Source: a virus
Direction: 5' to 3' (one strand)
Virus record (IMG/VR): IMGVR_UViG_3300045988_175865
Coordinates: 118,001-148,631 of that record
Length of the DNA stretch: 30,631 nucleotides
Part shown: positions 1 to 30,631 of the stretch, in pieces
How positions within the stretch are numbered: position 1 is the first letter of the stretch
Layout: each line of letters starts with the position of its first letter
Position numbers and translations under genes: made by a program
The notes under the pieces: generated by a model
The model's input: the letters and a program-made list of their open reading frames with translations, nothing else
The model's database searches: none
Told to the model about the DNA's origin: nothing

Positions 1-785
1 ATAAGTAAAAACAACGGAGAATTGTGAACTGAAGATCCTAAGGGGAGTAGTAGACTTATAAGTTTATTTACTTCACAAGATAATAAGTATGGTCTACAAT
101 TAATAGATACAGAAGATGTTAGCACAACCACTCAATATAGACTTACTATAAATAATAGTGACAGGTATTGTACTATTGATTGAATATATATATATATGTC
201 TACTAACGGCTCTGGTTATAATTGCTTTATAGAAGCATATAATCCTAGTTCTGAATCTTGAGATATAATATCTCAGGATGCTGTTTTACAGGGGTGATCG
301 GGACCTAATTTTAGAGCTTTGACATCTTCTATATATTATAACAATTCCCCAAGTACAGCTTCTCAATATTCGAAACTAAGGTTTACATTTTCAACTAGAA
401 GTGTTAGTGAGAACTATAGTGGACAATTGACAGTCTATAGAATTTCTGGATATGGTACTTATGGCTGGAGAATGCCTAACAATATGTCTAAAGTAGGTCA
501 AATATATTCTTGGGATAATGCTCAAAATGTTTCTTTTCCAGGAAGTGTATCGGCTTGAAAATTTATCAGTAATGGGGGTACTAGTACTAATGTAACAATG
601 GGAGATGGATCTCTAAAAGATCTTAAAACTAAACAACTAGTTGTAAACGGTACTATAAATAATTTTTATTCATCAGATAGTGTTGAGGTTAGACTTTACG
701 CTCCTACTTCAGGTGGTACTAGTGGGCAGATTCTTGTATCTAATGGTAATAATGCTCCTAACTGAGCATCCTTAGATAGTTTAGG
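1..785. repeat. Terminal assembly overlap identical to 29847-30631 (circular or circularly permuted genome, unique length 29,846 bp)
   Basis: Direct comparison of the first and last lines gives a constant offset of 29846. ORF 319-558 reappears as 30165-30404. No mismatch seen by eye. Confidence 0.95.
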
Positions 786-924
786 TATTCAGCCTGCTGG
801 AAACTATATTGAAGCTGGAACTGGAACCCAACCTCAAATAAATACGATTACTGTTCTAACTCAATCAGAATATGATGGTTTATCAACAAAAGATTCTAAT
901 ACTCAATATTTAATAGTTGAATAA
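1..924 (+). CDS. Tail fibre protein, C-terminal 307 codons (continuation of 26889-30631 after circularisation)
   Basis: Frame 1 is open from base 1 to TAA 922-924 if TGA at 25, 181, 259, 295, 556 and 763 is read as Trp. It is the same frame as 29400-29873 across the junction. Contains the fibre-type motif GGTSGQILVSNGNNAPNW. Confidence 0.85.
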
Positions 925-925
925 T

Positions 926-1039
926 ATGAATGTAAAGACCGATTTAAAGGGATTTTATGTAGGTGACAGAAAGGGTATTGCCATTTATGTTGGCAGTACC
1001 CAAATCTGGCCTGCAACGACTACAACTTCTAATAAATAG
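926..1039 (+). CDS. Small hypothetical protein (37 aa) downstream of the tail fibre
   Basis: ATG 926 lies 2 nt after the fibre stop; TAG at 1037-1039. Sequence MNVKTDLKGFYVGDRKGIAIYVGSTQIWP. Tight packing with neighbours. Confidence 0.4.
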   Translation: MNVKTDLKGFYVGDRKGIAIYVGSTQIWPATTTTSNK

Positions 1040-1047
1040 TCCTAATT

Positions 1048-1275
1048 ATGATATTACTAAAGAATTCTAAAAATACGCAAACTTTCTATATTGCCAAAAA
1101 GACTGGAATAGAAAAAGGTCAATTACCTATTGGTAGTTATTCAAAAGCAGAGGTAGATGCTTTATTTCAACCAAAAGGAGACTATATAACTGCTAATGAG
1201 TATAATAACAAGATCAACGAGCTAGAAGCAACAATACAAGAGTTACAAAGTAAGTTAGCAGATTCTAATAAATAA
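1048..1275 (+). CDS. Hypothetical fibre-associated protein with C-terminal coiled coil (75 aa)
   Basis: ORF track entry. PKGDYITANEY plus NELEATIQELQSKL resembles the KGDY/coiled-coil segments of the adjacent fibre. Ends in TAA. Confidence 0.5.
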   Translation: MILLKNSKNTQTFYIAKKTGIEKGQLPIGSYSKAEVDALFQPKGDYITANEYNNKINELEATIQELQSKLADSNK

Positions 1276-1307
1276 TGTCAGTATTTTTATTTTTATTATA
1301 ACTTAAA

Positions 1308-1326
1308 GTGAGTAAAAAACTTGACA
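1308..1326 (+). promoter_or_regulatory. Conserved 19-nt motif GTGAGTAAAAAACTTGACA, copy 1 of 4
   Basis: Exact 19-mer shared with 23233-23251; close variants at 14275-14293 and 23137-23154. All copies lie just after the stop of a late gene block. Confidence 0.6.
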
Positions 1327-1330
1327 TTAA

Positions 1331-1360
1331 GGGAGACATTTGTCTCCTTTAATTTTATTA
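1331..1360 (+). terminator. Rho-independent terminator-like hairpin
   Basis: GGAGAC (1332-1337), loop ATTT, GTCTCC (1342-1347), followed by TTTAATTTTATT. Confidence 0.55.
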
Positions 1361-1426
1361 CTTTATCTAAAGTATTTATATTTTAGAAAAAAGATATGTA
1401 AAATTAATGTAAAACTATTGCAAATT

Positions 1427-1819
1427 ATGTATTACACTCTATTAATTCAGAATACTGTGAGTAAAGAAGTATATACATATAATTTGGAGAATTTAAATTA
1501 TGACGAAAATATTTATTATAAGTTCAATATTGTGCTGGATGATAATACACCTGACGGAGAATACCAATATCTGTTATTTGAGAATCCAAATCAAATTGAA
1601 GTTGTAGTAAACTATAATAACGTCTATGATAGCAAGTTATATGGAGATACTAAAATATTAGTAACGTTTACTAATACACTTACTAATGGAACTCAGATAT
1701 TAATTGCTGGTAAGCCTATTATGTGACTATCTAGTGGATTAATAAGAATAGGAGACTATAAATCTAACAATTATCAATATAATAAACAAAACAAATACCA
1801 AGTATATGACAGAAAATAA
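1427..1819 (+). CDS. Hypothetical protein (130 aa)
   Basis: First in-frame ATG of track ORF 1340-1726. Continues through TGA 1724-1726 to TAA 1817-1819. Overlaps the portal start by 14 nt. Confidence 0.5.
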
Positions 1820-2870
1820 GAAAAGTTTGAAGTTCTCGGCACTAGATCCATACATTGTAAGTAACATAGTAGAGCCTACAGAAAGTAAGAAAAGAGGATC
1901 AGATATGATAATGTGAGGCGATAATAATCGCTATCCTATTTACTTATGGGATCTATATTTAAACTGTGCAACATTACAGTCAATTATCAATGGAACTGCC
2001 GATTTTATCGTTGGAGACGATGTTATTTGTAATAAAGAGGGATTTAACGTAGTTGTTAATAAGAAAGGTGAAACGATAGTAGACATCTTTAGAAAGATAG
2101 CAATAGATAAGATGATTTTTGGAGGATATGCTGTTCAAGTAATTAGAAATATGGTTGGAGAAGTCAGTGAGATTTATCACTTAGATTTTATGAAGATCCG
2201 TTCTAATGAAAAGAATACTGTTCTTTATTATGCAGATGATTGGGAGGCTTGGTCAGTTAAGGCTTTAACTTATCCTAAATATGAGATAAATGATAGTGCT
2301 CCTGCTTCTGTAGTTTATAATAAAGGCTATGTAACAAGAAGCGTATATCCAATTCCAGTTTATGGAGCTGCTCTATTAAGTTGCGAAACTGAGAAGTGCA
2401 TTAATCAATTCCATTTAAATAACCTTAATAATGGATTTATGAGTAATGTTATTATTAACTTTAATAATGGAACTCCTACAGATGAAGCACAAGAAGAGAT
2501 TGAACGTAATATTAACGAGAAGTTCTCTGGATACCAAAATACTGGACGTATTCTTATTTCTTATAATGATTCAGATGTAAATAAGACTACTGTTGAAAGA
2601 CTTGATTCTGATGATTTCGATGAACGATATGAATCATTAGCAACTAGAACAAGAGAGCAAATATTCTGCGCTTTCAGAGCTAATCCTGTGTTGTTCGGTA
2701 TTAATTATGCTTCTGGATTCTCAAAACAAGAGTATCAGCAAGCATTTGATTTATACAATCGAACTATGGTGCAGCCAATACAAAAAGATATTTGTAAAAG
2801 TTTCGATACTATCTTTGGAATGAAAAATTCCGTTACAGTGGTACCTTTTAGTATGAATTGAAATGAATAA
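1806..2870 (+). CDS. Portal protein (354 aa)
   Basis: ATG 1806 to TAA 2868-2870, with in-frame TGA at 1914 and 2859. The N-terminal WGDNNRYPIYLWDLYLNCATLQSIINGTADFIVG and later FRANPVLFG segments look like Phage_portal-type proteins. Recognised by eye. Confidence 0.75.
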
Positions 2871-3456
2871 TTATACTGTTTATTGCCATATTAATAAATA
2901 TAATAATAAAATTTATATAGGTATTACTGGACAAGATCCTAAAAAACGTTGAGGAAATGGGAAAGGTTATAAGAATTCCTTTTTCTTTAATGCAATACAA
3001 AAATATGGCTGAGATAATTTCGAGCATAAAATCCTGTATACTAATTTATCTAAATTAGATGCAGAGCTTATAGAAATAGATTTAATACATTATTATAAAT
3101 CTATTAATAAAAGCTATAATATTGCTAATGGAGGTAATGTTACTACAGGATTAAAGATGTCAGAACAAGCGAGAAAAAACATATCACAAGGGCATATAGG
3201 ACTTAAAAGAAGTGATTCATTTAAAGAGAAGATAAGAGTTGCCAATAAAAATCGTTCTGACGAAATAAAAAGAAAACTGATAGATAGCAATAAACGTCCT
3301 ATAATTCAGCTATCATTAGATGGAGTCTTTATAAACGAATATGAGAGTATTAAAGATGCAGAGTTACAATTAGGGATATGACATCAAAATATATCTAAAT
3401 GTTGTAAAAACATCTATAAAACTGCTGGAGGATATAAATGACAGTATAAACAGTAA
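2863..3456 (+). CDS. GIY-YIG homing endonuclease (197 aa), free-standing between the portal and connector genes
   Basis: YTVYCHINKYNNKIYIGIT (GIY-YIG), KKR-W-GNGKGY (TGA 2950), KYG-W-DNFEH (TGA 3010), NUMOD3-like SEQARKNISQGH, C-terminal KTAGGYK-W-QYKQ. Four in-frame TGA; ends in TAA at 3454-3456. Confidence 0.9.
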
Positions 3457-3467
3457 AATTATTTACA

Positions 3468-4121
3468 ATGGAATATAGAAACGTATTACTTATATCGGAA
3501 GATTACATTAAGTCAGAAAGCAATTTAGATAACAACGTTTCTGGCAAATATCTTCAAAGTGCTATTAAACTAGCACAAGACATAGAACTGCAGTCTTTAA
3601 TTGGAACTAAGCTATTAGAGGCATTACAAAAGAAATGTATTGACTGAGTAGATCCAAGTGTTGAAGGTGCAGTTGCAGATTCAATAGATGATCCAGATAA
3701 TATTAAGTATAAAGAACTATTAGATTACTATGTTACTCCATTCTTGTTATTTCAAGTATTGTCGGAAGTAATCGTTCCTATTACTTATAAGCTAAGTAAT
3801 TTTGGAGTTATGAGAACTGACGATGAGAAAGATCTAGCTGCAGATGCGAGTCAAATTAATCTATTACGTAAATATTACAAAGATAAAGCAGATTTCTTTA
3901 AAGCAAGACTACAAGATTGGGTTATTACATATTATAATGATTTTCCTGAATTATATTCATATAAACCATTAAAAGATATGTATCCTAATTTATATAGCGC
4001 AAGTAGCTGTGGTCTGTGACTCGGAGGTGCTAGAGGTAAAGGGTTTTATACTAATCCAAATATAGGACCTTTACAGAGAGCTTATGATTTCCCAAGTTCA
4101 AATAACAATAAAAAGAAATAG
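3468..4121 (+). CDS. Putative head-tail connector/adaptor protein (217 aa)
   Basis: ATG 3468 to TAG 4119-4121, with TGA at 3645 and 4017. The N-terminal helical segment KYLQSAIKLAQDIELQSLIGTKLLEAL and the position next to the portal resemble gp6-like adaptors. Weak by-eye call. Confidence 0.35.
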
Positions 4122-4122
4122 T

Positions 4123-4545
4123 ATGACATATTATGAAATAATCAATGGGCTAAAAGAATCTGCTCTTATGGAGCCTAATATTAATTTCGCTGGCAGTAAA
4201 GATATCTATGAGTTAAATAGCCTTCCTAATATAGATTATAATGTATTCTATATAACTCCAAATACATTTAATCTTGATGAAGATACTATTACATACTCAT
4301 TGAATCTTTACTATGTTGCCAGATGAGATGAAACAGACGAGAATCAACTTGAAGAACAGTCTGCTGGAATTTTAGCTCTTACAAATATAATTAACCGATT
4401 TAATAACACCTATCCTGATGTTCAATTATCTTACCCTTTAATATTTACTCCATTTTATCAAAAGTTCAAAGATATATGTACTGGAATATTTGTAAGAGTA
4501 GATATAATGGTAGATAATGTATTAGGAGTATGCGAAAATATATAG
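4123..4545 (+). CDS. Hypothetical virion-module protein (140 aa)
   Basis: ATG 4123 lies 1 nt after the previous stop. TGA at 4324; TAG at 4543-4545. No family recognised. Confidence 0.5.
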
Positions 4546-5108
4546 TATATATACATATATTTCCAAATGGAAAAAGGTATGTAGGGTTAACAACTCAAGA
4601 TGTTGATTCTAGATGAAGAAATGGGGAGGGATACAAACATCAGTTTGTTTATAAACCAATTAAAAAATACGGATGAAATAATATTAAACATATTATATAT
4701 TACGTAAACAATGAAACAGAAATGAAATATCTTGAAAAATACTTATTTGGTTACTATAATACTACTGATTTAAGATATGGGTATAATCGAACTGATGCTA
4801 ATAATCATCCGATATTTTCTGAAAAAACTAAAAATATTATGTCTGAACTTGCTAAAACTCGAATTGGAAATAAGAATCCATTTTATGGCAAGCATCATTC
4901 ATATGAAACTAAAAATAAAATAAGTATTAAAAATCAAAATATTAAAAATAAGCCAATTGCCCAGTATGATTTAGATGGCAATTTTATCAAATCCTATAAA
5001 AGCATACGATCCGCTTCTAGAGAACTGAGTATTGGCAGTGGTTTAATATGAGCAGTTTTGGCAGGAAGACAGTATCAAACTCATAAATTTATTTTTAAAT
5101 ATTTGTAA
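4530..5108 (+). CDS. GIY-YIG homing endonuclease (192 aa)
   Basis: KYIVYIHIFPNGKRYVGLT, DSR-W-RNGEGY, KKYG-W-NNIKH, NUMOD3-like repeats (TRIGNKNPFYGKHHS), C-terminal PIAQYDLDGNFIKSYKSI module. Three in-frame TGA; TAA at 5106-5108. Confidence 0.9.
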
Positions 5109-5764
5109 TGGAAAACAAATTAAAATGATTCGGACAGGTACTTGATTGAGTTAATAAATACGGGTTATGACAGATTATAAAAGGCGGATTTGCATTTATA
5201 TTTGTATCTTATGTCTTTATAATCTCTCTAAATCCAGGCATTATATATGATAAGGTTGCTACTTACATAGAAAATGTCCATAACGTTAAGCAAGTAATCA
5301 GACAAGATGCAGACATCAAAATACGTTACATCTTGAAAGATTTAAGAGTATCTACAAATGCAGATAGAGCTTGAGTTATTGAGTACCATAACGGTACATC
5401 TGGATTAGGAGGACTTCCATTTACATACGGAATTATGAACAATGAAGAATTAGAAGAAGGAGTATGTTCAGTATCTAGACATTATAGAGACTTCTTGTTA
5501 TCTGAGTATTTGTTTATTTTGGAGACTTCTAAACAAGGTGGATGAATAGGTAGTGTTGAGGATATAAAACAGTATGATACAAAAATGTATTATTCATTTA
5601 AATCTAATGGTGTTAATAAATTAGCTTTATTTTATTTAAAATCGGAATACAGAGATATTGGAGTAGTCGGCCTTTCATATTGTGATAATGAGATGCCAGA
5701 AGATACTTGAGTTAAATTAAGAGATGCAGGAATAAAGATAAGCATAATTTTAAATAAAAAGTAA
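5108..5764 (+). CDS. Membrane-anchored protein of unknown function (218 aa), first gene of the lysis cassette
   Basis: ATG overlaps the preceding stop (TAATG). Codon-by-codon reading is open to TAA 5762-5764, with six TGA (5126, 5147, 5168, 5372, 5543, 5708) and no TGG. N-terminal hydrophobic stretch GGFAFIFVSYVFIISL. The standard-code ORF track shows no ORF here at all. Confidence 0.7.
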
Positions 5765-5765
5765 T

Positions 5766-5927
5766 ATGAAGTATTGGGTAAAGTATTTAATCGCAGTTGT
5801 GATGATTATTGCAGTTTTGGTATTAGTAAAAGTAATTCCTTTCTGGATTACTATGGTATTACTTGCTTTAGCAGTAGGTAGCCATTTATTTTACAGATAT
5901 CTAACACTTAAAGACATTATAAAATAA
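5766..5927 (+). CDS. Holin-like small membrane protein (53 aa, two predicted TM helices)
   Basis: MKYWVKYLIAVVMIIAVLVLVKVIPFWITMVLLALAVGSHLFYRYLTLKDIIK: two hydrophobic helices and a charged C-terminus. Its stop overlaps the endolysin ATG (TAATG). Confidence 0.5.
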   Translation: MKYWVKYLIAVVMIIAVLVLVKVIPFWITMVLLALAVGSHLFYRYLTLKDIIK

Positions 5928-6376
5928 TGAAGTATTTTACAGTAGAGGAGTTAACTGAATCATCTACAGCAATTAAGGAAAATATAGACAACACTCCAAG
6001 TAAGGAGATCACTGAACACCTGATTGAGTTAATAGAGGAACTCTTAGATCCTATTAGAGAAAAATGGGCAGAGTATTGTAATATTAATAAACTTGGAAAT
6101 CCAGCAATAAGTGTAAGTTCAGGTTATAGATGCAAAGAGCTTAATAAAGCTGTAAATGGTTCAGTTACATCTGCACATATGACGGGTTATGCTGCAGACC
6201 TTCAAAATGTCTCTGGAAGTAGAGAAGAGTTTTATCAATTCCTATTAAACTTTTTGAAGGATAGAAATTTCGATGAATGTTTTATTGAATATAATAAGTA
6301 CACTAAGTGAATACACATAGCATTATATAATAGTAAAAAATTACAAAGAAAAAAAGTAGGTAAATTATATGTATAG
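5927..6376 (+). CDS. Endolysin, peptidase M15 family (D-Ala-D-Ala/L-Ala-D-Glu type zinc peptidase), 149 aa
   Basis: SGYRCKELNKAVNGSVTSAHMTGYAADL matches the M15 SxHxxGxAxD zinc-site motif. After TGA 6308-6310 the frame continues W-I-H-I, matching the conserved C-terminal W-x-H zinc ligand. Ends in TAG at 6374-6376. Confidence 0.85.
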
Positions 6377-6585
6377 TATCTATGTTCATATAAATAAATT
6401 AAATCATAAAATGTATTTTGGGATCACCAAACAAAATCCAAAAAGACGTTTTAGAGACGGAGAAGGTTATAAAAGTTGTACAAAATTCTACAAAGCAATA
6501 CAGAAATATGGCTGATAGAAGTGGAATTTATCGTACAGTTGGAACTTCTAAAAAAGCCTATGGTTATAGGTGAGAATATATTTAA
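6369..6585 (+). pseudogene. Degenerate GIY-YIG homing endonuclease remnant
   Basis: The first frame, 6369-6518, encodes MYSIYVHINKLNHKMYFGIT...GEGYKSCTKFYKAIQKYG-W and then stops at TAG. A +1 frame, 6514-6585, encodes ...KKAYGYR-W-EYI stop, the typical C-terminal end of the intact endonucleases. The middle of the gene is missing. Confidence 0.7.
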
Positions 6586-6600
6586 GATAAAATAAAGTAA

Positions 6601-6630
6601 GGGAGCCTTTTGAGCTCCCTTTTCTTTTTA
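6601..6630. terminator. Bidirectional rho-independent terminator between the convergent lysis and leftward operons
   Basis: GGGAGC (6601-6606), 7-nt loop, GCTCCC (6614-6619), followed by TTTTCTTTTT. Located where + and - strand genes converge. Confidence 0.7.
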
Positions 6631-6738
6631 ATAGATAATCTTACCAGTTTGTAGATCTATAACTGCATTTAAATCTTTAGGTATCACATACACATAATAG
6701 ACGCCATTTATACATACTTTATAAGTTATATACTCCAT
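6628..6738 (-). CDS. Small hypothetical protein (36 aa)
   Basis: Minus-strand ATG at 6738, TAA complement at 6628-6630. Spaced 2 nt from the upstream gene. MEYITYKVCINGVYYVYVIPKDLNAVIDLQTGKIIY. Confidence 0.4.
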   Translation of the reverse strand: MEYITYKVCINGVYYVYVIPKDLNAVIDLQTGKIIY

Positions 6739-6740
6739 AA

Positions 6741-6911
6741 TTAAATAGTTGTTGAGTTTGGAATTTCTTCATCTAAGTCTTCCCATTCTAATACTGGGCG
6801 TATTTCAACATCCTTTTTATACTCTCTTGCAATATTTTCAAGATAAACAATTCTGTACTCAAGTTTTTCGATTCTATCGAATAATTCATTAATTCTTTCT
6901 TTATCAGTCAT
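6741..6911 (-). CDS. Small hypothetical protein (56 aa), coiled-coil-like
   Basis: Minus-strand ATG at 6911, stop complement at 6741-6743. MTDKERINELFDRIEKLEYRIVYLENIAREYKK... Packed 2 nt from both neighbours. Confidence 0.5.
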   Translation of the reverse strand: MTDKERINELFDRIEKLEYRIVYLENIAREYKKDVEIRPVLEWEDLDEEIPNSTTI

Positions 6912-6913
6912 AA

Positions 6914-7081
6914 TTAGTCGTTTTTAGAATAAAATTTATAATCTCTTTGGCTTAAAATCTTTTTAATTGCAGCATCCATTTTGCTGCTTTCTTTTTTATG
7001 GTCTTCCATCCATATATCCAGTTCTTTTAAGAAGAGGTCTGAATCCCTCAGAACCTCTTCTATCGTTTTCTTTGTTTCCAT
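6914..7081 (-). CDS. Small hypothetical protein (55 aa)
   Basis: Minus-strand ATG at 7081, stop complement at 6914-6916. METKKTIEEVLRDSDLFLKELDIWMEDHKKESSKMDAAIKKIL... Confidence 0.5.
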   Translation of the reverse strand: METKKTIEEVLRDSDLFLKELDIWMEDHKKESSKMDAAIKKILSQRDYKFYSKND

Positions 7082-7084
7082 ATG

Positions 7085-7116
7085 CAAATATAATAATTAT
7101 ATTTTAATTTTCCAAA
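7085..7116 (-). promoter_or_regulatory. Bacteroidota-type promoter (TTTGGAAA, 20 nt, TATATTTG) directly upstream of gene 6914-7081
   Basis: The reverse complement of 7085-7116 is TTTG-gaaaattaaaatataattat-TATATTTG. This is the same -33/-7 architecture and 20-nt spacer as the three promoters at 8990-9191. Confidence 0.55.
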
Positions 7117-8831
7117 TTAAATACGAATTTTTTATTTAAAATTACATAACCTTCTACTTGTTTACCTTCAATTCTTTTTTGGCACTTTTTAACGTCGTAG
7201 TATTTGTCAATCTCAGTAGCTTTAGGAGCTGTAGTAATTCCTGCAACAGTATAAGCATCTTTTATATACTTCTTAATATCTGCATTAGAATATCACATTC
7301 CAAGGCTTAAATGCTCATTTAATTTCTTTGCAGCTTTGTTATCTGTAGATTTATTAGAAGCTTTGAGTAATTCATCTTTAATTGCGCTAATGCAATACTT
7401 TAAACTTGCCATTTTCTCAAATCCGAGCTTTGTAATAGCATCCATTAACCAAGGATATTTAATCTTAGCATTATCTAAGATAGGAGTTGCAAATCTATAT
7501 TTTACTTCCCATTCAGCTCTAACATCTTTAATAAGCTCTTTAAATGGTTTGGTATCTGAATCAAAGTCAATCTTAATTGAATTATCCTCGCATTCTACAA
7601 CCTTTTTAAAGCCATTCTTTAAATACTCATTATTAAGATTAGTTCTAATTGAATATAAACCTCTTGTAACCTTGAAGTTAAATATATCGACTTTAGCCAT
7701 ATTAGGATCAAACGTAAAGGTATAATCATCATTTACTTGAATATAAGTATCACTGGTAAACTCTTTAAGTTTCTTTCTTGCAACTTCTGGCATTGCATTA
7801 TAAGCCTCAACTGCAATTTTAGTCTCTTCGATATTCTGGAGATTCTTCTTTCTAAAATCCTCATAAGATACCTCAGCGTATCTTGTTGCAGAATATAAGT
7901 GAGTAATCCAATTTAAATACTTACTATTTCTAATTCTACCAGCAATCTGCTGAATTGAAGTTGAAATATCAAGTAATGTCTGAGCTTTCTGAGCATCCGA
8001 AACTACTACAATACGTCCATTTTCATCATAAATATCAGAACCTTCAAATACTGTAGAAGTTAATAAGTTGATCTTTTTAGGTTCATCTAATACAGTAGAG
8101 TTCTTAATTGTAAGTTTAGTCTTGTTATTCTTTGAATAGATAACTCTTGTATTTGATTCATTTAATTTAGCCTTCTGAATAAGGTTCTTTATAAAGTCAA
8201 CTGAGTTAACAAAGATATATACATTACCTTCAACTTGATTATTTAAAACTGCAGTTATAAGTTTAATAGTTGAAGCCTCAACATTCTTACATTTAACAGC
8301 CTGAACTTTAGTCTCTATAACATCATCCCATTCTTGTTTTACTAATGGAAGATCTTTTAATTCATCAAGTACAAACTCTTCTTCAAGTGGAGTTGCAGTC
8401 ATAAAAGTATACTCTTTAAAGAGCTTATAGTTATCAAGTACAGGTTTAATAGCATCCTTTCTAAAGCTATACTGATTAAAAAGAATATGATATTCATCTA
8501 CTAATAAACTATAATCTTTAGGATTAACTGCTGAAATAACTTTTGGTAAAGAGTTATAAGTAACAATGATTTTAGGGCAATTAACTCGTTTTACATAATC
8601 TTTAATCTCTGCAATAGTTACTCCAGCAAATACACCGAAGATCTCTTCTGTACGTCTTTCATTAGGATACTGTTGAATCTTGTTCTCAACTAAACTGGTA
8701 AAAGGAACACAAATAACATAAGGCTTGTTACATTCAATAGCCATAGAAGTTCCACCACAACCAACTTTTCCTTTGTCAAATAAGCAGTTAGTAGGTAATT
8801 CATTGATTAAATTATTTAAATAAGTTTTCAT
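7104..8831 (-). CDS. SF2 (DEAD/DEAH-like) helicase, 575 aa including a 62-aa extension past an in-frame TGA
   Basis: Track ORF 7293-8831 carries LLVDEYH (motif II), MTATP (motif III) and QQIAGRIRN (motif VI). Motif I is atypical (GKVGCGGTS). The frame stays open through TGA (complement of 7293-7295) for 62 more codons, to the TAA complement at 7104-7106. Confidence 0.75.
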
Positions 8832-8989
8832 AATAGTAATTTTTAATAAGTTAATAAATTTTATATGTAACTTTTTTTATTTATCTTACTACAAAATATT
8901 AGTAAAAAAGTTACAGTAAAGATTAAAATTAAACTGGGAATTAATCCCAGCTCAATTTTCAATATGGAAGTAGTTTTAGTTTGATAGTA

Positions 8990-9021
8990 CAAAGATAATA
9001 CATAAAATTTCAATTTCCAAA
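8990..9021 (-). promoter_or_regulatory. Leftward promoter P-L1 (TTTGGAAA, 20 nt, TATCTTTG)
   Basis: The reverse complement reads TTTG-gaaattgaaattttatgtat-TATCTTTG, matching the Bacteroidota -33 TTTG / -7 TAnnTTTG consensus. About 150 nt upstream of the helicase ATG. Confidence 0.6.
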
Positions 9022-9078
9022 TAATTTTGCAATTATTTTTAATAAATTTTTTATTTATTATCTCTTACTTTCATAGTA

Positions 9079-9110
9079 CAAATATACAACATTATTTTTA
9101 AATCTCCAAA
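9079..9110 (-). promoter_or_regulatory. Leftward promoter P-L2 (TTTGGAGA, 20 nt, TATATTTG)
   Basis: The reverse complement reads TTTG-gagatttaaaaataatgttg-TATATTTG. It is a tandem copy of the P-L1 module, 89 bp further upstream. Confidence 0.55.
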
Positions 9111-9159
9111 TATTTTTATGAAAATAATTTAAATTTTTTTGAAAAAAGTTGTTAAAAAA

Positions 9160-9191
9160 TTTGGAGATTGGATAAAAATGTATTATCTTTG
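9160..9191 (+). promoter_or_regulatory. Rightward early promoter P-R (TTTGGAGA, 20 nt, TATCTTTG)
   Basis: TTTG-gagattggataaaaatgtat-TATCTTTG lies about 45 nt upstream of ATG 9237. It shares the 16-mer ATGTATTATCTTTGTA with P-L1 in inverted orientation. Confidence 0.6.
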
Positions 9192-9236
9192 TATTACAAT
9201 AAAAGACATAATATTAACAATTAAACTTTATAAATT

Positions 9237-9416
9237 ATGAAAACTAAACAAATTGAAGCACTTGAATATTTTCTTAATATATTAGATGGTAAGATTACTG
9301 AAGATGGTTCTATTGAGAAAGCTCAAGAATTATGTAATGAGGCATTAAAGGAGATTGAAACCAATGAAAAGGTAAAGAAATCCTCTTGGTTTTTTGGTTT
9401 AGGTATTTCTTTCTAA
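9237..9416 (+). CDS. Early hypothetical protein (59 aa)
   Basis: ATG 9237 to TAA 9414-9416. First ORF downstream of P-R. No family recognised. Confidence 0.5.
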   Translation: MKTKQIEALEYFLNILDGKITEDGSIEKAQELCNEALKEIETNEKVKKSSWFFGLGISF

Positions 9417-9427
9417 TATATTTAATT

Positions 9428-9667
9428 ATGAAAAAGATAAATAAAATATTAGCTGGATTATTAGTACTTAGCTTTATTATAGCTGGTATTAGAGTATATA
9501 ATGCTTATGGAGACTACCAAACTAAAACATTTGAGCTTAGATTAGAACAGGCAGAACTTCAGCATAAATTAGACTCTGTAATGTGGTATAATCCTGGAAG
9601 TTCAGAAGTATCTGAATTATATGAACAGTATTGTGATGTAACCTTAAAAATTCATAATGTAAGATAA
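9428..9667 (+). CDS. Early membrane-anchored protein (79 aa)
   Basis: ATG 9428 (internal Met of track ORF 9386-9667). The N-terminal segment KKINKILAGLLVLSFIIAGI looks like a signal anchor. Confidence 0.55.
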   Translation: MKKINKILAGLLVLSFIIAGIRVYNAYGDYQTKTFELRLEQAELQHKLDSVMWYNPGSSEVSELYEQYCDVTLKIHNVR

Positions 9668-10104
9668 TGAAAACAGATATAAGAAGTTTAGTCTTTATAA
9701 AGAATCTATTTAAAGATAAATATAATATAGAAATAGAATGATGTAAAGACGATTATTCCAGATATGATGGAACATTTACTTGGAATAATATAGACTATAT
9801 AATTGAAGTTAAAAGGAGAAGATTTAAATCAGATAAATATCCAACTACAATTATAAACAGGGATAAATTTGATATGCTATCAAGAAATAATTCTATATTA
9901 GTAATAATATTTGATGATGGAGTATATATATTTAAAGATATAAAACAAGCCTTTATAAAGGATTCTATGAAATATGGTTGTTCTACAACAGATTTTGGAG
10001 GAACTTATGGCTATTCATTAAAAACAGAGTTGTCTTTAAAGAAAGCCATTAAGATAGATGTAAATACAGAATTTAGTAATTATATAGCAAATGATAGCCT
10101 ATAA
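9667..10104 (+). CDS. Hypothetical protein, possible PD-(D/E)XK nuclease fold (145 aa)
   Basis: ATG 9667 overlaps the previous stop. TGA at 9739 is read as Trp. YDGTFTWNNIDYIIEVKRRRF fits a D...(D/E)xK pattern. Weak by-eye call. Confidence 0.35.
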
Positions 10105-10585
10105 AAGAATACTTAATTTTGAAAACTACCAAATTGGAACTGATGGCTCAATATGAAGTTTAAGAGCATCAGTTCCAAAGAGGTTAAAACCTCAAGTAAA
10201 AACTAATGGGTACTTTACAGTAACATTATATAATAAAAATTTGAAAAAGAAGTGTTATATACATAGATTAGTAGCTGAAACTTTTATATCTAATCCGAAT
10301 AACTATCCTTGTATAAATCATAAGGATGAAAATAAATCAAATAATAATGTAAGTAATTTAGAATGGTGTACTTATAATTATAATAATAATTATGGAACTC
10401 ATAATCTGCGAGCTGGATATAGTCATAAGAAACCAATACTGCAATTACTAAATGGAATAGTTATTAAAAGATGGGATTCAGCAATAGATGCTGAGAGAGA
10501 ACTAAATATACAATCTAGAAATATTGTAAAGGTTCTTAAAGGGCAGCGAAAAACAGCAGGAGGATATATGTGAACATATGAGTAA
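10091..10585 (+). CDS. HNH homing endonuclease with NUMOD4-like N-terminus (164 aa)
   Basis: NFENYQIGTDGSI-W-SL (NUMOD4-like), HRLVAETFISNPNNYPCINHKDENKSNNNVSNLEW (HNH core), C-terminal KPILQLLNGIVIKRWDS...RKTAGGYM-W-TYE. TGA at 10154 and 10571; TAA at 10583-10585. Confidence 0.85.
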
Positions 10586-10886
10586 TAACGAAATTGTAGA
10601 AAAGTACTATCCATTTATTATGGAACTTAAGCAAAAATTTGGTGCAGATGATGACTGTGTTCAAATGATTTTTGTAGAAATACTAGAGTATTCAAATCCA
10701 AAATTAAATCAGCTTGATAGCAAAAATGAATTGAAATTTTGGATTACAAGATTATTTAAGAATTATTGGTTTAGTAAAACAAGTAGATATTACTATACCT
10801 ATAAGAAATATTATGAGATTGTTAAAGAACCACTTGAACAACAAAATGACGAATTGGAGGATTGATTAAATGAAACGGAAGATTAA
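10578..10886 (+). CDS. Sigma-70 family region-2-like protein (102 aa)
   Basis: DDDCVQMIFVEILEY ... ELKFWITRLFKNYWFSKTSRYY resembles ECF-type sigma region 2 (the DLVQE and WL..I..N segments). TGA at 10863 is read as Trp; TAA at 10884-10886. Confidence 0.45.
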
Positions 10887-11115
10887 TATTGACGATTTAC
10901 TTACTGAGTATGAAATAGACTATAGTATGTTTACAAATATGGATGATAGACTATTAAGTATATATCCAAAATGACTTGAGCTTAATAAGGCAGATAAGAC
11001 AGTAATCATATTATATGCTAAATATCACAGTTATAGAGAAGTGGGAAAAATATTGGGAATTAGTCATACTACAATTCAAAGATTTATTAAACAAATAAGA
11101 GAGAGATTATGTTAG
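10870..11115 (+). CDS. Sigma-70 region-4-like helix-turn-helix protein (81 aa)
   Basis: LNKADKTVIILYAKYHSYREVGKILGISHTTIQRFIKQIRERL resembles sigma region 4.2 / LuxR-type HTH. It is a separate frame, with TAA immediately before its ATG. TGA at 10972 is in frame. Confidence 0.45.
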
Positions 11116-11438
11116 AATTATTTATAATAGCAGTAATAATAGTCTTTATAATTGATTTATCTGGGGCTTTGGATAGTTTTAAACATAGTATTTGAAAAAG
11201 ACTATTTAAAGGTATGCCTTATAAAGAAGATTGAAGACTAAAACCTTTAGATTGCAGTTTATGTATGACTTGGTGAATTGGATTAATATATATTCTTATT
11301 ACAAGTCAATTTTCAATTTTAATGGTTGGATATATTGCACTATTAGCATTTATGACTCCAATTATTAAAGATATTATGATATTATTAAAAGATGCATCTA
11401 CTAAGCTGATAGATGTTATATACAAACTTATTAATTAA
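11109..11438 (+). CDS. Integral membrane protein with a CxxC motif (109 aa)
   Basis: ATG 11109 to TAA 11436-11438, with TGA at three positions, including a TGG-TGA pair that reads WW. Hydrophobic N-terminus and centre; KPLDCSLCMTWW motif. Not in the standard-code track. Confidence 0.6.
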
Positions 11439-11527
11439 AAATTATATTTTATGGAAACAGAAGTTATTTATCACTACAAGAATGGAAAGTTAATTTCTAT
11501 ATTTACTTATACTAAAAAGTGCTAATT

Positions 11528-11863
11528 ATGAAACAATTAACAGAAGAGCAGTTTAAATATTTAAGAGGATTTGAAGATAGATTTGTAACTGCAACTAAGT
11601 CTAATTATTGCAGAAATGTACAAAAGCAGGATGTAATTAAGCTTAAAGAGATTTATGAATGTTTAATTGAACAAGAATATAGAATGAGCATAGCTTGTGC
11701 TACTTGTATACTTAATCTTATAAAGAGGATTGCCCCAATCTATTTTGAATATCAAGAAAAACTAAAGGAAAATGAAAGTAAAGAATCAGGAACTGCCGAA
11801 GAAAACAGGGAGGCCAAGAAAGGAAGAGGTAGAAAAGGAACAAATAGACGAAGTAAAGACTAA
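11528..11863 (+). CDS. Hypothetical protein (111 aa) with a basic tail
   Basis: ATG 11528 within track ORF 11519-11863. The last 92 nt overlap the TerS frame. Confidence 0.5.
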   Translation: MKQLTEEQFKYLRGFEDRFVTATKSNYCRNVQKQDVIKLKEIYECLIEQEYRMSIACATCILNLIKRIAPIYFEYQEKLKENESKESGTAEENREAKKGRGRKGTNRRSKD

Positions 11864-12224
11864 ATATCTTTATGCTGCAAGGTTATTTAACAAAGGATGG
11901 TCAAGGAATAAAGTAAGTGAAGAACTTCAAAGTAAATATAATGTAAGCCAATCAACGGCTGCAAGATATATTGGAGAAGCTTATAAGATAATTGCTGAAA
12001 AGAATGATAACCTTATAAAAAATCTTAGACATATACAATTATCAAGATTGGAATCATTACTGGATACTGCTATTAGTAAGGGAGATATTAGAGCTGCAAA
12101 TGAGATTATTAAGACTATAAATAGTATGTTTGGATTAAATCAACCTGAGACTATTGTAGCTATTCAGAATAATGAAGTCCAGTTTAAATTTGGAGATCCA
12201 ATTAACAATGACAAAAATATATAA
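11772..12224 (+). CDS. Terminase small subunit (150 aa)
   Basis: N-terminal GRPRK, HTH-like NKGWSRNKVSEELQSKYNVSQSTAARYIGEAY, helical C-terminus. Lies immediately upstream of, and overlapping, TerL. Confidence 0.6.
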   Translation: MKVKNQELPKKTGRPRKEEVEKEQIDEVKTKYLYAARLFNKGWSRNKVSEELQSKYNVSQSTAARYIGEAYKIIAEKNDNLIKNLRHIQLSRLESLLDTAISKGDIRAANEIIKTINSMFGLNQPETIVAIQNNEVQFKFGDPINNDKNI

Positions 12225-13455
12225 AGGATATAGCCCATTTATCTATCAATTAAAGGTACATACTGCTTTAGAGCACTCTTATAGGTCTGGAAAAATATTT
12301 ACTGTAAAAGCAAAGAGACAATGTGGTAAATCCTTTATGGCAGAAAATGAACTATTACGATTTTCAATTAACTATCCTGGAAGTATTAGCTGTATTGTTG
12401 AACCAACTCTTACTAACTCCAGAAAGATATTTAAAGAGTTAGTAAAGGCATTAGATGGCACAGATATTATTAAGAAAAAGAATGAATCTTTGCTTGAGAT
12501 TGAATTTACTAATGGGAGTGAAATACTATTTAAATCTGCTGAGCAAAAAGATTCATTACGAGGATTTACAGTTAGTGGAATATTAGTAATTGACGAAGCA
12601 GCTTATATATCAGATGAAGTATACGAAATTTTAACACCTATAGCTGATGTATGAAATGCTCCAATACTTATAATTAGTACTCCAAGGTTTAGAGAAGGAT
12701 TCTTTTATGAATGCTTTAAAAAGGGCTTTGATGGTAATTTTAGTAAATATTATCAATCCTTTGATTGAGCATTAGAAGATACTTCTATGCTGTTAAGTGA
12801 GGATAAACTTGAAATGTATCGCCTTACAACCTCCAAAAATAAATTTAGAACTGAATATCTTGGAGAGTTTGCAGATGATGATGGTTGCCTATTTAATAAT
12901 ATAGCTAACTGTATAATTGATAAAAAACCTGAATATCATAATCTTTATATTGGAGTTGACTGGGCTACTGGAAGTGGTAAAGACTATACTTGTGTTACTG
13001 CTTTAAATGAATCTGGGCAAATGGTCTTTATAAAGTATTTTAACGATAAAACTCCAACAGAACAAGTTGATTTACTGACAAATATATTCACTGAGTATCA
13101 AGGATTTATAAAGATAGTTCAAGTCGAACAAAACTCAATAGGTTCAGTGTTTTATGATATTCTTGTAAAAAGGAATCCTAAATTACGGATAGTTAAGTTT
13201 TTAACTACTAATAAGTCTAAGGCAGCTATTGTAAATAAGCTACAAGCGGCATTAGAAAACGAAAAGATTGGTATTTTAAAGGATGATAAACTATTAAATG
13301 AATTAAGACTATATGAAGCCAGTTACAATCCGAGAACTGGAAATGTAACATATAACGCACCATCTGGATTTAATGACGATACAGTAATTAGTCTTATGTT
13401 GGCATACGACTCTTTAAATAATACTAAAGGTAAATATAACTTAAAATTTAAATAA
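12208..13455 (+). CDS. Terminase large subunit (415 aa)
   Basis: Walker A-like KAKRQCGKS, Walker B ILVIDEAAY, and a C-terminal nuclease-like half (IGVDWATGSGKDYT ... FNDDTVISL). Track ORFs 12172-12654 and 12787-13455 are in the same frame, joined through TGA 12652 and 12766. Confidence 0.9.
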
Positions 13456-13456
13456 T

Positions 13457-14098
13457 ATGATAAAATCTTGGAAAGAAATGGATTTAAGTCATTATAAGAA
13501 ACTGACTGAATTAAAAAGTAAAGAATGGGAAAATGACTTAGAAATGAATATAGCTATGATAGCTATGCTATCTGATCAATCTGAAGAGGATATAATGAAT
13601 TTAGAGATTAAAGAGCTTCAGGAAAGAATAGATGCACTTGGCTTCTTAATTAATCCTTATAAACCTTCTACTCCTGAAAAAAGCTATTTAATTGGAGATA
13701 GAGAGTATCAAGTATTTTTTAATGTAAATAAAATGACAGCAAGTCAATATATCGACTTTCAGAATTTCTTTAAAGAGTATGATAATTATATGCCAAATTT
13801 AGCTGCTTGTTTCTTGCTCCCTAAAGGTAAGAAATATGGAGAAGATTACGATCCTTTAGAAGAAGCTGAATACTTAAATAAACATCTTACTGTTGATATA
13901 TTTTCAGACATTATGTTTTTTTTTGTAAAGTTATCGCAGCTCTCAACAATGAATTCCCTGTACTCTTTGGAAAAAGAGATGAAGAAGAGCCTGAAGAAAA
14001 CAAAGAACAAAGTAGAGAGAATAAGGATTCTAAGAACTTTGATTCAGACGAGACGGTTAATACTTTTACTCAAAAGTGGAATTGAATTATCTGAATAG
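13457..14098 (+). CDS. Chaperone-like protein, zero-frame product (213 aa); contains a T9 slippery run
   Basis: Track ORF. The N-terminal 155 aa (…MTASQYIDFQNFF…) resemble tail-assembly-chaperone-type proteins by eye. After T9 at 13916-13924 the zero-frame tail becomes low-complexity and basic. Confidence 0.5.
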   Translation: MIKSWKEMDLSHYKKLTELKSKEWENDLEMNIAMIAMLSDQSEEDIMNLEIKELQERIDALGFLINPYKPSTPEKSYLIGDREYQVFFNVNKMTASQYIDFQNFFKEYDNYMPNLAACFLLPKGKKYGEDYDPLEEAEYLNKHLTVDIFSDIMFFFVKLSQLSTMNSLYSLEKEMKKSLKKTKNKVERIRILRTLIQTRRLILLLKSGIELSE

Positions 14099-14241
14099 AT
14101 AAAGTTAGTGAAACTACTAGGTTAAATTGGCATCAAGTATATGATATGAATGTTAAAGAGTTCTTGAACTTAATATGCTATATAATAGATAAGGGCAATG
14201 AGGAAAAACGCCAAATAGAAGAATGAAAGAGACGTCATTAA
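13924..14241 (+). other. Minus-1 frame extension reachable from the T9 run (105 codons, three TGA=Trp)
   Basis: The -1 frame opens at 13882 (after TAA 13879-13881) and runs to TAA 14239-14241. It encodes CKVIAALNNEFPVLFGKRDEEEPEE...QKWNWIIWIDKVSETTRLNWHQVYDMNVKEFLNLICYIIDKGNEEKRQIEEWKRRH, which is protein-like. Confidence 0.45.
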
Positions 14242-14274
14242 AATTTAAAGTTTTTATTTTTCTTATACCTAAAA

Positions 14275-14293
14275 GTTACAAAAAAACTTGACA
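14275..14293 (+). promoter_or_regulatory. Conserved motif variant GTTACAAAAAAACTTGACA, copy 2 of 4
   Basis: Shares AAAAAACTTGACA with 1314-1326 and 23239-23251. Lies between stop 14241 and ATG 14333. Confidence 0.5.
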
Positions 14294-14332
14294 TTTAATA
14301 TCCAAAAATTTTCACAAATATATTTTAGAAAA

Positions 14333-14821
14333 ATGGTAGAACAAGAATTAAAATTTCCCAATTTAGAGGCACTATTAGAGAAATATGGAGATGTTATTAT
14401 ATCTTTATATAGACAGCAATTATTACAGTTAAATACTGATGCAACTGGTGCTTTAGGAAACAACCTTAATTATATAGTTGAAACACAAGATGGAGACTAT
14501 GAATTAAGTCTAGATTTACTAGACTATTGGAAATATGTGGAGGATGGAAGAGCAGCTGGCAAATATCCTCCACTAAATTCCATTAGATCCTGGATTAGAT
14601 CAAAGCGTATTGTTCCTCGAATGTATAATGGTAAATTACCTACACAAGAGCAATTAGCCTATTTAATAGCTAGAAAGATACATTTACAAGGTACAAGAGG
14701 AAAACACTTACTTTCTAACGCTTTAGACATTATGGAGAACAATTATATGCAAATCCTAGAAGAAAGTGTTACAAAAGATTTGCAATCACAAGTAGATAAT
14801 TATGTATTTAAAAATTTTTAA
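14333..14821 (+). CDS. Putative neck/tail-completion protein (162 aa)
   Basis: First ATG inside track ORF 14288-14821 (the TTG at 14288 is part of the TTGACA motif). TDATGALGNNL ... YWKYVEDGRAAGKYPP ... IRSWIRSK resembles HK97 gp10-like proteins by eye. Confidence 0.4.
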   Translation: MVEQELKFPNLEALLEKYGDVIISLYRQQLLQLNTDATGALGNNLNYIVETQDGDYELSLDLLDYWKYVEDGRAAGKYPPLNSIRSWIRSKRIVPRMYNGKLPTQEQLAYLIARKIHLQGTRGKHLLSNALDIMENNYMQILEESVTKDLQSQVDNYVFKNF

Positions 14822-14824
14822 AAT

Positions 14825-17011
14825 ATGGCAGAATTAACACCTTCAAAGTTAGGAATTAACTCTACAGGTACTTTTAAGGTTTATTATAGTGCTGGTCAAA
14901 TGGCAACTAATGGTACTTATGATAACCTTTATTTATATCCAGAAGTTGCAGGTTTAAGTGGAACTATTACAGATCAAACGACTTCTGGCTGTACTATTAA
15001 CATTACTAATACCGCAGCTATTACTAAAGATCAAACAGTTACTTGTTCATTCTCAGTAAATAATAACATTACAAAACCTGTAATTGTAAATTTCCCAATA
15101 AGACTGCATAAAGATGCAGCAGGATTTTATCCAGATACAAGAACAATAACTGTACCAAATACAGGAGGAAGTTATACAGTAACTTTCCAAACTAACTACG
15201 CAAATATTAAAAAATGAGATGTATCTGTTACAAGCGCAGACGCATTAGCAACAGTTACAGTATTAGATTTTGATTCATCTTATGTTAAATTTAAAATAGA
15301 TGTTTCTGAAAATACGGAATGAACAGAAGATTTAACTAGAAGTATTGGTATAATTGTAACTAATACTAGTAATAGACGCTTTAGTTGAAAATACTCATTT
15401 ACAATTGCTAAATCAGACACACCTTCAGATTTAAATTTAATAGTTACTCCAGCTTCTGCAAATTATGATGCTGCTTCAATAGTTACAAATAAATTTTATT
15501 TAACTACTACAAAAACGGAAGAGACTATTTCATCATTTAATGTTGTATGTAGTCAAGCAAGTGATATATTAAATAATACTGAAGATAAGTCTTTTATTTT
15601 AACTTTACCTGAAAACGATACAGTAAATGATTTATCGTTTGATGCATCAGTAACTGCACAAACATCTGGAGGATATACAATTAAAGCAACAGTACCTATC
15701 ACTCAAAGTAAAACATACTTGACTTTACCTGTTACAAATTATGATATAAGTTATTCTCAAAGTACATTAACTATTAATGGATTAAGTTCAAATAATATTA
15801 GTGCTAGTGATGTAGTATTTGCAATTCCAGAAGATGCACAATCTTGAATCAGCTCTCCTAAATTTACATATAATAATGGAAACGCAATAATTACTTTTAA
15901 TGTTACTGAAAATACTAGTTTATCAAGAAGAAATACTACAATCGGCATATCTGTAGTTAAAGACAGTAGTAGTATTATTAACTTATCTATAAATGTAAAT
16001 CAAGCTGTTAAATCAGATATAGCTCCAATTTGGAAAGATTATATTTGGGCTGAGGAAACCTTAGACGACTTTATAGAGTATCATTTAGATGATGGAGGAA
16101 CTACAATTTATGCTGGTAAAGCATATAAGTATCCAGGTGCAGATAGAGTAGAGTTCTTGTTAAATAGTGTAACTGAGAATTATCTATCTAATGGAATATC
16201 ATTCCCAACTACATTAAGTACAAGCATTATGCCTAATTACTTGAAAGACTTTACTTTAGTAACCTCAACTGGAAATGAGAAGCCAATTATATTCTTTAAT
16301 GACTGGTCTTATAAAGATACAGATTTAACAAGTGGATATTTCTTGAGTGATCCAATTACTGGCTTAATTGACCCAAGACAATATGTAATGACAAGTTGGT
16401 TGTTACCTACTGGAGAAGGTTTAGTTAATAGATTCTATTATAAAGACGGAATTCAAACTACAACAGATGTTACTTTAAAGAGTGGTATTAATGGCTATAC
16501 ATTTGTTGAGAATATAACTAATCTGCAATTAGGTTGTGGAGATTATATAGTTATAGCATTTGTAGTTTCTGGAACTATTAGCCAAAAACAAATTAAATAT
16601 ACAATAGATAATACTGGAAAAGATTATGTTCTGTATTATGTAAATGCAGCTGGAGGATGGGATTCATTGTTAATTGAAGGAAATGTTAAGAAGACTGATG
16701 AGTTTGAATCTGAAAGCTATATAAAACGAGTATTGAGACCCTCAACAGAGTTTGCAAGAAATAAATACCTGAATACTATTACTTCCAGTTGGACTTTATA
16801 TACAGGCTATTTAAATGATGAACAAGCATCTAAAATGTATAATCTGTTAGAATCTACTCAAGTATATTTACATAACCTTAAAGATAATACAATTACTCCA
16901 GTACTGATTACAGATACAAGTTGTGAGTATAAGACTTATACAAATCAAGGTAAAAACAAGTTCTATTATACAATTAATGTAGAAGCTTCTCAAGATACTT
17001 ATCGTAAATAA
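14825..17011 (+). CDS. Large tail/baseplate structural protein with N-terminal BACON/Ig-like repeats (728 aa)
   Basis: Codon-by-codon check shows track ORFs 14825-15217 and 16157-17011 are in one frame, open through TGA at 15215, 15320, 15386 and 15845. Repeats such as W-ISSPKFTYNNGNAIITFNVTENTSLSRRNTTIGISV are BACON-like. Confidence 0.75.
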
Positions 17012-17013
17012 TT

Positions 17014-20000
17014 ATGAGAAAGAATATTAAATTATTTATTGCAAATAAAGAGGTTGACTGTAGTGAGGGAATTAGTCTTCCTATGACATATACTGTTGAG
17101 GATTTCCAAAACCCCACTATAGTCAAGAACTCGTTTAGTAAAACGATTTCTATACCTGACACAAAGAATAATAATAAGATTTTTGGAGAGATTTATAAGT
17201 TAGATAGATTTCTCCATATAAAAGAAGGTAATTTCTCTGGCGTATATTTTGATCCTTCAAAAAGAGTTGACTTTGGAATCTATAATAATGGATATTTAGT
17301 TGAATCAGGATATATGCAGTTAAATAGCATCTCTATAAAGCAAGCAGTTATTACTTATAATATTACTTTATATGGAGGATTGGGAGATTTCTTTTATGGA
17401 CTTAAATATAAAGAAGATGGCACTATTAGAACTCTAGCTGATTTACAATACTTTGTAACTGATGAGGATGGTAATGTACTTCCTACCGATACTGAAATGA
17501 ATTTCCACATTAATAAAGATTTTGTAAATACTTGTTTTAATTGGAGTAAAGTAAATGACGGAAGTCAAATTTATGATTTTTTAACATTTATTCCTGCATA
17601 TAACGGTTTATATGAAAACTTTGATAATGAAACTTGTTTAATAAATACTAATGGAGATAATTTATTTCCTACTAGTAAGACCGATTCAGGAACTACATAC
17701 ACACCTTATAATGGATATGGATTAGCTAAATTAAATAGAGCATATACAGAATGGGAGATGAGAGATCTTAGAAGTTATATGCAAAGGCCAGCATTAAAAT
17801 TAAGTAAGTTAATAGAAACTATATGTAGAAAAGAGAATTCTGGATATGATGTGATATTTGATGATAGTTTCTTTAATTATTCAAATCCATATTGAAATAA
17901 AGCGTTTGTTGCATTATCTTTATTAGGATCTACTGAAGATGAAGAATCAGATAATATTACAGAGAATGCTAAACTTACTAAATATAATGATTTGTTTTGG
18001 TGTGGATTAAAACCTGGAGGAACAACTACTTCAGTAAACTGGGGTAGATTTAGTGTTACAGGGAGTGATGTAATAGTTCCTGGGGAAGGCCAAGTAATTG
18101 ATTTATCTGCAACTCCTGCTAATACTCTTGTTAATATTAATGTTGATTTTCAGCTATTTTATAATGCAAATGTTTCAGCAGGTAATGATTTATATTTATC
18201 TTATGTAAGGAACGGAAGAGCTGGAAATACAGATTATAGGAATGATCCTTACAGAACATCAGTAACAGCACAGATATTGATATATGATGCTGAAGATACT
18301 TCATCTCCTAGTAGACCTATAGCATACTCTCCTTTATATAACTTTACAAATAAGATAAACACTCAAGTTCAATCAGGACCTGGAACTTGGTTTAAGTATT
18401 ATCCATTAACTGATGCGCCTGTAGAAGCTATTTTTGGTCACTTTGTAAAAGATAGTGGAAATAGGTATTATTTTAAAAGTGATAATAATACTAATACTTT
18501 CAGATTTACTGTAAAAGATATGCCTAAAGTTAATAAGATTTTAGTGAATATACAAATTGCAAGAAGAACTGAGAGTTTATACAATCAAGATGCAGTATGA
18601 CAATCAGATAATATGCATCCTAATAATGTCACAGCAAATAGAGTTGCTGGATGGTCAGAATTTTTATATGATGAAACTCAATATACATTAAAAGCTTCTT
18701 GGCCTTCAGCAGTTACTTCTGATGCTTTAATTACTAAGCAGAAATTATTAAAGACAGAACAATCTCCTGTTGATTACTTATTAAGTTATGCAAAACTATT
18801 TGGATTGTATTTTACAAAAGATATTGATAGTAAAACAATTAGAATATATACTAGAAATAATTTCTTTAAGAATATAATCTCTGATTGGAGTAAAAGGATT
18901 GATTATTCTAAAGACTTCAATGTAAATCCAATATTATTTGATAAGAAGTGATATACTATGTCATTAGAAACTCCAGAAACATATTATGCCAAGAAATATG
19001 ATAGACAATATGATATAGATTATGGTCAGCAAAGATTAAACACTGGATATAATTTTAATAGTGATAATACTGATTTATATTCTGGAAATATATTTCAAAA
19101 TGTAGTATCAGCAAGAGATGCAGATAAGTATTTTAGAAATTTCTTTAATTCTGGAAATACTTATGTACCCGCATTTATGAATGATAATATTACATATAGT
19201 TTATTTAATAGAACTTCTACAGAAGTAAAGACTAATGATCAGGATTTATATGGAGCTAATTTTATAGACCAAGGTAAGACTACAGAATGGTGGGATGTTC
19301 CTGGAAATGATATATTTGCAAAAACTTGTTTTTATACATTAGATAATAATGAACAAAGTCTTGAAGAGATAAAAAGTACTTTATTATTTTATAATGATGA
19401 TGTTAATATGAAAGATATAAATGGTAATCCTATTTATTATTGGATTACTGATGATGTTACAGAAATGTCAGTTCTTAATGATGGAGAACCTTGTTATATC
19501 TATACTAATAGTGAAAATAATTCTGCAGGACAAAAAATAGCTATTAGAAGAAACATATTACCACAATTTATAAGATACACTATTTCTAGTAATTTTATAT
19601 CTTCATCTTGAGATTTTGGGGTTCCAAGAGAAATATACATTGATAAAGTTAGTTATTTAGAACAATCTACTTTATATAGTAGATTCTGGAGTGAATTTTA
19701 TAATGATCAATTTGATGTAAATACTAAAAAAGTTACCTGCTTTGTAAGATTGGATGATTTAGATGTTAAGTATGATTTACTTAGACAGTTCTATTATTTT
19801 GAAGATTCTTACTGGATACTTAATAAGATTGATGCTTATGATATTAATTCAGATTCTACAGTTAGATGCGAATTTATTAAAGTTCAAGATATTAATAGTT
19901 ATTTAGCTGGAGTTCAAAATCTAGGTGAATATATATCATTTGATGATTCAGATCCAGTTGTAGATTATAAAGCTGGGACTAAAAAGATTACAGTTACTTC

Positions 20001-20454
20001 TAATATTCCTTGAGAATTAGGATGATATAGTCCAAATGAAATTGTAAGCATTACACCTGAATCTGGGCAGCCTGGAGAAACAGAATTGACAGTTACATAT
20101 AATGAGAATACTACATATGACCAAAGGAGTTTCTATTTTAGTCTTTATAAACAAGGAAGTATAAATGGCCCTCAATGTATGTTTACTCAAACTCCAGACC
20201 CAAATAAAGCTATTCTTATTACAGGAAAACTTCAAACTTCTACTGGAGGTATTCCTTCTGGCGTTAATCAGATTCTAACTGAAAATGATAATTTCTTAAA
20301 TGTCACTTATATGAGAGATGATGGAAGTTATAGAATATATGCTCAAAATGGAGTTCAATTTTTATTTAGAGTATCTGACGGACCAACAGGAACAATTAAA
20401 TATACAGAGAATTTAACACTAACAGAAGATACTGTTAAAAATATTACAATCTAA
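17014..20454 (+). CDS. Very large tail-tip/host-recognition protein (1146 aa) with a C-terminal BACON-like domain
   Basis: Six track ORFs (17014, 17992, 18613, 18958, 19750, 20086) share one frame, joined only by TGA at 17893, 18598, 18949, 19609, 20011 and 20023. The C-terminus reads W-YSPNEIVSITPESGQPGETELTVTYNENTTYDQRSFYF. TAA at 20452-20454. Confidence 0.8.
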
Positions 20455-23135
20455 TGGCACAAACAGAAATTAAAAAGGTTATTAGTATTGATACTAAGTC
20501 AAGTAATAAGTCAATAAACTCTTTAAAGAAAGATATTGATGCATTAACTAATTCGCTGAATGATTTAGAGATTGGTACTAAGGAATATAATGAAACTCTT
20601 TCATTACTTGGTAAGAGACAATCAGAATTCAATAAAATTAATGAGCAGATAGCAAGATCTTCAAGAACTACTGCTCAAAGGTTTGAAAGTGTAGCTAAAA
20701 TATCCACTGGTTTGGCCAGTGGATATGGAGCTGCAACAGCTGCCATTACTTTATTTGGGAAAGAATCTGAGGATTTAAATAAAGTAATGGTTAAGTTACA
20801 ATCTACTATTACTTTAGTTCAAGGTGTGGGAGGTATAAAAGATTTATTAGAAGAATTGCCTACTTTAGGTAATTGGTTTAAGAAATTAACTGATTTTATC
20901 TCTCCATTTAATACAGGGTTGAATAATGCTGCCAAAAATCTTAATCAGATTGATGCATCTAAGCTTAATGGCATTGGCACATCTGTTGGTAATGTTGGAA
21001 CTGAATTAGGTAATATCTCTAAAGTAGTCAAGGATTTAGAAGGCACCAATATTAATTTTAAAGGAGGTATGATTCAAGGAGTAATGGGCACTCCTGCTGA
21101 AATATCTGCTACTAATAAGAGTGTATCTAAGACGATTCCGATTATAGGTAAATTAAATGATAGTACTAAAAAAGCTCGTAATAGTATAGCTGTAATCAAT
21201 GAACAATTAGAAAGACTAAAAAGAAATTCTCCTGGGATAGCTGCAGTTCTTAATAAACAAGCTGAAGCATCTAATGCAGCTGCTAAAGGTGCTGCAGAAT
21301 TAGCTTCTGGAGTAGGTAAGGTTAAAACTGCACTTAAAACTATTGGTAATGTAACTGTATGAATTGCATTAGCTACAGCTATTGGATTAGCTATTAATAA
21401 GATAATAGAGTATATATCCTCAATAAAATCAGCTGAAAAGGAGGCTGCTGAATTTAGAAAGTCTATTACAGATACTACTAATCAGATTGCTTCTAAATCT
21501 ATAGCTATCTTTAGAGAGTTACAAATAGCTTACGAAAGGGTTGGAGATTCTGCAGATGCTAAGCGTAAGTTTATAGAGCAATATTCAGATAAGATTAAAG
21601 AGACTGGCTTAAATATCACTGATGTAAAGACTGCAGAAGATGCGTTTGTAAATAATACTGGTAATTATGTAGAAGCATTAACTGCAAGAGCAAAAGCTCA
21701 GGCTATTGAACAGGCTGCAATTAAGCTTTATGAGGAGTATTTAAACAAACGTACTGAACTGGAGAATCAAATTTCTGATACAAGCTTTGGAGAGGCATCT
21801 GCTTGGCAGGCTTTTAAAGCTACAGCAATGTTCTGAAAAGATTATTCTAATACTATTTATGAGTACACTAAGAAAAATAAAGAGAATACTTATAAACAGT
21901 TGGATGATTTAAATAAAGACATTGAGAAAAGGCTTAAAAAGCTATTTGAGGATGTAGCAGATACTAATAAAAAGTATGGTGAATTCTTTAATATTCCAAC
22001 TATTACAAAGAACACTACTGAAGCTAAGAAGGTAATTAATGAATTTGATGAATGGCTTCAAAAGAGATTAGAGGATAAAGATCCAGTAGATGAACTTGAA
22101 GATGAATATATTAGACTATTAGCATTAGCTATTAAGTATAATAGGGGAATTGAAGAGGTAGAAGCTTGGCATCAGGAAGAACTTAAAAAGATTAGAGATA
22201 AAGCTAGAGCTGATGAAGAAGCTAAGCGTAAAGCAGATGCAGATAAAGCTTGGAATGATCTACAGTCTGAATTAAAAAGGATTAGAGATTTATCTTCTAC
22301 AAGTAATTTGAGAGAGCCAAGAGAGCAGACCTTTCAGACTACTTATACTCAAGGTATATCGAAAGCATTTGGATTGGCTGGAGATTATGAAGGGACTGGT
22401 TATAAATTTACATATCAGAGTAGAGAGGACTTAGAGAATCAATACAATGCTCAAATTGAATACAATAACAACTTACTCTCATTAACTCAAGGTAGAATAG
22501 AGCAAGAGAATGCCTTATTAAGTCAGCAATTAATGAATGAACAATTAACTGCTGAACAAAAAGAGGAAATTCAAAGAACTCTTACTGAGAATAATATGGC
22601 CTTATCAGATGCTCAATTAGCTAATGAACAGGCAAATACTCAGGCTTATCAAAATCTTCAAAAAGCAAGGCAGCAAGCTTTACAGGGAACTTTATCTGTA
22701 GCTTCAAGCATTGCAGGAAGTATGGCAAGTATTTGGGGAGAGGAAAGTAAAGTAGGTAAAGGATTTGCTACTGCTCAAGCATTAATTGACACTTATTCAG
22801 CAGCAAATAGCGCATACTCTGCTATGGCAGGAATTCCTATTGTAGGTCCTGCTTTAGGTATTGCTGCAGCTGCAGCCGCAGTAGTTGCAGGTATTGCAAA
22901 TGTTAAAAAGATTTGAGAAGTAGATGAATCAGGTGCAAGTGGAGTGAGTGGAGCATCTGCAGCAGTGGCAGCACCAGCTGCTTTAAATACAGCTCCTGTA
23001 GAATATACTCGGAACTTACTTGGAGATAAAGAAACAGACCAACTTAACAATCCAATTAAATGTTATGTTGTTGAATCTGACATTACAAATGCACAGACTA
23101 AAGTGGCAGTTACTGAGTCTAATGCAAGTTTCTAA
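20454..23135 (+). CDS. Tape measure protein (893 aa)
   Basis: Track ORFs 20454, 21900 and 22944 are in the same frame, joined through TGA 21360, 21834 and 22914. Long coiled-coil regions, Gly/Ala-rich hydrophobic segments (GIPIVGPALGIAAAAAAVVAGI). Its ATG overlaps the preceding stop (TAATG). Confidence 0.8.
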
Positions 23136-23136
23136 A

Positions 23137-23154
23137 GTGAGTAAATTATTGACA
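23137..23154 (+). promoter_or_regulatory. Conserved motif variant GTGAGTAAATTATTGACA, copy 3 of 4
   Basis: Begins 2 nt after the tape-measure stop. Same GTGAGTAAA ... TTGACA ends as the 19-mer. Confidence 0.5.
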
Positions 23155-23232
23155 GCCTACTATGTAAGTTACTGTAAATCAGTGCTTATATAGTAGTGCA
23201 ATGTCAAAATTTTATTTATCTTAGATACCTGT

Positions 23233-23274
23233 GTGAGTAAAAAACTTGACAGTTATATTCTATATAAATATAAT
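23233..23274 (+). promoter_or_regulatory. Conserved 19-mer GTGAGTAAAAAACTTGACA, copy 4 of 4, here followed by 17 nt and TATAAT
   Basis: Exact copy of 1308-1326. TTGACA at 23246-23251, a 17-nt spacer, then TATAAT at 23269-23274. About 60 nt upstream of the capsid module ATG at 23333. Confidence 0.6.
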
Positions 23275-23332
23275 TTATTAAAAGATTGTAAAAAATATTA
23301 CATTTTTCTAACTAACTATATATTAATAAAAA

Positions 23333-23926
23333 ATGGAAAATATGTATAACGAACTGCCACTATATCAAGCAGTAATAACTGACGATTTTGATGGCATAGA
23401 ATATGTAGCTTTAACATCAAAGCCAGCTACTCAAGTAAACTGGGTTGCATTTAATAACTCTTTGAAATTCTCTATGGATGAAGATCAACATCTTGTGACT
23501 TCTTGTTTAATGGTATGTGATATGCCAATTTTTAGACGAGATGACAATTTGGGAGAATATTATATCCAATATGATAAAGAGACTTTAAGAGCAATGGCTG
23601 AGAAGATGATGAGGGATAAGAGAACTGATGCTGTTAATATAGAGCATTTAGAAGATTCTTCGATTCCTGGAATTGTACTACAAGAACTTTACATTAAAGA
23701 TGAGAAAAGAGGAATTTCTCCAATAGAATTCAAAGATGTGCCTGACGGTTCTTTATTTGTAACTTACAAAATAAATAATCCTATTATTTGGGATGCTATT
23801 AAAGCTGGAAAGTTCAAAGGCTTCTCTATTGAAGGCTTATTTACTTTAGAACGTAAGAGTGATGAATATACAGAACTTAAAGAGATACAAAGAATGTTGA
23901 AGAAGATAAAACGAATTAAAAAGTAA
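23333..23926 (+). CDS. Putative prohead protease, XkdF-like (197 aa)
   Basis: Sits directly before the scaffold and capsid genes. NIEHLEDSSIPGIVLQELYIKD ... IIWDAIKAGKFKGFSIEG resembles XkdF/S78_2-type phage proteases by eye. No TGA. Confidence 0.55.
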   Translation: MENMYNELPLYQAVITDDFDGIEYVALTSKPATQVNWVAFNNSLKFSMDEDQHLVTSCLMVCDMPIFRRDDNLGEYYIQYDKETLRAMAEKMMRDKRTDAVNIEHLEDSSIPGIVLQELYIKDEKRGISPIEFKDVPDGSLFVTYKINNPIIWDAIKAGKFKGFSIEGLFTLERKSDEYTELKEIQRMLKKIKRIKK

Positions 23927-23929
23927 ACT

Positions 23930-24541
23930 ATGAGCAAATTCACTAAAATCAAATTAGAGCTTGCCAGAATGTTGGCAAAATTCAGTGATCTGAAAACTTC
24001 AAATGGGGTCTTAACTTGGGATTCTGACGAAGATCTTAAAGCTGGAATGGATGTTTATGTAATGGATGAGAATGGCGAATACGCTCCTGCTGCTGATGGT
24101 GATTATGTTACCGAAGATGGTAAAACTATCGTAGTTAAGGAAGGTCGCGTTGAATCAATTACTGATCCTAAAGCTGAAGTAGATCCAGAGGAAGGAATGA
24201 AAACTGTTGAGGTAGCTGCTGCTTGCGGAACTAAGAAAGTAAACGCTGCTGAGGAAGAAGTTGCAGATCCTATGGTTCAAACCGATGGTGTTAAAGAAAG
24301 TGAAACTGATGCCATTGATGCAATTCATAGAGAGATTAATGAGCTTTATGACATTGTAGACAAACTTACAAAGAAGGTTGCCGAGCTTGAAGCAAAAGGA
24401 ACTGAAACAAAAGAGACTGTTGAGAAAATGAGCAAAATGAGTGCTGCTTTCTCTGCAGAAGAAGAGATTGAAACAAAGCGTACTACTCCTACAAGTGGCA
24501 ATGCAGAAATAGATAGAAAGCTTAAAAACTTTATTGGTTAA
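23930..24541 (+). CDS. Putative scaffolding protein (203 aa)
   Basis: Acidic, with a coiled-coil segment (REINELYDIVDKLTKKVAELEAKG). Lies between the protease and the major capsid gene. No TGA. Confidence 0.5.
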   Translation: MSKFTKIKLELARMLAKFSDLKTSNGVLTWDSDEDLKAGMDVYVMDENGEYAPAADGDYVTEDGKTIVVKEGRVESITDPKAEVDPEEGMKTVEVAAACGTKKVNAAEEEVADPMVQTDGVKESETDAIDAIHREINELYDIVDKLTKKVAELEAKGTETKETVEKMSKMSAAFSAEEEIETKRTTPTSGNAEIDRKLKNFIG

Positions 24542-24562
24542 TAATTTAAAAATTAATAATTT

Positions 24563-25462
24563 ATGAATCCTGTAATGACTTCTTTGACTGCTTATGTTGA
24601 GCAGCGTAGATTACCTCTTATTAAAGAGGCTGTATTAAAAGCTAAGAGTGCTAGTTTATTTAACTTACAGACTGATATTAAAACTTCAGCTGCTCTTAAC
24701 TTACTTTCAACTGATGTTGAATTTGGAGATGGTCTGACTTGTGGATGGGATGAGGCTGGAACGCAGACTCTTTCACAACGAGTTCTTACGACTGGAAATA
24801 TAAAGATTAATATGGCTTATTGCGACAAAGCTATGCTTAAATATTGGACTCAGTATCAGGTTCGCGTTGCTGCTGGTCAGAAAACGCTTCCTTTCGAAGA
24901 GGACTTTATTAGTGGTGTAGTTGAGAATGTTAAAGCCGCTATTGAAACCGCTATCTGGCAAGGTGATACTAGTTCTGGTACGAACAACCTTAAATATTTC
25001 GATGGTCTGTTAAAGATCTTAAAAGATGCTGCTGGTACTGTTGATGTAACGATTACTGGTACTTCTGCTTACGATGACATTATGGCTGTTTATAACGCTA
25101 TTCCTGAGAAAGTACTTGATGGTGCTTCTATCTTAGTAGGTGCTGATACCTTCCGTAAATTCGTCCAGGAGTTAGTTGCTAAGAACTACTTCCATTATAG
25201 TGGTGAGAATCTTAATGGTGAGATTATGCTTCCTGGTTCGCAGGTTAAAGTAATCGCTGTTAATGGTCTTAACGGAACTGACAAGATCGTTGCTGGTCAG
25301 CTTGATAAGAACTTCTTCTATGGCTGCGATATGATGAACGACGAAGAGAAATTCGAAATGTGGTATTCGCAGGATTTCAGAGAATTTAGATTAGCTATTG
25401 AATTTAACGCTGGTGTACAGGTTGCATTCCCAGATGAGATCGTACTTGGTGTAAAAGCTTAA
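24563..25462 (+). CDS. Major capsid protein, HK97 fold (299 aa)
   Basis: Size, position, and motifs typical of Phage_capsid proteins (AIWQGD, YFDGLL, ...FRLAIEFNAGVQV). Codon usage is visibly shifted to GCT/GGT/CGT/CAG. Four Trp, all TGG. Confidence 0.85.
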   Translation: MNPVMTSLTAYVEQRRLPLIKEAVLKAKSASLFNLQTDIKTSAALNLLSTDVEFGDGLTCGWDEAGTQTLSQRVLTTGNIKINMAYCDKAMLKYWTQYQVRVAAGQKTLPFEEDFISGVVENVKAAIETAIWQGDTSSGTNNLKYFDGLLKILKDAAGTVDVTITGTSAYDDIMAVYNAIPEKVLDGASILVGADTFRKFVQELVAKNYFHYSGENLNGEIMLPGSQVKVIAVNGLNGTDKIVAGQLDKNFFYGCDMMNDEEKFEMWYSQDFREFRLAIEFNAGVQVAFPDEIVLGVKA

Positions 25463-25505
25463 ATAATAGATAATCAGTAATTTATAACTAAAATAATCTG
25501 AACAT

Positions 25506-26273
25506 ATGAACCGAATTGGGAACGTTTATATAATTACAAATACTATAAATAACAAAGTTTACATAGGTCAAACTATAAGAAATATAAGACAAAGATTTAG
25601 TGAGCATATGTCTCTTCATCAGAGAGGCAATGCTCATCTAAAATCTGCAGTATTAAAATACGGTAAAGAATCTTTTAATATAGAGGTATTAAAGACTTTA
25701 GAGACTAATAATGAAGATGAACTCTTTAAGTTTCTAGATAAATGGGAAAAGTACTATATAAAGAAGTATAAGTCTTATGATTCTGAGTTTGGCTATAATA
25801 TTGATTTTGGAGGTCAATTAAATAGAGTGGTATCTGATGAATCTAGAAAAAAGATAAGTGAATCACATAAAGGTGTTAAGTTATCTCTTGAGAGAATAGA
25901 AAAGCAGAGAGAATATATGAAGAATCATCCAGAAAGATGGATTGATCCTATACATAATATAGGTAAACAACTTTCTGAGGGACATAAACGCAAAATATCT
26001 GAAGCTCAAAAAGGAGAGAAGAAAAATATGTGAGGGAAACATCATAGTGATGCTACCAAAGAAAAACTTAGTAAAAGTGTCAGTGCTGCTATGATTAATA
26101 AGTATGGTAAACCAGTATTGCAGTATTCATTAGATGGAGAATTTATTAAAGAATGGAATTGTATAATGAATGCAGCTAAATCATTTAATAGTAAGCGTTC
26201 TCATATTCCAGATGTATGTAATGGTAAAAGATCTTCTTGTTTTGGTTATAAATGAAAGTGGAAATACGAATAA
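25506..26273 (+). CDS. GIY-YIG homing endonuclease (255 aa) inserted between the capsid and tail-tube genes
   Basis: GNVYIITNTINNKVYIGQT (GIY-YIG), LKYGKESFNIEVL, repeated NUMOD3-like SESHKG / SEGHKRKISEAQKG, C-terminal KPVLQYSLDGEFIKEW...FGYK-W-KWKYE. TGA at 26031 and 26253; TAA at 26271-26273. Confidence 0.9.
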
Positions 26274-26294
26274 TTAATAAAGTTTAATAAATAT

Positions 26295-26813
26295 ATGGCT
26301 TGCTTAATAACGCTTAATGGAATTACACTTGATTGCCAGCCTTCGTTAGGTGGTATCAAACGAGTTTGGATTACTCAATATTCAGATGTAAAATCTGTAG
26401 TTGTAGGTGATGACAATATGATTGAAAGTATCACTTTAGAGGGTGAAGCTCAATGGTATGAGTATCAGTTCCGTAAGGCTACTGGTTCTTTAACTTCAAC
26501 TCTGAATGTTGACGAATCCGCAGGAGTTAACTATGTAAGTAATGAGTTAGCTCTTGTATTTACAAAGATGGAAACTGCTAAGAGAATTGAAATTGCAGCT
26601 TTATCGATCGGTCAGCTTGCAGTTGTTGTTGAGGATAGTAATGGTCATTACTGGTTCCTTGGTAAAGATGATTATGTAAGCGCTTCCGCTGGTACGGGTG
26701 TTACTGGTACTGCAAAAGGTGATCAGAATGCTTATACTCTGACTCTCTCTACTGATTCGGATTCTTATCCTTATGAGTTGTCAGCAGAAGCTATTGCTGC
26801 AATAGTTGGATAA
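26295..26813 (+). CDS. Major tail (tube) protein (172 aa)
   Basis: Size, position, and a pattern typical of siphovirus tube proteins (GGIKRVWITQYSDV ... AVVVEDSNGHYWFLGKDD ... DQNAYTLTLS). No TGA. Followed by a strong terminator. Confidence 0.65.
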   Translation: MACLITLNGITLDCQPSLGGIKRVWITQYSDVKSVVVGDDNMIESITLEGEAQWYEYQFRKATGSLTSTLNVDESAGVNYVSNELALVFTKMETAKRIEIAALSIGQLAVVVEDSNGHYWFLGKDDYVSASAGTGVTGTAKGDQNAYTLTLSTDSDSYPYELSAEAIAAIVG

Positions 26814-26820
26814 TCAGATT

Positions 26821-26859
26821 AAGAGCGGGTAATTAATTTTACTCGCTCTTATTTTGTTT
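26821..26859 (+). terminator. Rho-independent terminator after the tail-tube gene
   Basis: AAGAGCGGGTAA / TTACTCGCTCTT forms a 12-bp stem with one G-U pair and loop TTAATT, followed by ATTTTGTTT. Confidence 0.75.
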
Positions 26860-26888
26860 ATAGACATTAATAATAAAAATTATATAAT

Positions 26889-29800
26889 ATGGAAAATCTA
26901 TTACCCTATTTAAATGTACTTGAGGCAGACACTATTACAAGGGATAATGTAAACAAAGCCTTAGTAATAGATAAAGATGATAATATAGCTCTTTTAAATG
27001 GAGAAGATTTAGGAACTAATAATTATCAAGATCTGCAAAATAAGCCAGAAATAAACGGAGTATCTTTAAATGGAAATCTTACTGCAAGTGAGTTAGGATT
27101 AGCATCTACTAGCAATATACCTACTAAAACTAGTCAATTGACTAATGATAGTGGGTATATTACTAGCTTAGATGGATATGCTACAGAGGAATGAGTAAAT
27201 AGTCAAGGATTTGCTACTAATGAATCTGTTACTGAAGGTTTAGCTGAAAAACAAGATAAATTAGTTAAAGGTAATGGAATCAATATATCTGGAAATACTA
27301 TATCTGCTGATTATAGTTCAATAGATAATAAGCCATCTTTAAATGGTAAGACTTTAGAAGTCTCAACGAACATAGTTCCAGCAATACAGGTTCAAGCAAT
27401 ACCTACTAAATTGACTATTACTCCATCTTTAGGTAATCAAACTGGACAAGCAGTTGAACTTCCTGGATATGATACAAATACTAATGCTTCTGGTATTTTA
27501 ACATCTCAAGTATTTGGTATTCTTAATGATAAGTATACTAAAGAAGAAATAGACAATATTAACAGTGCGATTAATACAGCTATTTCTAAAAAACAAGATA
27601 AATTAACAGCAGGAGCTAATATACGAATTGTAGATAACGTTATATCTGCATTTAATAATCATTTATTCTTACATTTAGATGAAAATGATACAGAACATCA
27701 GGCTTATGTATATTCTTTTATTAAGTCTAATTTAGAGTTCTATTTATTTGCTGAGATCACTTACGAAGGCAAAGTAGTAGTTCTTCCTTTAGTTGCTATT
27801 GAAAACAACGAATCGTTAGATTTAAAAGGAATGTATCTTAAAGATGATTCTACAATCGTTGAGGTATCTGCAGTTTTAGTAGCTAATGGTAATATGACTG
27901 TTAAAGTTACTGAGGTTGATCTTACTAATAAAGTATATACTAAAGAAGAAGTAGATGCCAAACTTGAGGAAAAACAAGGAGTATTTGCTCCACAAGCTCC
28001 ATTAGCTTTTAATGAAGATAAATCCCAATTATCTGTAGATTTATCTGGATACCAACCAGTTGGTGATTATGCTTTAAAGAGTGATATTCCAACTAAAGTT
28101 AGTGAGCTTACTAATGATTCTAACTTTGTAACTGAAACAGAGGTTTCTGGAGATTTAGCAGGTAAAGCAGATAAGACTTATGTTGATGAGCAGCTTGCTA
28201 CTAAACAGCCTGTAGGAGATTATGCAACAAAAACAGAACTTGCTGGTAAAGCTGATTCTTCTGTGGTAGAATCTTTATCTACTCAAGTAGCAACTAATAC
28301 TTCAGATATATCAATTATTAAAACAAAACAAGAAGAAGATGGAGATAAGATTGATTCTCTTGATAAAGAGATGGCTACCAAACAGGATACTCTTGTTAGT
28401 GGAGAATCAATTAGAACAATTAACAATCTTTCTTTATTAGGGGAAGGTAATATTAATGTAGGCGATGTTCCTTCTATTACAGTAGAAAATGAACAAATAC
28501 CAAATGAGACAGATTTTAATAGAGTTGCAGAAGCTGCGGCAAATAATAGAGCTGTTTTAATTAGAATTAAAACTACTGAAATGACGTTAACCTCTAATTA
28601 TTGACAGTATACCTCTTCAGAATCTCAGAGAGGCTTTGTTGCTTATGCAACATATTTATCAGAAACTAATAACATAACTCTGACGGCACATATTATAGAA
28701 AATCAACCAGTTATGGTAGAAACTTATGATAAAGAATTACAAGAAGAGTTAGTTTCTGGGACTAATATTAAAACTATTAATGGTACTGCTATACTAGGAT
28801 CAGGTAATATAGACACTCCAGATAGTAAGGTTACTAGTGCTGCTAATCACTATACTCCTGTTGGAGGAAGTGCTACATCTGGAACTATTATAAATTCTAT
28901 TACTAAGGATGAGAAAGGACATATTATAGATATAGGGGTTGCTAATGGTATAGATGCTGGTAAAATTACCTCGGGAGTTATTGATATTGAGAGATTGCCT
29001 AAGGGAGCACTGGAGCGTTTAGTAATAGTTGCAAATAAAGCAGCAAGACTAGCTTTAACCACTGAACAAGTACAAGAAGGCGATACTGTTAAAGAGAAAG
29101 ATACAGGTGTAATGTATTTTGTTATTGATTCTTCTAAATTAAATAGTGAAGATGGCTACTCTATTTATACAGCAGGAGCAGCATCTAGTGTGCCTTGGTC
29201 AGGAGTGACAGGTAAACCTGATTTAGTTAACTCGGTTAAGTTAGTACTGCCAAGTTCCATATTCATTAATTCTGAAAGTACACTTACAGGAAATGCAGAA
29301 TTAGGATCATCTTTAAGTACACAAAACGCTAATACAGTATGAGCAGCTCCAAGTGGCACATCTGGGGTACCAACATTTAGGAAATTAACTTTCCTAGATA
29401 TGAATACAGTAACGTCAGATAAATTTAACTATATACCCCAGACATTTAAAGGAGGAAGGCTAGTAATTAATTATAAAAACTCTGCTGGGGGTCAAAATAC
29501 TGACAACACTATAACAGAATACCAATTTGGAGATGGGGCCAGTAATCTTACATACATAACAGCAAAAGGTTTTAAAACTTCGGAAAATAATGGACACAGG
29601 GTACTATGTTCAAATGGATCTTCCAAATTATTGTATGGACCATCAACTCCTGGAACAGCAGGACAAGTATTAATTTCAAATGGGTCATCAACTCCTGAAT
29701 GGGGAAAAGTACCTATAACTAGTATAGGAGGACCTACTGTTGATACTGCGACTTCTAATACTGTACCATATGGAATTACTTCATATATTGGGGAGTACCG

Positions 29801-30631
29801 TTCTGATAAATTAGCGTTTATAAAGAGCACTGATTTATATGGAGAAATAAGTAAAAACAACGGAGAATTGTGAACTGAAGATCCTAAGGGGAGTAGTAGA
29901 CTTATAAGTTTATTTACTTCACAAGATAATAAGTATGGTCTACAATTAATAGATACAGAAGATGTTAGCACAACCACTCAATATAGACTTACTATAAATA
30001 ATAGTGACAGGTATTGTACTATTGATTGAATATATATATATATGTCTACTAACGGCTCTGGTTATAATTGCTTTATAGAAGCATATAATCCTAGTTCTGA
30101 ATCTTGAGATATAATATCTCAGGATGCTGTTTTACAGGGGTGATCGGGACCTAATTTTAGAGCTTTGACATCTTCTATATATTATAACAATTCCCCAAGT
30201 ACAGCTTCTCAATATTCGAAACTAAGGTTTACATTTTCAACTAGAAGTGTTAGTGAGAACTATAGTGGACAATTGACAGTCTATAGAATTTCTGGATATG
30301 GTACTTATGGCTGGAGAATGCCTAACAATATGTCTAAAGTAGGTCAAATATATTCTTGGGATAATGCTCAAAATGTTTCTTTTCCAGGAAGTGTATCGGC
30401 TTGAAAATTTATCAGTAATGGGGGTACTAGTACTAATGTAACAATGGGAGATGGATCTCTAAAAGATCTTAAAACTAAACAACTAGTTGTAAACGGTACT
30501 ATAAATAATTTTTATTCATCAGATAGTGTTGAGGTTAGACTTTACGCTCCTACTTCAGGTGGTACTAGTGGGCAGATTCTTGTATCTAATGGTAATAATG
30601 CTCCTAACTGAGCATCCTTAGATAGTTTAGG
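26889..30631 (+). CDS. Tail fibre protein (1293 aa in the circular genome; cut by the window end, true stop equals 922-924)
   Basis: Track ORFs 26889, 27411, 28713, 29400 and 30165 are all in one frame, separated only by TGA (27192, 28602, 29340, 29871 and five more). Repeated fibre modules: TKTSQLTNDSGYIT / TKVSELTNDSNFVT, QPVGDYA, LVSGTNIKTINGTAILGSGNI / LVSGESIRTINNLSLLGEGNI, GTAGQVLISNGSSTPEW. Confidence 0.85.
29847..30631. repeat. Second copy of the terminal assembly overlap (equals 1-785)
   Basis: See 1-785. Confidence 0.95.

Follow-up and report, generated by a model that had tools for sequence, protein, structure and literature searches.

Evidence for UGA as a tryptophan codon in a tRNA-free 30-kb gut phage with a probable Bacteroidales host

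The window considered here is the whole 30,631-nt stretch of viral DNA that was analysed, and a preliminary description had proposed that its entire genome is recoded, with TGA read as Trp. We asked whether TGA is indeed a Trp codon, how far the recoding extends, and by what means the phage would have the codon decoded. Stop-codon recoding in uncultivated phages was reportedly described by Ivanova in 2014, and UGA-to-Trp recoding itself is of an already known kind, of which this phage is a further case.

Genome and reading of TGA

The window contains the complete genome of a human-gut, non-integrating tailed phage. The genome measures 29,846 bp (29.8 kb), with an exact 785-nt end overlap (positions 1-785 are an exact repeat of 29847-30631). 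Two larger contigs, of 193 kb and 175 kb, also carry the phage and, in the parts seen, resemble chimeras of the variant or concatemer type, not a bacterial chromosome (89,040 bp, for example, is 3 x 29,680). Among cultured phages, no match was found by megablast with 18.6 kb of the genome or by tblastn with the capsid and DUF6712 proteins, and the large terminase (TerL) retrieved only distant terminases of Thermus, Halorubrum and jumbo phages, at below 30% identity. A TerL search yielded 1294 homologous protein clusters at E <1e-10, and this 30-kb gut phage family is abundant.

Intervals without a stop and ≥100 aa long covered 74% of the window under table 11, 92% with TGA opened and 76% with TAG opened. 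The longest interval grew from 527 to 1251 codons when TGA was opened, and recoding of TAG or TAA gave no comparable gain. With only TAA and TAG as stops, 36 tightly packed gene models were obtained over positions 1..30631, at a coding density of 94.9%. They contain 56 sense TGA codons in frame (about 60 had been counted by hand) and 70 TGG codons, with no internal TAA or TAG, and the Trp frequency is 1.33% counting TGA and 0.74% not counting it. Thirty models end in TAA and six in TAG; the one starting at 5766 stops at a TAA at about 5924-5926 when the sequence is read directly. The earlier statement that all genes end in TAA or TAG thus holds for the 36 models, but it is true by construction, because the genes were called with TGA open; the real test is the comparative one, which came out in favour of recoding. 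In these models no gene requires TGA as a terminator, and for two TGA codons located 2-7 codons before a gene end (2859 and 10863) both a stop and a sense reading are possible.

The comparison set consisted of about 49 related genome fragments and provided 536 distinct comparisons at the window's TGA sites. TGG was found in at least one relative at 37 of 55 sites. It accounted for 128 of the 536 codons, Gly for 3, and other replacements were mostly Tyr or Phe, a spectrum (Tyr 29, Phe 18, Gly 3) like that at the window's TGG sites. In TerL, TGA and TGG were mixed at all three Trp columns of 35 sequences, and at portal position 1914 TGA occurred in seven and TGG in five distinct relatives. Outside the clade, the TGA at 6308, which encodes residue 128 of the M15 peptidase, corresponded to TGG in 32 of the 33 GTDB homologues whose alignment covers the site; these homologues are mostly from Bacteroidales and nearly all readable in the standard code. 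A profile of four GIY-YIG domains, by which alone I-TevI was reached, aligned a TGA to Trp in that enzyme's KRW motif, and PDB sequence searches with M15, one GIY-YIG protein and TerL did not resolve the TGA positions. These three independent lines (TGA/TGG interchange, the M15 TGG and the I-TevI Trp) support TGA = Trp (table 4). The proposal of recoding was therefore borne out by an ORF gain specific to TGA and by TGA/TGG exchange among relatives, and the suggested homologue alignments placed Trp at the M15, GIY-YIG, TerL and portal sites without a preference for Gly.

Gene content and uneven use of TGA

TGA occurs in 21 of the 36 genes, which make up 80% of coding bases. All genes in this paragraph lie on the + strand. 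The portal protein (1806..2870) has two TGA (1914, 2859), and the adjacent GIY-YIG/NUMOD homing endonuclease (2863..3456) has four (2950, 3010, 3379, 3439) and zero TGG. Three occur in a GIY-YIG-like NUMOD1/NUMOD3 endonuclease (4530..5108; 4614, 4674, 5049), followed by a membrane-anchored protein of 218 aa with no function assigned (5108..5764), which is unrecognisable in table 11 because it contains six TGA; it has zero TGG. The Peptidase_M15_3 endolysin (5927..6376; E = 5e-17) is adjoined by a small membrane protein. Further downstream are an HNH_3/NUMOD4 homing endonuclease (10091..10585; TGA at 10154 and 10571), an HTH protein resembling sigma-70 region 4 (10870..11115; one TGA, at 10972, with TGA in nine and TGG in five relatives) and a 109-aa membrane protein (11109..11438) with three TGA, including the TGG-TGA pair at 11271-11276 that had been recognised as WW. 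TerL (12208..13455) is T4-type, starts at Met13 of a longer ORF and has two TGA (12652, 12766) and one TGG. Three large tail genes (14825..23135; 728, 1146 and 893 aa) contain 13 TGA in total, and the 893-aa product looks like a tape measure protein by position and composition, without a family match. The tail fibre (1293 aa, with a Phage_tail_C tip domain) has nine TGA and extends from 26889 through 30631 over the terminal overlap to window position 924.

The preliminary positions at 2950, 3010 and 6308 were each confirmed in frame, while some of its counts required adjustment: 17014-20454 has six TGA and seven fragments instead of six, 20454-23135 has three TGA and four fragments instead of three, and the fibre, given as five fragments at 26889-30404, runs on to 30770. 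The C-terminal GGY-x-W-x-Y motif ascribed to four endonucleases is present in 2863-3456 and 10091-10585, appears as FGY-K-W-K-W in 25506-26273 and as a decayed remnant at about 6540-6585, and is absent from 4530-5108.

Two groups of genes depart from this pattern. The early SF2-type (DEYH) helicase-like protein (7104..8831, - strand; 575 aa; motifs read in the translation) has one TGA (7293) and four TGG, and lineage-wide its Trp codons comprise 2 TGA vs 43 TGG (2/45). Three TTTG-N20-TAnnTTTG promoter matches lie in an early control region (8990..9191). The + strand early promoter is followed first by two genes (9237..9667, + strand; 59 and 79 aa) with zero TGA. Across the lineage, early genes have TGA at 4 of their 67 Trp codons, and the remaining genes at 486 of 1055 (Fisher p = 2e-12). 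The capsid module (23333..26813, + strand) encodes an XkdF-type protease and a scaffold-like protein together with two products whose roles are assigned by position, the major capsid protein and possibly a tail tube protein; these four genes have 0 TGA and 10 TGG, and TGA accounts for 1 of 26 capsid Trp codons (p = 8e-6). The GIY-YIG endonuclease that interrupts the module (25506-26273, + strand) has two TGA. The term "whole genome" was therefore an overstatement: TGA is a sense codon, but 15 of 36 genes are free of it, and its avoidance is systematic in the capsid genes and in the early helicase operon. This early avoidance is not absolute, because the first + strand early gene of a 58%-identity clade has a TGA; near the early promoter, exceptions are also found at codon 25 of 9667-10104 and in the HTH regulator. 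Overall, the TGA share is 0.49, vs 0.74 A-ending in other purine-ending codon pairs (p = 1e-6).

Host and source of UGA decoding

We searched for a decoder in the phage itself. ARAGORN detected zero tRNA genes in the window and 43 related fragments (L001-L035 and eight of L036-L051), Rfam gave no tRNA match at E up to 5, and relaxed ARAGORN settings gave no credible tRNA with a UCA anticodon. When the early intergenic region was folded in search of a hidden suppressor RNA, the sole structures were one long hairpin rich in AT and another resembling a terminator. Domain scans recognised no release factor, synthetase or other code-change machinery in any phage protein, and nothing related to translation turned up when the small early proteins and those of unassigned function were scanned with PHROGs and Pfam. 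Such machinery is reported in only 15-35% of code-4 phages, and is thus typical but not strictly defining; among the code-4 genomes of Borges et al. (bioRxiv 10.1101/2021.08.26.457843), only 35% had a detectable TGA suppressor tRNA.

Several features point to the host. The Bacteroidota-type promoter TTTG-N18-22-TAnnTTTG has four matches, all in early intergenic DNA and with N20 spacers, at 8990-9021 (-), 9079-9110 (-), 9160-9191 (+) and 7085-7116 (-). Across 19 distinct relatives, as well as the 58%-identity clade, both boxes are kept (TTTG-N19-20-TAnnTTTG) and the spacers vary. The sigma-70 consensus TTGACA-N16-18-TANNNT showed no enrichment. Nearly no gene has a Shine-Dalgarno site, and about 85% of 80 M15 homologues in GTDB genomes are from Bacteroidales, isolates included. 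A syntenic relative (L169; 49% TerL identity, equal GC) has 0 in-frame TGA in 15 genes, 3 of which end in TGA; no intermediate relatives emerged when IMG/VR was scanned again with a profile of TerL. No CRISPR spacer match or prophage connects the phage to a host, and TerL offers no such link because it was not found in GTDB species representatives. Judged from these sequence features, a Bacteroidales using the standard code is the probable host; the phage's code would therefore differ from that of its host, as in the phages of Borges et al.

The explanation we favour, with some confidence, is that of a recoded gut phage (UGA = Trp, with only UAA and UAG as stops) infecting a standard-code Bacteroidales host, with a decoder other than a phage tRNA. 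Infection would start from host-type promoters, and the first genes expressed, the helicase operon and two small proteins, would be readable by the unmodified host, being nearly TGA-free. UGA = Trp would then be required for the HTH/sigma-like regulator, terminase, tail, fibre and lysis genes and the homing endonucleases. The likeliest decoder, as a guess, is host tRNA-Trp(CCA), enabled to read UGA by a small early protein that may either neutralise release factor 2 or alter host tRNA-Trp. Decoding UGA may be costly: TGA is used less than other A-ending codons and appears purged from the capsid genes, presumably the most highly expressed. A more specific form is tentative: a TGA-free immediate-early product (59, 79, 56, 55 or 36 aa, or the helicase-like protein) might disable release factor 2 or remodel host tRNA-Trp as a minimal, tRNA-free code switch, after which a standard-code Bacteroidales would read UGA as Trp for the rest of infection.

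The main alternative, that the phage shares its host's code and need not switch anything, is appreciably less probable than the favoured explanation, but a serious contender. It agrees with the lack of a suppressor tRNA in the window and related fragments scanned and with the presence of TGA in early, middle and late genes. With some 500 sites for each codon, TGA and TGG have the same +4 context. The window by itself gives a hint of a difference (T follows 13% of TGA vs 28% of TGG) that is gone in the larger set, and a bias at TGA might be expected were release factor 2 still competing. The whole clade is recoded, down to about 50% TerL identity and at a stable TGA share of about 43%, which would also fit a host natively reading UGA, and a second, unrelated code-4 phage has the same endolysin family. 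Many table-4 phages merely match Mycoplasma or Spiroplasma hosts (Cook et al., PMC11210395), and a 4-bp-stem tRNA-Trp(CCA) that reads UGA as Trp without a UCA-anticodon tRNA occurs in many phyla; Bacteroides oleiciplenus is among the species with both forms, although this is a host feature and, for the inferred host, a lead only (PMC13092985). Against a shared code, the promoters, the lack of Shine-Dalgarno sites and the endolysin relatives indicate Bacteroidales, whereas the bacterial UGA-to-Trp lineages in PMC13092985 and the Borges preprint are Mycoplasmatales, Patescibacteriota, Pseudomonadota and Verrucomicrobiota, with none in Bacteroidota. The M15 peptidoglycan peptidase and the small membrane protein beside it argue against wall-less Mollicutes, a standard-code syntenic sister phage exists, and strong gene-specific avoidance (helicase, capsid) together with general under-use is unexpected for a fully native sense codon. 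Mycoplasma and Spiroplasma phages likewise read TGA as Trp without a suppressor tRNA of their own, but there it is the native code of wall-less hosts, unlike the peptidase and Bacteroidota-type promoters found here.

UGA is the leakiest bacterial stop codon, and a few TGA lie close to gene ends. It is nevertheless very improbable that TGA is still a stop and that the long frames reflect low-level readthrough, programmed frameshifting, pseudogenisation or assembly error: with nine TGA in the fibre gene, and two further genes having six each, no product would be left at any realistic readthrough rate, protein sequence downstream of TGA is conserved in relatives, TGA and TGG exchange in the same alignment columns, and assembly error is refuted by dozens of independent assemblies (IMG/VR, ENA and Logan) that have the same codons. 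Reading TGA as Gly (table 25) in an Absconditabacteria or Gracilibacteria host, although code-25 phages occur in human-associated samples (PMC10746230; Borges preprint), was excluded, with practically no chance left to it by 3 Gly vs 128 TGG among 536 comparisons and by TGG in 32 of 33 M15 homologues.

Relation to known recoded phages and significance

Recoded crAss-like phages resemble this phage in AT-richness, stop-codon reassignment and Bacteroidales hosts (here inferred), as well as in BACON-like domains of tail proteins, for which the matches here are weak. CrAss-like phages have an RNA polymerase gene of their own and, usually, suppressor tRNA genes. Their reassignments are TAG-to-Gln or TGA-to-Trp (Yutin et al. 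2021, PMC7886860), and code 15 was validated by Peters et al. 2022 (PMC9523058). They are, however, about three or more times larger (~99-190 kb for recoded genomes from westernised human guts; Borges preprint) than this 29.8-kb phage with its T4-type terminase. Also comparable are the code-4 gut phages of Borges et al., including Garnet, Amethyst and Topaz (22-34 kb), which share gut origin, TGA = Trp, a predicted standard-code host (theirs Bacteroidetes or Firmicutes), close standard-code relatives and recoding mostly outside the earliest genes (here only the few helicase and early TGA codons and one in a sister clade). Unlike in those phages, whose capsid genes are enriched in the recoded codon, the capsid genes here avoid it, and integrase, tRNA, RF1 and TrpRS are all absent from the phage genome.

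As the preliminary description had warned in general terms, annotation with table 11 breaks up genes, here 21 of 36 in an abundant family of gut phages. Public records are already damaged: M15 endolysin calls are cut to 127 aa at the TGA (JGI entries, DAZ42929.1). The genome also bears on how recoded phages lacking suppressor tRNAs get a stop codon read, and it offers a compact system for the mechanism because it is small, complete and tRNA-free, with a standard-code sister and about six TGA-free early genes.

UGA codons at tryptophan positions

The two ends of the window (30,631 nt, 30.4% GC) are identical over 785 nt, with 1-785 matching 29847-30631 exactly, and the sequence therefore represents a complete genome of 29,846 bp that is circularly permuted or terminally redundant. 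Because of this exact overlap, the apparent gene fragment at 1-924 is the C-terminus of the tail fibre gene starting at 26889; the fibre, which the preliminary description had confined to 26889-30404, extends from 26889 through the overlap as far as 924 and comprises 1293 amino acids with 9 TGA codons. Pfam searches identified a portal protein, a T4-type large terminase (TerL, 12208-13455), an XkdF-type prohead protease, a weakly matching capsid, a DUF6712 protein, a Peptidase_M15_3 endolysin (M15, 5927-6376), a helix-turn-helix (HTH) protein resembling sigma-70 region 4, three GIY-YIG and one HNH homing endonucleases, and the Phage_tail_C tip of the fibre, and no integrase was found in the genome. 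In a cultured-phage collection, TerL had only distant relatives (<30% identity); searches with the DNA and with the capsid and DUF6712 proteins gave no match. Past the TAG stop of the gene at 13457-14098, a plausible protein is read in another frame at 14099-14250 ('...WHQVYDMNVKEFLNLICYIIDKGNEEKRQIEE-W-KRRH'), which may represent either an extension reached by frameshifting or a small gene missed by the annotation.

Intervals without a stop codon and no shorter than 100 codons made up 74% of the window when read with table 11 and 92% with TGA opened, a gain in line with the recoding proposed in the preliminary description, and the longest interval grew from 527 to 1251 codons. Opening TAG lifted coverage only to 76%, and table 15 was excluded. 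When TAA and TAG alone were allowed to act as stops, 36 genes occupied 94.9% of the circle and contained 56 TGA and 70 TGG codons in frame; 21 genes, amounting to 80% of coding bases, carried at least one TGA, and the Trp frequency was 1.33% with TGA counted and 0.74% without it. Every position previously cited as TGA proved to be an in-frame codon, and genes were indeed fragmented by TGA, into numbers of pieces that differed by one or two from those first reported. Finding only TAA and TAG at gene ends does not constitute independent evidence, since the calling rule imposes these termini; the model starting at 5766 terminates with a TAA read in the sequence at about 5924-5926. Assembly error, raised at the outset as an alternative, does not explain the TGA codons, because they recurred in dozens of independent assemblies.

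Relatives were collected by an IMG/VR search with TerL, which yielded 34 sequences of ~30 kb each (TerL identity 51-98%), with a single gut virus collection as the source of almost all of them, and by further look-ups in ENA and Logan. All three Trp columns of TerL were mixed across 35 sequences, with TGA/TGG counts of 9/25, 32/3 and 5/30. When every distinct sequence context was entered once in a genome-wide alignment count, the codons or residues opposite window TGA sites were TGA (289), TGG (128), Tyr (29), Phe (18) and Gly (3); TGG occurred in at least one relative at 37 of the 55 window TGA sites covered, and the replacement spectrum of window TGG sites was the same as that of TGA sites. 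Outside the lineage, 33 GTDB homologues of M15 were aligned as far as the residue encoded by the TGA at 6308, and 32 of them have TGG there; a profile of four GIY-YIG domains placed the first TGA, at 2950 and 4614, against the Trp in the I-TevI (1mk0) motif KRW. These alignments show that UGA stands at tryptophan positions, as the preliminary description had claimed, and the tabulated residue was Trp rather than Gly. Table 25 was excluded by the same count.

Probable host and search for a decoder

The host is probably a member of Bacteroidales, an assignment that we infer from promoters, the lack of Shine-Dalgarno sequences and endolysin homologues. Primary-sigma promoters of Bacteroidota carry TTTG at -33 and TAnnTTTG at -7. 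This consensus had four matches in the window, with 1.3 expected by chance over its whole length, and all four were located in early intergenic DNA, three on the minus strand (7085-7116, 8990-9021 and 9079-9110) and one on the plus strand (9160-9191). Across 19 distinct relatives, and likewise within a clade at 58% TerL identity, both boxes were conserved and the spacer sequence was variable. Almost all genes are missing a Shine-Dalgarno sequence. Among M15 homologues in GTDB genomes, about 85% of the best 80 belonged to Bacteroidales (taxa included Alistipes, Rikenella, Prevotellaceae, Muribaculaceae and Bacteroides, with isolates on megabase scaffolds among them), and the standard code gave a good reading of nearly every one of these 80 loci. 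The endolysin and an adjoining small membrane protein argue against wall-less Mollicutes. Two large tail proteins (14825-20454) have weak matches to BACON and viral BACON_2 (E ~0.004, under Pfam cut-offs), which fit a Bacteroidales host and are not significant alone. TerL was not found in GTDB representatives. Contigs of 193, 176 and 89 kb that carry the phage or its kin look like concatemers or variant chimeras. In the largest (L036 and L042; ENA ERZ28596505 scaffold_39, 193,455 bp), the embedded phage has a fibre that diverges directly after '...NWASLDSLG' into another C-terminus (1873 aa) and is followed by more fibre genes; this scaffold looks like a strain-variant chimera rather than a prophage.

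ARAGORN detected a tRNA neither in the complete genome nor in any of the 43 related fragments on which it was run, and no Rfam match to a tRNA was obtained even at E = 5. Relaxed ARAGORN searches gave only noise, with no intergenic candidate for a tRNA with a UCA anticodon, and Pfam searches found no release-factor or tRNA-synthetase domain in the genome's proteins. Absence of a suppressor tRNA is typical of predicted code-4 phages, since Sup-TCA tRNA was found in only 35% (Borges preprint, 10.1101/2021.08.26.457843) or 15% (PMC11210395) of them.

Phage code and host code

We consider it somewhat probable that the recoding is specific to the phage and unlike the code of its host. The contig L169 (ENA ERZ28436104 NODE_310, 89,040 bp, GC 30.6%), whose length of 3 x 29,680 suggests a concatemer assembly, encodes a TerL of 49% identity and has the same order of HTH gene, terminase, tail genes and protease. 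None of its 15 genes contains an in-frame TGA, and three, TerL among them, terminate in TGA; a phage with the standard code is thus sister to the recoded clade. TGA is also avoided in particular genes. Across the lineage, the helicase-like early gene (7104-8831, minus strand) has 2 TGA and 43 TGG; pooled genes adjoining host-type promoters have 4 and 63, compared with 486 and 569 elsewhere (Fisher p = 2e-12), and in the genes for protease, scaffold, capsid and a possible tube protein the counts are 1 and 25 (p = 8e-6). The TGA share in ordinary genes is 0.49, compared with 0.74 A-ending for other purine-ending codon pairs (p = 1e-6), and is near-neutral only in homing endonucleases. Together, the sister, the gene-specific avoidance and the general under-use suggest that the first genes must be readable by an unmodified cell and that decoding UGA has a cost. 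Neither feature is expected if the host itself reads UGA as Trp, an explanation that we regard as possible and distinctly less probable. It is favoured by the equal +4 context of TGA and TGG, the conserved TGA in the gene at 9667-10104 and in the HTH regulator, a TGA in the first early gene of the 58%-TerL clade, and recoding throughout the clade to which the phage belongs (median TGA share 0.43). No Bacteroidota are among the bacterial UGA-to-Trp lineages named in PMC13092985 and the Borges preprint (10.1101/2021.08.26.457843).

Under phage-specific recoding, host RNA polymerase would start from the conserved early promoters and TGA-poor early products would come first; some factor would then allow UGA to be read as Trp, permitting synthesis of the HTH/sigma-like regulator and of terminase, tail, fibre and lysis proteins. 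As candidate routes, RF2 might be inhibited, so that UGA would fall to the near-cognate tRNA-Trp(CCA), or tRNA-Trp(CCA) might itself be edited or remodelled.

Candidate control regions, mobile elements and other recoded phages

A 45-nt repeat ending AAAAAACTTGACA is present in three copies (1284-1328, 14251-14295 and 23209-23253), which immediately precede the late operons for head/portal, tail and capsid, respectively. As candidate promoters of these operons, the repeats may be recognised by the HTH/sigma-like protein of the phage (10870-11115); TATAAT at 17 nt occurs only in the third copy. At 10578-11115, overlapping small ORFs of 102 aa (no Pfam match) and 81 aa (HTH_50/sigma-70 region 4-like domain) are kept in relatives and in L169 (1328-1943), and might represent a sigma-like factor divided in two. 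In the interval that separates the early promoters from the start of the helicase gene, the minus strand contains a long AT-rich hairpin (8983-9073) followed by a terminator-like hairpin (8932-8952), both within a 161-nt stretch (8915-9075) of -39.3 kcal/mol (z = -7.1); the region at 8932-9073 is not tRNA-like and may be an operator, origin or attenuator. A decayed GIY-YIG endonuclease at 6369-6585 retains 48 N-terminal amino acids, a stop and a C-terminal 'AYGYR-W-EYI' in a different frame, and related fragments L037, L038 and L040 have an intact 235-aa endonuclease at this position. The endonuclease at 2863-3456, behind the portal gene, is missing from fragments L037, L040 and L041, and its insertion altered the portal C-terminus.

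Recoding of TGA to Trp in uncultivated phages was reportedly described by Ivanova in 2014. In uncultivated gut phages it is established (PMC7886860, Yutin 2021; PMC11210395; PMC9610469; Borges preprint, 10.1101/2021.08.26.457843), and small recoded clades of 22-34 kb have already been described (Borges preprint). TGA recoding also occurs in an unrelated phage (L050 and L051, ENA contigs of 126 kb and 38 kb, ~32% GC) whose M15 endolysin belongs to the same family: coverage rose from 65% to 95%, three TGA codons stand at Trp columns of its M15 gene, and ARAGORN found no tRNA in the fragments seen. A Bacilli MAG contig from GTDB with an M15 homologue (L067) looks TAG-recoded, since opening TAG takes its coverage from the 57% of table 11 to 95%. 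Particular to the present phage are the complete, tRNA-free 29.8-kb genome, the probable Bacteroidales host, the standard-code sister and the avoidance of TGA in the earliest genes and in capsid genes, the avoidance in capsid genes being opposite to the late-gene enrichment of the recoded codon in the phages of Borges et al. These features make this phage convenient for asking how such phages switch code.

Follow-up and report, generated by a model that had tools for sequence, protein, structure and literature searches.

A TGA-recoded phage of the human gut that supplies no recognisable decoding machinery and has a predicted Bacteroidota host

The window, the 30,631-nt stretch of viral DNA analysed here, is a complete human-gut phage genome, consisting of a circular 29,846-bp sequence plus its repeated end. 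Comparison with relatives indicates that this phage reads TGA as Trp, and its genome supplies no recognisable tRNA, release factor or synthetase. The best explanation, which we hold at a probability of roughly 45%, is that TGA is decoded in trans, by wobble of the host tRNA-Trp(CCA) with RF2 neutralised or outcompeted. The predicted host is almost certainly a walled bacterium of the Bacteroidota that uses the standard code, most probably one of the Bacteroidales.

The features of the window are listed in Table 1. The terminal repeat reflects the overlapping ends of the assembly, the genome being circular or terminally redundant, and the circular gene order (tube, 1293-aa fibre, 75-aa gene, portal) also occurs in an independent human-gut contig, L129. 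The GC content is 29%, and non-coding DNA sums to 1,269 nt in our gene map, which agrees with the gaps listed by the first-pass annotation except that 14242-14332 became 14099-14332. Every copy of the repeat GTAAAAAACTTGACA lies 5' of a rightward operon, and the repeat is a candidate regulator site or promoter of middle or late genes. Because the genome has no integrase and no integrated copy was found, the phage is probably virulent; no integrated relative was found either. We take the virion to be siphovirus-like from its tape-measure-like and tube-like genes and from its nearest cultured relatives of ~33-36 kb. The phage is part of a large uncultivated human-gut family (~600 IMG/VR matches, >3,500 protein matches).

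Table 1. Annotated features, numbered from the first nucleotide of the window
Feature	Position	Strand	Remarks
Terminal direct repeat	1..785	.	exactly identical with 29847-30631
Repeat GTAAAAAACTTGACA	1312..1326	+	copies at 14279-14293 (two mismatches) and 23237-23251
Portal protein	1806..2870	+	Phage_portal, E = 2e-13; 2 in-frame TGA
GIY-YIG/NUMOD homing endonuclease	2863..3456	+	Pfam; 5 TGA
NUMOD1/NUMOD3 homing endonuclease	4530..5108	+	Pfam; 3 TGA
Protein of unknown function, phrog_30125	5108..5764	+	6 TGA, 0 TGG
Small two-TM holin-like protein	5766..5927	+	immediately 5' of endolysin; TGA-free
Endolysin, Peptidase_M15_3	5927..6376	+	E = 5e-17; 1 TGA
Decayed GIY-YIG endonuclease remnant	6369..6585	+	repeat family D3 and translation
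Bidirectional intrinsic terminator	6599..6621	.	between rightward lysis genes and leftward early operon
Promoter TTTG-N20-TAnnTTTG, Bacteroidota-type	7085..7116	-	precedes three small leftward genes, 7081-6628
Early SF2 helicase-like protein, 575 aa	7104..8831	-	weak Helicase_C_2 match; motifs by eye
Divergent early control region, 405 nt	8832..9236	.	three TTTG-N20-TAnnTTTG promoters; 5'-UTR hairpin 8925-8959
Rightward early genes	9237..12224	+	first two (9237-9416, 9428-9667) TGA-free family-wide; later ones with TGA
HNH endonuclease	10091..10585	+	inside rightward early block
HTH/sigma-region-4-like protein	10870..11115	+	inside rightward early block
Large terminase subunit	12172..13455	+	Terminase_6N and Terminase_6C; 2 TGA
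Tail protein	14825..17011	+	one BACON-like segment, residues ~335-394; 4 TGA
Large tail protein	17014..20454	+	one BACON_2-like segment, residues ~986-1043; 6 TGA
Tape-measure-like protein	20454..23135	+	by composition and position; 3 TGA
Head module: XkdF-type protease, scaffold, major capsid protein	23333..25462	+	TGA-free here
GIY-YIG/NUMOD3 homing endonuclease	25506..26273	+	2 TGA
Tube-like protein, phrog_19091	26295..26813	+	TGA-free here
Tail fibre, 1293 aa	26889..30631	+	runs on to position 924 of the circle
Fibre module, 2.26 kb	28376..30631	+	common to a ~167-kb TGA-recoded crAss-like phage

Under table 11, stop-free ORFs covered 74% of the sequence; reading TGA as sense raised this to 92%, and reading TAG as sense only to 77%. 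With corrected gene coordinates, 21 of the 35 genes (60%) contained in-frame TGA and all ended in TAA (30) or TAG (5), never TGA, in line with the recoding recognised by the first-pass annotation. TGA supplied 56 Trp codons and TGG 70 (TGA, 44%). Among close relatives, 135 of the 158 changes at the window's TGA codons were to TGG and none to GGN; in alignments with standard-code relatives, TGA stood opposite Y, W, F or L but in no case G, and the C-terminal TGA of the first homing endonuclease was opposite W in one of these, L030. That the TGAs are real stops, whether explained by pseudogenes, by errors of assembly or by programmed read-through of a small number of codons, is a purely formal possibility with a probability close to nil, and was rejected on ORF coverage, the TGA-to-TGG changes and the alignments to standard-code relatives. 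It is further opposed by the spread of the in-frame TGAs over genes that include portal, terminase, tail and fibre, by the recovery of full-length homologues only under table 4, and by the swapping of TGA and TGG at conserved Trp positions in dozens of independent assemblies.

ARAGORN detected no tRNA in the whole window, confirming what had been read from the letters. Rfam gave no match at gathering thresholds, and Infernal in permissive mode gave six weak, chance-level matches, none of them tRNA-like. Only two hairpins of the U33-UCA-R37 type were present, both within coding sequence and lacking a cloverleaf, acceptor or T arm. Essentially every ORF was also searched against Pfam and PHROGs, and the results bore out the reported lack of a release factor or synthetase. 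Among the ORFs of at least ~300 aa, long enough for either, five had profile matches (the portal, terminase and capsid and both tail proteins). Position and composition served to assign the fibre and tape-measure-like genes, and motifs seen by eye, with the weak Helicase_C_2 match, the helicase-like gene; none of these ORFs matched a release factor or synthetase. No phage protein was recognisably similar to an RF2 inhibitor or tRNA-modifying enzyme of known type.

A highly divergent phage-encoded suppressor RNA might escape standard tools, as survey authors have suggested (10.1101/2021.08.26.457843; PMC7886860); Yutin et al. discussed both host-encoded and undetectably divergent suppressors (PMC7886860). 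Two intergenic stretches, 1276-1426 (z = -4.3) and 23136-23332 (z = -5.4), were indeed more stable than shuffled controls. However, each is a single long hairpin followed by a U-run, which is terminator-like and not a cloverleaf. The null result for tRNA was also repeated in ~60 relatives: no tRNA was present near the capsid gene in 33 close and 16 remoter loci, nor near the helicase gene in 28, and these regions jointly span both genome halves. Together with the intragenic position of both UCA hairpins and the permissive Infernal result, this makes a hidden suppressor quite improbable.

The first-pass annotation had described four TTTG...TAnnTTTG promoters. These sites are present, at 7085-7116(-), 8990-9021(-), 9079-9110(-) and 9160-9191(+), with N19/20 spacers, but their number, taken by itself, does not exceed chance (expectation 1.87; 16 of 100 shuffles reached four). 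Three of them fall within the divergent early region, and the motif pair 5' of the helicase-like gene is kept in ~20 relatives with a variable spacer. Bacteroidota-type promoters drive the two divergent early operons. None of GGAG, GAGG, AGGA and AAGG occurred upstream of 28 of the 32 starts, indicating that Shine-Dalgarno sequences are lacking; the earlier remark on leaders without GGAGG was right, including both quoted examples (17014 and 24563), as was the description of the endolysin as a peptidoglycan peptidase. The BACON evidence is the weakest item. In one segment of each tail protein, BACON or BACON_2 was the top Pfam match (19-22 bits; 20.6 for BACON in the smaller, 21.7 for BACON_2 in the larger), under the 25-bit cut-off, and the claimed repeats were not found. 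Among cultured phages, Nonlabens phage P12024S/L and Bacteroides phages have the closest portals, and remote relatives of the capsid were located on MAG contigs of Chitinophagaceae and Bacteroidota. The conserved early promoters, the lack of Shine-Dalgarno sequences, the portal and capsid relatives and the crAss-like fibre module support the walled, Bacteroidota-like host predicted at first, and do so more strongly than the evidence then available.

That fibre module is shared with a second phage. A ~167-kb TGA-recoded crAss-like phage was co-assembled from the same gut sample, and the exact small-phage genome was scaffolded with it through the 2.26-kb fibre segment, collapsed as identical, implying recent recombination in a shared cell. 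In independent large-phage contigs, the module was 79-95.5% identical in DNA. The endolysin shares 40% identity with the partner's lysin, and the phrog_30125 protein has a homologue there as well. The earlier proposal of a helper, to be sought in the same sample as an element carrying tRNA-Trp(UCA), thus acquired a concrete candidate, with a tRNA block and a tmRNA; opal suppressors have been reported in some Zeta crAss-like lineages (PMC12386605). Across the closest large-phage group, the tRNAs found were Leu (two), Met (two or three), Gln, Thr, Ser and Cys; some members also have Lys, Asn, His or Phe. However, none of these is a tRNA-Trp or has a UCA anticodon, and neither was detected, even by relaxed ARAGORN, in the 58 kb scanned (contig 163797, 63.5-121.7 kb; ~35% of the genome), which include the tRNA block. 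In addition, the small-phage family is very common and fully equipped with structural and packaging genes, so that a strict need for co-infection would burden it heavily. Supply of a decoding factor by this phage, or by a host prophage or plasmid, is therefore somewhat unlikely.

Codon use bears on whether the phage simply matches a host that natively uses table 4. TGA makes up ~30% of Trp codons across the family, while A-ending codons account for 65-96% in other NNR pairs and TGA for 77-95% of Trp codons in Mycoplasma phages P1 and MAV1. In this genome, the 14 Trp codons of six late genes include no TGA (P ~3e-4 at the genome-wide rate). Family counts of TGA per Trp codon are 0/127 for capsid, 0/20 for scaffold and 0/123 for the helicase-like protein; the tube-like gene has 1 TGA to 92 TGG family-wide (1/93), the holin-like gene 0 to 56 here and in 29 relatives, and the XkdF-type protease has TGA at 8 of 61 aligned Trp codons across relatives. 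TGA is avoided in the capsid, scaffold, holin-like and earliest genes, and nearly so in the tube-like gene. The sister lineage L030 is TGA-free over 20.7 kb, and in remoter relatives TGA serves as a stop.

An unrecognised walled table-4 lineage, whether in the Bacteroidota or elsewhere, would account for TGA in both early and late genes, for recoding in 60% of genes, and for two unrelated fibre-sharing phages both being recoded with no opal suppressor in the parts scanned. One such walled lineage, Eggerthellaceae, was recognised only recently (PMC13462651). Nevertheless, the listings in PMC13462651 and 10.64898/2026.05.24.727570 confine table 4 to Bacillota, Pseudomonadota, Verrucomicrobiota and Eggerthellaceae, and neither large genome screens (10.64898/2026.05.24.727570) nor PMC13462651 contain a table-4 member of the Bacteroidota. 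The partner's early genes are mostly TGA-free and its late genes reach 67-72% TGA, which is the pattern of a code switch. To our knowledge, all Crassvirales hosts so far known use the standard code. The under-use of TGA, its avoidance in highly expressed and earliest genes, the TGA-free L030, the partner's pattern and the survey absence argue for a standard-code host, and a native table-4 host, the first option of the first-pass annotation, is unlikely.

The reasoning that TGA in early and late genes without a suppressor must be decoded from elsewhere was sound. TGA occurs in genes needed early, at codon 25 of 9667-10104 and codon 513 of the helicase-like gene, implying decoding capacity very early or high read-through before phage products build up. 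The latter codon is private to this genome: the gene, in which Walker A, DExH and motif VI were seen by eye, is TGA-free in 28 relatives, and the position is a conserved W513. The fibre contains ~10 TGAs (nine inside the window, a tenth expected in the wrap-around part), so decoding must be efficient at each. The three options offered at first were not exhaustive, as they left out RF2 neutralisation, or alteration of the host tRNA-Trp, by a phage protein; of the three, near-cognate reading by host tRNA-Trp remains a candidate. For decoding in trans, the likeliest route would be that the host's own tRNA-Trp(CCA) reads UGA through C:A wobble, possibly aided by a read-through-prone variant of that tRNA. 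A small TGA-free early phage product might make this wobble efficient by neutralising or outcompeting RF2 during infection, a step that is purely conjectural. Since all phage stops are TAA or TAG and served by RF1, loss of RF2 would be costless to the phage. Wobble of this sort is feasible: in E. coli, UGA is read by variants of tRNA-Trp(CCA), and this is the only kind that Zinderia has (PMC13092985). Against the preferred reading stand the lack of a phage protein similar to known RF2 inhibitors or tRNA-modifying enzymes, the TGAs in genes needed early, the many TGAs of the fibre, and a depletion of T after in-frame TGA that is only weak and non-significant.

The first-pass annotation considered each of its options unusual, which was overstated: opal suppressor tRNAs were found in only 35% (10.1101/2021.08.26.457843) or 15% (PMC11210395) of table-4 phage genomes, so a suppressor-free recoded phage is of an already documented kind. 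Like the table-4 gut phages of standard-code hosts described by Borges et al., this phage has low GC, few stops but many Trp codons written as TGA, a close relative that is TGA-free or uses the standard code, recoding in a majority of genes, a predicted Bacteroidota host and, as in 65% of theirs, no detectable suppressor tRNA; unlike in theirs, the recoded codon is not enriched in the lysis genes and is missing from the holin-like one. Compared by description, the Garnet clade (34 +/- 5 kb, Prevotella-linked, ~71% of genes recoded; 10.1101/2021.08.26.457843) is nearest in size and host among those recoded gut phages, but those Garnet genomes that have been described are integrase-bearing prophages recoded at TAG. 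The opal Zeta/Epsilon crAss-like phages share habitat, reassignment, lack of Shine-Dalgarno sequences and many homing endonucleases with this phage (PMC7886860; PMC12386605); some are recoded without a detectable opal suppressor, and one has the fibre module and lysin-type genes in common with it. In contrast, the present phage has an unrelated virion type, a genome five times smaller, no tRNAs, phage RNA polymerase or DNA polymerase, and recoded early genes. Mycoplasma phages P1 and MAV1 also use TGA as Trp genome-wide with no suppressor tRNA needed or present, but they have TGA in 82-93% of genes and visible Shine-Dalgarno-like leaders, whereas here Bacteroidota promoters and an M15 endolysin accompany the lower TGA share. 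We know of no peptidoglycan hydrolase in P1 or MAV1, and none is expected given their wall-less hosts. Finally, near-cognate tRNA-Trp(CCA) forms that read UGA (4-bp anticodon stem, Hirsh A24; PMC13092985) differ in that no tRNA is encoded here and their tie to phage infection is our proposal, and they resemble the present case in providing a suppressor-free UGA-to-Trp route proven in bacteria.

Because the first and last 785 bases of the window are exact copies of each other, its genome is circular or terminally redundant, with a length of 29,846 bp and a GC content of 29%. The circular gene order (tube-like gene, 1293-aa fibre, 75-aa gene, and portal across the junction) was matched in an independent human-gut contig, L129 (ERR414231, PRJEB5224). 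Thirty-five genes were placed under table 4, in which TGA is read as Trp. TGA served as a Trp codon in all four intact homing endonucleases, and the set of homing endonuclease copies varied between relatives. The capsid protein matched approximately 600 IMG/VR contigs, mostly of 28-33 kb, and more than 3,500 proteins; the records of this family were labelled human gut. GenBank phage DNA and capsid-protein searches returned no match to the window. The terminase showed remote matches only (~25% identity to Thermus and Halorubrum phages), which reveal nothing about the host, and a PDB sequence search with the helicase-like protein gave no match. The window genome contains no integrase, and the longest contig among the best 120 capsid homologues did not exceed 33.6 kb; therefore, this small phage is probably virulent.

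Features of the window and of the compared loci. Positions refer to the named sequence; counts are TGA among the aligned Trp codons of relatives.
Feature	Sequence	Position	TGA/Trp codons	Remark
Terminal repeat	Window	1-785; 29847-30631		Exact copies
GTAAAAAACTTGACA	Window	1312-1326; 14279-14293; 23237-23251		15-mer inside a ~45-nt repeat, 5' of three rightward operons
TTGACA-17-TATAAT	Window	23246-23274		Perfect; made by the third repeat copy
Homing endonuclease	Window	2863-3456		GIY-YIG domain
Homing endonuclease	Window	4530-5108		NUMOD only
Homing endonuclease	Window	10091-10585		HNH
Homing endonuclease	Window	25506-26273		GIY-YIG domain
Decayed remnant	Window	6369-6585		GIY-YIG
Protein	Window	5108-5764		Homologue in the large phage
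Helicase-like protein	Window		0/123	Early; SF2
Helicase-like codon 513	Window	7293-7295		Private TGA
~15 small proteins	Window			Early
Gene	Window	9237-9416	0/7	
Gene	Window	9428-9667	0/19	
Small ORF	Window	10578-10886		Resembles sigma-70 region 2 by eye, without profile match
Small ORF	Window	10870-11115		Matches HTH_50 and Sigma70_r4_2
Portal, large terminase, XkdF-type protease	Window			Structural/packaging
Scaffold	Window		0/20	Structural/packaging
Major capsid protein	Window		0/127	Structural/packaging
Tube-like protein	Window		1/93	Structural/packaging
Three large tail proteins, fibre	Window			Structural/packaging
Holin-like protein	Window		0/56	Lysis
Endolysin	Window			Lysis; Peptidase_M15_3; homologue in the large phage
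Hairpin	Window	23137-23219		83 nt, near-perfect, directly 3' of the tape-measure-like gene, then a U-rich run
Fibre module	Window	28376-30631		2.26 kb
Fibre segment	L134, L135 (independent large-phage contigs)	19557-20765		79-95.5% DNA identity
tmRNA	L200 (large phage)	7716-8121		RF00023, 52.7 bits (cut-off 47); also in L195, L198, L201, L205
IspD-like cytidylyltransferase gene adjoining LicD-like transferase gene	L194 (large phage, early region)	19069-20608		Translations read by eye
Pistol ribozyme match	L206 (distant large phage, early region)	663-733		RF02679, 72.8 bits (cut-off 34.5)
tRNA-Trp(CCA) and CUA (amber) suppressor	L206	12341-12413 and 13703-13783		TGA-recoded phage

The recoding is real, and TGA encodes Trp. 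Coverage by stop-free ORFs rose from 74% under the standard bacterial code (table 11) to 92% when TGA was read as sense, against 77% when TAG was read as sense, and the portal, terminase, and tail genes reached full length under table 4 only. In-frame TGA was present in 21 of the 35 genes (56 TGA versus 70 TGG codons), and the genes terminated in TAA (30) or TAG (5), never in TGA. In codon-level alignments, close relatives carried TGA 223 times, TGG 135 times, and GGN not once at the positions of window TGA codons, with TGG accounting for 135 of 158 changes; GGA and GGT positions never turned into TGA. Relative to distant relatives using the standard code, window TGA was paired with Tyr, Trp, Phe, Leu, and other hydrophobic residues, never with Gly, and its substitution spectrum was the same as that of TGG. 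Table 25 (TGA read as Gly), which would point to a Gracilibacteria or Absconditabacteria host, was ruled out because neither TGA-GGN exchange nor alignment with Gly was seen. The base following in-frame TGA showed no significant bias. Annotation of such contigs under table 11 breaks up 60% of the genes.

ARAGORN, which the first-pass annotation had proposed as a check, detected neither a tRNA nor a tmRNA in the window. No Rfam family matched the window at gathering thresholds, and the six matches obtained in permissive mode were at chance level, none of them tRNA-like. A scan for anticodon hairpins, defined as 5-bp stems around the loop N-U-UCA-R-N, returned two hairpins, both inside genes and lacking an acceptor or T arm. 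The 1,269 nt of non-coding DNA are spread over gaps of 405, 234, 197, and 151 nt and smaller ones. In the gaps that fold strongly, the structures were single long hairpins, each with a U-run behind it, or the inverted repeats present in the divergent promoter region; no cloverleaf was seen. The region around the hairpin 3' of the tape-measure-like gene folds with z = -5.4, and this hairpin is probably a strong terminator. A suppressor RNA of the phage hidden in this DNA was ranked fourth among the explanations considered and would be very improbable.

No ORF of the window matched a release factor, synthetase, or tRNA-modifying enzyme in profile searches; neither a suppressor tRNA(UCA) nor RF1 nor TrpRS is encoded by the small phage. 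tRNAs were likewise absent from 49 loci around the capsid gene (33 from close relatives) and 28 loci around the helicase gene, which jointly span both halves of approximately 30 genomes, and the absence of tRNA is a property of the family. The initial reading of a recoded phage without decoding machinery was thereby confirmed.

The walled, Bacteroidota-like host that had also been proposed gained support. The four TTTG/TAnnTTTG promoters noticed earlier were recovered as four TTTG-N20-TAnnTTTG matches, a count not above chance, and three of these lie inside the 405-nt divergent early region and have a common extended consensus. Approximately 20 relatives keep two tandem copies 5' of the helicase-like gene in which the TTTG and TAnnTTTG boxes are conserved and the spacers vary, which we take to be the signature of functional Bacteroidota sigma-A promoters, as in Bacteroides and Flavobacterium. 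The described lack of Shine-Dalgarno sequences also held, with A/T-rich leaders devoid of any core motif at 28 of 32 starts; AGGA or GGAG leaders were present in the Mycoplasma phage controls. The nearest cultured portal relatives were Nonlabens phage P12024S/L and several Bacteroides siphoviruses, and distant capsid relatives were located on Chitinophagaceae and Bacteroidota MAG contigs. A prophage scan of a genome collection yielded two short, distant matches only, and neither a spacer nor a prophage was found that would tie the window to a host. The BACON-like repeats reported in two tail proteins were reduced to one segment in each with BACON or BACON_2 as the best Pfam match, at 19-22 bits and below the 25-bit cut-off; this is weak support for the host, and not evidence of repeats. 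The M15 endolysin and the holin-like gene imply that the host is walled. From the promoters, leaders, relatives, and shared fibre module only (see below), we infer that it belongs to Bacteroidota.

The repeats carrying GTAAAAAACTTGACA may act as middle or late promoters or as regulator sites, and they are distinct from the early Bacteroidota-type promoters. Sigma-70 consensus scans of the window showed no overall enrichment. The two overlapping small ORFs with sigma-70 resemblance may be the parts of a phage sigma-like factor that has been split or frameshifted, and such a factor could read this repeat.

A human-gut sample yielded an ENA scaffold of 193,455 bp (ERZ28596505, scaffold_39) that carries a gene for precisely the same capsid protein as the window. 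The relevant region, stitched from three pieces (L113, L125, and L128), was 100% identical to window 731-30631. On one side, a 55-mer matching window 28376-28430 exactly leads into a 100-N gap, and the scaffold restarts after the gap at window 731, 55 nt short of the end of the terminal repeat; on the other side, the fibre ORF continues into a different C-terminus. The flanks consist of TGA-rich collagen-like fibre genes belonging to phages of ~167 kb, which are also represented by two independent contigs in IMG/VR (167,507 and 167,649 bp). Since 167.6 + 29.8 kb, less the segment present in both, comes to ~193 kb, scaffold_39 represents two phages merged during assembly at the fibre module, which is effectively identical in that sample. 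The alternative of a prophage in a host chromosome was rejected, since the flanking genes encode tail fibres of a TGA-recoded crAss-like phage and fibre 55-mers border the 100-N gap at the join.

The large phages are TGA-recoded too (their coverage increases from 0.61-0.66 to 0.95), with 32% GC and no Shine-Dalgarno sequences, and their 772-aa terminase matched crAss-like phages (Crassvirales) of Bacteroides, Flavobacterium, Cellulophaga, and Azobacteroides. To our knowledge, Crassvirales occur only in Bacteroidota. The compared segment of the fibre module and its crAss-like counterpart shared 91% protein identity over 402 aa and 94% identity in DNA. Because the module is effectively identical in one sample, we infer recent recombination between the small and the crAss-like phage, which would place both in the same host cell. 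This link provides independent evidence for the host, and the testable idea that unrelated phages in the same host share a decoding state. The tmRNA of the crAss-like partner, an intriguing gene in a phage that recodes a stop codon, lies among 8-12 tRNAs that form a dispersed block between early genes free of TGA, and its tag peptide predicted by ARAGORN ends in AA. If the IspD-like and LicD-like genes of the partner have been read correctly, they would suggest modification of a host surface polymer.

TGA made up 44% of the Trp codons in the window and ~30% across relatives; A-ending codons accounted for 65-96% in other NNR pairs. Six late genes of the window contain 14 TGG and no TGA codons (P ~3e-4), and the genes expressed earliest or most strongly avoid TGA. 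At conserved W513 of the helicase-like protein (a Trp or Phe position), the window has TGA, and the 99%-identical locus L107 and other relatives have TGG; this is a very recent TGG to TGA change in an otherwise TGA-free early gene. The relative L030 (IMGVR_UViG_3300029905_000019; 30 kb, 67% capsid identity, 28% GC) uses TGA neither in frame nor as a stop in its 22 ORFs and looks like an "unassigned codon" intermediate toward recoding, and TGA is a stop in more distant relatives. The reassignment is recent in the phage lineage and follows the path of stop loss and later capture proposed by Borges et al. (10.1101/2021.08.26.457843). In the crAss-like partner, early genes are mostly TGA-free and TGA makes up 67-72% of the Trp codons of late genes, which is a code-switch pattern.

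Known users of table 4 are the Mycoplasmatales, two genera of Eggerthellaceae, and a few endosymbionts of proteobacterial or verrucomicrobial affiliation (10.64898/2026.05.24.727570; PMC13462651), and no table-4 Bacteroidota was reported either by a translation-table classifier applied to several hundred thousand genomes (10.64898/2026.05.24.727570) or in the Eggerthellaceae paper (PMC13462651). Several lines therefore agree, namely this record, the under-use of TGA, its early and high-expression avoidance, the recent reassignment, and the partner's pattern, in suggesting that the host uses the standard code. A host natively using table 4, our third-ranked explanation, would be improbable. In the Mycoplasma phages P1 and MAV1, native table-4 controls with GC similar to that of the window, TGA supplied 95% and 77% of Trp codons and occurred in 9/11 and 14/15 genes (82-93%), compared with 60% of genes in the window, which also carries an M15 endolysin. 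The window therefore does not look like a phage of a Mollicutes-type host, in which TGA would dominate among the Trp codons of almost every gene and a cell-wall lysin would be lacking.

The first-pass annotation had called each of its three options for the decoding of TGA unusual, which was overstated. Opal suppressors were found in 35% (10.1101/2021.08.26.457843) and 15% (PMC11210395) of table-4 phages, several Zeta crAss-like phages that recode opal lack one although they carry 18-25 tRNAs (PMC12386605), and host-encoded or undetectable suppressors were proposed by Yutin et al. (PMC7886860). The literature shows that a recoded phage without an opal suppressor is a common situation. The explanation ranked first, with a probability of roughly 0.45 including the host assignment, is that the host tRNA-Trp(CCA) would read UGA by wobble. 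The efficiency of such reading would come from a loss of RF2 function in the course of infection, through a candidate TGA-free early phage protein and/or a read-through-prone host tRNA. RF2 is dispensable for the phage because all its termination is at TAA or TAG.

Decoding supplied by a co-infecting or resident element was ranked second and is rather unlikely. The closest large-phage group, that of contig 163797 (IMGVR_UViG_3300045988_163797), has the dispersed tRNA block and tmRNA. Neither a UCA-anticodon tRNA nor a tRNA-Trp was present in 58 kb of this contig (63.5-121.7 kb), including the tRNA block. The tRNAs across the group were Leu(UAA), Leu(UAG), Met (two to three), Gln, Thr, Ser(UGA), and Cys, with Lys, Asn, His, or Phe in some members. 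The more distant L206 (IMGVR_UViG_3300045988_164120) carries tRNA-Trp(CCA) and the amber suppressor, and no UCA suppressor was found alongside them. Its tRNA-Trp(CCA) has a U11:A24 pair and a normal 5-bp anticodon stem; in E. coli, the reading of UGA is promoted by A24, the Hirsh-type state (PMC13092985). Such phages may decode UGA through a CCA-anticodon tRNA.

A more specific proposition, possible but doubtful, is that a 30-kb phage with ~35 genes and no RNA genes switches UGA of a Bacteroidales host from stop to Trp, or exploits such a switch, without a suppressor tRNA. It would do so either through a small TGA-free early protein that disables RF2, allowing host tRNA-Trp(CCA) to read UGA, or by hitch-hiking on the decoding state of the crAss-like phage with which it swaps receptor-binding modules. 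Either route, if true, would represent a way of changing the genetic code that has yet to be described for viruses.

How recoded phages without a suppressor tRNA read the stop codon has been an open question since 2014 and applies to most table-4 phages. The small-phage family offers a compact test case, with ~35 genes and 1.3 kb of non-coding DNA; ~60 relatives lack tRNAs, and even early genes carry TGA. Candidates for the code-change factor are narrowed to a handful of small TGA-free early proteins; besides the genes at 9237-9416 and 9428-9667, the TGA-free early ORFs include 6741-6911 and 6914-7081. This minimal search space, together with the newly uncovered link by recombination to a crAss-like phage that is itself TGA-recoded, brings the question within experimental reach.

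Table-4 recoded gut phages have been described since 2014. The small phage works like those of standard-code Bacteroidota and belongs to a known kind of system rather than a new one. Closest to it in size and host is the Garnet clade of Borges et al. (10.1101/2021.08.26.457843), the likeness being confined to size, the phylum of the host, and the proportion of genes that are recoded.

Follow-up and report, generated by a model that had tools for sequence, protein, structure and literature searches.

The window analysed here, that is, the whole stretch of 30,631 nucleotides of viral DNA, contains on its forward strand a lysis cassette headed by a gene (5108-5764, +) for a 218-aa bitopic membrane protein, proposed as a class III (T-type) holin. 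It is followed by a gene for a 53-aa holin-like protein with two transmembrane domains (TMDs) (5766-5927, +; hydrophobic residues 8-24 and 26-42), taken as a cassette accessory, and by an endolysin gene (5927-6376, +), whose Peptidase_M15_3 product (PF08291, E=5.3e-17; phrog_894 endolysin, E=4.9e-26) carries neither a signal nor a TMD. The endolysin reaches its C-terminal WIHIA only if the TGA at 6308-6310 is read as Trp, the standard-code ORF ending at 6310. A scan of both strands for terminators places a bidirectional intrinsic-terminator-like hairpin at 6599-6621, at the end of the rightward operon whose last genes are those for lysis. Directly upstream lies an inserted GIY-YIG/NUMOD homing endonuclease (4530-5108, +; Pfam NUMOD1 and NUMOD3, phrog_314), which is not part of the lysis module; it is absent at the matching position in relatives L003-L007, where the homologue of the 218-aa gene comes directly after a gene of 141-142 aa.

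The genes of the cassette are tightly packed. As the preliminary description of this DNA had stated, the ATG at 5108 overlaps the stop codon of the upstream gene (TAA, 5106-5108), here by a single base; the TAA at 5762-5764 is then followed by the ATG at 5766, and the TAA of the 53-aa gene (5925-5927) shares one base with the endolysin ATG at 5927. Translational coupling to the genes at 5766 and 5927, also claimed there, would follow from this packing, which is what is seen. That the cassette begins with a membrane-anchored protein holds as well: in relatives of 61-96% identity the gene is always ahead of the M15 endolysin, and the comparison of synteny (this gene, holin, M15) in related phages was positive.

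The 657 bases of the first gene comprise 218 sense codons, starting with ATG, and a TAA stop, and the frame is open only with TGA read as Trp. It has exactly six in-frame TGA codons, no other internal stop and no TGG, so that translation agrees with the earlier reading, and the blank standard six-frame track reported for this region is matched by a table 11 listing of both strands with no ORF of at least 60 aa between 5051 and 5927. The gene is thus hidden for a standard-code reader, as had been said, but not otherwise, given that public gene calls of its homologues already exist. These homologues are full-length (217-223 aa, 61-96% identity) and keep both the ORF and the frame with no breaks, which answers the question of conservation raised in the preliminary description. 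Synonymous and non-synonymous codon differences number 56 and 83 at 62% identity, and 73 and 66 at 70%. Because the homologues keep the frame and synonymous differences are in excess, the frame represents more than chance and, judged from sequence comparison, 5108-5764 is a genuine conserved gene read with TGA as Trp.

The six TGA codons, all on the forward strand, differ in how they compare with relatives. At codon 7 (5126-5128), L003-L006 have TGG, and W is the commonest residue among standard-code relatives. The same four-locus pattern of TGG in L003-L006 is observed at codon 89 (5372-5374), inside an ADRAW motif, where distant relatives have F, Y or W, and at codon 146 (5543-5545), in a GGW.G motif, where standard-code relatives have W in 52/76 and F in 19/76. 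At codon 14 (5147-5149), TGA is kept in 6/6 close relatives compared and distant relatives have the hydrophobic residues L, F, I or M. At codon 21 (5168-5170), the relatives have CTA or TTA (Leu), and among distant ones W is found in 18/76 and F in 15/76. Finally, codon 201 (5708-5710) is TGA in every close relative and falls in a variable column among distant ones. Since TGG replaces TGA in relatives at three of these six codons, and homologues that use the standard code show W, F, Y or L there, TGA codes for Trp in this gene by the alignment. Code 25 (TGA as Gly) was ruled out, because TGA swaps with TGG and aligns to W, F, Y or L.

The gene had been said to have the highest TGA density in the genome. 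This is correct by a hair (2.74%, against 2.73% in the ORF at 11109-11438); however, the significance that the claim implied is not sustained. TGA represents 47% of all Trp codons, so that six of six being TGA has P=0.01 before correction for 32 genes, and the same gene has only 2-5 TGA codons in relatives. We reject any special meaning of these six TGA codons, a load that is neither conserved in relatives nor significant after multiple testing. In the Borges-type model, as summarised in PMC10746230, the lysis genes of stop-codon-recoded phages are gated by a code switch. Such gating, through a phage-encoded suppressor tRNA or other code-switch machinery and with most of the recoding in late and lysis genes, is not supported for this phage: no tRNA gene and no Rfam family was found in the complete 29.8-kb genome, TGA is present in 21 of the 32 genes, on both strands, and the load of this gene is not conserved. 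The terminase large subunit (TerL) of the phage shares no more than 28% identity with its counterpart in any isolate. In practical terms, a standard-code annotation of this phage erases the predicted holin and truncates the endolysin.

The structure of the protein was modelled with AF2, and both the modelling and the search for representatives used the 96%-identical homologue P0001 in place of the TGA=W translation. A first run with 13 close homologues gave a pLDDT of 60, and the model described here, built from an alignment of 80 sequences, reaches 96.1. It consists of an N-terminal amphipathic helix (residues 2-18, 5111-5161), predicted cytoplasmic; a single transmembrane helix (residues 20-41, 5165-5230); a long bridge helix (residues 44-83, 5237-5356; pLDDT >95) running from the TMD to the globular domain; and a GAF-like alpha/beta globular domain (residues 87-216, 5366-5755), supported by the strands and helices of the model and by Foldseek, predicted periplasmic and containing the ADRAWVIEYHNGT motif. 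All these elements are encoded on the forward strand. The hydrophobic moment of the first helix is 0.60, compared with 0.51 in T4 T, and its amphipathic character is family-wide (mean moment 0.50 versus 0.27 in shuffled sequences; above the shuffles in 76/77 members). The best 19-aa hydropathy window, residues 23-41, has a mean Kyte-Doolittle value of 2.11, and a single hydrophobic helix is found in 63/80 family members. Thus, the N-terminal hydrophobic helix of the earlier reading is recovered, and its soluble domain of roughly 170 aa measures about 175 aa.

The boundaries of the TMD are marked by K25 at the inner side, conserved in 49/80 members, and by an N42-P43 motif at the outer side (N42 in 64/80, P43 in 58/80). 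The N-flank has a net charge of +1.2 and the C-flank of -0.4, the N-flank being the more positive in 58/80 members and the opposite being true in 6. According to the positive-inside rule, an N-in/C-out topology is predicted. These results, a confident model with one TMD and a predicted orientation, come from the kind of structure and topology prediction that the preliminary description had suggested. By inspection, there is no dual-start holin/antiholin motif, the start being the only Met before residue 110. As for cysteines, only C192 is conserved in the close clade, and in the family the C-terminal domain has mostly 1-2 Cys at positions that are not conserved.

An N-terminal TMD, a predicted periplasmic body, a 40-residue helix after the TMD and a position in the lysis cassette could also correspond to an i-spanin-like, envelope-spanning component that helps outer-membrane disruption. 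Nonetheless, the modelled periplasmic part would be a globular alpha/beta GAF-like fold and not a coiled coil, no lipobox ORF that could be an o-spanin candidate is present in or near the gene, and in relatives a gene of its own, downstream of the endolysin, encodes a u-spanin-like lipoprotein with a C-terminal TMD. For these reasons a spanin role is very improbable.

The preliminary description could not place the soluble domain in any family. This stands for Pfam, NCBIfam and PADLOC, none of which has a family matching the 218-aa protein, and a profile search of PDB sequences gave nothing meaningful. It does not stand for PHROG, where the protein matches phrog_30125 (function not known; E=2e-9), nor in general, because the protein belongs to an unannotated family that is very large (at least 794 clusters at 50% identity) and has no model in Pfam or NCBIfam. 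At the level of structure, GAF domains fill nearly all of the top 50 Foldseek matches in the PDB (down to E=7e-7, with probability 1.00 and target-normalised TM 0.75 for 7LSD and 6MGH), and phage entries named 'GAF domain-containing protein' are matched in BFVD with E=6e-13 to 1e-11. By these matches, the modelled globular domain has the GAF fold, an antiparallel sheet flanked by N- and C-terminal helices. The likeness to GAF domains of the cyanobacteriochrome/phytochrome and LuxR types is one of fold, over residues ~60-216; an earlier, lower-confidence model also matched the ligand-binding domains of SdiA, RhlR and TraR. However, identity to GAF domains is only 10-16%, and the domain of the 218-aa protein is predicted to be periplasmic and membrane-anchored. 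Pfam GAF, GAF_2 and GAF_3 do not match the protein, and 2/80 family members have a faint GAF_2 match (best E=0.0032). Thirteen residues are near-invariant in the family, eight of them polar or charged. Those of the bridge helix are H58 (72/80) and R65 (73/80), and R87, E92, H94, N95, E113 and D157 are found in the globular domain; from their conservation, these eight residues are suggestive of a candidate ligand site.

The second group of structural matches in BFVD corresponds to predicted models of T-type holins, with E values between 2.5e-5 and 2.7e-3 and a target-normalised TM that reaches 0.72, such as 'Holin [Proteus phage phiP4-3]' (E=2.5e-5), 'Class III holin [Proteus phage Stubb]' (E=3.5e-5) and 'T holin lysis mediator [Serratia phage PS2]' (target-normalised TM 0.72). 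The solved periplasmic domain of T4 T (6PXE, 6PX4, 6PSK) is not among the 50 PDB matches listed, canonical GAF domains filling that list. At the sequence level, hhalign aligns the family and the T holins colinearly over 159-184 columns with P=0.002-0.005 and a probability of only 7-12%, a score that beats one reversed and 20 shuffled controls. A T-holin HMM run against 1,653 sequences has 16 family members as its top non-self matches (best E=7e-5), and two colinear segments of T5-like holins align to the family HMM; HMM matches between the family and T holins have 10-19 bits, which is sub-threshold. PF11031 (Phage_holin_T) does not match the 218-aa protein at E<=1 nor any of the 80 members at E<=0.1. 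The lack of this match, the low hhalign probability, the absence of the solved T4 T domain from the PDB matches listed and the absence of a conserved Cys pair are observations that speak against a T-holin reading.

A comparison with T4 T reveals the same length, 218 aa in both proteins, and the same order of elements, T4 T having an N-terminal amphipathic helix, a single TMD, a bridge helix and a globular C-terminal domain (PMC12162936). The N-in/C-out topology of T4 T and T5-type holins is the one predicted here, the weak colinear profile similarity to T4/T5 holins includes a T.AD..[FW]V[VI].Y motif, and T5-like phages likewise place an M15 peptidase gene directly after that of the holin. There are also differences. 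The family has no conserved counterpart of the periplasmic disulfide of T4 T (C175-C207), its near-invariant polar residues are a different set from those of T4/T5 holins, and neither an RI nor an RIII antiholin was identified in this phage. According to PMC12894885, class III holins were known only from T4-like or T5-like phages, whereas the family is found in ~30-kb code-4 phages, Bacteroides prophages and Flavobacteriia or cyanophage genomes; literature searches found no class III holin in Bacteroidota. Another single-TMD, N-in/C-out protein with one large soluble regulatory domain is the class IIIb holin gp142 of phiKZ (PMC12894885), but there the large domain is N-terminal and cytoplasmic, and in the 218-aa protein it is C-terminal and predicted periplasmic, like in T4 T. 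The near-invariant residues of the family may point to a specific binding site, a feature not known for T, and in this respect they also speak against a T-holin reading.

The genomic context of the family was explored in loci found by a degenerate DNA motif scan of genome contigs, in which a protein-pattern scan had revealed no relatives. In many unrelated phages the family gene lies immediately before the endolysin. Among 49 high-scoring family genes, 29 have an endolysin at +1 or +2, belonging to three unrelated types (M15_3, DUF5675 and GH108+PG_binding_3), and in 11, from the DUF5675 and GH108 cassettes, a u-spanin-like lipoprotein with a C-terminal TMD lies just downstream. The other 20, and most of a ~196-aa subfamily, have no recognised endolysin adjacent, and gp021 of Microcystis phage Ma-LMM01, outside this survey, has none either and is surrounded by unrelated genes. 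These last cases speak against a T-holin reading. They would fit a sensor or exclusion protein anchored in the membrane, acting for example in superinfection exclusion or envelope modification or as a SpoIISA-like toxin, that takes no direct part in hole formation and whose position beside lysis genes is incidental, and so would the 'Histidine kinase' label that UniRef gives to one Bacteroides member. SpoIISA of Bacillus subtilis is a membrane-attached toxin with a GAF fold, as predicted for the 218-aa protein, that damages the membrane by a proposed holin-like action and is neutralised by a partner that binds its GAF domain (PMC3057836); however, its TMDs number three, its GAF domain is cytoplasmic, and it is chromosomal and sporulation-linked. 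Adjacency that recurs with three unrelated endolysin families and u-spanin-like genes, together with overlapping starts and stops, argues against an incidental position, PADLOC gives no match, and the 218-aa protein has no kinase or other output domain. T4 t itself is not adjacent to its endolysin, so family genes that lie apart from an endolysin in some phages do not settle the matter. Overall, a sensor or exclusion role is decidedly unlikely.

The main rival arises from the 53-aa neighbour, which possibly is a co-holin or an antiholin. It has no match in Pfam, PHROG or PADLOC, but its size and two-TMD hairpin are those of a class II holin, it directly precedes the endolysin and it is conserved in the code-4 clade (8 variants). 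This classic-looking protein beside the endolysin could be the real holin, an observation that counts against the T-holin reading, and the 218-aa protein would then be an antiholin or lysis-timing regulator whose GAF-like domain delays or triggers it. GAF-like domains are typically sensors, the near-invariant polar cluster is compatible with a binding site, and small multi-TMD partners are found in other cassettes: 119 aa with 3 TMDs (L087), 78 aa with 2 TMDs (L110) and 144 aa with 3 TMDs (196-aa subfamily). However, the 70%-identical L007 lacks the 53-aa gene and has no other TMD protein in its cassette, and the DUF5675 and GH108 cassettes of Bacteroides-type relatives encode cytoplasmic endolysins with no other TMD protein except the u-spanin-like one. 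In addition, the region of the 218-aa protein most similar to T holins is the amphipathic helix and TMD core, which is the hole-forming part of T4 T (PMC12162936). We regard the antiholin alternative as rather unlikely.

The best reading of the 218-aa protein is, in our estimate, a predicted class III holin of the T4/T5 type, which is probable although far from assured. The preliminary description was right in seeing a genuine TGA-containing, membrane-anchored gene of the lysis cassette, but the functions it offered (lysis regulator, spanin or antiholin analogue, superinfection exclusion) fit less well, because the architecture is that of T4/T5 class III holins, there is weak profile and Foldseek similarity to them, and in related cassettes this is the sole membrane protein other than the u-spanin-like lipoprotein. 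The protein would insert N-in/C-out, so that its globular domain would face the periplasm. Late in infection, it would accumulate harmlessly in the cytoplasmic membrane and then oligomerise, and at a set time holes would form, probably when the amphipathic helix swings into the membrane, a movement proposed for T4 T. Through such holes the signal-less M15 endolysin would gain access to the cell wall. Timing would be set or modulated by the globular domain, a role that the periplasmic domain of T4 T plays via the antiholin RI, and the 53-aa neighbour may act as an accessory co-holin or antiholin.

A further possibility, which we consider unlikely, is that the GAF-like domain, predicted to be periplasmic, truly senses a ligand or signal, making the family one of ligand-gated holins. 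In such a case, the polar cluster would bind a small molecule, a metal or an envelope-derived cue that sets the moment of hole formation, and the Bacteroides prophages and the code-4 phage would have a built-in environmental input to lysis timing, without a separate antiholin.

If the assignment as a T-type holin is true, this design would represent a large, unannotated and very divergent family, present in Bacteroides prophages, Flavobacteriia phages, cyanophages and small TGA-recoded phages. It would fill the missing-holin slot in many cassettes of Bacteroidota phages, where the gene is now a 'hypothetical protein' or, wrongly, a 'histidine kinase', and would provide new holin-endolysin-u-spanin sets to study. 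Finally, a GAF-like sensor fold would be suggested for the regulatory domain of T-type holins.

The gene at the start of the lysis cassette (5108-5764, plus strand) comprises 218 sense codons followed by TAA, its ATG having one base in common with the TAA of the upstream gene. It contains exactly six in-frame TGA (codons 7, 14, 21, 89, 146, and 201) and no TGG. The preliminary description gave this open frame and these counts correctly, and the gene is, as stated there, invisible under the standard code, neither strand having a listed ORF of at least 60 aa in the interval 5051-5927. Its supposedly highest TGA density is matched by ORF 11109-11438 (2.73%), which encodes 109 aa with three TGA and three predicted TMDs in the 9.4-11.4 kb block, distant from the lysis cassette. 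Considering this equal density, that P for finding TGA at all six Trp codons is 0.01 prior to correction for 32 genes, and that the copies in relatives have only 2-5 TGA, the six-TGA load looks like drift rather than a regulatory feature.

Across 32 window genes, 61 TGA are counted versus 70 TGG, with an in-frame TGA in nearly every gene and TGA as Trp in 21 of them, on both strands. Codons 7, 89, and 146 of the 218-aa gene are TGG in close relatives, and W, F, Y, or L occupy the six TGA columns in a set of 76 remoter homologues, most of which use the standard code (column 146, for example, has W 52 times and F 19 times). These comparisons indicate that TGA encodes Trp (code 4) and rule out Gly, a residue common among the distant homologues only at the variable column 201. 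The M15 endolysin (Peptidase_M15_3, 5927-6376, plus strand) reaches its C-terminal WIHIA only if TGA 6308-6310 is read as Trp; under the standard code it would end there, just short of this His-containing segment, and an inactive enzyme would be predicted. In the complete genome, ARAGORN detected no tRNA and an Rfam search detected no family; the reading of TGA as Trp would be a property of the host or depend on some other mechanism. Relatives of the lysis protein occur in standard-code Bacteroides.

Sequence comparison identifies a real, conserved gene: 14 homologues (61-96% identity, 217-223 aa) are found on ~30 kb contigs, plus a match to a 145-aa fragment, and the frame is preserved across the 14, with an excess of synonymous differences. 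When 1.84 billion cluster representatives were searched with a profile (E<=1e-3), the family grew to at least 794 members, the best 150 of which are nearly all 215-290 aa and matched across most of their length. Source annotations read 'hypothetical protein', one Bacteroides member being called 'Histidine kinase'. The soluble domain had been considered unplaceable, and this holds for Pfam (no family in 80 sampled members, with a faint GAF_2 match in two), NCBIfam, and PADLOC; nonetheless, the protein belongs to this large family, has one named match, phrog_30125 (annotated as unknown function), and resembles a known fold. The family has 13 near-invariant positions, and polar or charged residues (H58, R65, R87, E92, H94, N95, E113, and D157) occupy eight of these.

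An AlphaFold2 model built on an 80-sequence alignment (mean pLDDT 96.1) shows an amphipathic helix (residues 2-18), a helix that is the only hydrophobic segment according to hydropathy (the TMD, residues 20-41), a 40-residue helix (residues 44-83), and an alpha/beta domain (residues 87-216). The hydrophobic moment of the first helix is 0.60, versus 0.51 for that of the phage T4 holin T, and the family mean is 0.50 versus 0.27 for shuffles, being above shuffles in 76 of 77 members. The N-terminal flank of the TMD also carries more positive charge than its C-terminal flank in 58 of 80 members, with the reverse in 6, and an N-in/C-out topology is therefore predicted. GAF domains make up nearly all of the 50 PDB matches listed by Foldseek (best E=7e-7, target-normalised TM 0.75), and the modeled globular domain adopts a GAF fold; LuxR-type ligand-binding domains also matched when an earlier low-confidence model was used. 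Like this protein, SpoIISA combines a membrane anchor with a GAF fold, and it is a toxin with a proposed holin-like action (PMC3057836), showing that a membrane-attached GAF fold can damage membranes.

The order of elements is identical to that of T4 T, also of 218 aa, which consists of an N-terminal amphipathic helix required for pore formation, then a single TMD, a bridge helix, and a C-terminal globular domain (PMC12162936). Against viral models, the top Foldseek matches are phage 'GAF domain-containing' proteins, with 'Holin [Proteus phage phiP4-3]', 'Class III holin [Proteus phage Stubb]', and 'T holin lysis mediator [Serratia phage PS2]' at lower ranks (E=2.5e-5 to 2.7e-3, target-normalised TM up to 0.72). 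Profile-profile alignment of the family with 25-27 T holins is colinear over 159-184 columns and outscores one reversed and twenty shuffled controls (P=0.002-0.005), with a probability of only 7-12%. Moreover, when 1,653 sequences (163 family members, 120 T holins, and 1,370 other phage ORFs) are searched with filters off, the best non-self matches of the T-holin HMM are 16 family members (top E=7e-5), aligned through the amphipathic helix, TMD, and bridge helix. The family HMM in turn aligns colinearly with T5-like holins over two segments, one of which pairs 'tgADavFVvkY' with 'tNADRAWVIEY'. Unlike T4 T, the family has no conserved disulfide and no match to PF11031 (target and 80 sampled members), and the solved T domain (6PXE, 6PX4, and 6PSK) is not among the 50 PDB matches listed. 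Remote homology to T4/T5 holins is likely, not proven.

The order of this gene, the 53-aa two-TMD gene (5766-5927, plus strand), and the M15 gene, proposed earlier as a check, is conserved in related phages, where portal, DUF6712, and a 141-142-aa gene precede it. Nonlabens phage P12024S has a family gene directly 5' of an M15 peptidase, and T5-like phages show the same order of T-holin and M15 peptidase. Scanning viral contigs with a degenerate motif yielded 93 non-identical family genes, 49 of which, high-scoring and with downstream sequence, were surveyed for context. An endolysin lies at +1 or +2 in 29 of the 49, and three unrelated types adjoin family genes: Peptidase_M15_3, DUF5675 (a C82-like putative lysin; bioRxiv 10.64898/2026.04.11.717860), and GH108 plus PG_binding_3. 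In the DUF5675 and GH108 cassettes (11 of 49), starts and stops overlap, the endolysins lack a signal sequence, and a lipoprotein with a C-terminal TMD, the architecture of a u-spanin, is encoded just 3'. In related cassettes, genes 3' of the endolysin (L053 6102-6617, L060 8988-9620, and L087 8385-8864) encode proteins of this architecture in Bacteroides-type prophages, with an N-terminal lipobox such as LLGSC or LLASC; their only Pfam matches, to SLATT_4 or ESSS, are spurious. That the 218-aa protein is itself a spanin, as once suggested, is very improbable.

The main rival, also among the earlier proposals, is that the 53-aa protein is the holin and the 218-aa protein its antiholin or regulator, with which the sensor-like fold and the frequency of small multi-TMD partners in family cassettes agree. 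However, some cassettes have no such partner: besides the u-spanin-like gene, the family protein is the sole membrane protein in the DUF5675 and GH108 cassettes, and in locus L007 (70% identical) the 53-aa gene is absent and the family protein is the sole TMD protein beside the M15 endolysin. This rival is considered rather unlikely. The position of the 53-aa gene in L007 is occupied by a 230-aa basic protein (10920-11612) with no Pfam match.

No recognised endolysin is found near 20 of the 49 genes, and Ma-LMM01 gp021, outside this survey, is surrounded by unrelated genes. Also, a ~196-aa subfamily from environmental viral contigs (60-78 bits; L068, L076, L088, and similar) is preceded by a 3-TMD protein of 144 aa and a u-spanin-like lipoprotein of 75-100 aa with a TMD, and followed by Zn-ribbon and sigma-70 region-2-containing proteins, with no endolysin. 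A membrane sensor or exclusion protein unrelated to lysis, the latter also proposed earlier, is less likely still than an antiholin.

The window spans a complete genome that is circularly permuted, with a 29,846-bp unit, its last 785 bases (29847-30631) repeating the first 785 (1-785) exactly; a long ORF from 26889 crosses the junction into 22-924. Three GIY-YIG/NUMOD homing endonuclease genes are present (~2860-3456, 4530-5108, and 6370-6590). The second lies exactly between a conserved 153-aa gene and the 218-aa gene, is absent there in relatives, and is an insertion peculiar to the window; the third is decayed to a 49-aa N-terminal fragment ending 'KYGW*' and a C-terminal remnant. A bidirectional terminator-like hairpin at 6599-6621 (AAGGGAGC...GCTCCCTT, T-runs on both strands) divides the rightward structural/lysis operon from the leftward gene 7104-8831. 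After a divergent intergenic region, the first gene of the next rightward block is ORF 9386-9667 (93 aa, probable start at an internal Met, 'MKKINKILAGLLVLSFIIAG...'), whose product has an N-terminal TMD and then a helical, charged region; L007 has a similar ORF (12741-12872, minus strand).

A diderm Bacteroidota host is plausible. Eight of ten family matches in bacterial assemblies are in Bacteroidales, and a clade at 34-38% identity is located in Bacteroides chromosomes. The 25 nt upstream of 30 window start codons are A/T-rich and have hardly any Shine-Dalgarno motifs, a pattern typical of Bacteroidota translation initiation. The terminase has at most 28% identity to that of any isolate.

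Finally, the best-supported reading, and a fairly probable one, is that the 218-aa protein is a class III, T-type holin. It would insert N-in/C-out and form holes that release the M15 endolysin, and the GAF-like domain may regulate it. No paper on class III holins in Bacteroidota was found. If this reading is true, the class III (T-type) holin design would have in this family a widespread branch that is highly divergent and lacks annotation, marked by a distinct conserved polar cluster.

Follow-up and report, generated by a model that had tools for sequence, protein, structure and literature searches.

A probable two-subunit ECF-type sigma factor encoded by two overlapping genes of an uncultured phage

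Introduction

Sigma factors are almost always single chains. Domain 2 contacts the clamp helices of beta-prime and both recognises and melts the -10 element, domain 4 binds the beta flap and, through a helix-turn-helix (HTH), the -35 element, and the linker between them, which passes through the RNA exit channel, is believed to be important for initiation and promoter escape. The canonical ECF sigma factor is a single chain co-transcribed with a membrane anti-sigma factor, as in RpoE-RseA of E. coli and SigW-RsiW of B. subtilis, and the sigma gene classically precedes the anti-sigma gene. In the late transcription system of phage T4, whose gp55 and gp33 are the classical "split sigma" of a phage, gp33 is not known to have a DNA-binding HTH, and the sliding clamp is needed as an activator.

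The two-subunit sigma factor SigO-RsoA (YvrI-YvrHa) is known from Bacillus subtilis (MacLellan et al. 2009, as cited in PMC7826278), and it serves the 2021 reclassification of ECF sigma factors as the example of an ECF whose sigma-2 and sigma-4 parts belong to different polypeptides (PMC7826278). By that survey's own statement, phage ECFs and split ECFs escaped it (PMC7826278). In phage T4, the small sigma-2-like protein gp55 and a separate protein at the beta-flap/sigma-4 position replace the host sigma factor for late genes (bioRxiv 10.1101/2024.09.12.612765).

Here, we examined two overlapping phage genes, designated ORF1 and ORF2, which an earlier note had read as a bipartite sigma factor or a frameshift-dependent single one. 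Remote homology, fold comparison, single-chain relatives, and the deep conservation of the split all favored the bipartite proposal, and we consider that ORF1 and ORF2 probably form, as its two subunits, a phage sigma factor of ECF type (group 4) that is highly divergent and naturally split.

Results

The phage genome and its genetic code

The window, meaning the whole stretch of 30,631 nucleotides that was analysed, carries a terminal repeat in which bases 1-785 equal bases 29847-30631, indicating that it represents a complete genome of about 29.85 kb, assembled as a circle. The genome has a GC content of 30% and nearly all of its genes on the + strand, and a search of the window for tRNA genes found none present. 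The phage is also carried on contigs of 193 kb and 198 kb.

The phage evidently reads TGA as tryptophan (genetic code 4), as judged from three observations. The large terminase gene (12172-13455) and other long genes are contiguous only when TGA is read through; codon 96 of ORF1 is TGA in the window and TGG in relatives; and in some relatives, a complete ORF2 is obtained under table 11, so that the in-frame TGA for the conserved Trp35 must be absent there. Under table 11, both ORF1 (at 10865) and ORF2 (at 10974) end early and seem truncated; therefore, ORF2 would escape standard gene callers.

No RNA polymerase gene is annotated in the close relatives, and the host RNA polymerase must therefore serve the phage. 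No close cultured isolate was found by blastn of positions 9000-14000 or by tblastn of the large terminase (TerL). In the GenBank phage collection, nothing matched in tblastn, whether the query was a fused relative, a distant split one, or the ORF1 protein, and the GTDB genomes scanned for TerL gave no match either. An exact scan for the host with a 20-mer motif returned one chance match, without homology to the window.

Two overlapping genes, each with its own start

The locus is laid out as follows.

10578-10886, + strand: ORF1, 102 aa in code 4; region-2-like, with an acidic C-terminal tail; in-frame TGA (Trp96) at 10863-10865
10856-10872, + strand: ORF2 translation start, read from the sequence; GGAGGA at 10856-10861, 8-nt spacer, ATG at 10870-10872
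10870-10886, + strand: ORF1/ORF2 overlap, 17 nt, with ORF2 in the +1 frame; putative translational-coupling junction
10870-11115, + strand: ORF2, 81 aa in code 4; region-4-like HTH; in-frame TGA (Trp35) at 10972-10974
11109-11438, + strand: gene for a 109-aa membrane protein, predicted to have three membrane helices; overlap with the end of ORF2

The two ORFs claimed by the earlier note were borne out, but only in translation table 4, under which ORF1 holds the strings that it had picked out, DDDCVQMIFVEIL and FWITRLFKNYWFSKTSRYY, and ORF2 holds its string SYREVGKILGISHTTIQRFIKQIRERL. The 17-nt overlap, the different frame, and the preceding in-frame TAA that it described were likewise confirmed by direct reading of the sequence; the TAA (10867-10869) lies within the spacer and abuts the ATG of ORF2. 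The GGAGGA/ATG start is kept in close relatives, and in distant relatives the second ORF also starts with ATG, preceded in some by a purine-rich sequence.

Database relatives numbered 31 for ORF1 and 108 for ORF2, nearly all of them about 80-102 aa in length, and no fusion of ORF1 and ORF2 occurred among them. A profile of the ORF1 relatives led to 567 cluster representatives among 1.84 billion proteins. The numbers of relatives and profile-found representatives indicate that ORF1 and ORF2 are real genes and not chance ORFs.

Conservation of the split

In IMG/VR, ORF1 retrieved 27 loci (66-100% identity), every one of which carried the two ORFs in an unchanged frame relation, and six more independent assemblies (ENA, Logan) showed the identical split, for a total of 33 close loci. 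The commonest ORF2 variant was indexed in 873 assembly-collection blocks, mostly on contigs of 20-50 kb. In distant relatives (25-50% identity), an ORF1-like gene is followed by an ORF2-like gene in genomes with a GC content of 26-63% that mostly use the standard code; the distant split examples inspected directly had a GC content of 26-55% and used the standard code. Furthermore, in phages of very different GC content, the proteins of both ORFs remain conserved at identities as low as 25-35%. The split form is common in the whole family of uncultured phages: of 89 distant loci, 38 are split and 49 encode a single chain, the latter including many near-identical 183-aa proteins.

The junctions of the 38 distant split loci varied. 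The second ORF was in the +1 frame in 22 cases and in the +2 frame in 16, and at the junctions examined the two genes overlapped by 1, 4, 8, 17, 35, or 40 nt or were separated by gaps of 1-2 nt. The junction sequences were mutually unrelated, including ATGA and TAATG, and each one examined had its own ATG. Such a pattern is typical of translationally coupled neighbours, unlike one conserved frameshift site. Frameshifted ORF1 entries were few (P0022 and P0025-27), each occurring in just 1-2 contigs. The conservation of both proteins and of their arrangement suggests that the split is old and widespread.

Similarity of ORF2 to sigma region 4

The best NCBIfam match of ORF2 was the sigma70-ECF model TIGR02937 (E=1.4e-5), with residues 37-80 aligned on model positions 117-161 of 165, and all 19 ORF2 family members considered also matched this model. 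With Pfam, Sigma70_r4_2 scored 24.6 bits against a cut-off of 25.7, and HTH_50 matched at E=2.7e-8; TyrR-type, LuxR-type, and other HTH families fit the ORF2 sequence about as well as sigma-4 does. In the AF2 model of ORF2 (pLDDT 84), the fold resembled ECF sigma-4 domains by comparison with the PDB: a sigma-4 domain was contained in 20 of the first 21 Foldseek matches, which included SigW, RpoE, SigD, SigL, SigC, and the DNA-bound region 4 of sigma-E. These matches had an rmsd of about 2 A over ~55 residues, with probabilities of 0.9-0.99 and E-values of 0.1-1; for example, the model fit 2h27 with an rmsd of 1.9 A and a TM of 0.66. The N-terminal ~35 residues of ORF2 carry a conserved E-Y motif. 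The region-4-like HTH proposed for ORF2 is favored by TIGR02937 and, with good evidence, by the ECF sigma-4 folds; all scores lie under the cut-offs.

Similarity of ORF1 to sigma region 2

ORF1 matched TIGR02937 at E=8e-4, with residues 4-94 aligned on model positions 4-104 of 165 and a score of 19 bits against a cut-off of 42.9. ORF1 and ORF2 thus cover complementary halves of one ECF model. All five NCBIfam matches of ORF1 were sigma models, as were 10 of the 13 NCBIfam families matched by its relatives. Pfam gave no match to ORF1 itself, and PHROG gave nothing usable for ORF1 alone. Among 59 diverse ORF1 relatives, Sigma70_r2 was by far the commonest Pfam family; it was matched, below threshold, by 20 of them, the best at 8.9e-6, and the relative P0146, aligned over positions 8-63 of the 71 in the model, scored 23.7 bits where the cut-off is 24.

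When the ORF1 family was compared by hhalign with reference sequences entered by hand, P was 5e-4 for B. subtilis SigW and 0.04 for E. coli RpoE. In this register, the most conserved motifs D-D-L-x-Q and W/F-I-x-R-I-x-x-N of the family fall on regions 2.2 and 2.4 of SigW/RpoE, respectively. The AF2 model of ORF1 was all-helical (pLDDT 85.6). A Foldseek search of the PDB with this model found no sigma-2 domain, and the HMM profiles of the ORF1 family found no sigma factor among the PDB sequences, giving only chance matches such as Cdc13 and NCoR2. Meanwhile, in BFVD, the model fit the N-terminal halves of ~160-230-aa phage proteins (TM 0.64-0.74), one of which was named an RpoE/sigma24 homologue. 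The region-2-like reading of ORF1 was favored by TIGR02937, by Sigma70_r2 in the relatives, and by the SigW register, but not by Pfam on ORF1 itself or by the PDB fold.

Relatives in which the two halves are one chain

The earlier note had suggested looking for a fused ORF in relatives, and such fusions were found. The 49 or so single-chain loci mentioned above, many of them near-identical, encode one chain of 156-246 aa that is collinear with ORF1+ORF2. The best 150 of the 567 profile-found representatives were mostly stand-alone proteins of ~100 aa; about 22 were long (156-245 aa), with an ORF1-like domain, an acidic linker, and a sigma-4-like HTH.

These natural fusions resemble ECF sigma factors across both domains. 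The single-chain protein P0237 matched TIGR02937 at 4.6e-9, with residues 40-197 on positions 24-165, and the single-chain protein P0154 matched TIGR02989 at 3.8e-8 across both domains. The family phrog_1740, annotated as "RNA polymerase sigma factor", matched single-chain relatives at 2.2e-7 and 5.9e-6 with both domains covered, and matched an artificial ORF1+ORF2 fusion at 1e-5, whereas ORF1 alone or ORF2 alone gave a weak match or none. By hhalign, the single-chain relatives were collinear with SigW over 145 columns (SigW sequence entered by hand); the PDB chains of RpoE and SigH aligned with them weakly.

P0154 lies in the same neighbourhood as the ORF1/ORF2 pair. Its contig has a GC content of 32%, TGA is apparently a sense codon there too, and its neighbours are those of the window, with a homologue of 9667-10104 upstream and a homologue of the 109-aa membrane protein downstream. 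In BLASTP, the joined ORF1+ORF2 sequence and P0154 gave a single collinear alignment over both halves, with 31% identity and E=2e-23. In the window, the break lies within the interdomain linker.

All sequence matches to sigma models fall below the curated cut-offs. The sigma assignment is made up of many weak but concordant signals, with no single strong test among them.

The downstream membrane protein and the 19-nt motif

The 109-aa membrane protein has a conserved P-x-x-C-x-x-C-x-x-W-W loop, with a homologue directly downstream of the sigma genes in 33 of 33 close loci, in most of the split loci among distant relatives, and in many of the fused ones. Pfam and PHROG gave no match to it and no recognisable anti-sigma domain. 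Because a membrane anti-sigma factor classically follows an ECF gene, the 109-aa protein is a candidate partner, although its role as a partner or anti-sigma factor is speculative.

A 19-nt motif, GTGAGTAAAAAACTTGACA, occurs in three copies in the window, compared with 0.02 expected by chance, and each copy is intergenic and ahead of a rightward operon. The motif is made up of an A-tract plus TTGACA without mismatch, and a perfect TATAAT lies exactly 17 nt downstream of the copy at 23233. Relatives have kept the motif, which in them also precedes the operon with the sigma genes and in most cases is followed by a hairpin rich in GC and a run of T. Given the TTGACA, with TATAAT 17 nt downstream in one copy, the motif resembles a -35 element of the housekeeping type, preceded by an A-tract, and not an ECF-type promoter. 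The suggestion that the sigma factor drives the modules carrying this motif therefore found no support, since the motif is housekeeping-like and also stands before the operon encoding the sigma genes themselves. No promoter motif could be assigned to ORF1/ORF2, and nothing links the 19-nt motif to them.

Discussion

A proposed mechanism

We propose that ORF1 acts as sigma domain 2 and ORF2 as sigma domain 4, and that the place of the linker is taken by the acidic tail of ORF1 and the first ~35 residues of ORF2. One mRNA would give two separate proteins by translational coupling, as suggested by the Shine-Dalgarno (SD) sequence and ATG that ORF2 itself has inside the end of ORF1. The two proteins would then assemble on the host core RNA polymerase, where, by analogy with ECF sigma factors, ORF1 would occupy the sigma-2 site and ORF2 the sigma-4 site, and would redirect the enzyme to phage promoters. 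The sigma genes of the window, like those of relatives, sit immediately upstream of the two terminase genes, small and large, and of the structural genes. This position makes a role in turning on the late transcription of the packaging and structural genes plausible.

A wider reading, which we put forward tentatively and regard as doubtful, is that the pair is one member of a large undescribed family of phage two-subunit ECF-like sigma factors, spread over uncultured phages of ~25-38 kb with a GC content of 24-63%, whose linker was broken or joined in the course of evolution and whose adjacent CxxC membrane protein is an anti-sigma or timing partner.

Other readings of the locus

The weakness of the individual matches leaves room for a reading in which neither protein is a sigma factor: ORF2 would be a stand-alone HTH regulator (a repressor or activator), ORF1 would be a helical accessory protein, such as an RNA polymerase modifier or the partner of the regulator, and the weak sigma similarities would reflect shared helical composition. 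Every sigma match is below threshold, HTH_50 and TyrR are among the best sequence matches of ORF2, and ORF1 has no sigma-2 match in the PDB, by profile or by fold. However, the weak matches agree with one another: the NCBIfam matches of ORF1 are to sigma models only, those of the two proteins each occupy the half of a single ECF model that is expected for them, with the motifs in proper register, the natural fusions match ECF models end to end, and nearly all of the first fold matches of ORF2 are sigma-4 domains. We therefore regard this reading as unlikely.

Programmed +1 ribosomal frameshifting in the 17-nt overlap would turn the two ORFs into one gene for a single sigma chain; ORF2 is indeed in the +1 frame and overlaps ORF1, related phages make a single chain, and the junction sequence is highly conserved in close relatives. 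Against this, the TAA right before the ATG of ORF2 confines any shift to 17 nt within which there is no slippery or prfB-like site, the SD of ORF2 is strong and ideally spaced, and among distant relatives the second ORF is in either frame, behind unrelated junctions. A prfB-type gene would have a conserved shift site and no independent downstream start, and the opposite was found on both counts. The frameshift-dependent single product that the earlier note had offered as its second option is thus very improbable. The scarcest credence of all belongs to a broken gene, whether through an assembly or sequencing indel or through decay of a once-fused sigma gene into a pseudogene. The few frameshifted ORF1 variants in the databases might hint at such breakage, but each is confined to one or two contigs, whereas the intact arrangement is common to hundreds of independent assemblies, each ORF retains its start signal, and both proteins are conserved despite great divergence in sequence and GC content. 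A broken gene, assembly error included, is effectively refuted by the conservation of the split in 33 close and 38 distant loci.

Significance of a probable split sigma factor

If ORF1 and ORF2 are indeed a split sigma factor, their family would be a natural system in which to ask whether a covalent sigma linker is needed for initiation and promoter escape, with the split and fused orthologues in the same neighbourhood serving as matched natural pairs for testing the role of the linker. The family could also be a source of compact components for split-sigma logic in synthetic biology, and would allow hundreds of phage proteins of 100 and 85 aa now called "hypothetical" to be annotated.

Comparison with known sigma systems

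Like canonical ECF sigma factors, the pair appears to comprise just a sigma-2-like and a sigma-4-like domain, the characteristic motifs of regions 2.2, 2.4, and 4.2 can be aligned, and a gene for a small membrane protein lies immediately downstream. The differences are that the two domains are on two ORFs with separate starts and not in one polypeptide, that similarity is below every curated threshold, that the family has the signature N-x-W-F-S-K-T-S-R-Y-Y after region 2.4, and that the downstream 109-aa protein has no recognisable anti-sigma domain. Among phage protein families, phrog_1740 is matched across both domains by the single-chain relatives, and it is also matched by the artificial fusion.

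The pair shares with T4 gp55 and gp33 (and the gp45 clamp) the distribution of the phage sigma-2 and sigma-4-position roles over separate proteins. However, in the T4 system the partner is not known to bind DNA and the clamp is required, whereas ORF2 has a sigma-4-type HTH and the gene tables of the relatives contain no clamp gene; the T4 arrangement is therefore not that of ORF1/ORF2.

The likeness to SigO-RsoA is closer. In both, a sigma-2-type and a sigma-4-type part are carried by two small proteins from adjacent genes (co-oriented in the phage), the whole is ECF-like, and the sigma-4 subunit keeps its DNA-binding HTH. In contrast to SigO-RsoA, the ORF1/ORF2 pair is phage-encoded, and its gene order, with the sigma-2 part first and the sigma-4 part second, is that of the domains in an ordinary sigma factor, from which the order of sigO and rsoA presumably differs. 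Furthermore, the break between ORF1 and ORF2 appears to be a clean fission of the linker, with single-chain orthologues in the same neighbourhood of sister phages, and a signature peculiar to the family follows region 2.4. The NCBIfam matches of ORF1/ORF2 included no model of SigO or RsoA. No description of a phage split-sigma family was found in the literature searched, although absence there is no proof of novelty. We make no claim of descent from SigO-RsoA; by arrangement, it appears to be the closest functional analogue, and we regard ORF1/ORF2 as a probable new, phage-borne version of the two-subunit sigma factor.

Genome form and host

The window is a complete phage genome of ~29.85 kb, circularly assembled; when it was compared with itself for repeats, positions 1–785 recurred at 29847–30631. 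Its GC content is 30%, and it was read in genetic code 4, with TGA as Trp. No tRNA genes were found in the window, and given this together with code 4, the expected host is one that reads code 4 too or, failing that, provides a suppressor. A scan of GTDB genomes for TerL, the large terminase of the phage, yielded no host genome, and neither blastn of positions 9000–14000 nor tblastn of TerL, ORF1 (the sigma region-2-like ORF), and relatives recovered a cultured relative. The phage is also contained in an ENA scaffold of 198,436 bp (L029), and a contig of 193,455 bp contains an ORF2 (the region-4-like ORF) identical to that of the window. These two very long sequences could be integrated copies, which would reveal the host, or mis-scaffolds.

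Among the genes of the window and its close relatives, none was recognised as encoding a DNA polymerase or an integrase, and the sole obvious replication-type gene in the window was the following, for which the helicase match was only faint.

7104–8831 (−), 575-aa protein with Walker A- and Walker B-like motifs

Promoter-like and leader-like elements

Two kinds of recurrent element were observed in the window.

1308–1326, 14275–14293, 23233–23251, 19-nt motif GTGAGTAAAAAACTTGACA
near 8903 and 23137, weaker copies of the 19-nt motif
11413–11457 and 26851–26895, ~45-nt stretches, 71% alike

The 19-nt motif, an A-tract followed by a perfect TTGACA, is the last part of a ~60-nt unit in which TGTCA and then a T-rich stretch come before it, and one such unit precedes each rightward operon. 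A perfect TATAAT lies 17 nt 3′ of one copy of the motif. In the relatives, a GC hairpin and a T run usually come next, which places a terminator-like hairpin immediately behind a promoter-like −35 element.

Both ~45-nt stretches end in TAAAAATTATAT(T/A)(T/A)TATGGAAA and lead into an ATGGAAA start, at 11452 in one case and at the tail-fibre gene (26889) in the other, with no Shine-Dalgarno sequence evident at either. They may be a common leader or regulatory element.

Homing endonuclease genes

Homing endonuclease genes were dispersed among the structural genes and also flanked the sigma locus (the ORF1 and ORF2 pair), where their arrangement differed between relatives.

2707–3456, 4530–5108, 25506–26273, GIY-YIG/NUMOD-type genes among the structural genes
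about 6400–6580, apparent homing endonuclease gene remnant
10091–10585 (+), HNH/I-HmuI-like gene overlapping the ORF1 start
L005 about 6530–7000, L023 about 6560–7050, homing endonuclease regions at the sigma locus of relatives

The GIY-YIG/NUMOD-type genes have repeated DNA segments in common (families D3 and D4), and they were variably present or absent among otherwise near-identical genomes. At the sigma locus, the HNH/I-HmuI-like gene is missing from the related loci L028 and L030, and in other relatives, a different HNH gene is inserted immediately 3′ of ORF2, the last ~12 codons of which differ there. This pattern resembles co-conversion beside a homing site.

A predicted membrane protein gene beside the probable sigma genes

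11109–11438 (+), 109-aa protein predicted to have three membrane helices, with a conserved P-x-x-C-x-x-C-x-x-W-W loop

The 109-aa protein matched no Pfam or PHROG family. In nearly all of the split (two-ORF) relatives and many of the single-chain ones, its gene lies directly 3′ of the sigma genes, the same place as that of the anti-sigma genes in ECF operons.

Follow-up and report, generated by a model that had tools for sequence, protein, structure and literature searches.

The genome of a tailed gut phage of about 30 kb raises the question why the genes for its capsid, scaffold, and tail tube keep TGG at every Trp codon, whereas the rest of its genes carry TGA for Trp almost as often as TGG. 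The window, that is the whole stretch of 30,631 nucleotides analysed here, corresponds to the complete phage genome of 29,846 bp plus a 785-bp terminal overlap.

TGA as a Trp codon and its distribution among genes

The phage decodes TGA as Trp (table 4), and in-frame TGA is present in 61% of its genes. When TGA was read as a sense codon, long reading frames were regained, the coverage by ORFs of at least 100 amino acids being 0.92 with table 4 and 0.74 with table 11. ORFs of 1146, 893, and 1293 amino acids each lie in a single frame, interrupted by three to nine in-frame TGAs. Among the stop codons of the 36 gene models, TAA was found 31 times, TAG five times, and TGA never. The TGA at codon 513 of the putative helicase gene is internal to a 575-amino-acid ORF, and the same ORF is TGA-free in the relatives L091 and L092. 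By alignment with all standard-code loci, the best-aligned residue was Trp at 7 of 26 TGA sites, some of which are supplied by the C-terminal motifs of GIY-YIG and HNH endonucleases, and the remaining sites were aligned with Tyr, Phe, Leu, Ile, Met, or Val among others. Against the standard-code relative L030 alone, Trp was aligned at 7 of 23 sites. Gly was found opposite TGA in neither comparison, and the decoding of TGA as Gly (table 25; Absconditabacteria and Gracilibacteria) was rejected.

After the 785-bp duplicated end was taken out, the 36 genes were found to contain 57 TGA and 70 TGG codons. The protease, scaffold, capsid, and tail-tube genes carry no TGA and 10 TGG (two, one, four, and three, respectively), and the rest of the genes 57 TGA and 60 TGG. 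The gene at 5108..5764 (plus strand), which encodes a membrane protein and directly precedes the holin-like and endolysin genes, has six TGA and no TGG; three of these TGAs are within the first 21 codons (codons 7, 14, and 21), and L091 has all six at the same positions. The tail fibre gene (26889..30631, plus strand, running on past the circular junction as far as position 924 of the window) has nine TGA and four TGG, a share close to the neutral expectation; Phage_tail_C was recorded on the identical fibre gene in L085. Three large plus-strand genes, assigned to the tail by size and position, have TGA/TGG counts of 4/6 (14825-17011), 6/13 (17014-20454), and 3/6 (the tape-measure-like gene, 20454-23135). 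The four endonuclease genes contain four, three, two, and two TGAs, three of the four homing endonucleases being all-TGA, and the large terminase and portal genes contain two TGAs each. The Trp counts in the initial annotation agree with these values, and the usage that it called bimodal is a gradient instead of two modes.

Within the window, the depletion of TGA in the four genes gave a nominal Fisher p of 0.002, and the heterogeneity among genes a permutation p of 0.007. The longest run of TGG was nine (P = 0.21), and among contiguous blocks of at most five genes the best gave a family-wise P of 0.08; therefore the window by itself is no proof of the pattern, which is only marginal and unproven after the post hoc choice of genes. 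Outside the capsid block, 74% of the codons in purine-ending pairs other than Trp end in A, whereas TGA accounts for only 49% of Trp codons, and in almost all genes TGA stays under the level of about 74% predicted by this A-ending bias. Out-of-frame TGA trinucleotides were not depleted in the TGA-free genes, and the position within genes did not differ overall between TGA and TGG (p = 0.65). An excess of TGA was observed in the last fifth of genes, arising partly from a Trp motif that is conserved at the C-terminus of the endonucleases.

The divergent early promoter region (8990..9191) contains three copies of TTTGGAnA-N20-TAnnTTTG, and a fourth is located at 7085-7116 on the minus strand; their position and orientation are kept in L091 and L092. 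The leftward early operon is nearly TGA-free in the window and TGA-free in relatives. It includes a DEYH-box P-loop protein, a putative helicase with a sub-threshold Pfam helicase match (7104..8831, minus strand), with TGA/TGG counts of 1/4 in the window and 0/5 in L091 and L092. In the rightward early operon, the second gene contains TGA.

The capsid operon and its codon usage

The predicted promoter of the capsid operon (23235..23274, plus strand) consists of GAGTAAAAAACTTGACA, a repeated motif of this phage, and a perfect TTGACA-17-TATAAT, the sole copy in the genome. Most close relatives have kept the motif and the −35 part ahead of the protease gene, and only the two closest ones have a perfect −10 hexamer. 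A non-Bacteroidota host, considered on account of this sigma-70-type promoter, was dropped because the −10 is poorly conserved and the conserved part is phage-specific.

The plus-strand genes of the operon begin with that of a prohead protease (23333..23926; Peptidase_S78_2, XkdF type, Pfam E = 3.4e-10), followed by that of an acidic, coiled-coil putative scaffold (23930..24541), so assigned by position and composition. The major capsid protein (24563..25462) was identified by PHROG 11320, 1623, and 10 and a weak Pfam Phage_capsid match; neither the protein nor its profile could be matched by sequence to a solved structure, and the protein matched no GenBank phage record. A GIY-YIG homing endonuclease gene (25506..26273; Pfam GIY-YIG and NUMOD3), with two TGA, four TGG, and ordinary codon usage, is inserted between the capsid and tube genes and thus carries TGA inside the TGA-free block; it was matched at only 8 of 32 relative loci, at about 37% identity. 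The last gene (26295..26813) encodes a probable tail-tube (major tail) protein, of which the AlphaFold model (pLDDT 68) gave as top Foldseek matches the tail-tube proteins of lambda (8k36), Milano (8fop), and GTA (6toa), with probabilities of 0.84-0.98 and E = 0.007-0.03. Both the tube and the scaffold identifications are weak. A predicted intrinsic terminator (26820..26851, plus strand), a 13-bp stem followed by a T run, closes the operon, and its hairpin was found with a different stem sequence in all relatives checked, including the standard-code L030. We infer from this arrangement that the TGA-free genes occupy their own promoter-to-terminator unit.

The four genes are richer than the rest in GCT (0.73 vs 0.48), GGT (0.60 vs 0.29), CGT (0.21 vs 0.07), and CAG (0.58 vs 0.28), as the initial annotation had noticed. 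Significant shifts were observed for TTC (0.61 vs 0.19), AAC (0.41 vs 0.17), and ATC (0.21 vs 0.07), and no significant shift for TAC (0.18 vs 0.14). The codon index was highest for the capsid gene (0.59, the strongest optimal-codon bias in the genome), followed by the tube (0.48) and scaffold (0.44) genes, all others being 0.32 or less. The index was negatively correlated with the TGA fraction (Spearman −0.46, p = 0.006). In nine relatives (L030, L031, L038, L048, L055, L056, L076, L067, and L036), the indices of both the capsid and tube genes were above the locus background.

As judged from the gene identifications and from what is generally known of phages, capsid protein, scaffold, and tail tube are probably made in hundreds of copies per virion, and the products of the biased genes are accordingly expected, from their virion roles, to be highly abundant. 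Selection on codon bias is known for genes of high expression (Ikemura; Sharp et al. 2005). Here too, in the proteins expected to be most abundant, Phe, Asn, and Ile shift to codons ending in C, and Ala, Gly, Arg, and Thr to codons ending in T, and the shift is kept in relatives whatever their genetic code. Three points set the pattern apart from selected codon bias: the codon that is avoided is a reassigned stop, its avoidance is almost complete and not a modest change in frequency, and the cost probably includes premature termination, not just slow decoding.

Trp codons in related phages

In the close clade of about 36 relatives, counted from unique sequences, the TGA/TGG numbers were 0/141 for capsid, 0/23 for scaffold, and 1/89 for tube. 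Whether the absence of TGA is expected from Trp counts alone is thus answered at the margin by the window, and the replication in relatives confirms that the avoidance in these three genes is real. The protease, included in the TGA-free class by the initial annotation, falls outside it; its codon usage is ordinary (index 0.26), and its TGA/TGG numbers were 8/53 in one count of relatives and 4/41 in the unique close-clade set. A separate scan with the protease alone found only three loci. All sampled members of the recoded clade have TGA-free capsid genes, as have the more distant recoded lineages L031 and L138; one TGA was found in the capsid gene of L135, another more distant recoded relative.

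Elsewhere in the close clade, TGA/TGG numbers were 211/294 for gene 17014, 68/104 for the tape-measure-like gene, 47/52 for gene 5108, and 13/2 for the fibre gene. The TGA share in relatives was 25-47% for tail and lysis genes, 25-42% for the three large tail genes, and 87% for the fibre gene, and HNH matches totalled 32 TGA and no TGG. TGA is likewise scarce in relatives (6-12%) in the portal gene and its two small head-side neighbours (3468-4121 and 4123-4545), genes with neither codon adaptation nor high copy number, and abundance is therefore an incomplete explanation.

Within the capsid gene, the four conserved Trp columns showed no flip to TGA among relatives, whereas 45 conserved Lys, Glu, and Gln columns showed 40 A/G flips, or about 0.9 per column. 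Flips in the Trp columns of the portal and tail genes come at about the frequency seen for these controls. The unflipped Trp columns of the capsid gene point to selection and not to a shortage of time.

Probable cost of TGA decoding and other explanations

We found no tRNA gene in the genome by ARAGORN, by Rfam at a permissive E of up to 5, or in 40 related loci, and no release factor, synthetase, or tRNA-modifying function by PHROG and Pfam scans of the early genes without an assigned role. The base after sense TGA is T in 10.7% of cases, compared with 21.9% after TGG (p = 0.001); in 12 other NNA/NNG pairs, T follows the A-ending codon in about 18-33%, and at true stop codons T is next in 21 of 36 genes. 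Sense TGA therefore shuns a following T, the strong termination context, which is probably a sign of competition with termination.

As judged from the four Bacteroidota-type promoters (TTTG-N20-TAnnTTTG) in early intergenic regions and the absence of a Shine-Dalgarno site in 33 of 36 genes, the host is probably a standard-code member of Bacteroidota; no Bacteroidota are among the lineages known to decode TGA as Trp. In a bacterial genome scan, remote capsid homologues were represented by only two matches, both on short Bacteroidota MAG contigs. A native TGA-as-Trp host of the Mycoplasmatales type, wall-less and TGA-dominant, was rejected, since the endolysin is a peptidoglycan hydrolase (Peptidase_M15_3, E = 5e-17) and TGA makes up just 45% of Trp codons. 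Phages of native TGA-sense hosts (Mycoplasma and Spiroplasma; Absconditabacteria and Gracilibacteria) resemble this phage in in-frame TGA, lack of a phage tRNA, and low G+C; the differences are that TGA here is never aligned with Gly, that this phage has a peptidoglycan peptidase and Bacteroidota-type early promoters, and that only 61% of its genes and 45% of its Trp codons use TGA, compared with in-frame TGA in about 90% of genes of phages on TGA-as-Gly hosts. A 193-kb ENA scaffold with the tube gene was discarded as a host clue: it is identical over 14.3 kb, diverges exactly at the window end, and continues into other TGA-bearing phage-like genes, so that it looks chimeric and uninformative on the host.

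We consider it probable, though well short of certain, that TGA decoding is costly, most likely through competition with release factor 2, and that TGA has been purged by selection in proportion to protein demand. In a host with the standard code, release factor 2 would be the competitor of the decoding tRNA, and each TGA would lower the yield and generate truncated chains. Selection against TGA should then scale with the need for the protein and with the harm of truncated subunits to assembly. The capsid, scaffold, and tube genes, in a strongly promoted and terminated operon, would keep TGG at every Trp, and the low-copy tail, fibre, lysis, and selfish endonuclease genes would drift to the A-rich mutational equilibrium and gain TGA. 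Among the three readings offered in the initial annotation, the avoidance of inefficient TGA by abundant proteins is best supported, by the TGA-free optimal-codon genes, the unflipped capsid Trp columns, the level of TGA below the A-ending expectation, and the shunned T.

It was also proposed that a standard-code relative had been the source of the capsid module; such a transfer would be too recent for TGA to have accumulated. The block is indeed distinct in G+C (0.38-0.39 vs 0.30) and codon usage, standard-code relatives exist at 67% capsid-protein identity, and fibre regions do recombine between otherwise identical genomes. However, the same capsid-versus-rest codon contrast was observed in standard-code relatives, and the capsid and tube genes, on the scale of divergence within the clade, are farther from L030 than other genes are, not closer. 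Since capsid genes are TGA-free throughout the sampled clade, any transfer must be older than the clade, of which the synonymous sites are near saturation; with L031 and L138 also TGA-free, we regard such an origin as very improbable. The remaining proposal is TGA as a gate; in a fuller form of it, tail, lysis, packaging, and endonuclease genes would be blocked until a late code switch, and capsid would be translatable earlier or independently. It may fit gene 5108 and the endonucleases, as strongly recoded lysis-cassette membrane proteins and intron endonucleases are part of the published model, and the TGA-free leftward early operon of relatives is in line with it. It does not fit the capsid operon, of which the promoter motif GAGTAAAAAACTTGACA is common to the TGA-containing tail and portal-to-lysis operons, so that they are probably expressed at the same time. 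Searches for a tRNA, release factor, or synthetase that could act as the switch found none, TGA is present in the rightward early operon, and gating predicts neither optimal-codon bias nor graded depletion; as an account of the whole pattern it is unlikely.

The pattern might also arise with no selection specific to TGA, from few, ancient, and conserved Trp residues and a general preference for G-ending or optimal codons, possibly in a host that decodes TGA natively. All capsid tryptophans are also present in the standard-code relative, and the Lys, Glu, and Gln sites of the capsid gene are 65% G-ending, with 7 of 21 columns fixed on G. Tests with these columns as proxies gave p of about 0.03-0.04 only, and the TGG preference is not fully separable from this general preference for G over A; the marginal window statistics point in the same direction. 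On the other hand, 0/141 and 1/89 are far more extreme than all other purine-ending pairs in the same genes, TGA is under the mutational expectation genome-wide, and sense TGA specifically shuns a following T. Trp sites in common with the standard-code relative are already 41% TGA outside the capsid block (7 TGA/10 TGG), in contrast to 0/7 inside. For the native-decoding part, we know of no TGA-as-Trp host with peptidoglycan, Bacteroidota-type promoters, and no use of Shine-Dalgarno sites. Taken together, an explanation of this kind has a low probability. Equally tentative is the view of TGA as a dosage rheostat, by which partial read-through in a standard-code Bacteroidota host, with no phage decoding machinery, would give a yield geometric in TGA number. 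The window counts would fit it: zero for capsid, scaffold, and tube, two each for portal and large terminase, three to six for the large tail genes, and nine for the fibre, with TGA at every Trp in three of the four homing endonucleases. A host tRNA-Trp(CCA) variant whose anticodon stem has 4 bp is one candidate for the read-through, and Bacteroides oleiciplenus is among the genomes listed with both tRNA-Trp(CCA) variants (PMC13092985). If this view were true, virion stoichiometry and the restraint of lysis and selfish genes would be set at translation termination.

Gut phages reading TGA as Trp were reportedly described by Ivanova et al. in 2014. Such alternatively coded phages (Yutin et al. 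2021, PMC7886860; Borges et al., bioRxiv 10.1101/2021.08.26.457843) are similar to this phage in low G+C, in-frame TGA aligned with Trp, lack of TGA stops, and close relatives that either use the standard code or are entirely without TGA. Recoded codons are likewise concentrated in lysis-associated and homing endonuclease genes, and early genes are largely without them. A suppressor tRNA is present in only 15-35% of recoded phages in published surveys, and this phage is like the other 65-85% in having none detectable. The difference resides in structural genes: in published recoded phages these are recoded, including the capsid gene, which is cited as recoding evidence, whereas capsid, scaffold, and tube are exempt here clade-wide. 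Avoidance of recoded codons was previously reported for integrases, and this phage has no recognisable integrase.

The finding refines known phage stop-codon recoding and represents no new system. Recoded phages are usually described as placing structural and lysis genes in the alternative code as a timing device; here the opposite holds for the proteins needed in the greatest amount. The graded depletion provides a sequence-only readout of the cost of a reassigned stop codon, and suggests that many tRNA-less recoded phages live with incomplete suppression in standard-code hosts. It bears on how the code change is enacted, on how recoding evolves from relatives without any TGA, and on the handling of genomes with mixed-looking codes by annotation pipelines, and it yields a simple prediction that can be tested in other recoded clades.

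Genome unit and decoding of TGA

Bases 29847-30631 were found to be an exact copy of bases 1-785, and from this 785-bp direct repeat at the window ends the sequence is therefore considered to represent a complete genome unit of 29,846 bp, circular or terminally redundant. The G+C content of the window is 30%. The fibre gene spans the circular junction, and six of its nine TGA codons are counted twice in the raw window. When TGA was read as sense, coverage by long ORFs increased from 0.74 to 0.92, and same-frame fragments were joined into genes of 1146, 893 and 1293 codons; all 36 gene models terminate with TAA or TAG. Identified genes include the portal (1806-2870), a Peptidase_M15_3 endolysin (5927-6376), the large terminase (12208-13455), an XkdF-type prohead protease (23333-23926) and the major capsid protein (24563-25462; PHROG and weak Pfam Phage_capsid matches). 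For the candidate tail tube gene (26295-26813), the best structural matches of the predicted model (pLDDT 68) were the tail-tube proteins of lambda, Milano, Mu and a gene transfer agent; the scores were weak, and the product is a probable tail tube. Three GIY-YIG and one HNH homing endonuclease genes (2863-3456, 4530-5108, 10091-10585 and 25506-26273), one of them between the capsid and tube genes, were detected in this single 30-kb genome together with a possible endonuclease remnant (fragment 6418-6585). Three of the four use TGA for every Trp, and their presence is apparently variable among relatives. No tRNA gene was detected in the window or in 40 related loci.

The meaning of TGA was then deduced by alignment. 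Against all standard-code loci, 7 of 26 TGA sites had W as their best-aligned residue, and the remainder had other residues such as Y, F, L, I, M or V; no site aligned with G, by which decoding as Gly was ruled out. Against the standard-code relative L030 alone, W was matched at 7 of 23 aligned sites. As judged from these alignments, TGA is shown to encode Trp. The sole TGA in the leftward early operon, codon 513 of the helicase gene (window 7295), would be a true stop under table 11, and this reading was ruled out because the same 575-aa ORF is TGA-free in two relatives, L091 and L092; the codon is therefore sense.

L030, also listed as L140 (IMGVR_UViG_3300029905_000019; capsid-protein identity 67%, G+C 28%), has no in-frame TGA and ends no gene with it; its stops are 16 TAA and three TAG. 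It looks like the TGA-free intermediate that has been proposed to precede recoding. Because two lineages at a greater distance are recoded, the distribution of recoding in the phage family is patchy.

TGA and TGG use in the window and its relatives

The initial annotation described a TGA-free block of four genes, and its counts were reproduced: TGA/TGG was 0/2 for protease, 0/1 for scaffold (23930-24541), 0/4 for capsid and 0/3 for tube, as against 6/0 for gene 5108-5764, 9/4 for the fibre, 6/13 for gene 17014-20454, and four, three, two and two TGA codons for the endonucleases. The whole genome carries 57 TGA and 70 TGG codons. The reported enrichment of GCT, GGT, CGT and CAG in the four genes is likewise real, and extends to TTC, AAC, ATC, CTT and ACT. 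As to whether the absence of TGA is expected from Trp counts alone, the nominal test (0/10 for the four genes versus 57/60 for the rest) gave p = 0.002, and among-gene heterogeneity of TGA use p = 0.007. Because the block had been chosen after looking, the statistics were corrected: no TGG run in the genome exceeds nine codons (P = 0.21), and the best contiguous block of five or fewer genes has a family-wise P of only 0.08. The window by itself does not establish the exemption. In the four genes TGA trinucleotides occur out of frame without depletion, and the missing sense TGA is therefore not due to composition.

TGA is most concentrated at 2859-5708, where it accounts for about 17 of 18 Trp codons in a row; this stretch covers two endonucleases, two small head-side genes, which are TGA-poor in relatives, and gene 5108. 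Gene 5108 encodes a membrane protein and precedes the holin-like gene and endolysin, and three of its six TGA codons, at codons 7, 14 and 21, show heptad spacing, with identical positions in L091.

A scan of viral contigs yielded a close clade of about 30-kb gut phages and many distant relatives. Counted over unique sequences only, TGA/TGG in the clade was 0/141 for capsid, 0/23 for scaffold and 1/89 for tube. The protease departs from the block as initially drawn (4/41). Counts were also obtained for the portal (13/100), small head-side genes 3468-4121 and 4123-4545 (10/76 and 1/17), gene 14825 (35/103), gene 17014 (211/294), the tape-measure-like gene at 20454-23135 (68/104), gene 5108 (47/52) and the fibre (13/2); HNH endonuclease matches in relatives sum to 32/0. 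On the capsid gene tree, 40 A/G changes were observed over 45 conserved Lys/Glu/Gln columns and none in four conserved Trp columns, whereas Trp columns of the portal and tail genes change at about the same rate as the Lys/Glu/Gln controls. Of the Trp sites common to the window and L030, seven are TGA and ten TGG outside the capsid block; within it all seven are TGG. Among more distant recoded lineages, the capsid gene is also TGA-free in L031 and L138, and has one TGA in L135. TGA exclusion is thus real and clade-wide, being strongest for capsid, tube and scaffold.

One further locus, L083 (ENA ERZ28596505 scaffold_39, 193,455 bp), is identical to window 16295-30631 and carries different TGA-bearing phage-like genes beyond the window end. 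The scaffold probably represents several related phages chained together as a chimera, with the joins in the fibre region.

Codon class, transcription units and likely host

The codon index, based on preferred C-ending and T-ending codons with Trp left out, was 0.59 for capsid, 0.48 for tube and 0.44 for scaffold; every other gene was at or below 0.32, including the protease (0.26). TGA fraction tended to fall as the index rose (Spearman -0.46, p = 0.006). The optimal-codon class coincides with TGA exclusion in capsid, scaffold and tube. The capsid and tube genes are raised over their own background also in standard-code relatives of very different G+C, and the contrast is therefore not a sign of foreign origin. 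As far as expression can be read from codon usage, it is an expression-linked property of the phage family.

The sole perfect TTGACA-17-TATAAT of the genome (23246-23274) is set within the motif GAGTAAAAAACTTGACA at 23235-23251, of which an exact copy is located at 1310-1326, a three-mismatch copy at 14277-14293, and weaker copies near 23137-23155 and 8900. Copies precede the portal-to-lysis, capsid and tail gene blocks, and the motif is a candidate phage-specific late promoter. A strong terminator lies 3' of the tube gene; a terminator hairpin, of different stem sequence, is present in all relatives checked, L030 included. The capsid block is a transcription unit, from promoter to terminator. 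Since the motif also heads TGA-containing operons, the capsid operon is probably expressed at the same time as the other late operons. Two small overlapping genes at 10578-11115, the first without a family match and the second with Sigma70 region 4 and HTH matches, might together represent a phage sigma factor that is split or frameshifted and recognises the late motif.

A Shine-Dalgarno motif is absent from 33 of the 36 genes, and Bacteroidota are not known to use Shine-Dalgarno pairing. The composite TTTG-N17-23-TAnnTTTG, which we take to be the Bacteroides-type promoter of Bayley et al. 2000 and to resemble Bacteroidota sigma-A promoters, occurs four times, at 7085-7116 (-), 8990-9021 (-), 9079-9110 (-) and 9160-9191 (+). 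This count is not significant (1.9 expected). Each copy starts with TTTGGA and has a 20-nt spacer (TTTGGAnA-N20-TAnnTTTG), lies either between the divergent early genes or immediately 5' of a leftward early gene, and faces its gene; position and orientation are kept in L091 and L092. The argument is based on placement and regular spacing, not on the count. When bacterial genomes were scanned, the only capsid homologues were two remote ones, each on a Bacteroidota MAG contig. The endolysin implies a walled host. The organisms currently known to decode TGA as Trp are limited to Mycoplasmatales, a few reduced symbionts and two Eggerthellaceae genera. Taken together, these features point to a standard-code Bacteroidota as the likely host.

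Probable cost of TGA and its proposed explanation

In genes other than the capsid block, the A-ending codon has a share of 74% in other purine-ending pairs, whereas TGA makes up only 49% of Trp codons. Clade-wide, only the fibre and most endonucleases are near the mutational expectation for TGA, which suggests graded selection against TGA across the genome. In distinct contexts from the window and clade loci, T follows sense TGA in 10.7% and TGG in 21.9% (p = 0.001); after the A-ending codon of twelve other NNA/NNG pairs it follows in about 18-33%, TGA being the lowest of all. T follows the true stop codon in 21 of 36 genes (58%). Termination in E. coli is reportedly strongest with U after the stop codon, as stated by Poole, Brown and Tate in 1995. 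Avoidance of this T by sense TGA suggests that a release factor still competes at these codons.

Among the three explanations initially proposed, avoidance of inefficient TGA by abundant proteins is favoured by the coincidence of codon class with exclusion, the TGA deficit and the avoidance of T. Release factor 2 would compete at TGA and leave its decoding incomplete, and selection against TGA would scale with protein demand and with harm from truncated subunits. Abundance is not the only factor, because the portal and neighbouring head-side genes are TGA-poor without codon adaptation; a further factor may be that head assembly is sensitive to truncated parts. The proposal that TGA acts as a translational gate agrees with the counts for gene 5108 and the endonucleases and parallels published cases, but predicts neither the codon optimisation nor the shared late promoter. 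Acquisition of the capsid module from a standard-code relative is contradicted, since standard-code relatives show the same capsid and tube codon contrast and since L031 and L138, themselves recoded, also keep the capsid free of TGA. A purely general preference for G over A in the capsid gene may account for its TGG, yet leaves unexplained the genome-wide TGA deficit and the following-T effect.

The observation of TGA-free capsid genes is thus confirmed, with cost-driven avoidance as the favoured reading. Alternatively coded phages were reportedly described by Ivanova in 2014, and the window phage fits the same sense. It is an alternatively coded phage as in Yutin 2021 (PMC7886860) and Borges 2021-22 (bioRxiv 10.1101/2021.08.26.457843). 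In the phages of those studies, structural genes including capsid genes are recoded and the reported avoidance concerns integrases, capsids being nowhere mentioned in the Borges preprint; in contrast, capsid, scaffold and tube of the window phage are exempt from recoding. Within the limits of our literature search, no prior description of this exemption was found. The new element is modest, a refinement of known phage recoding.
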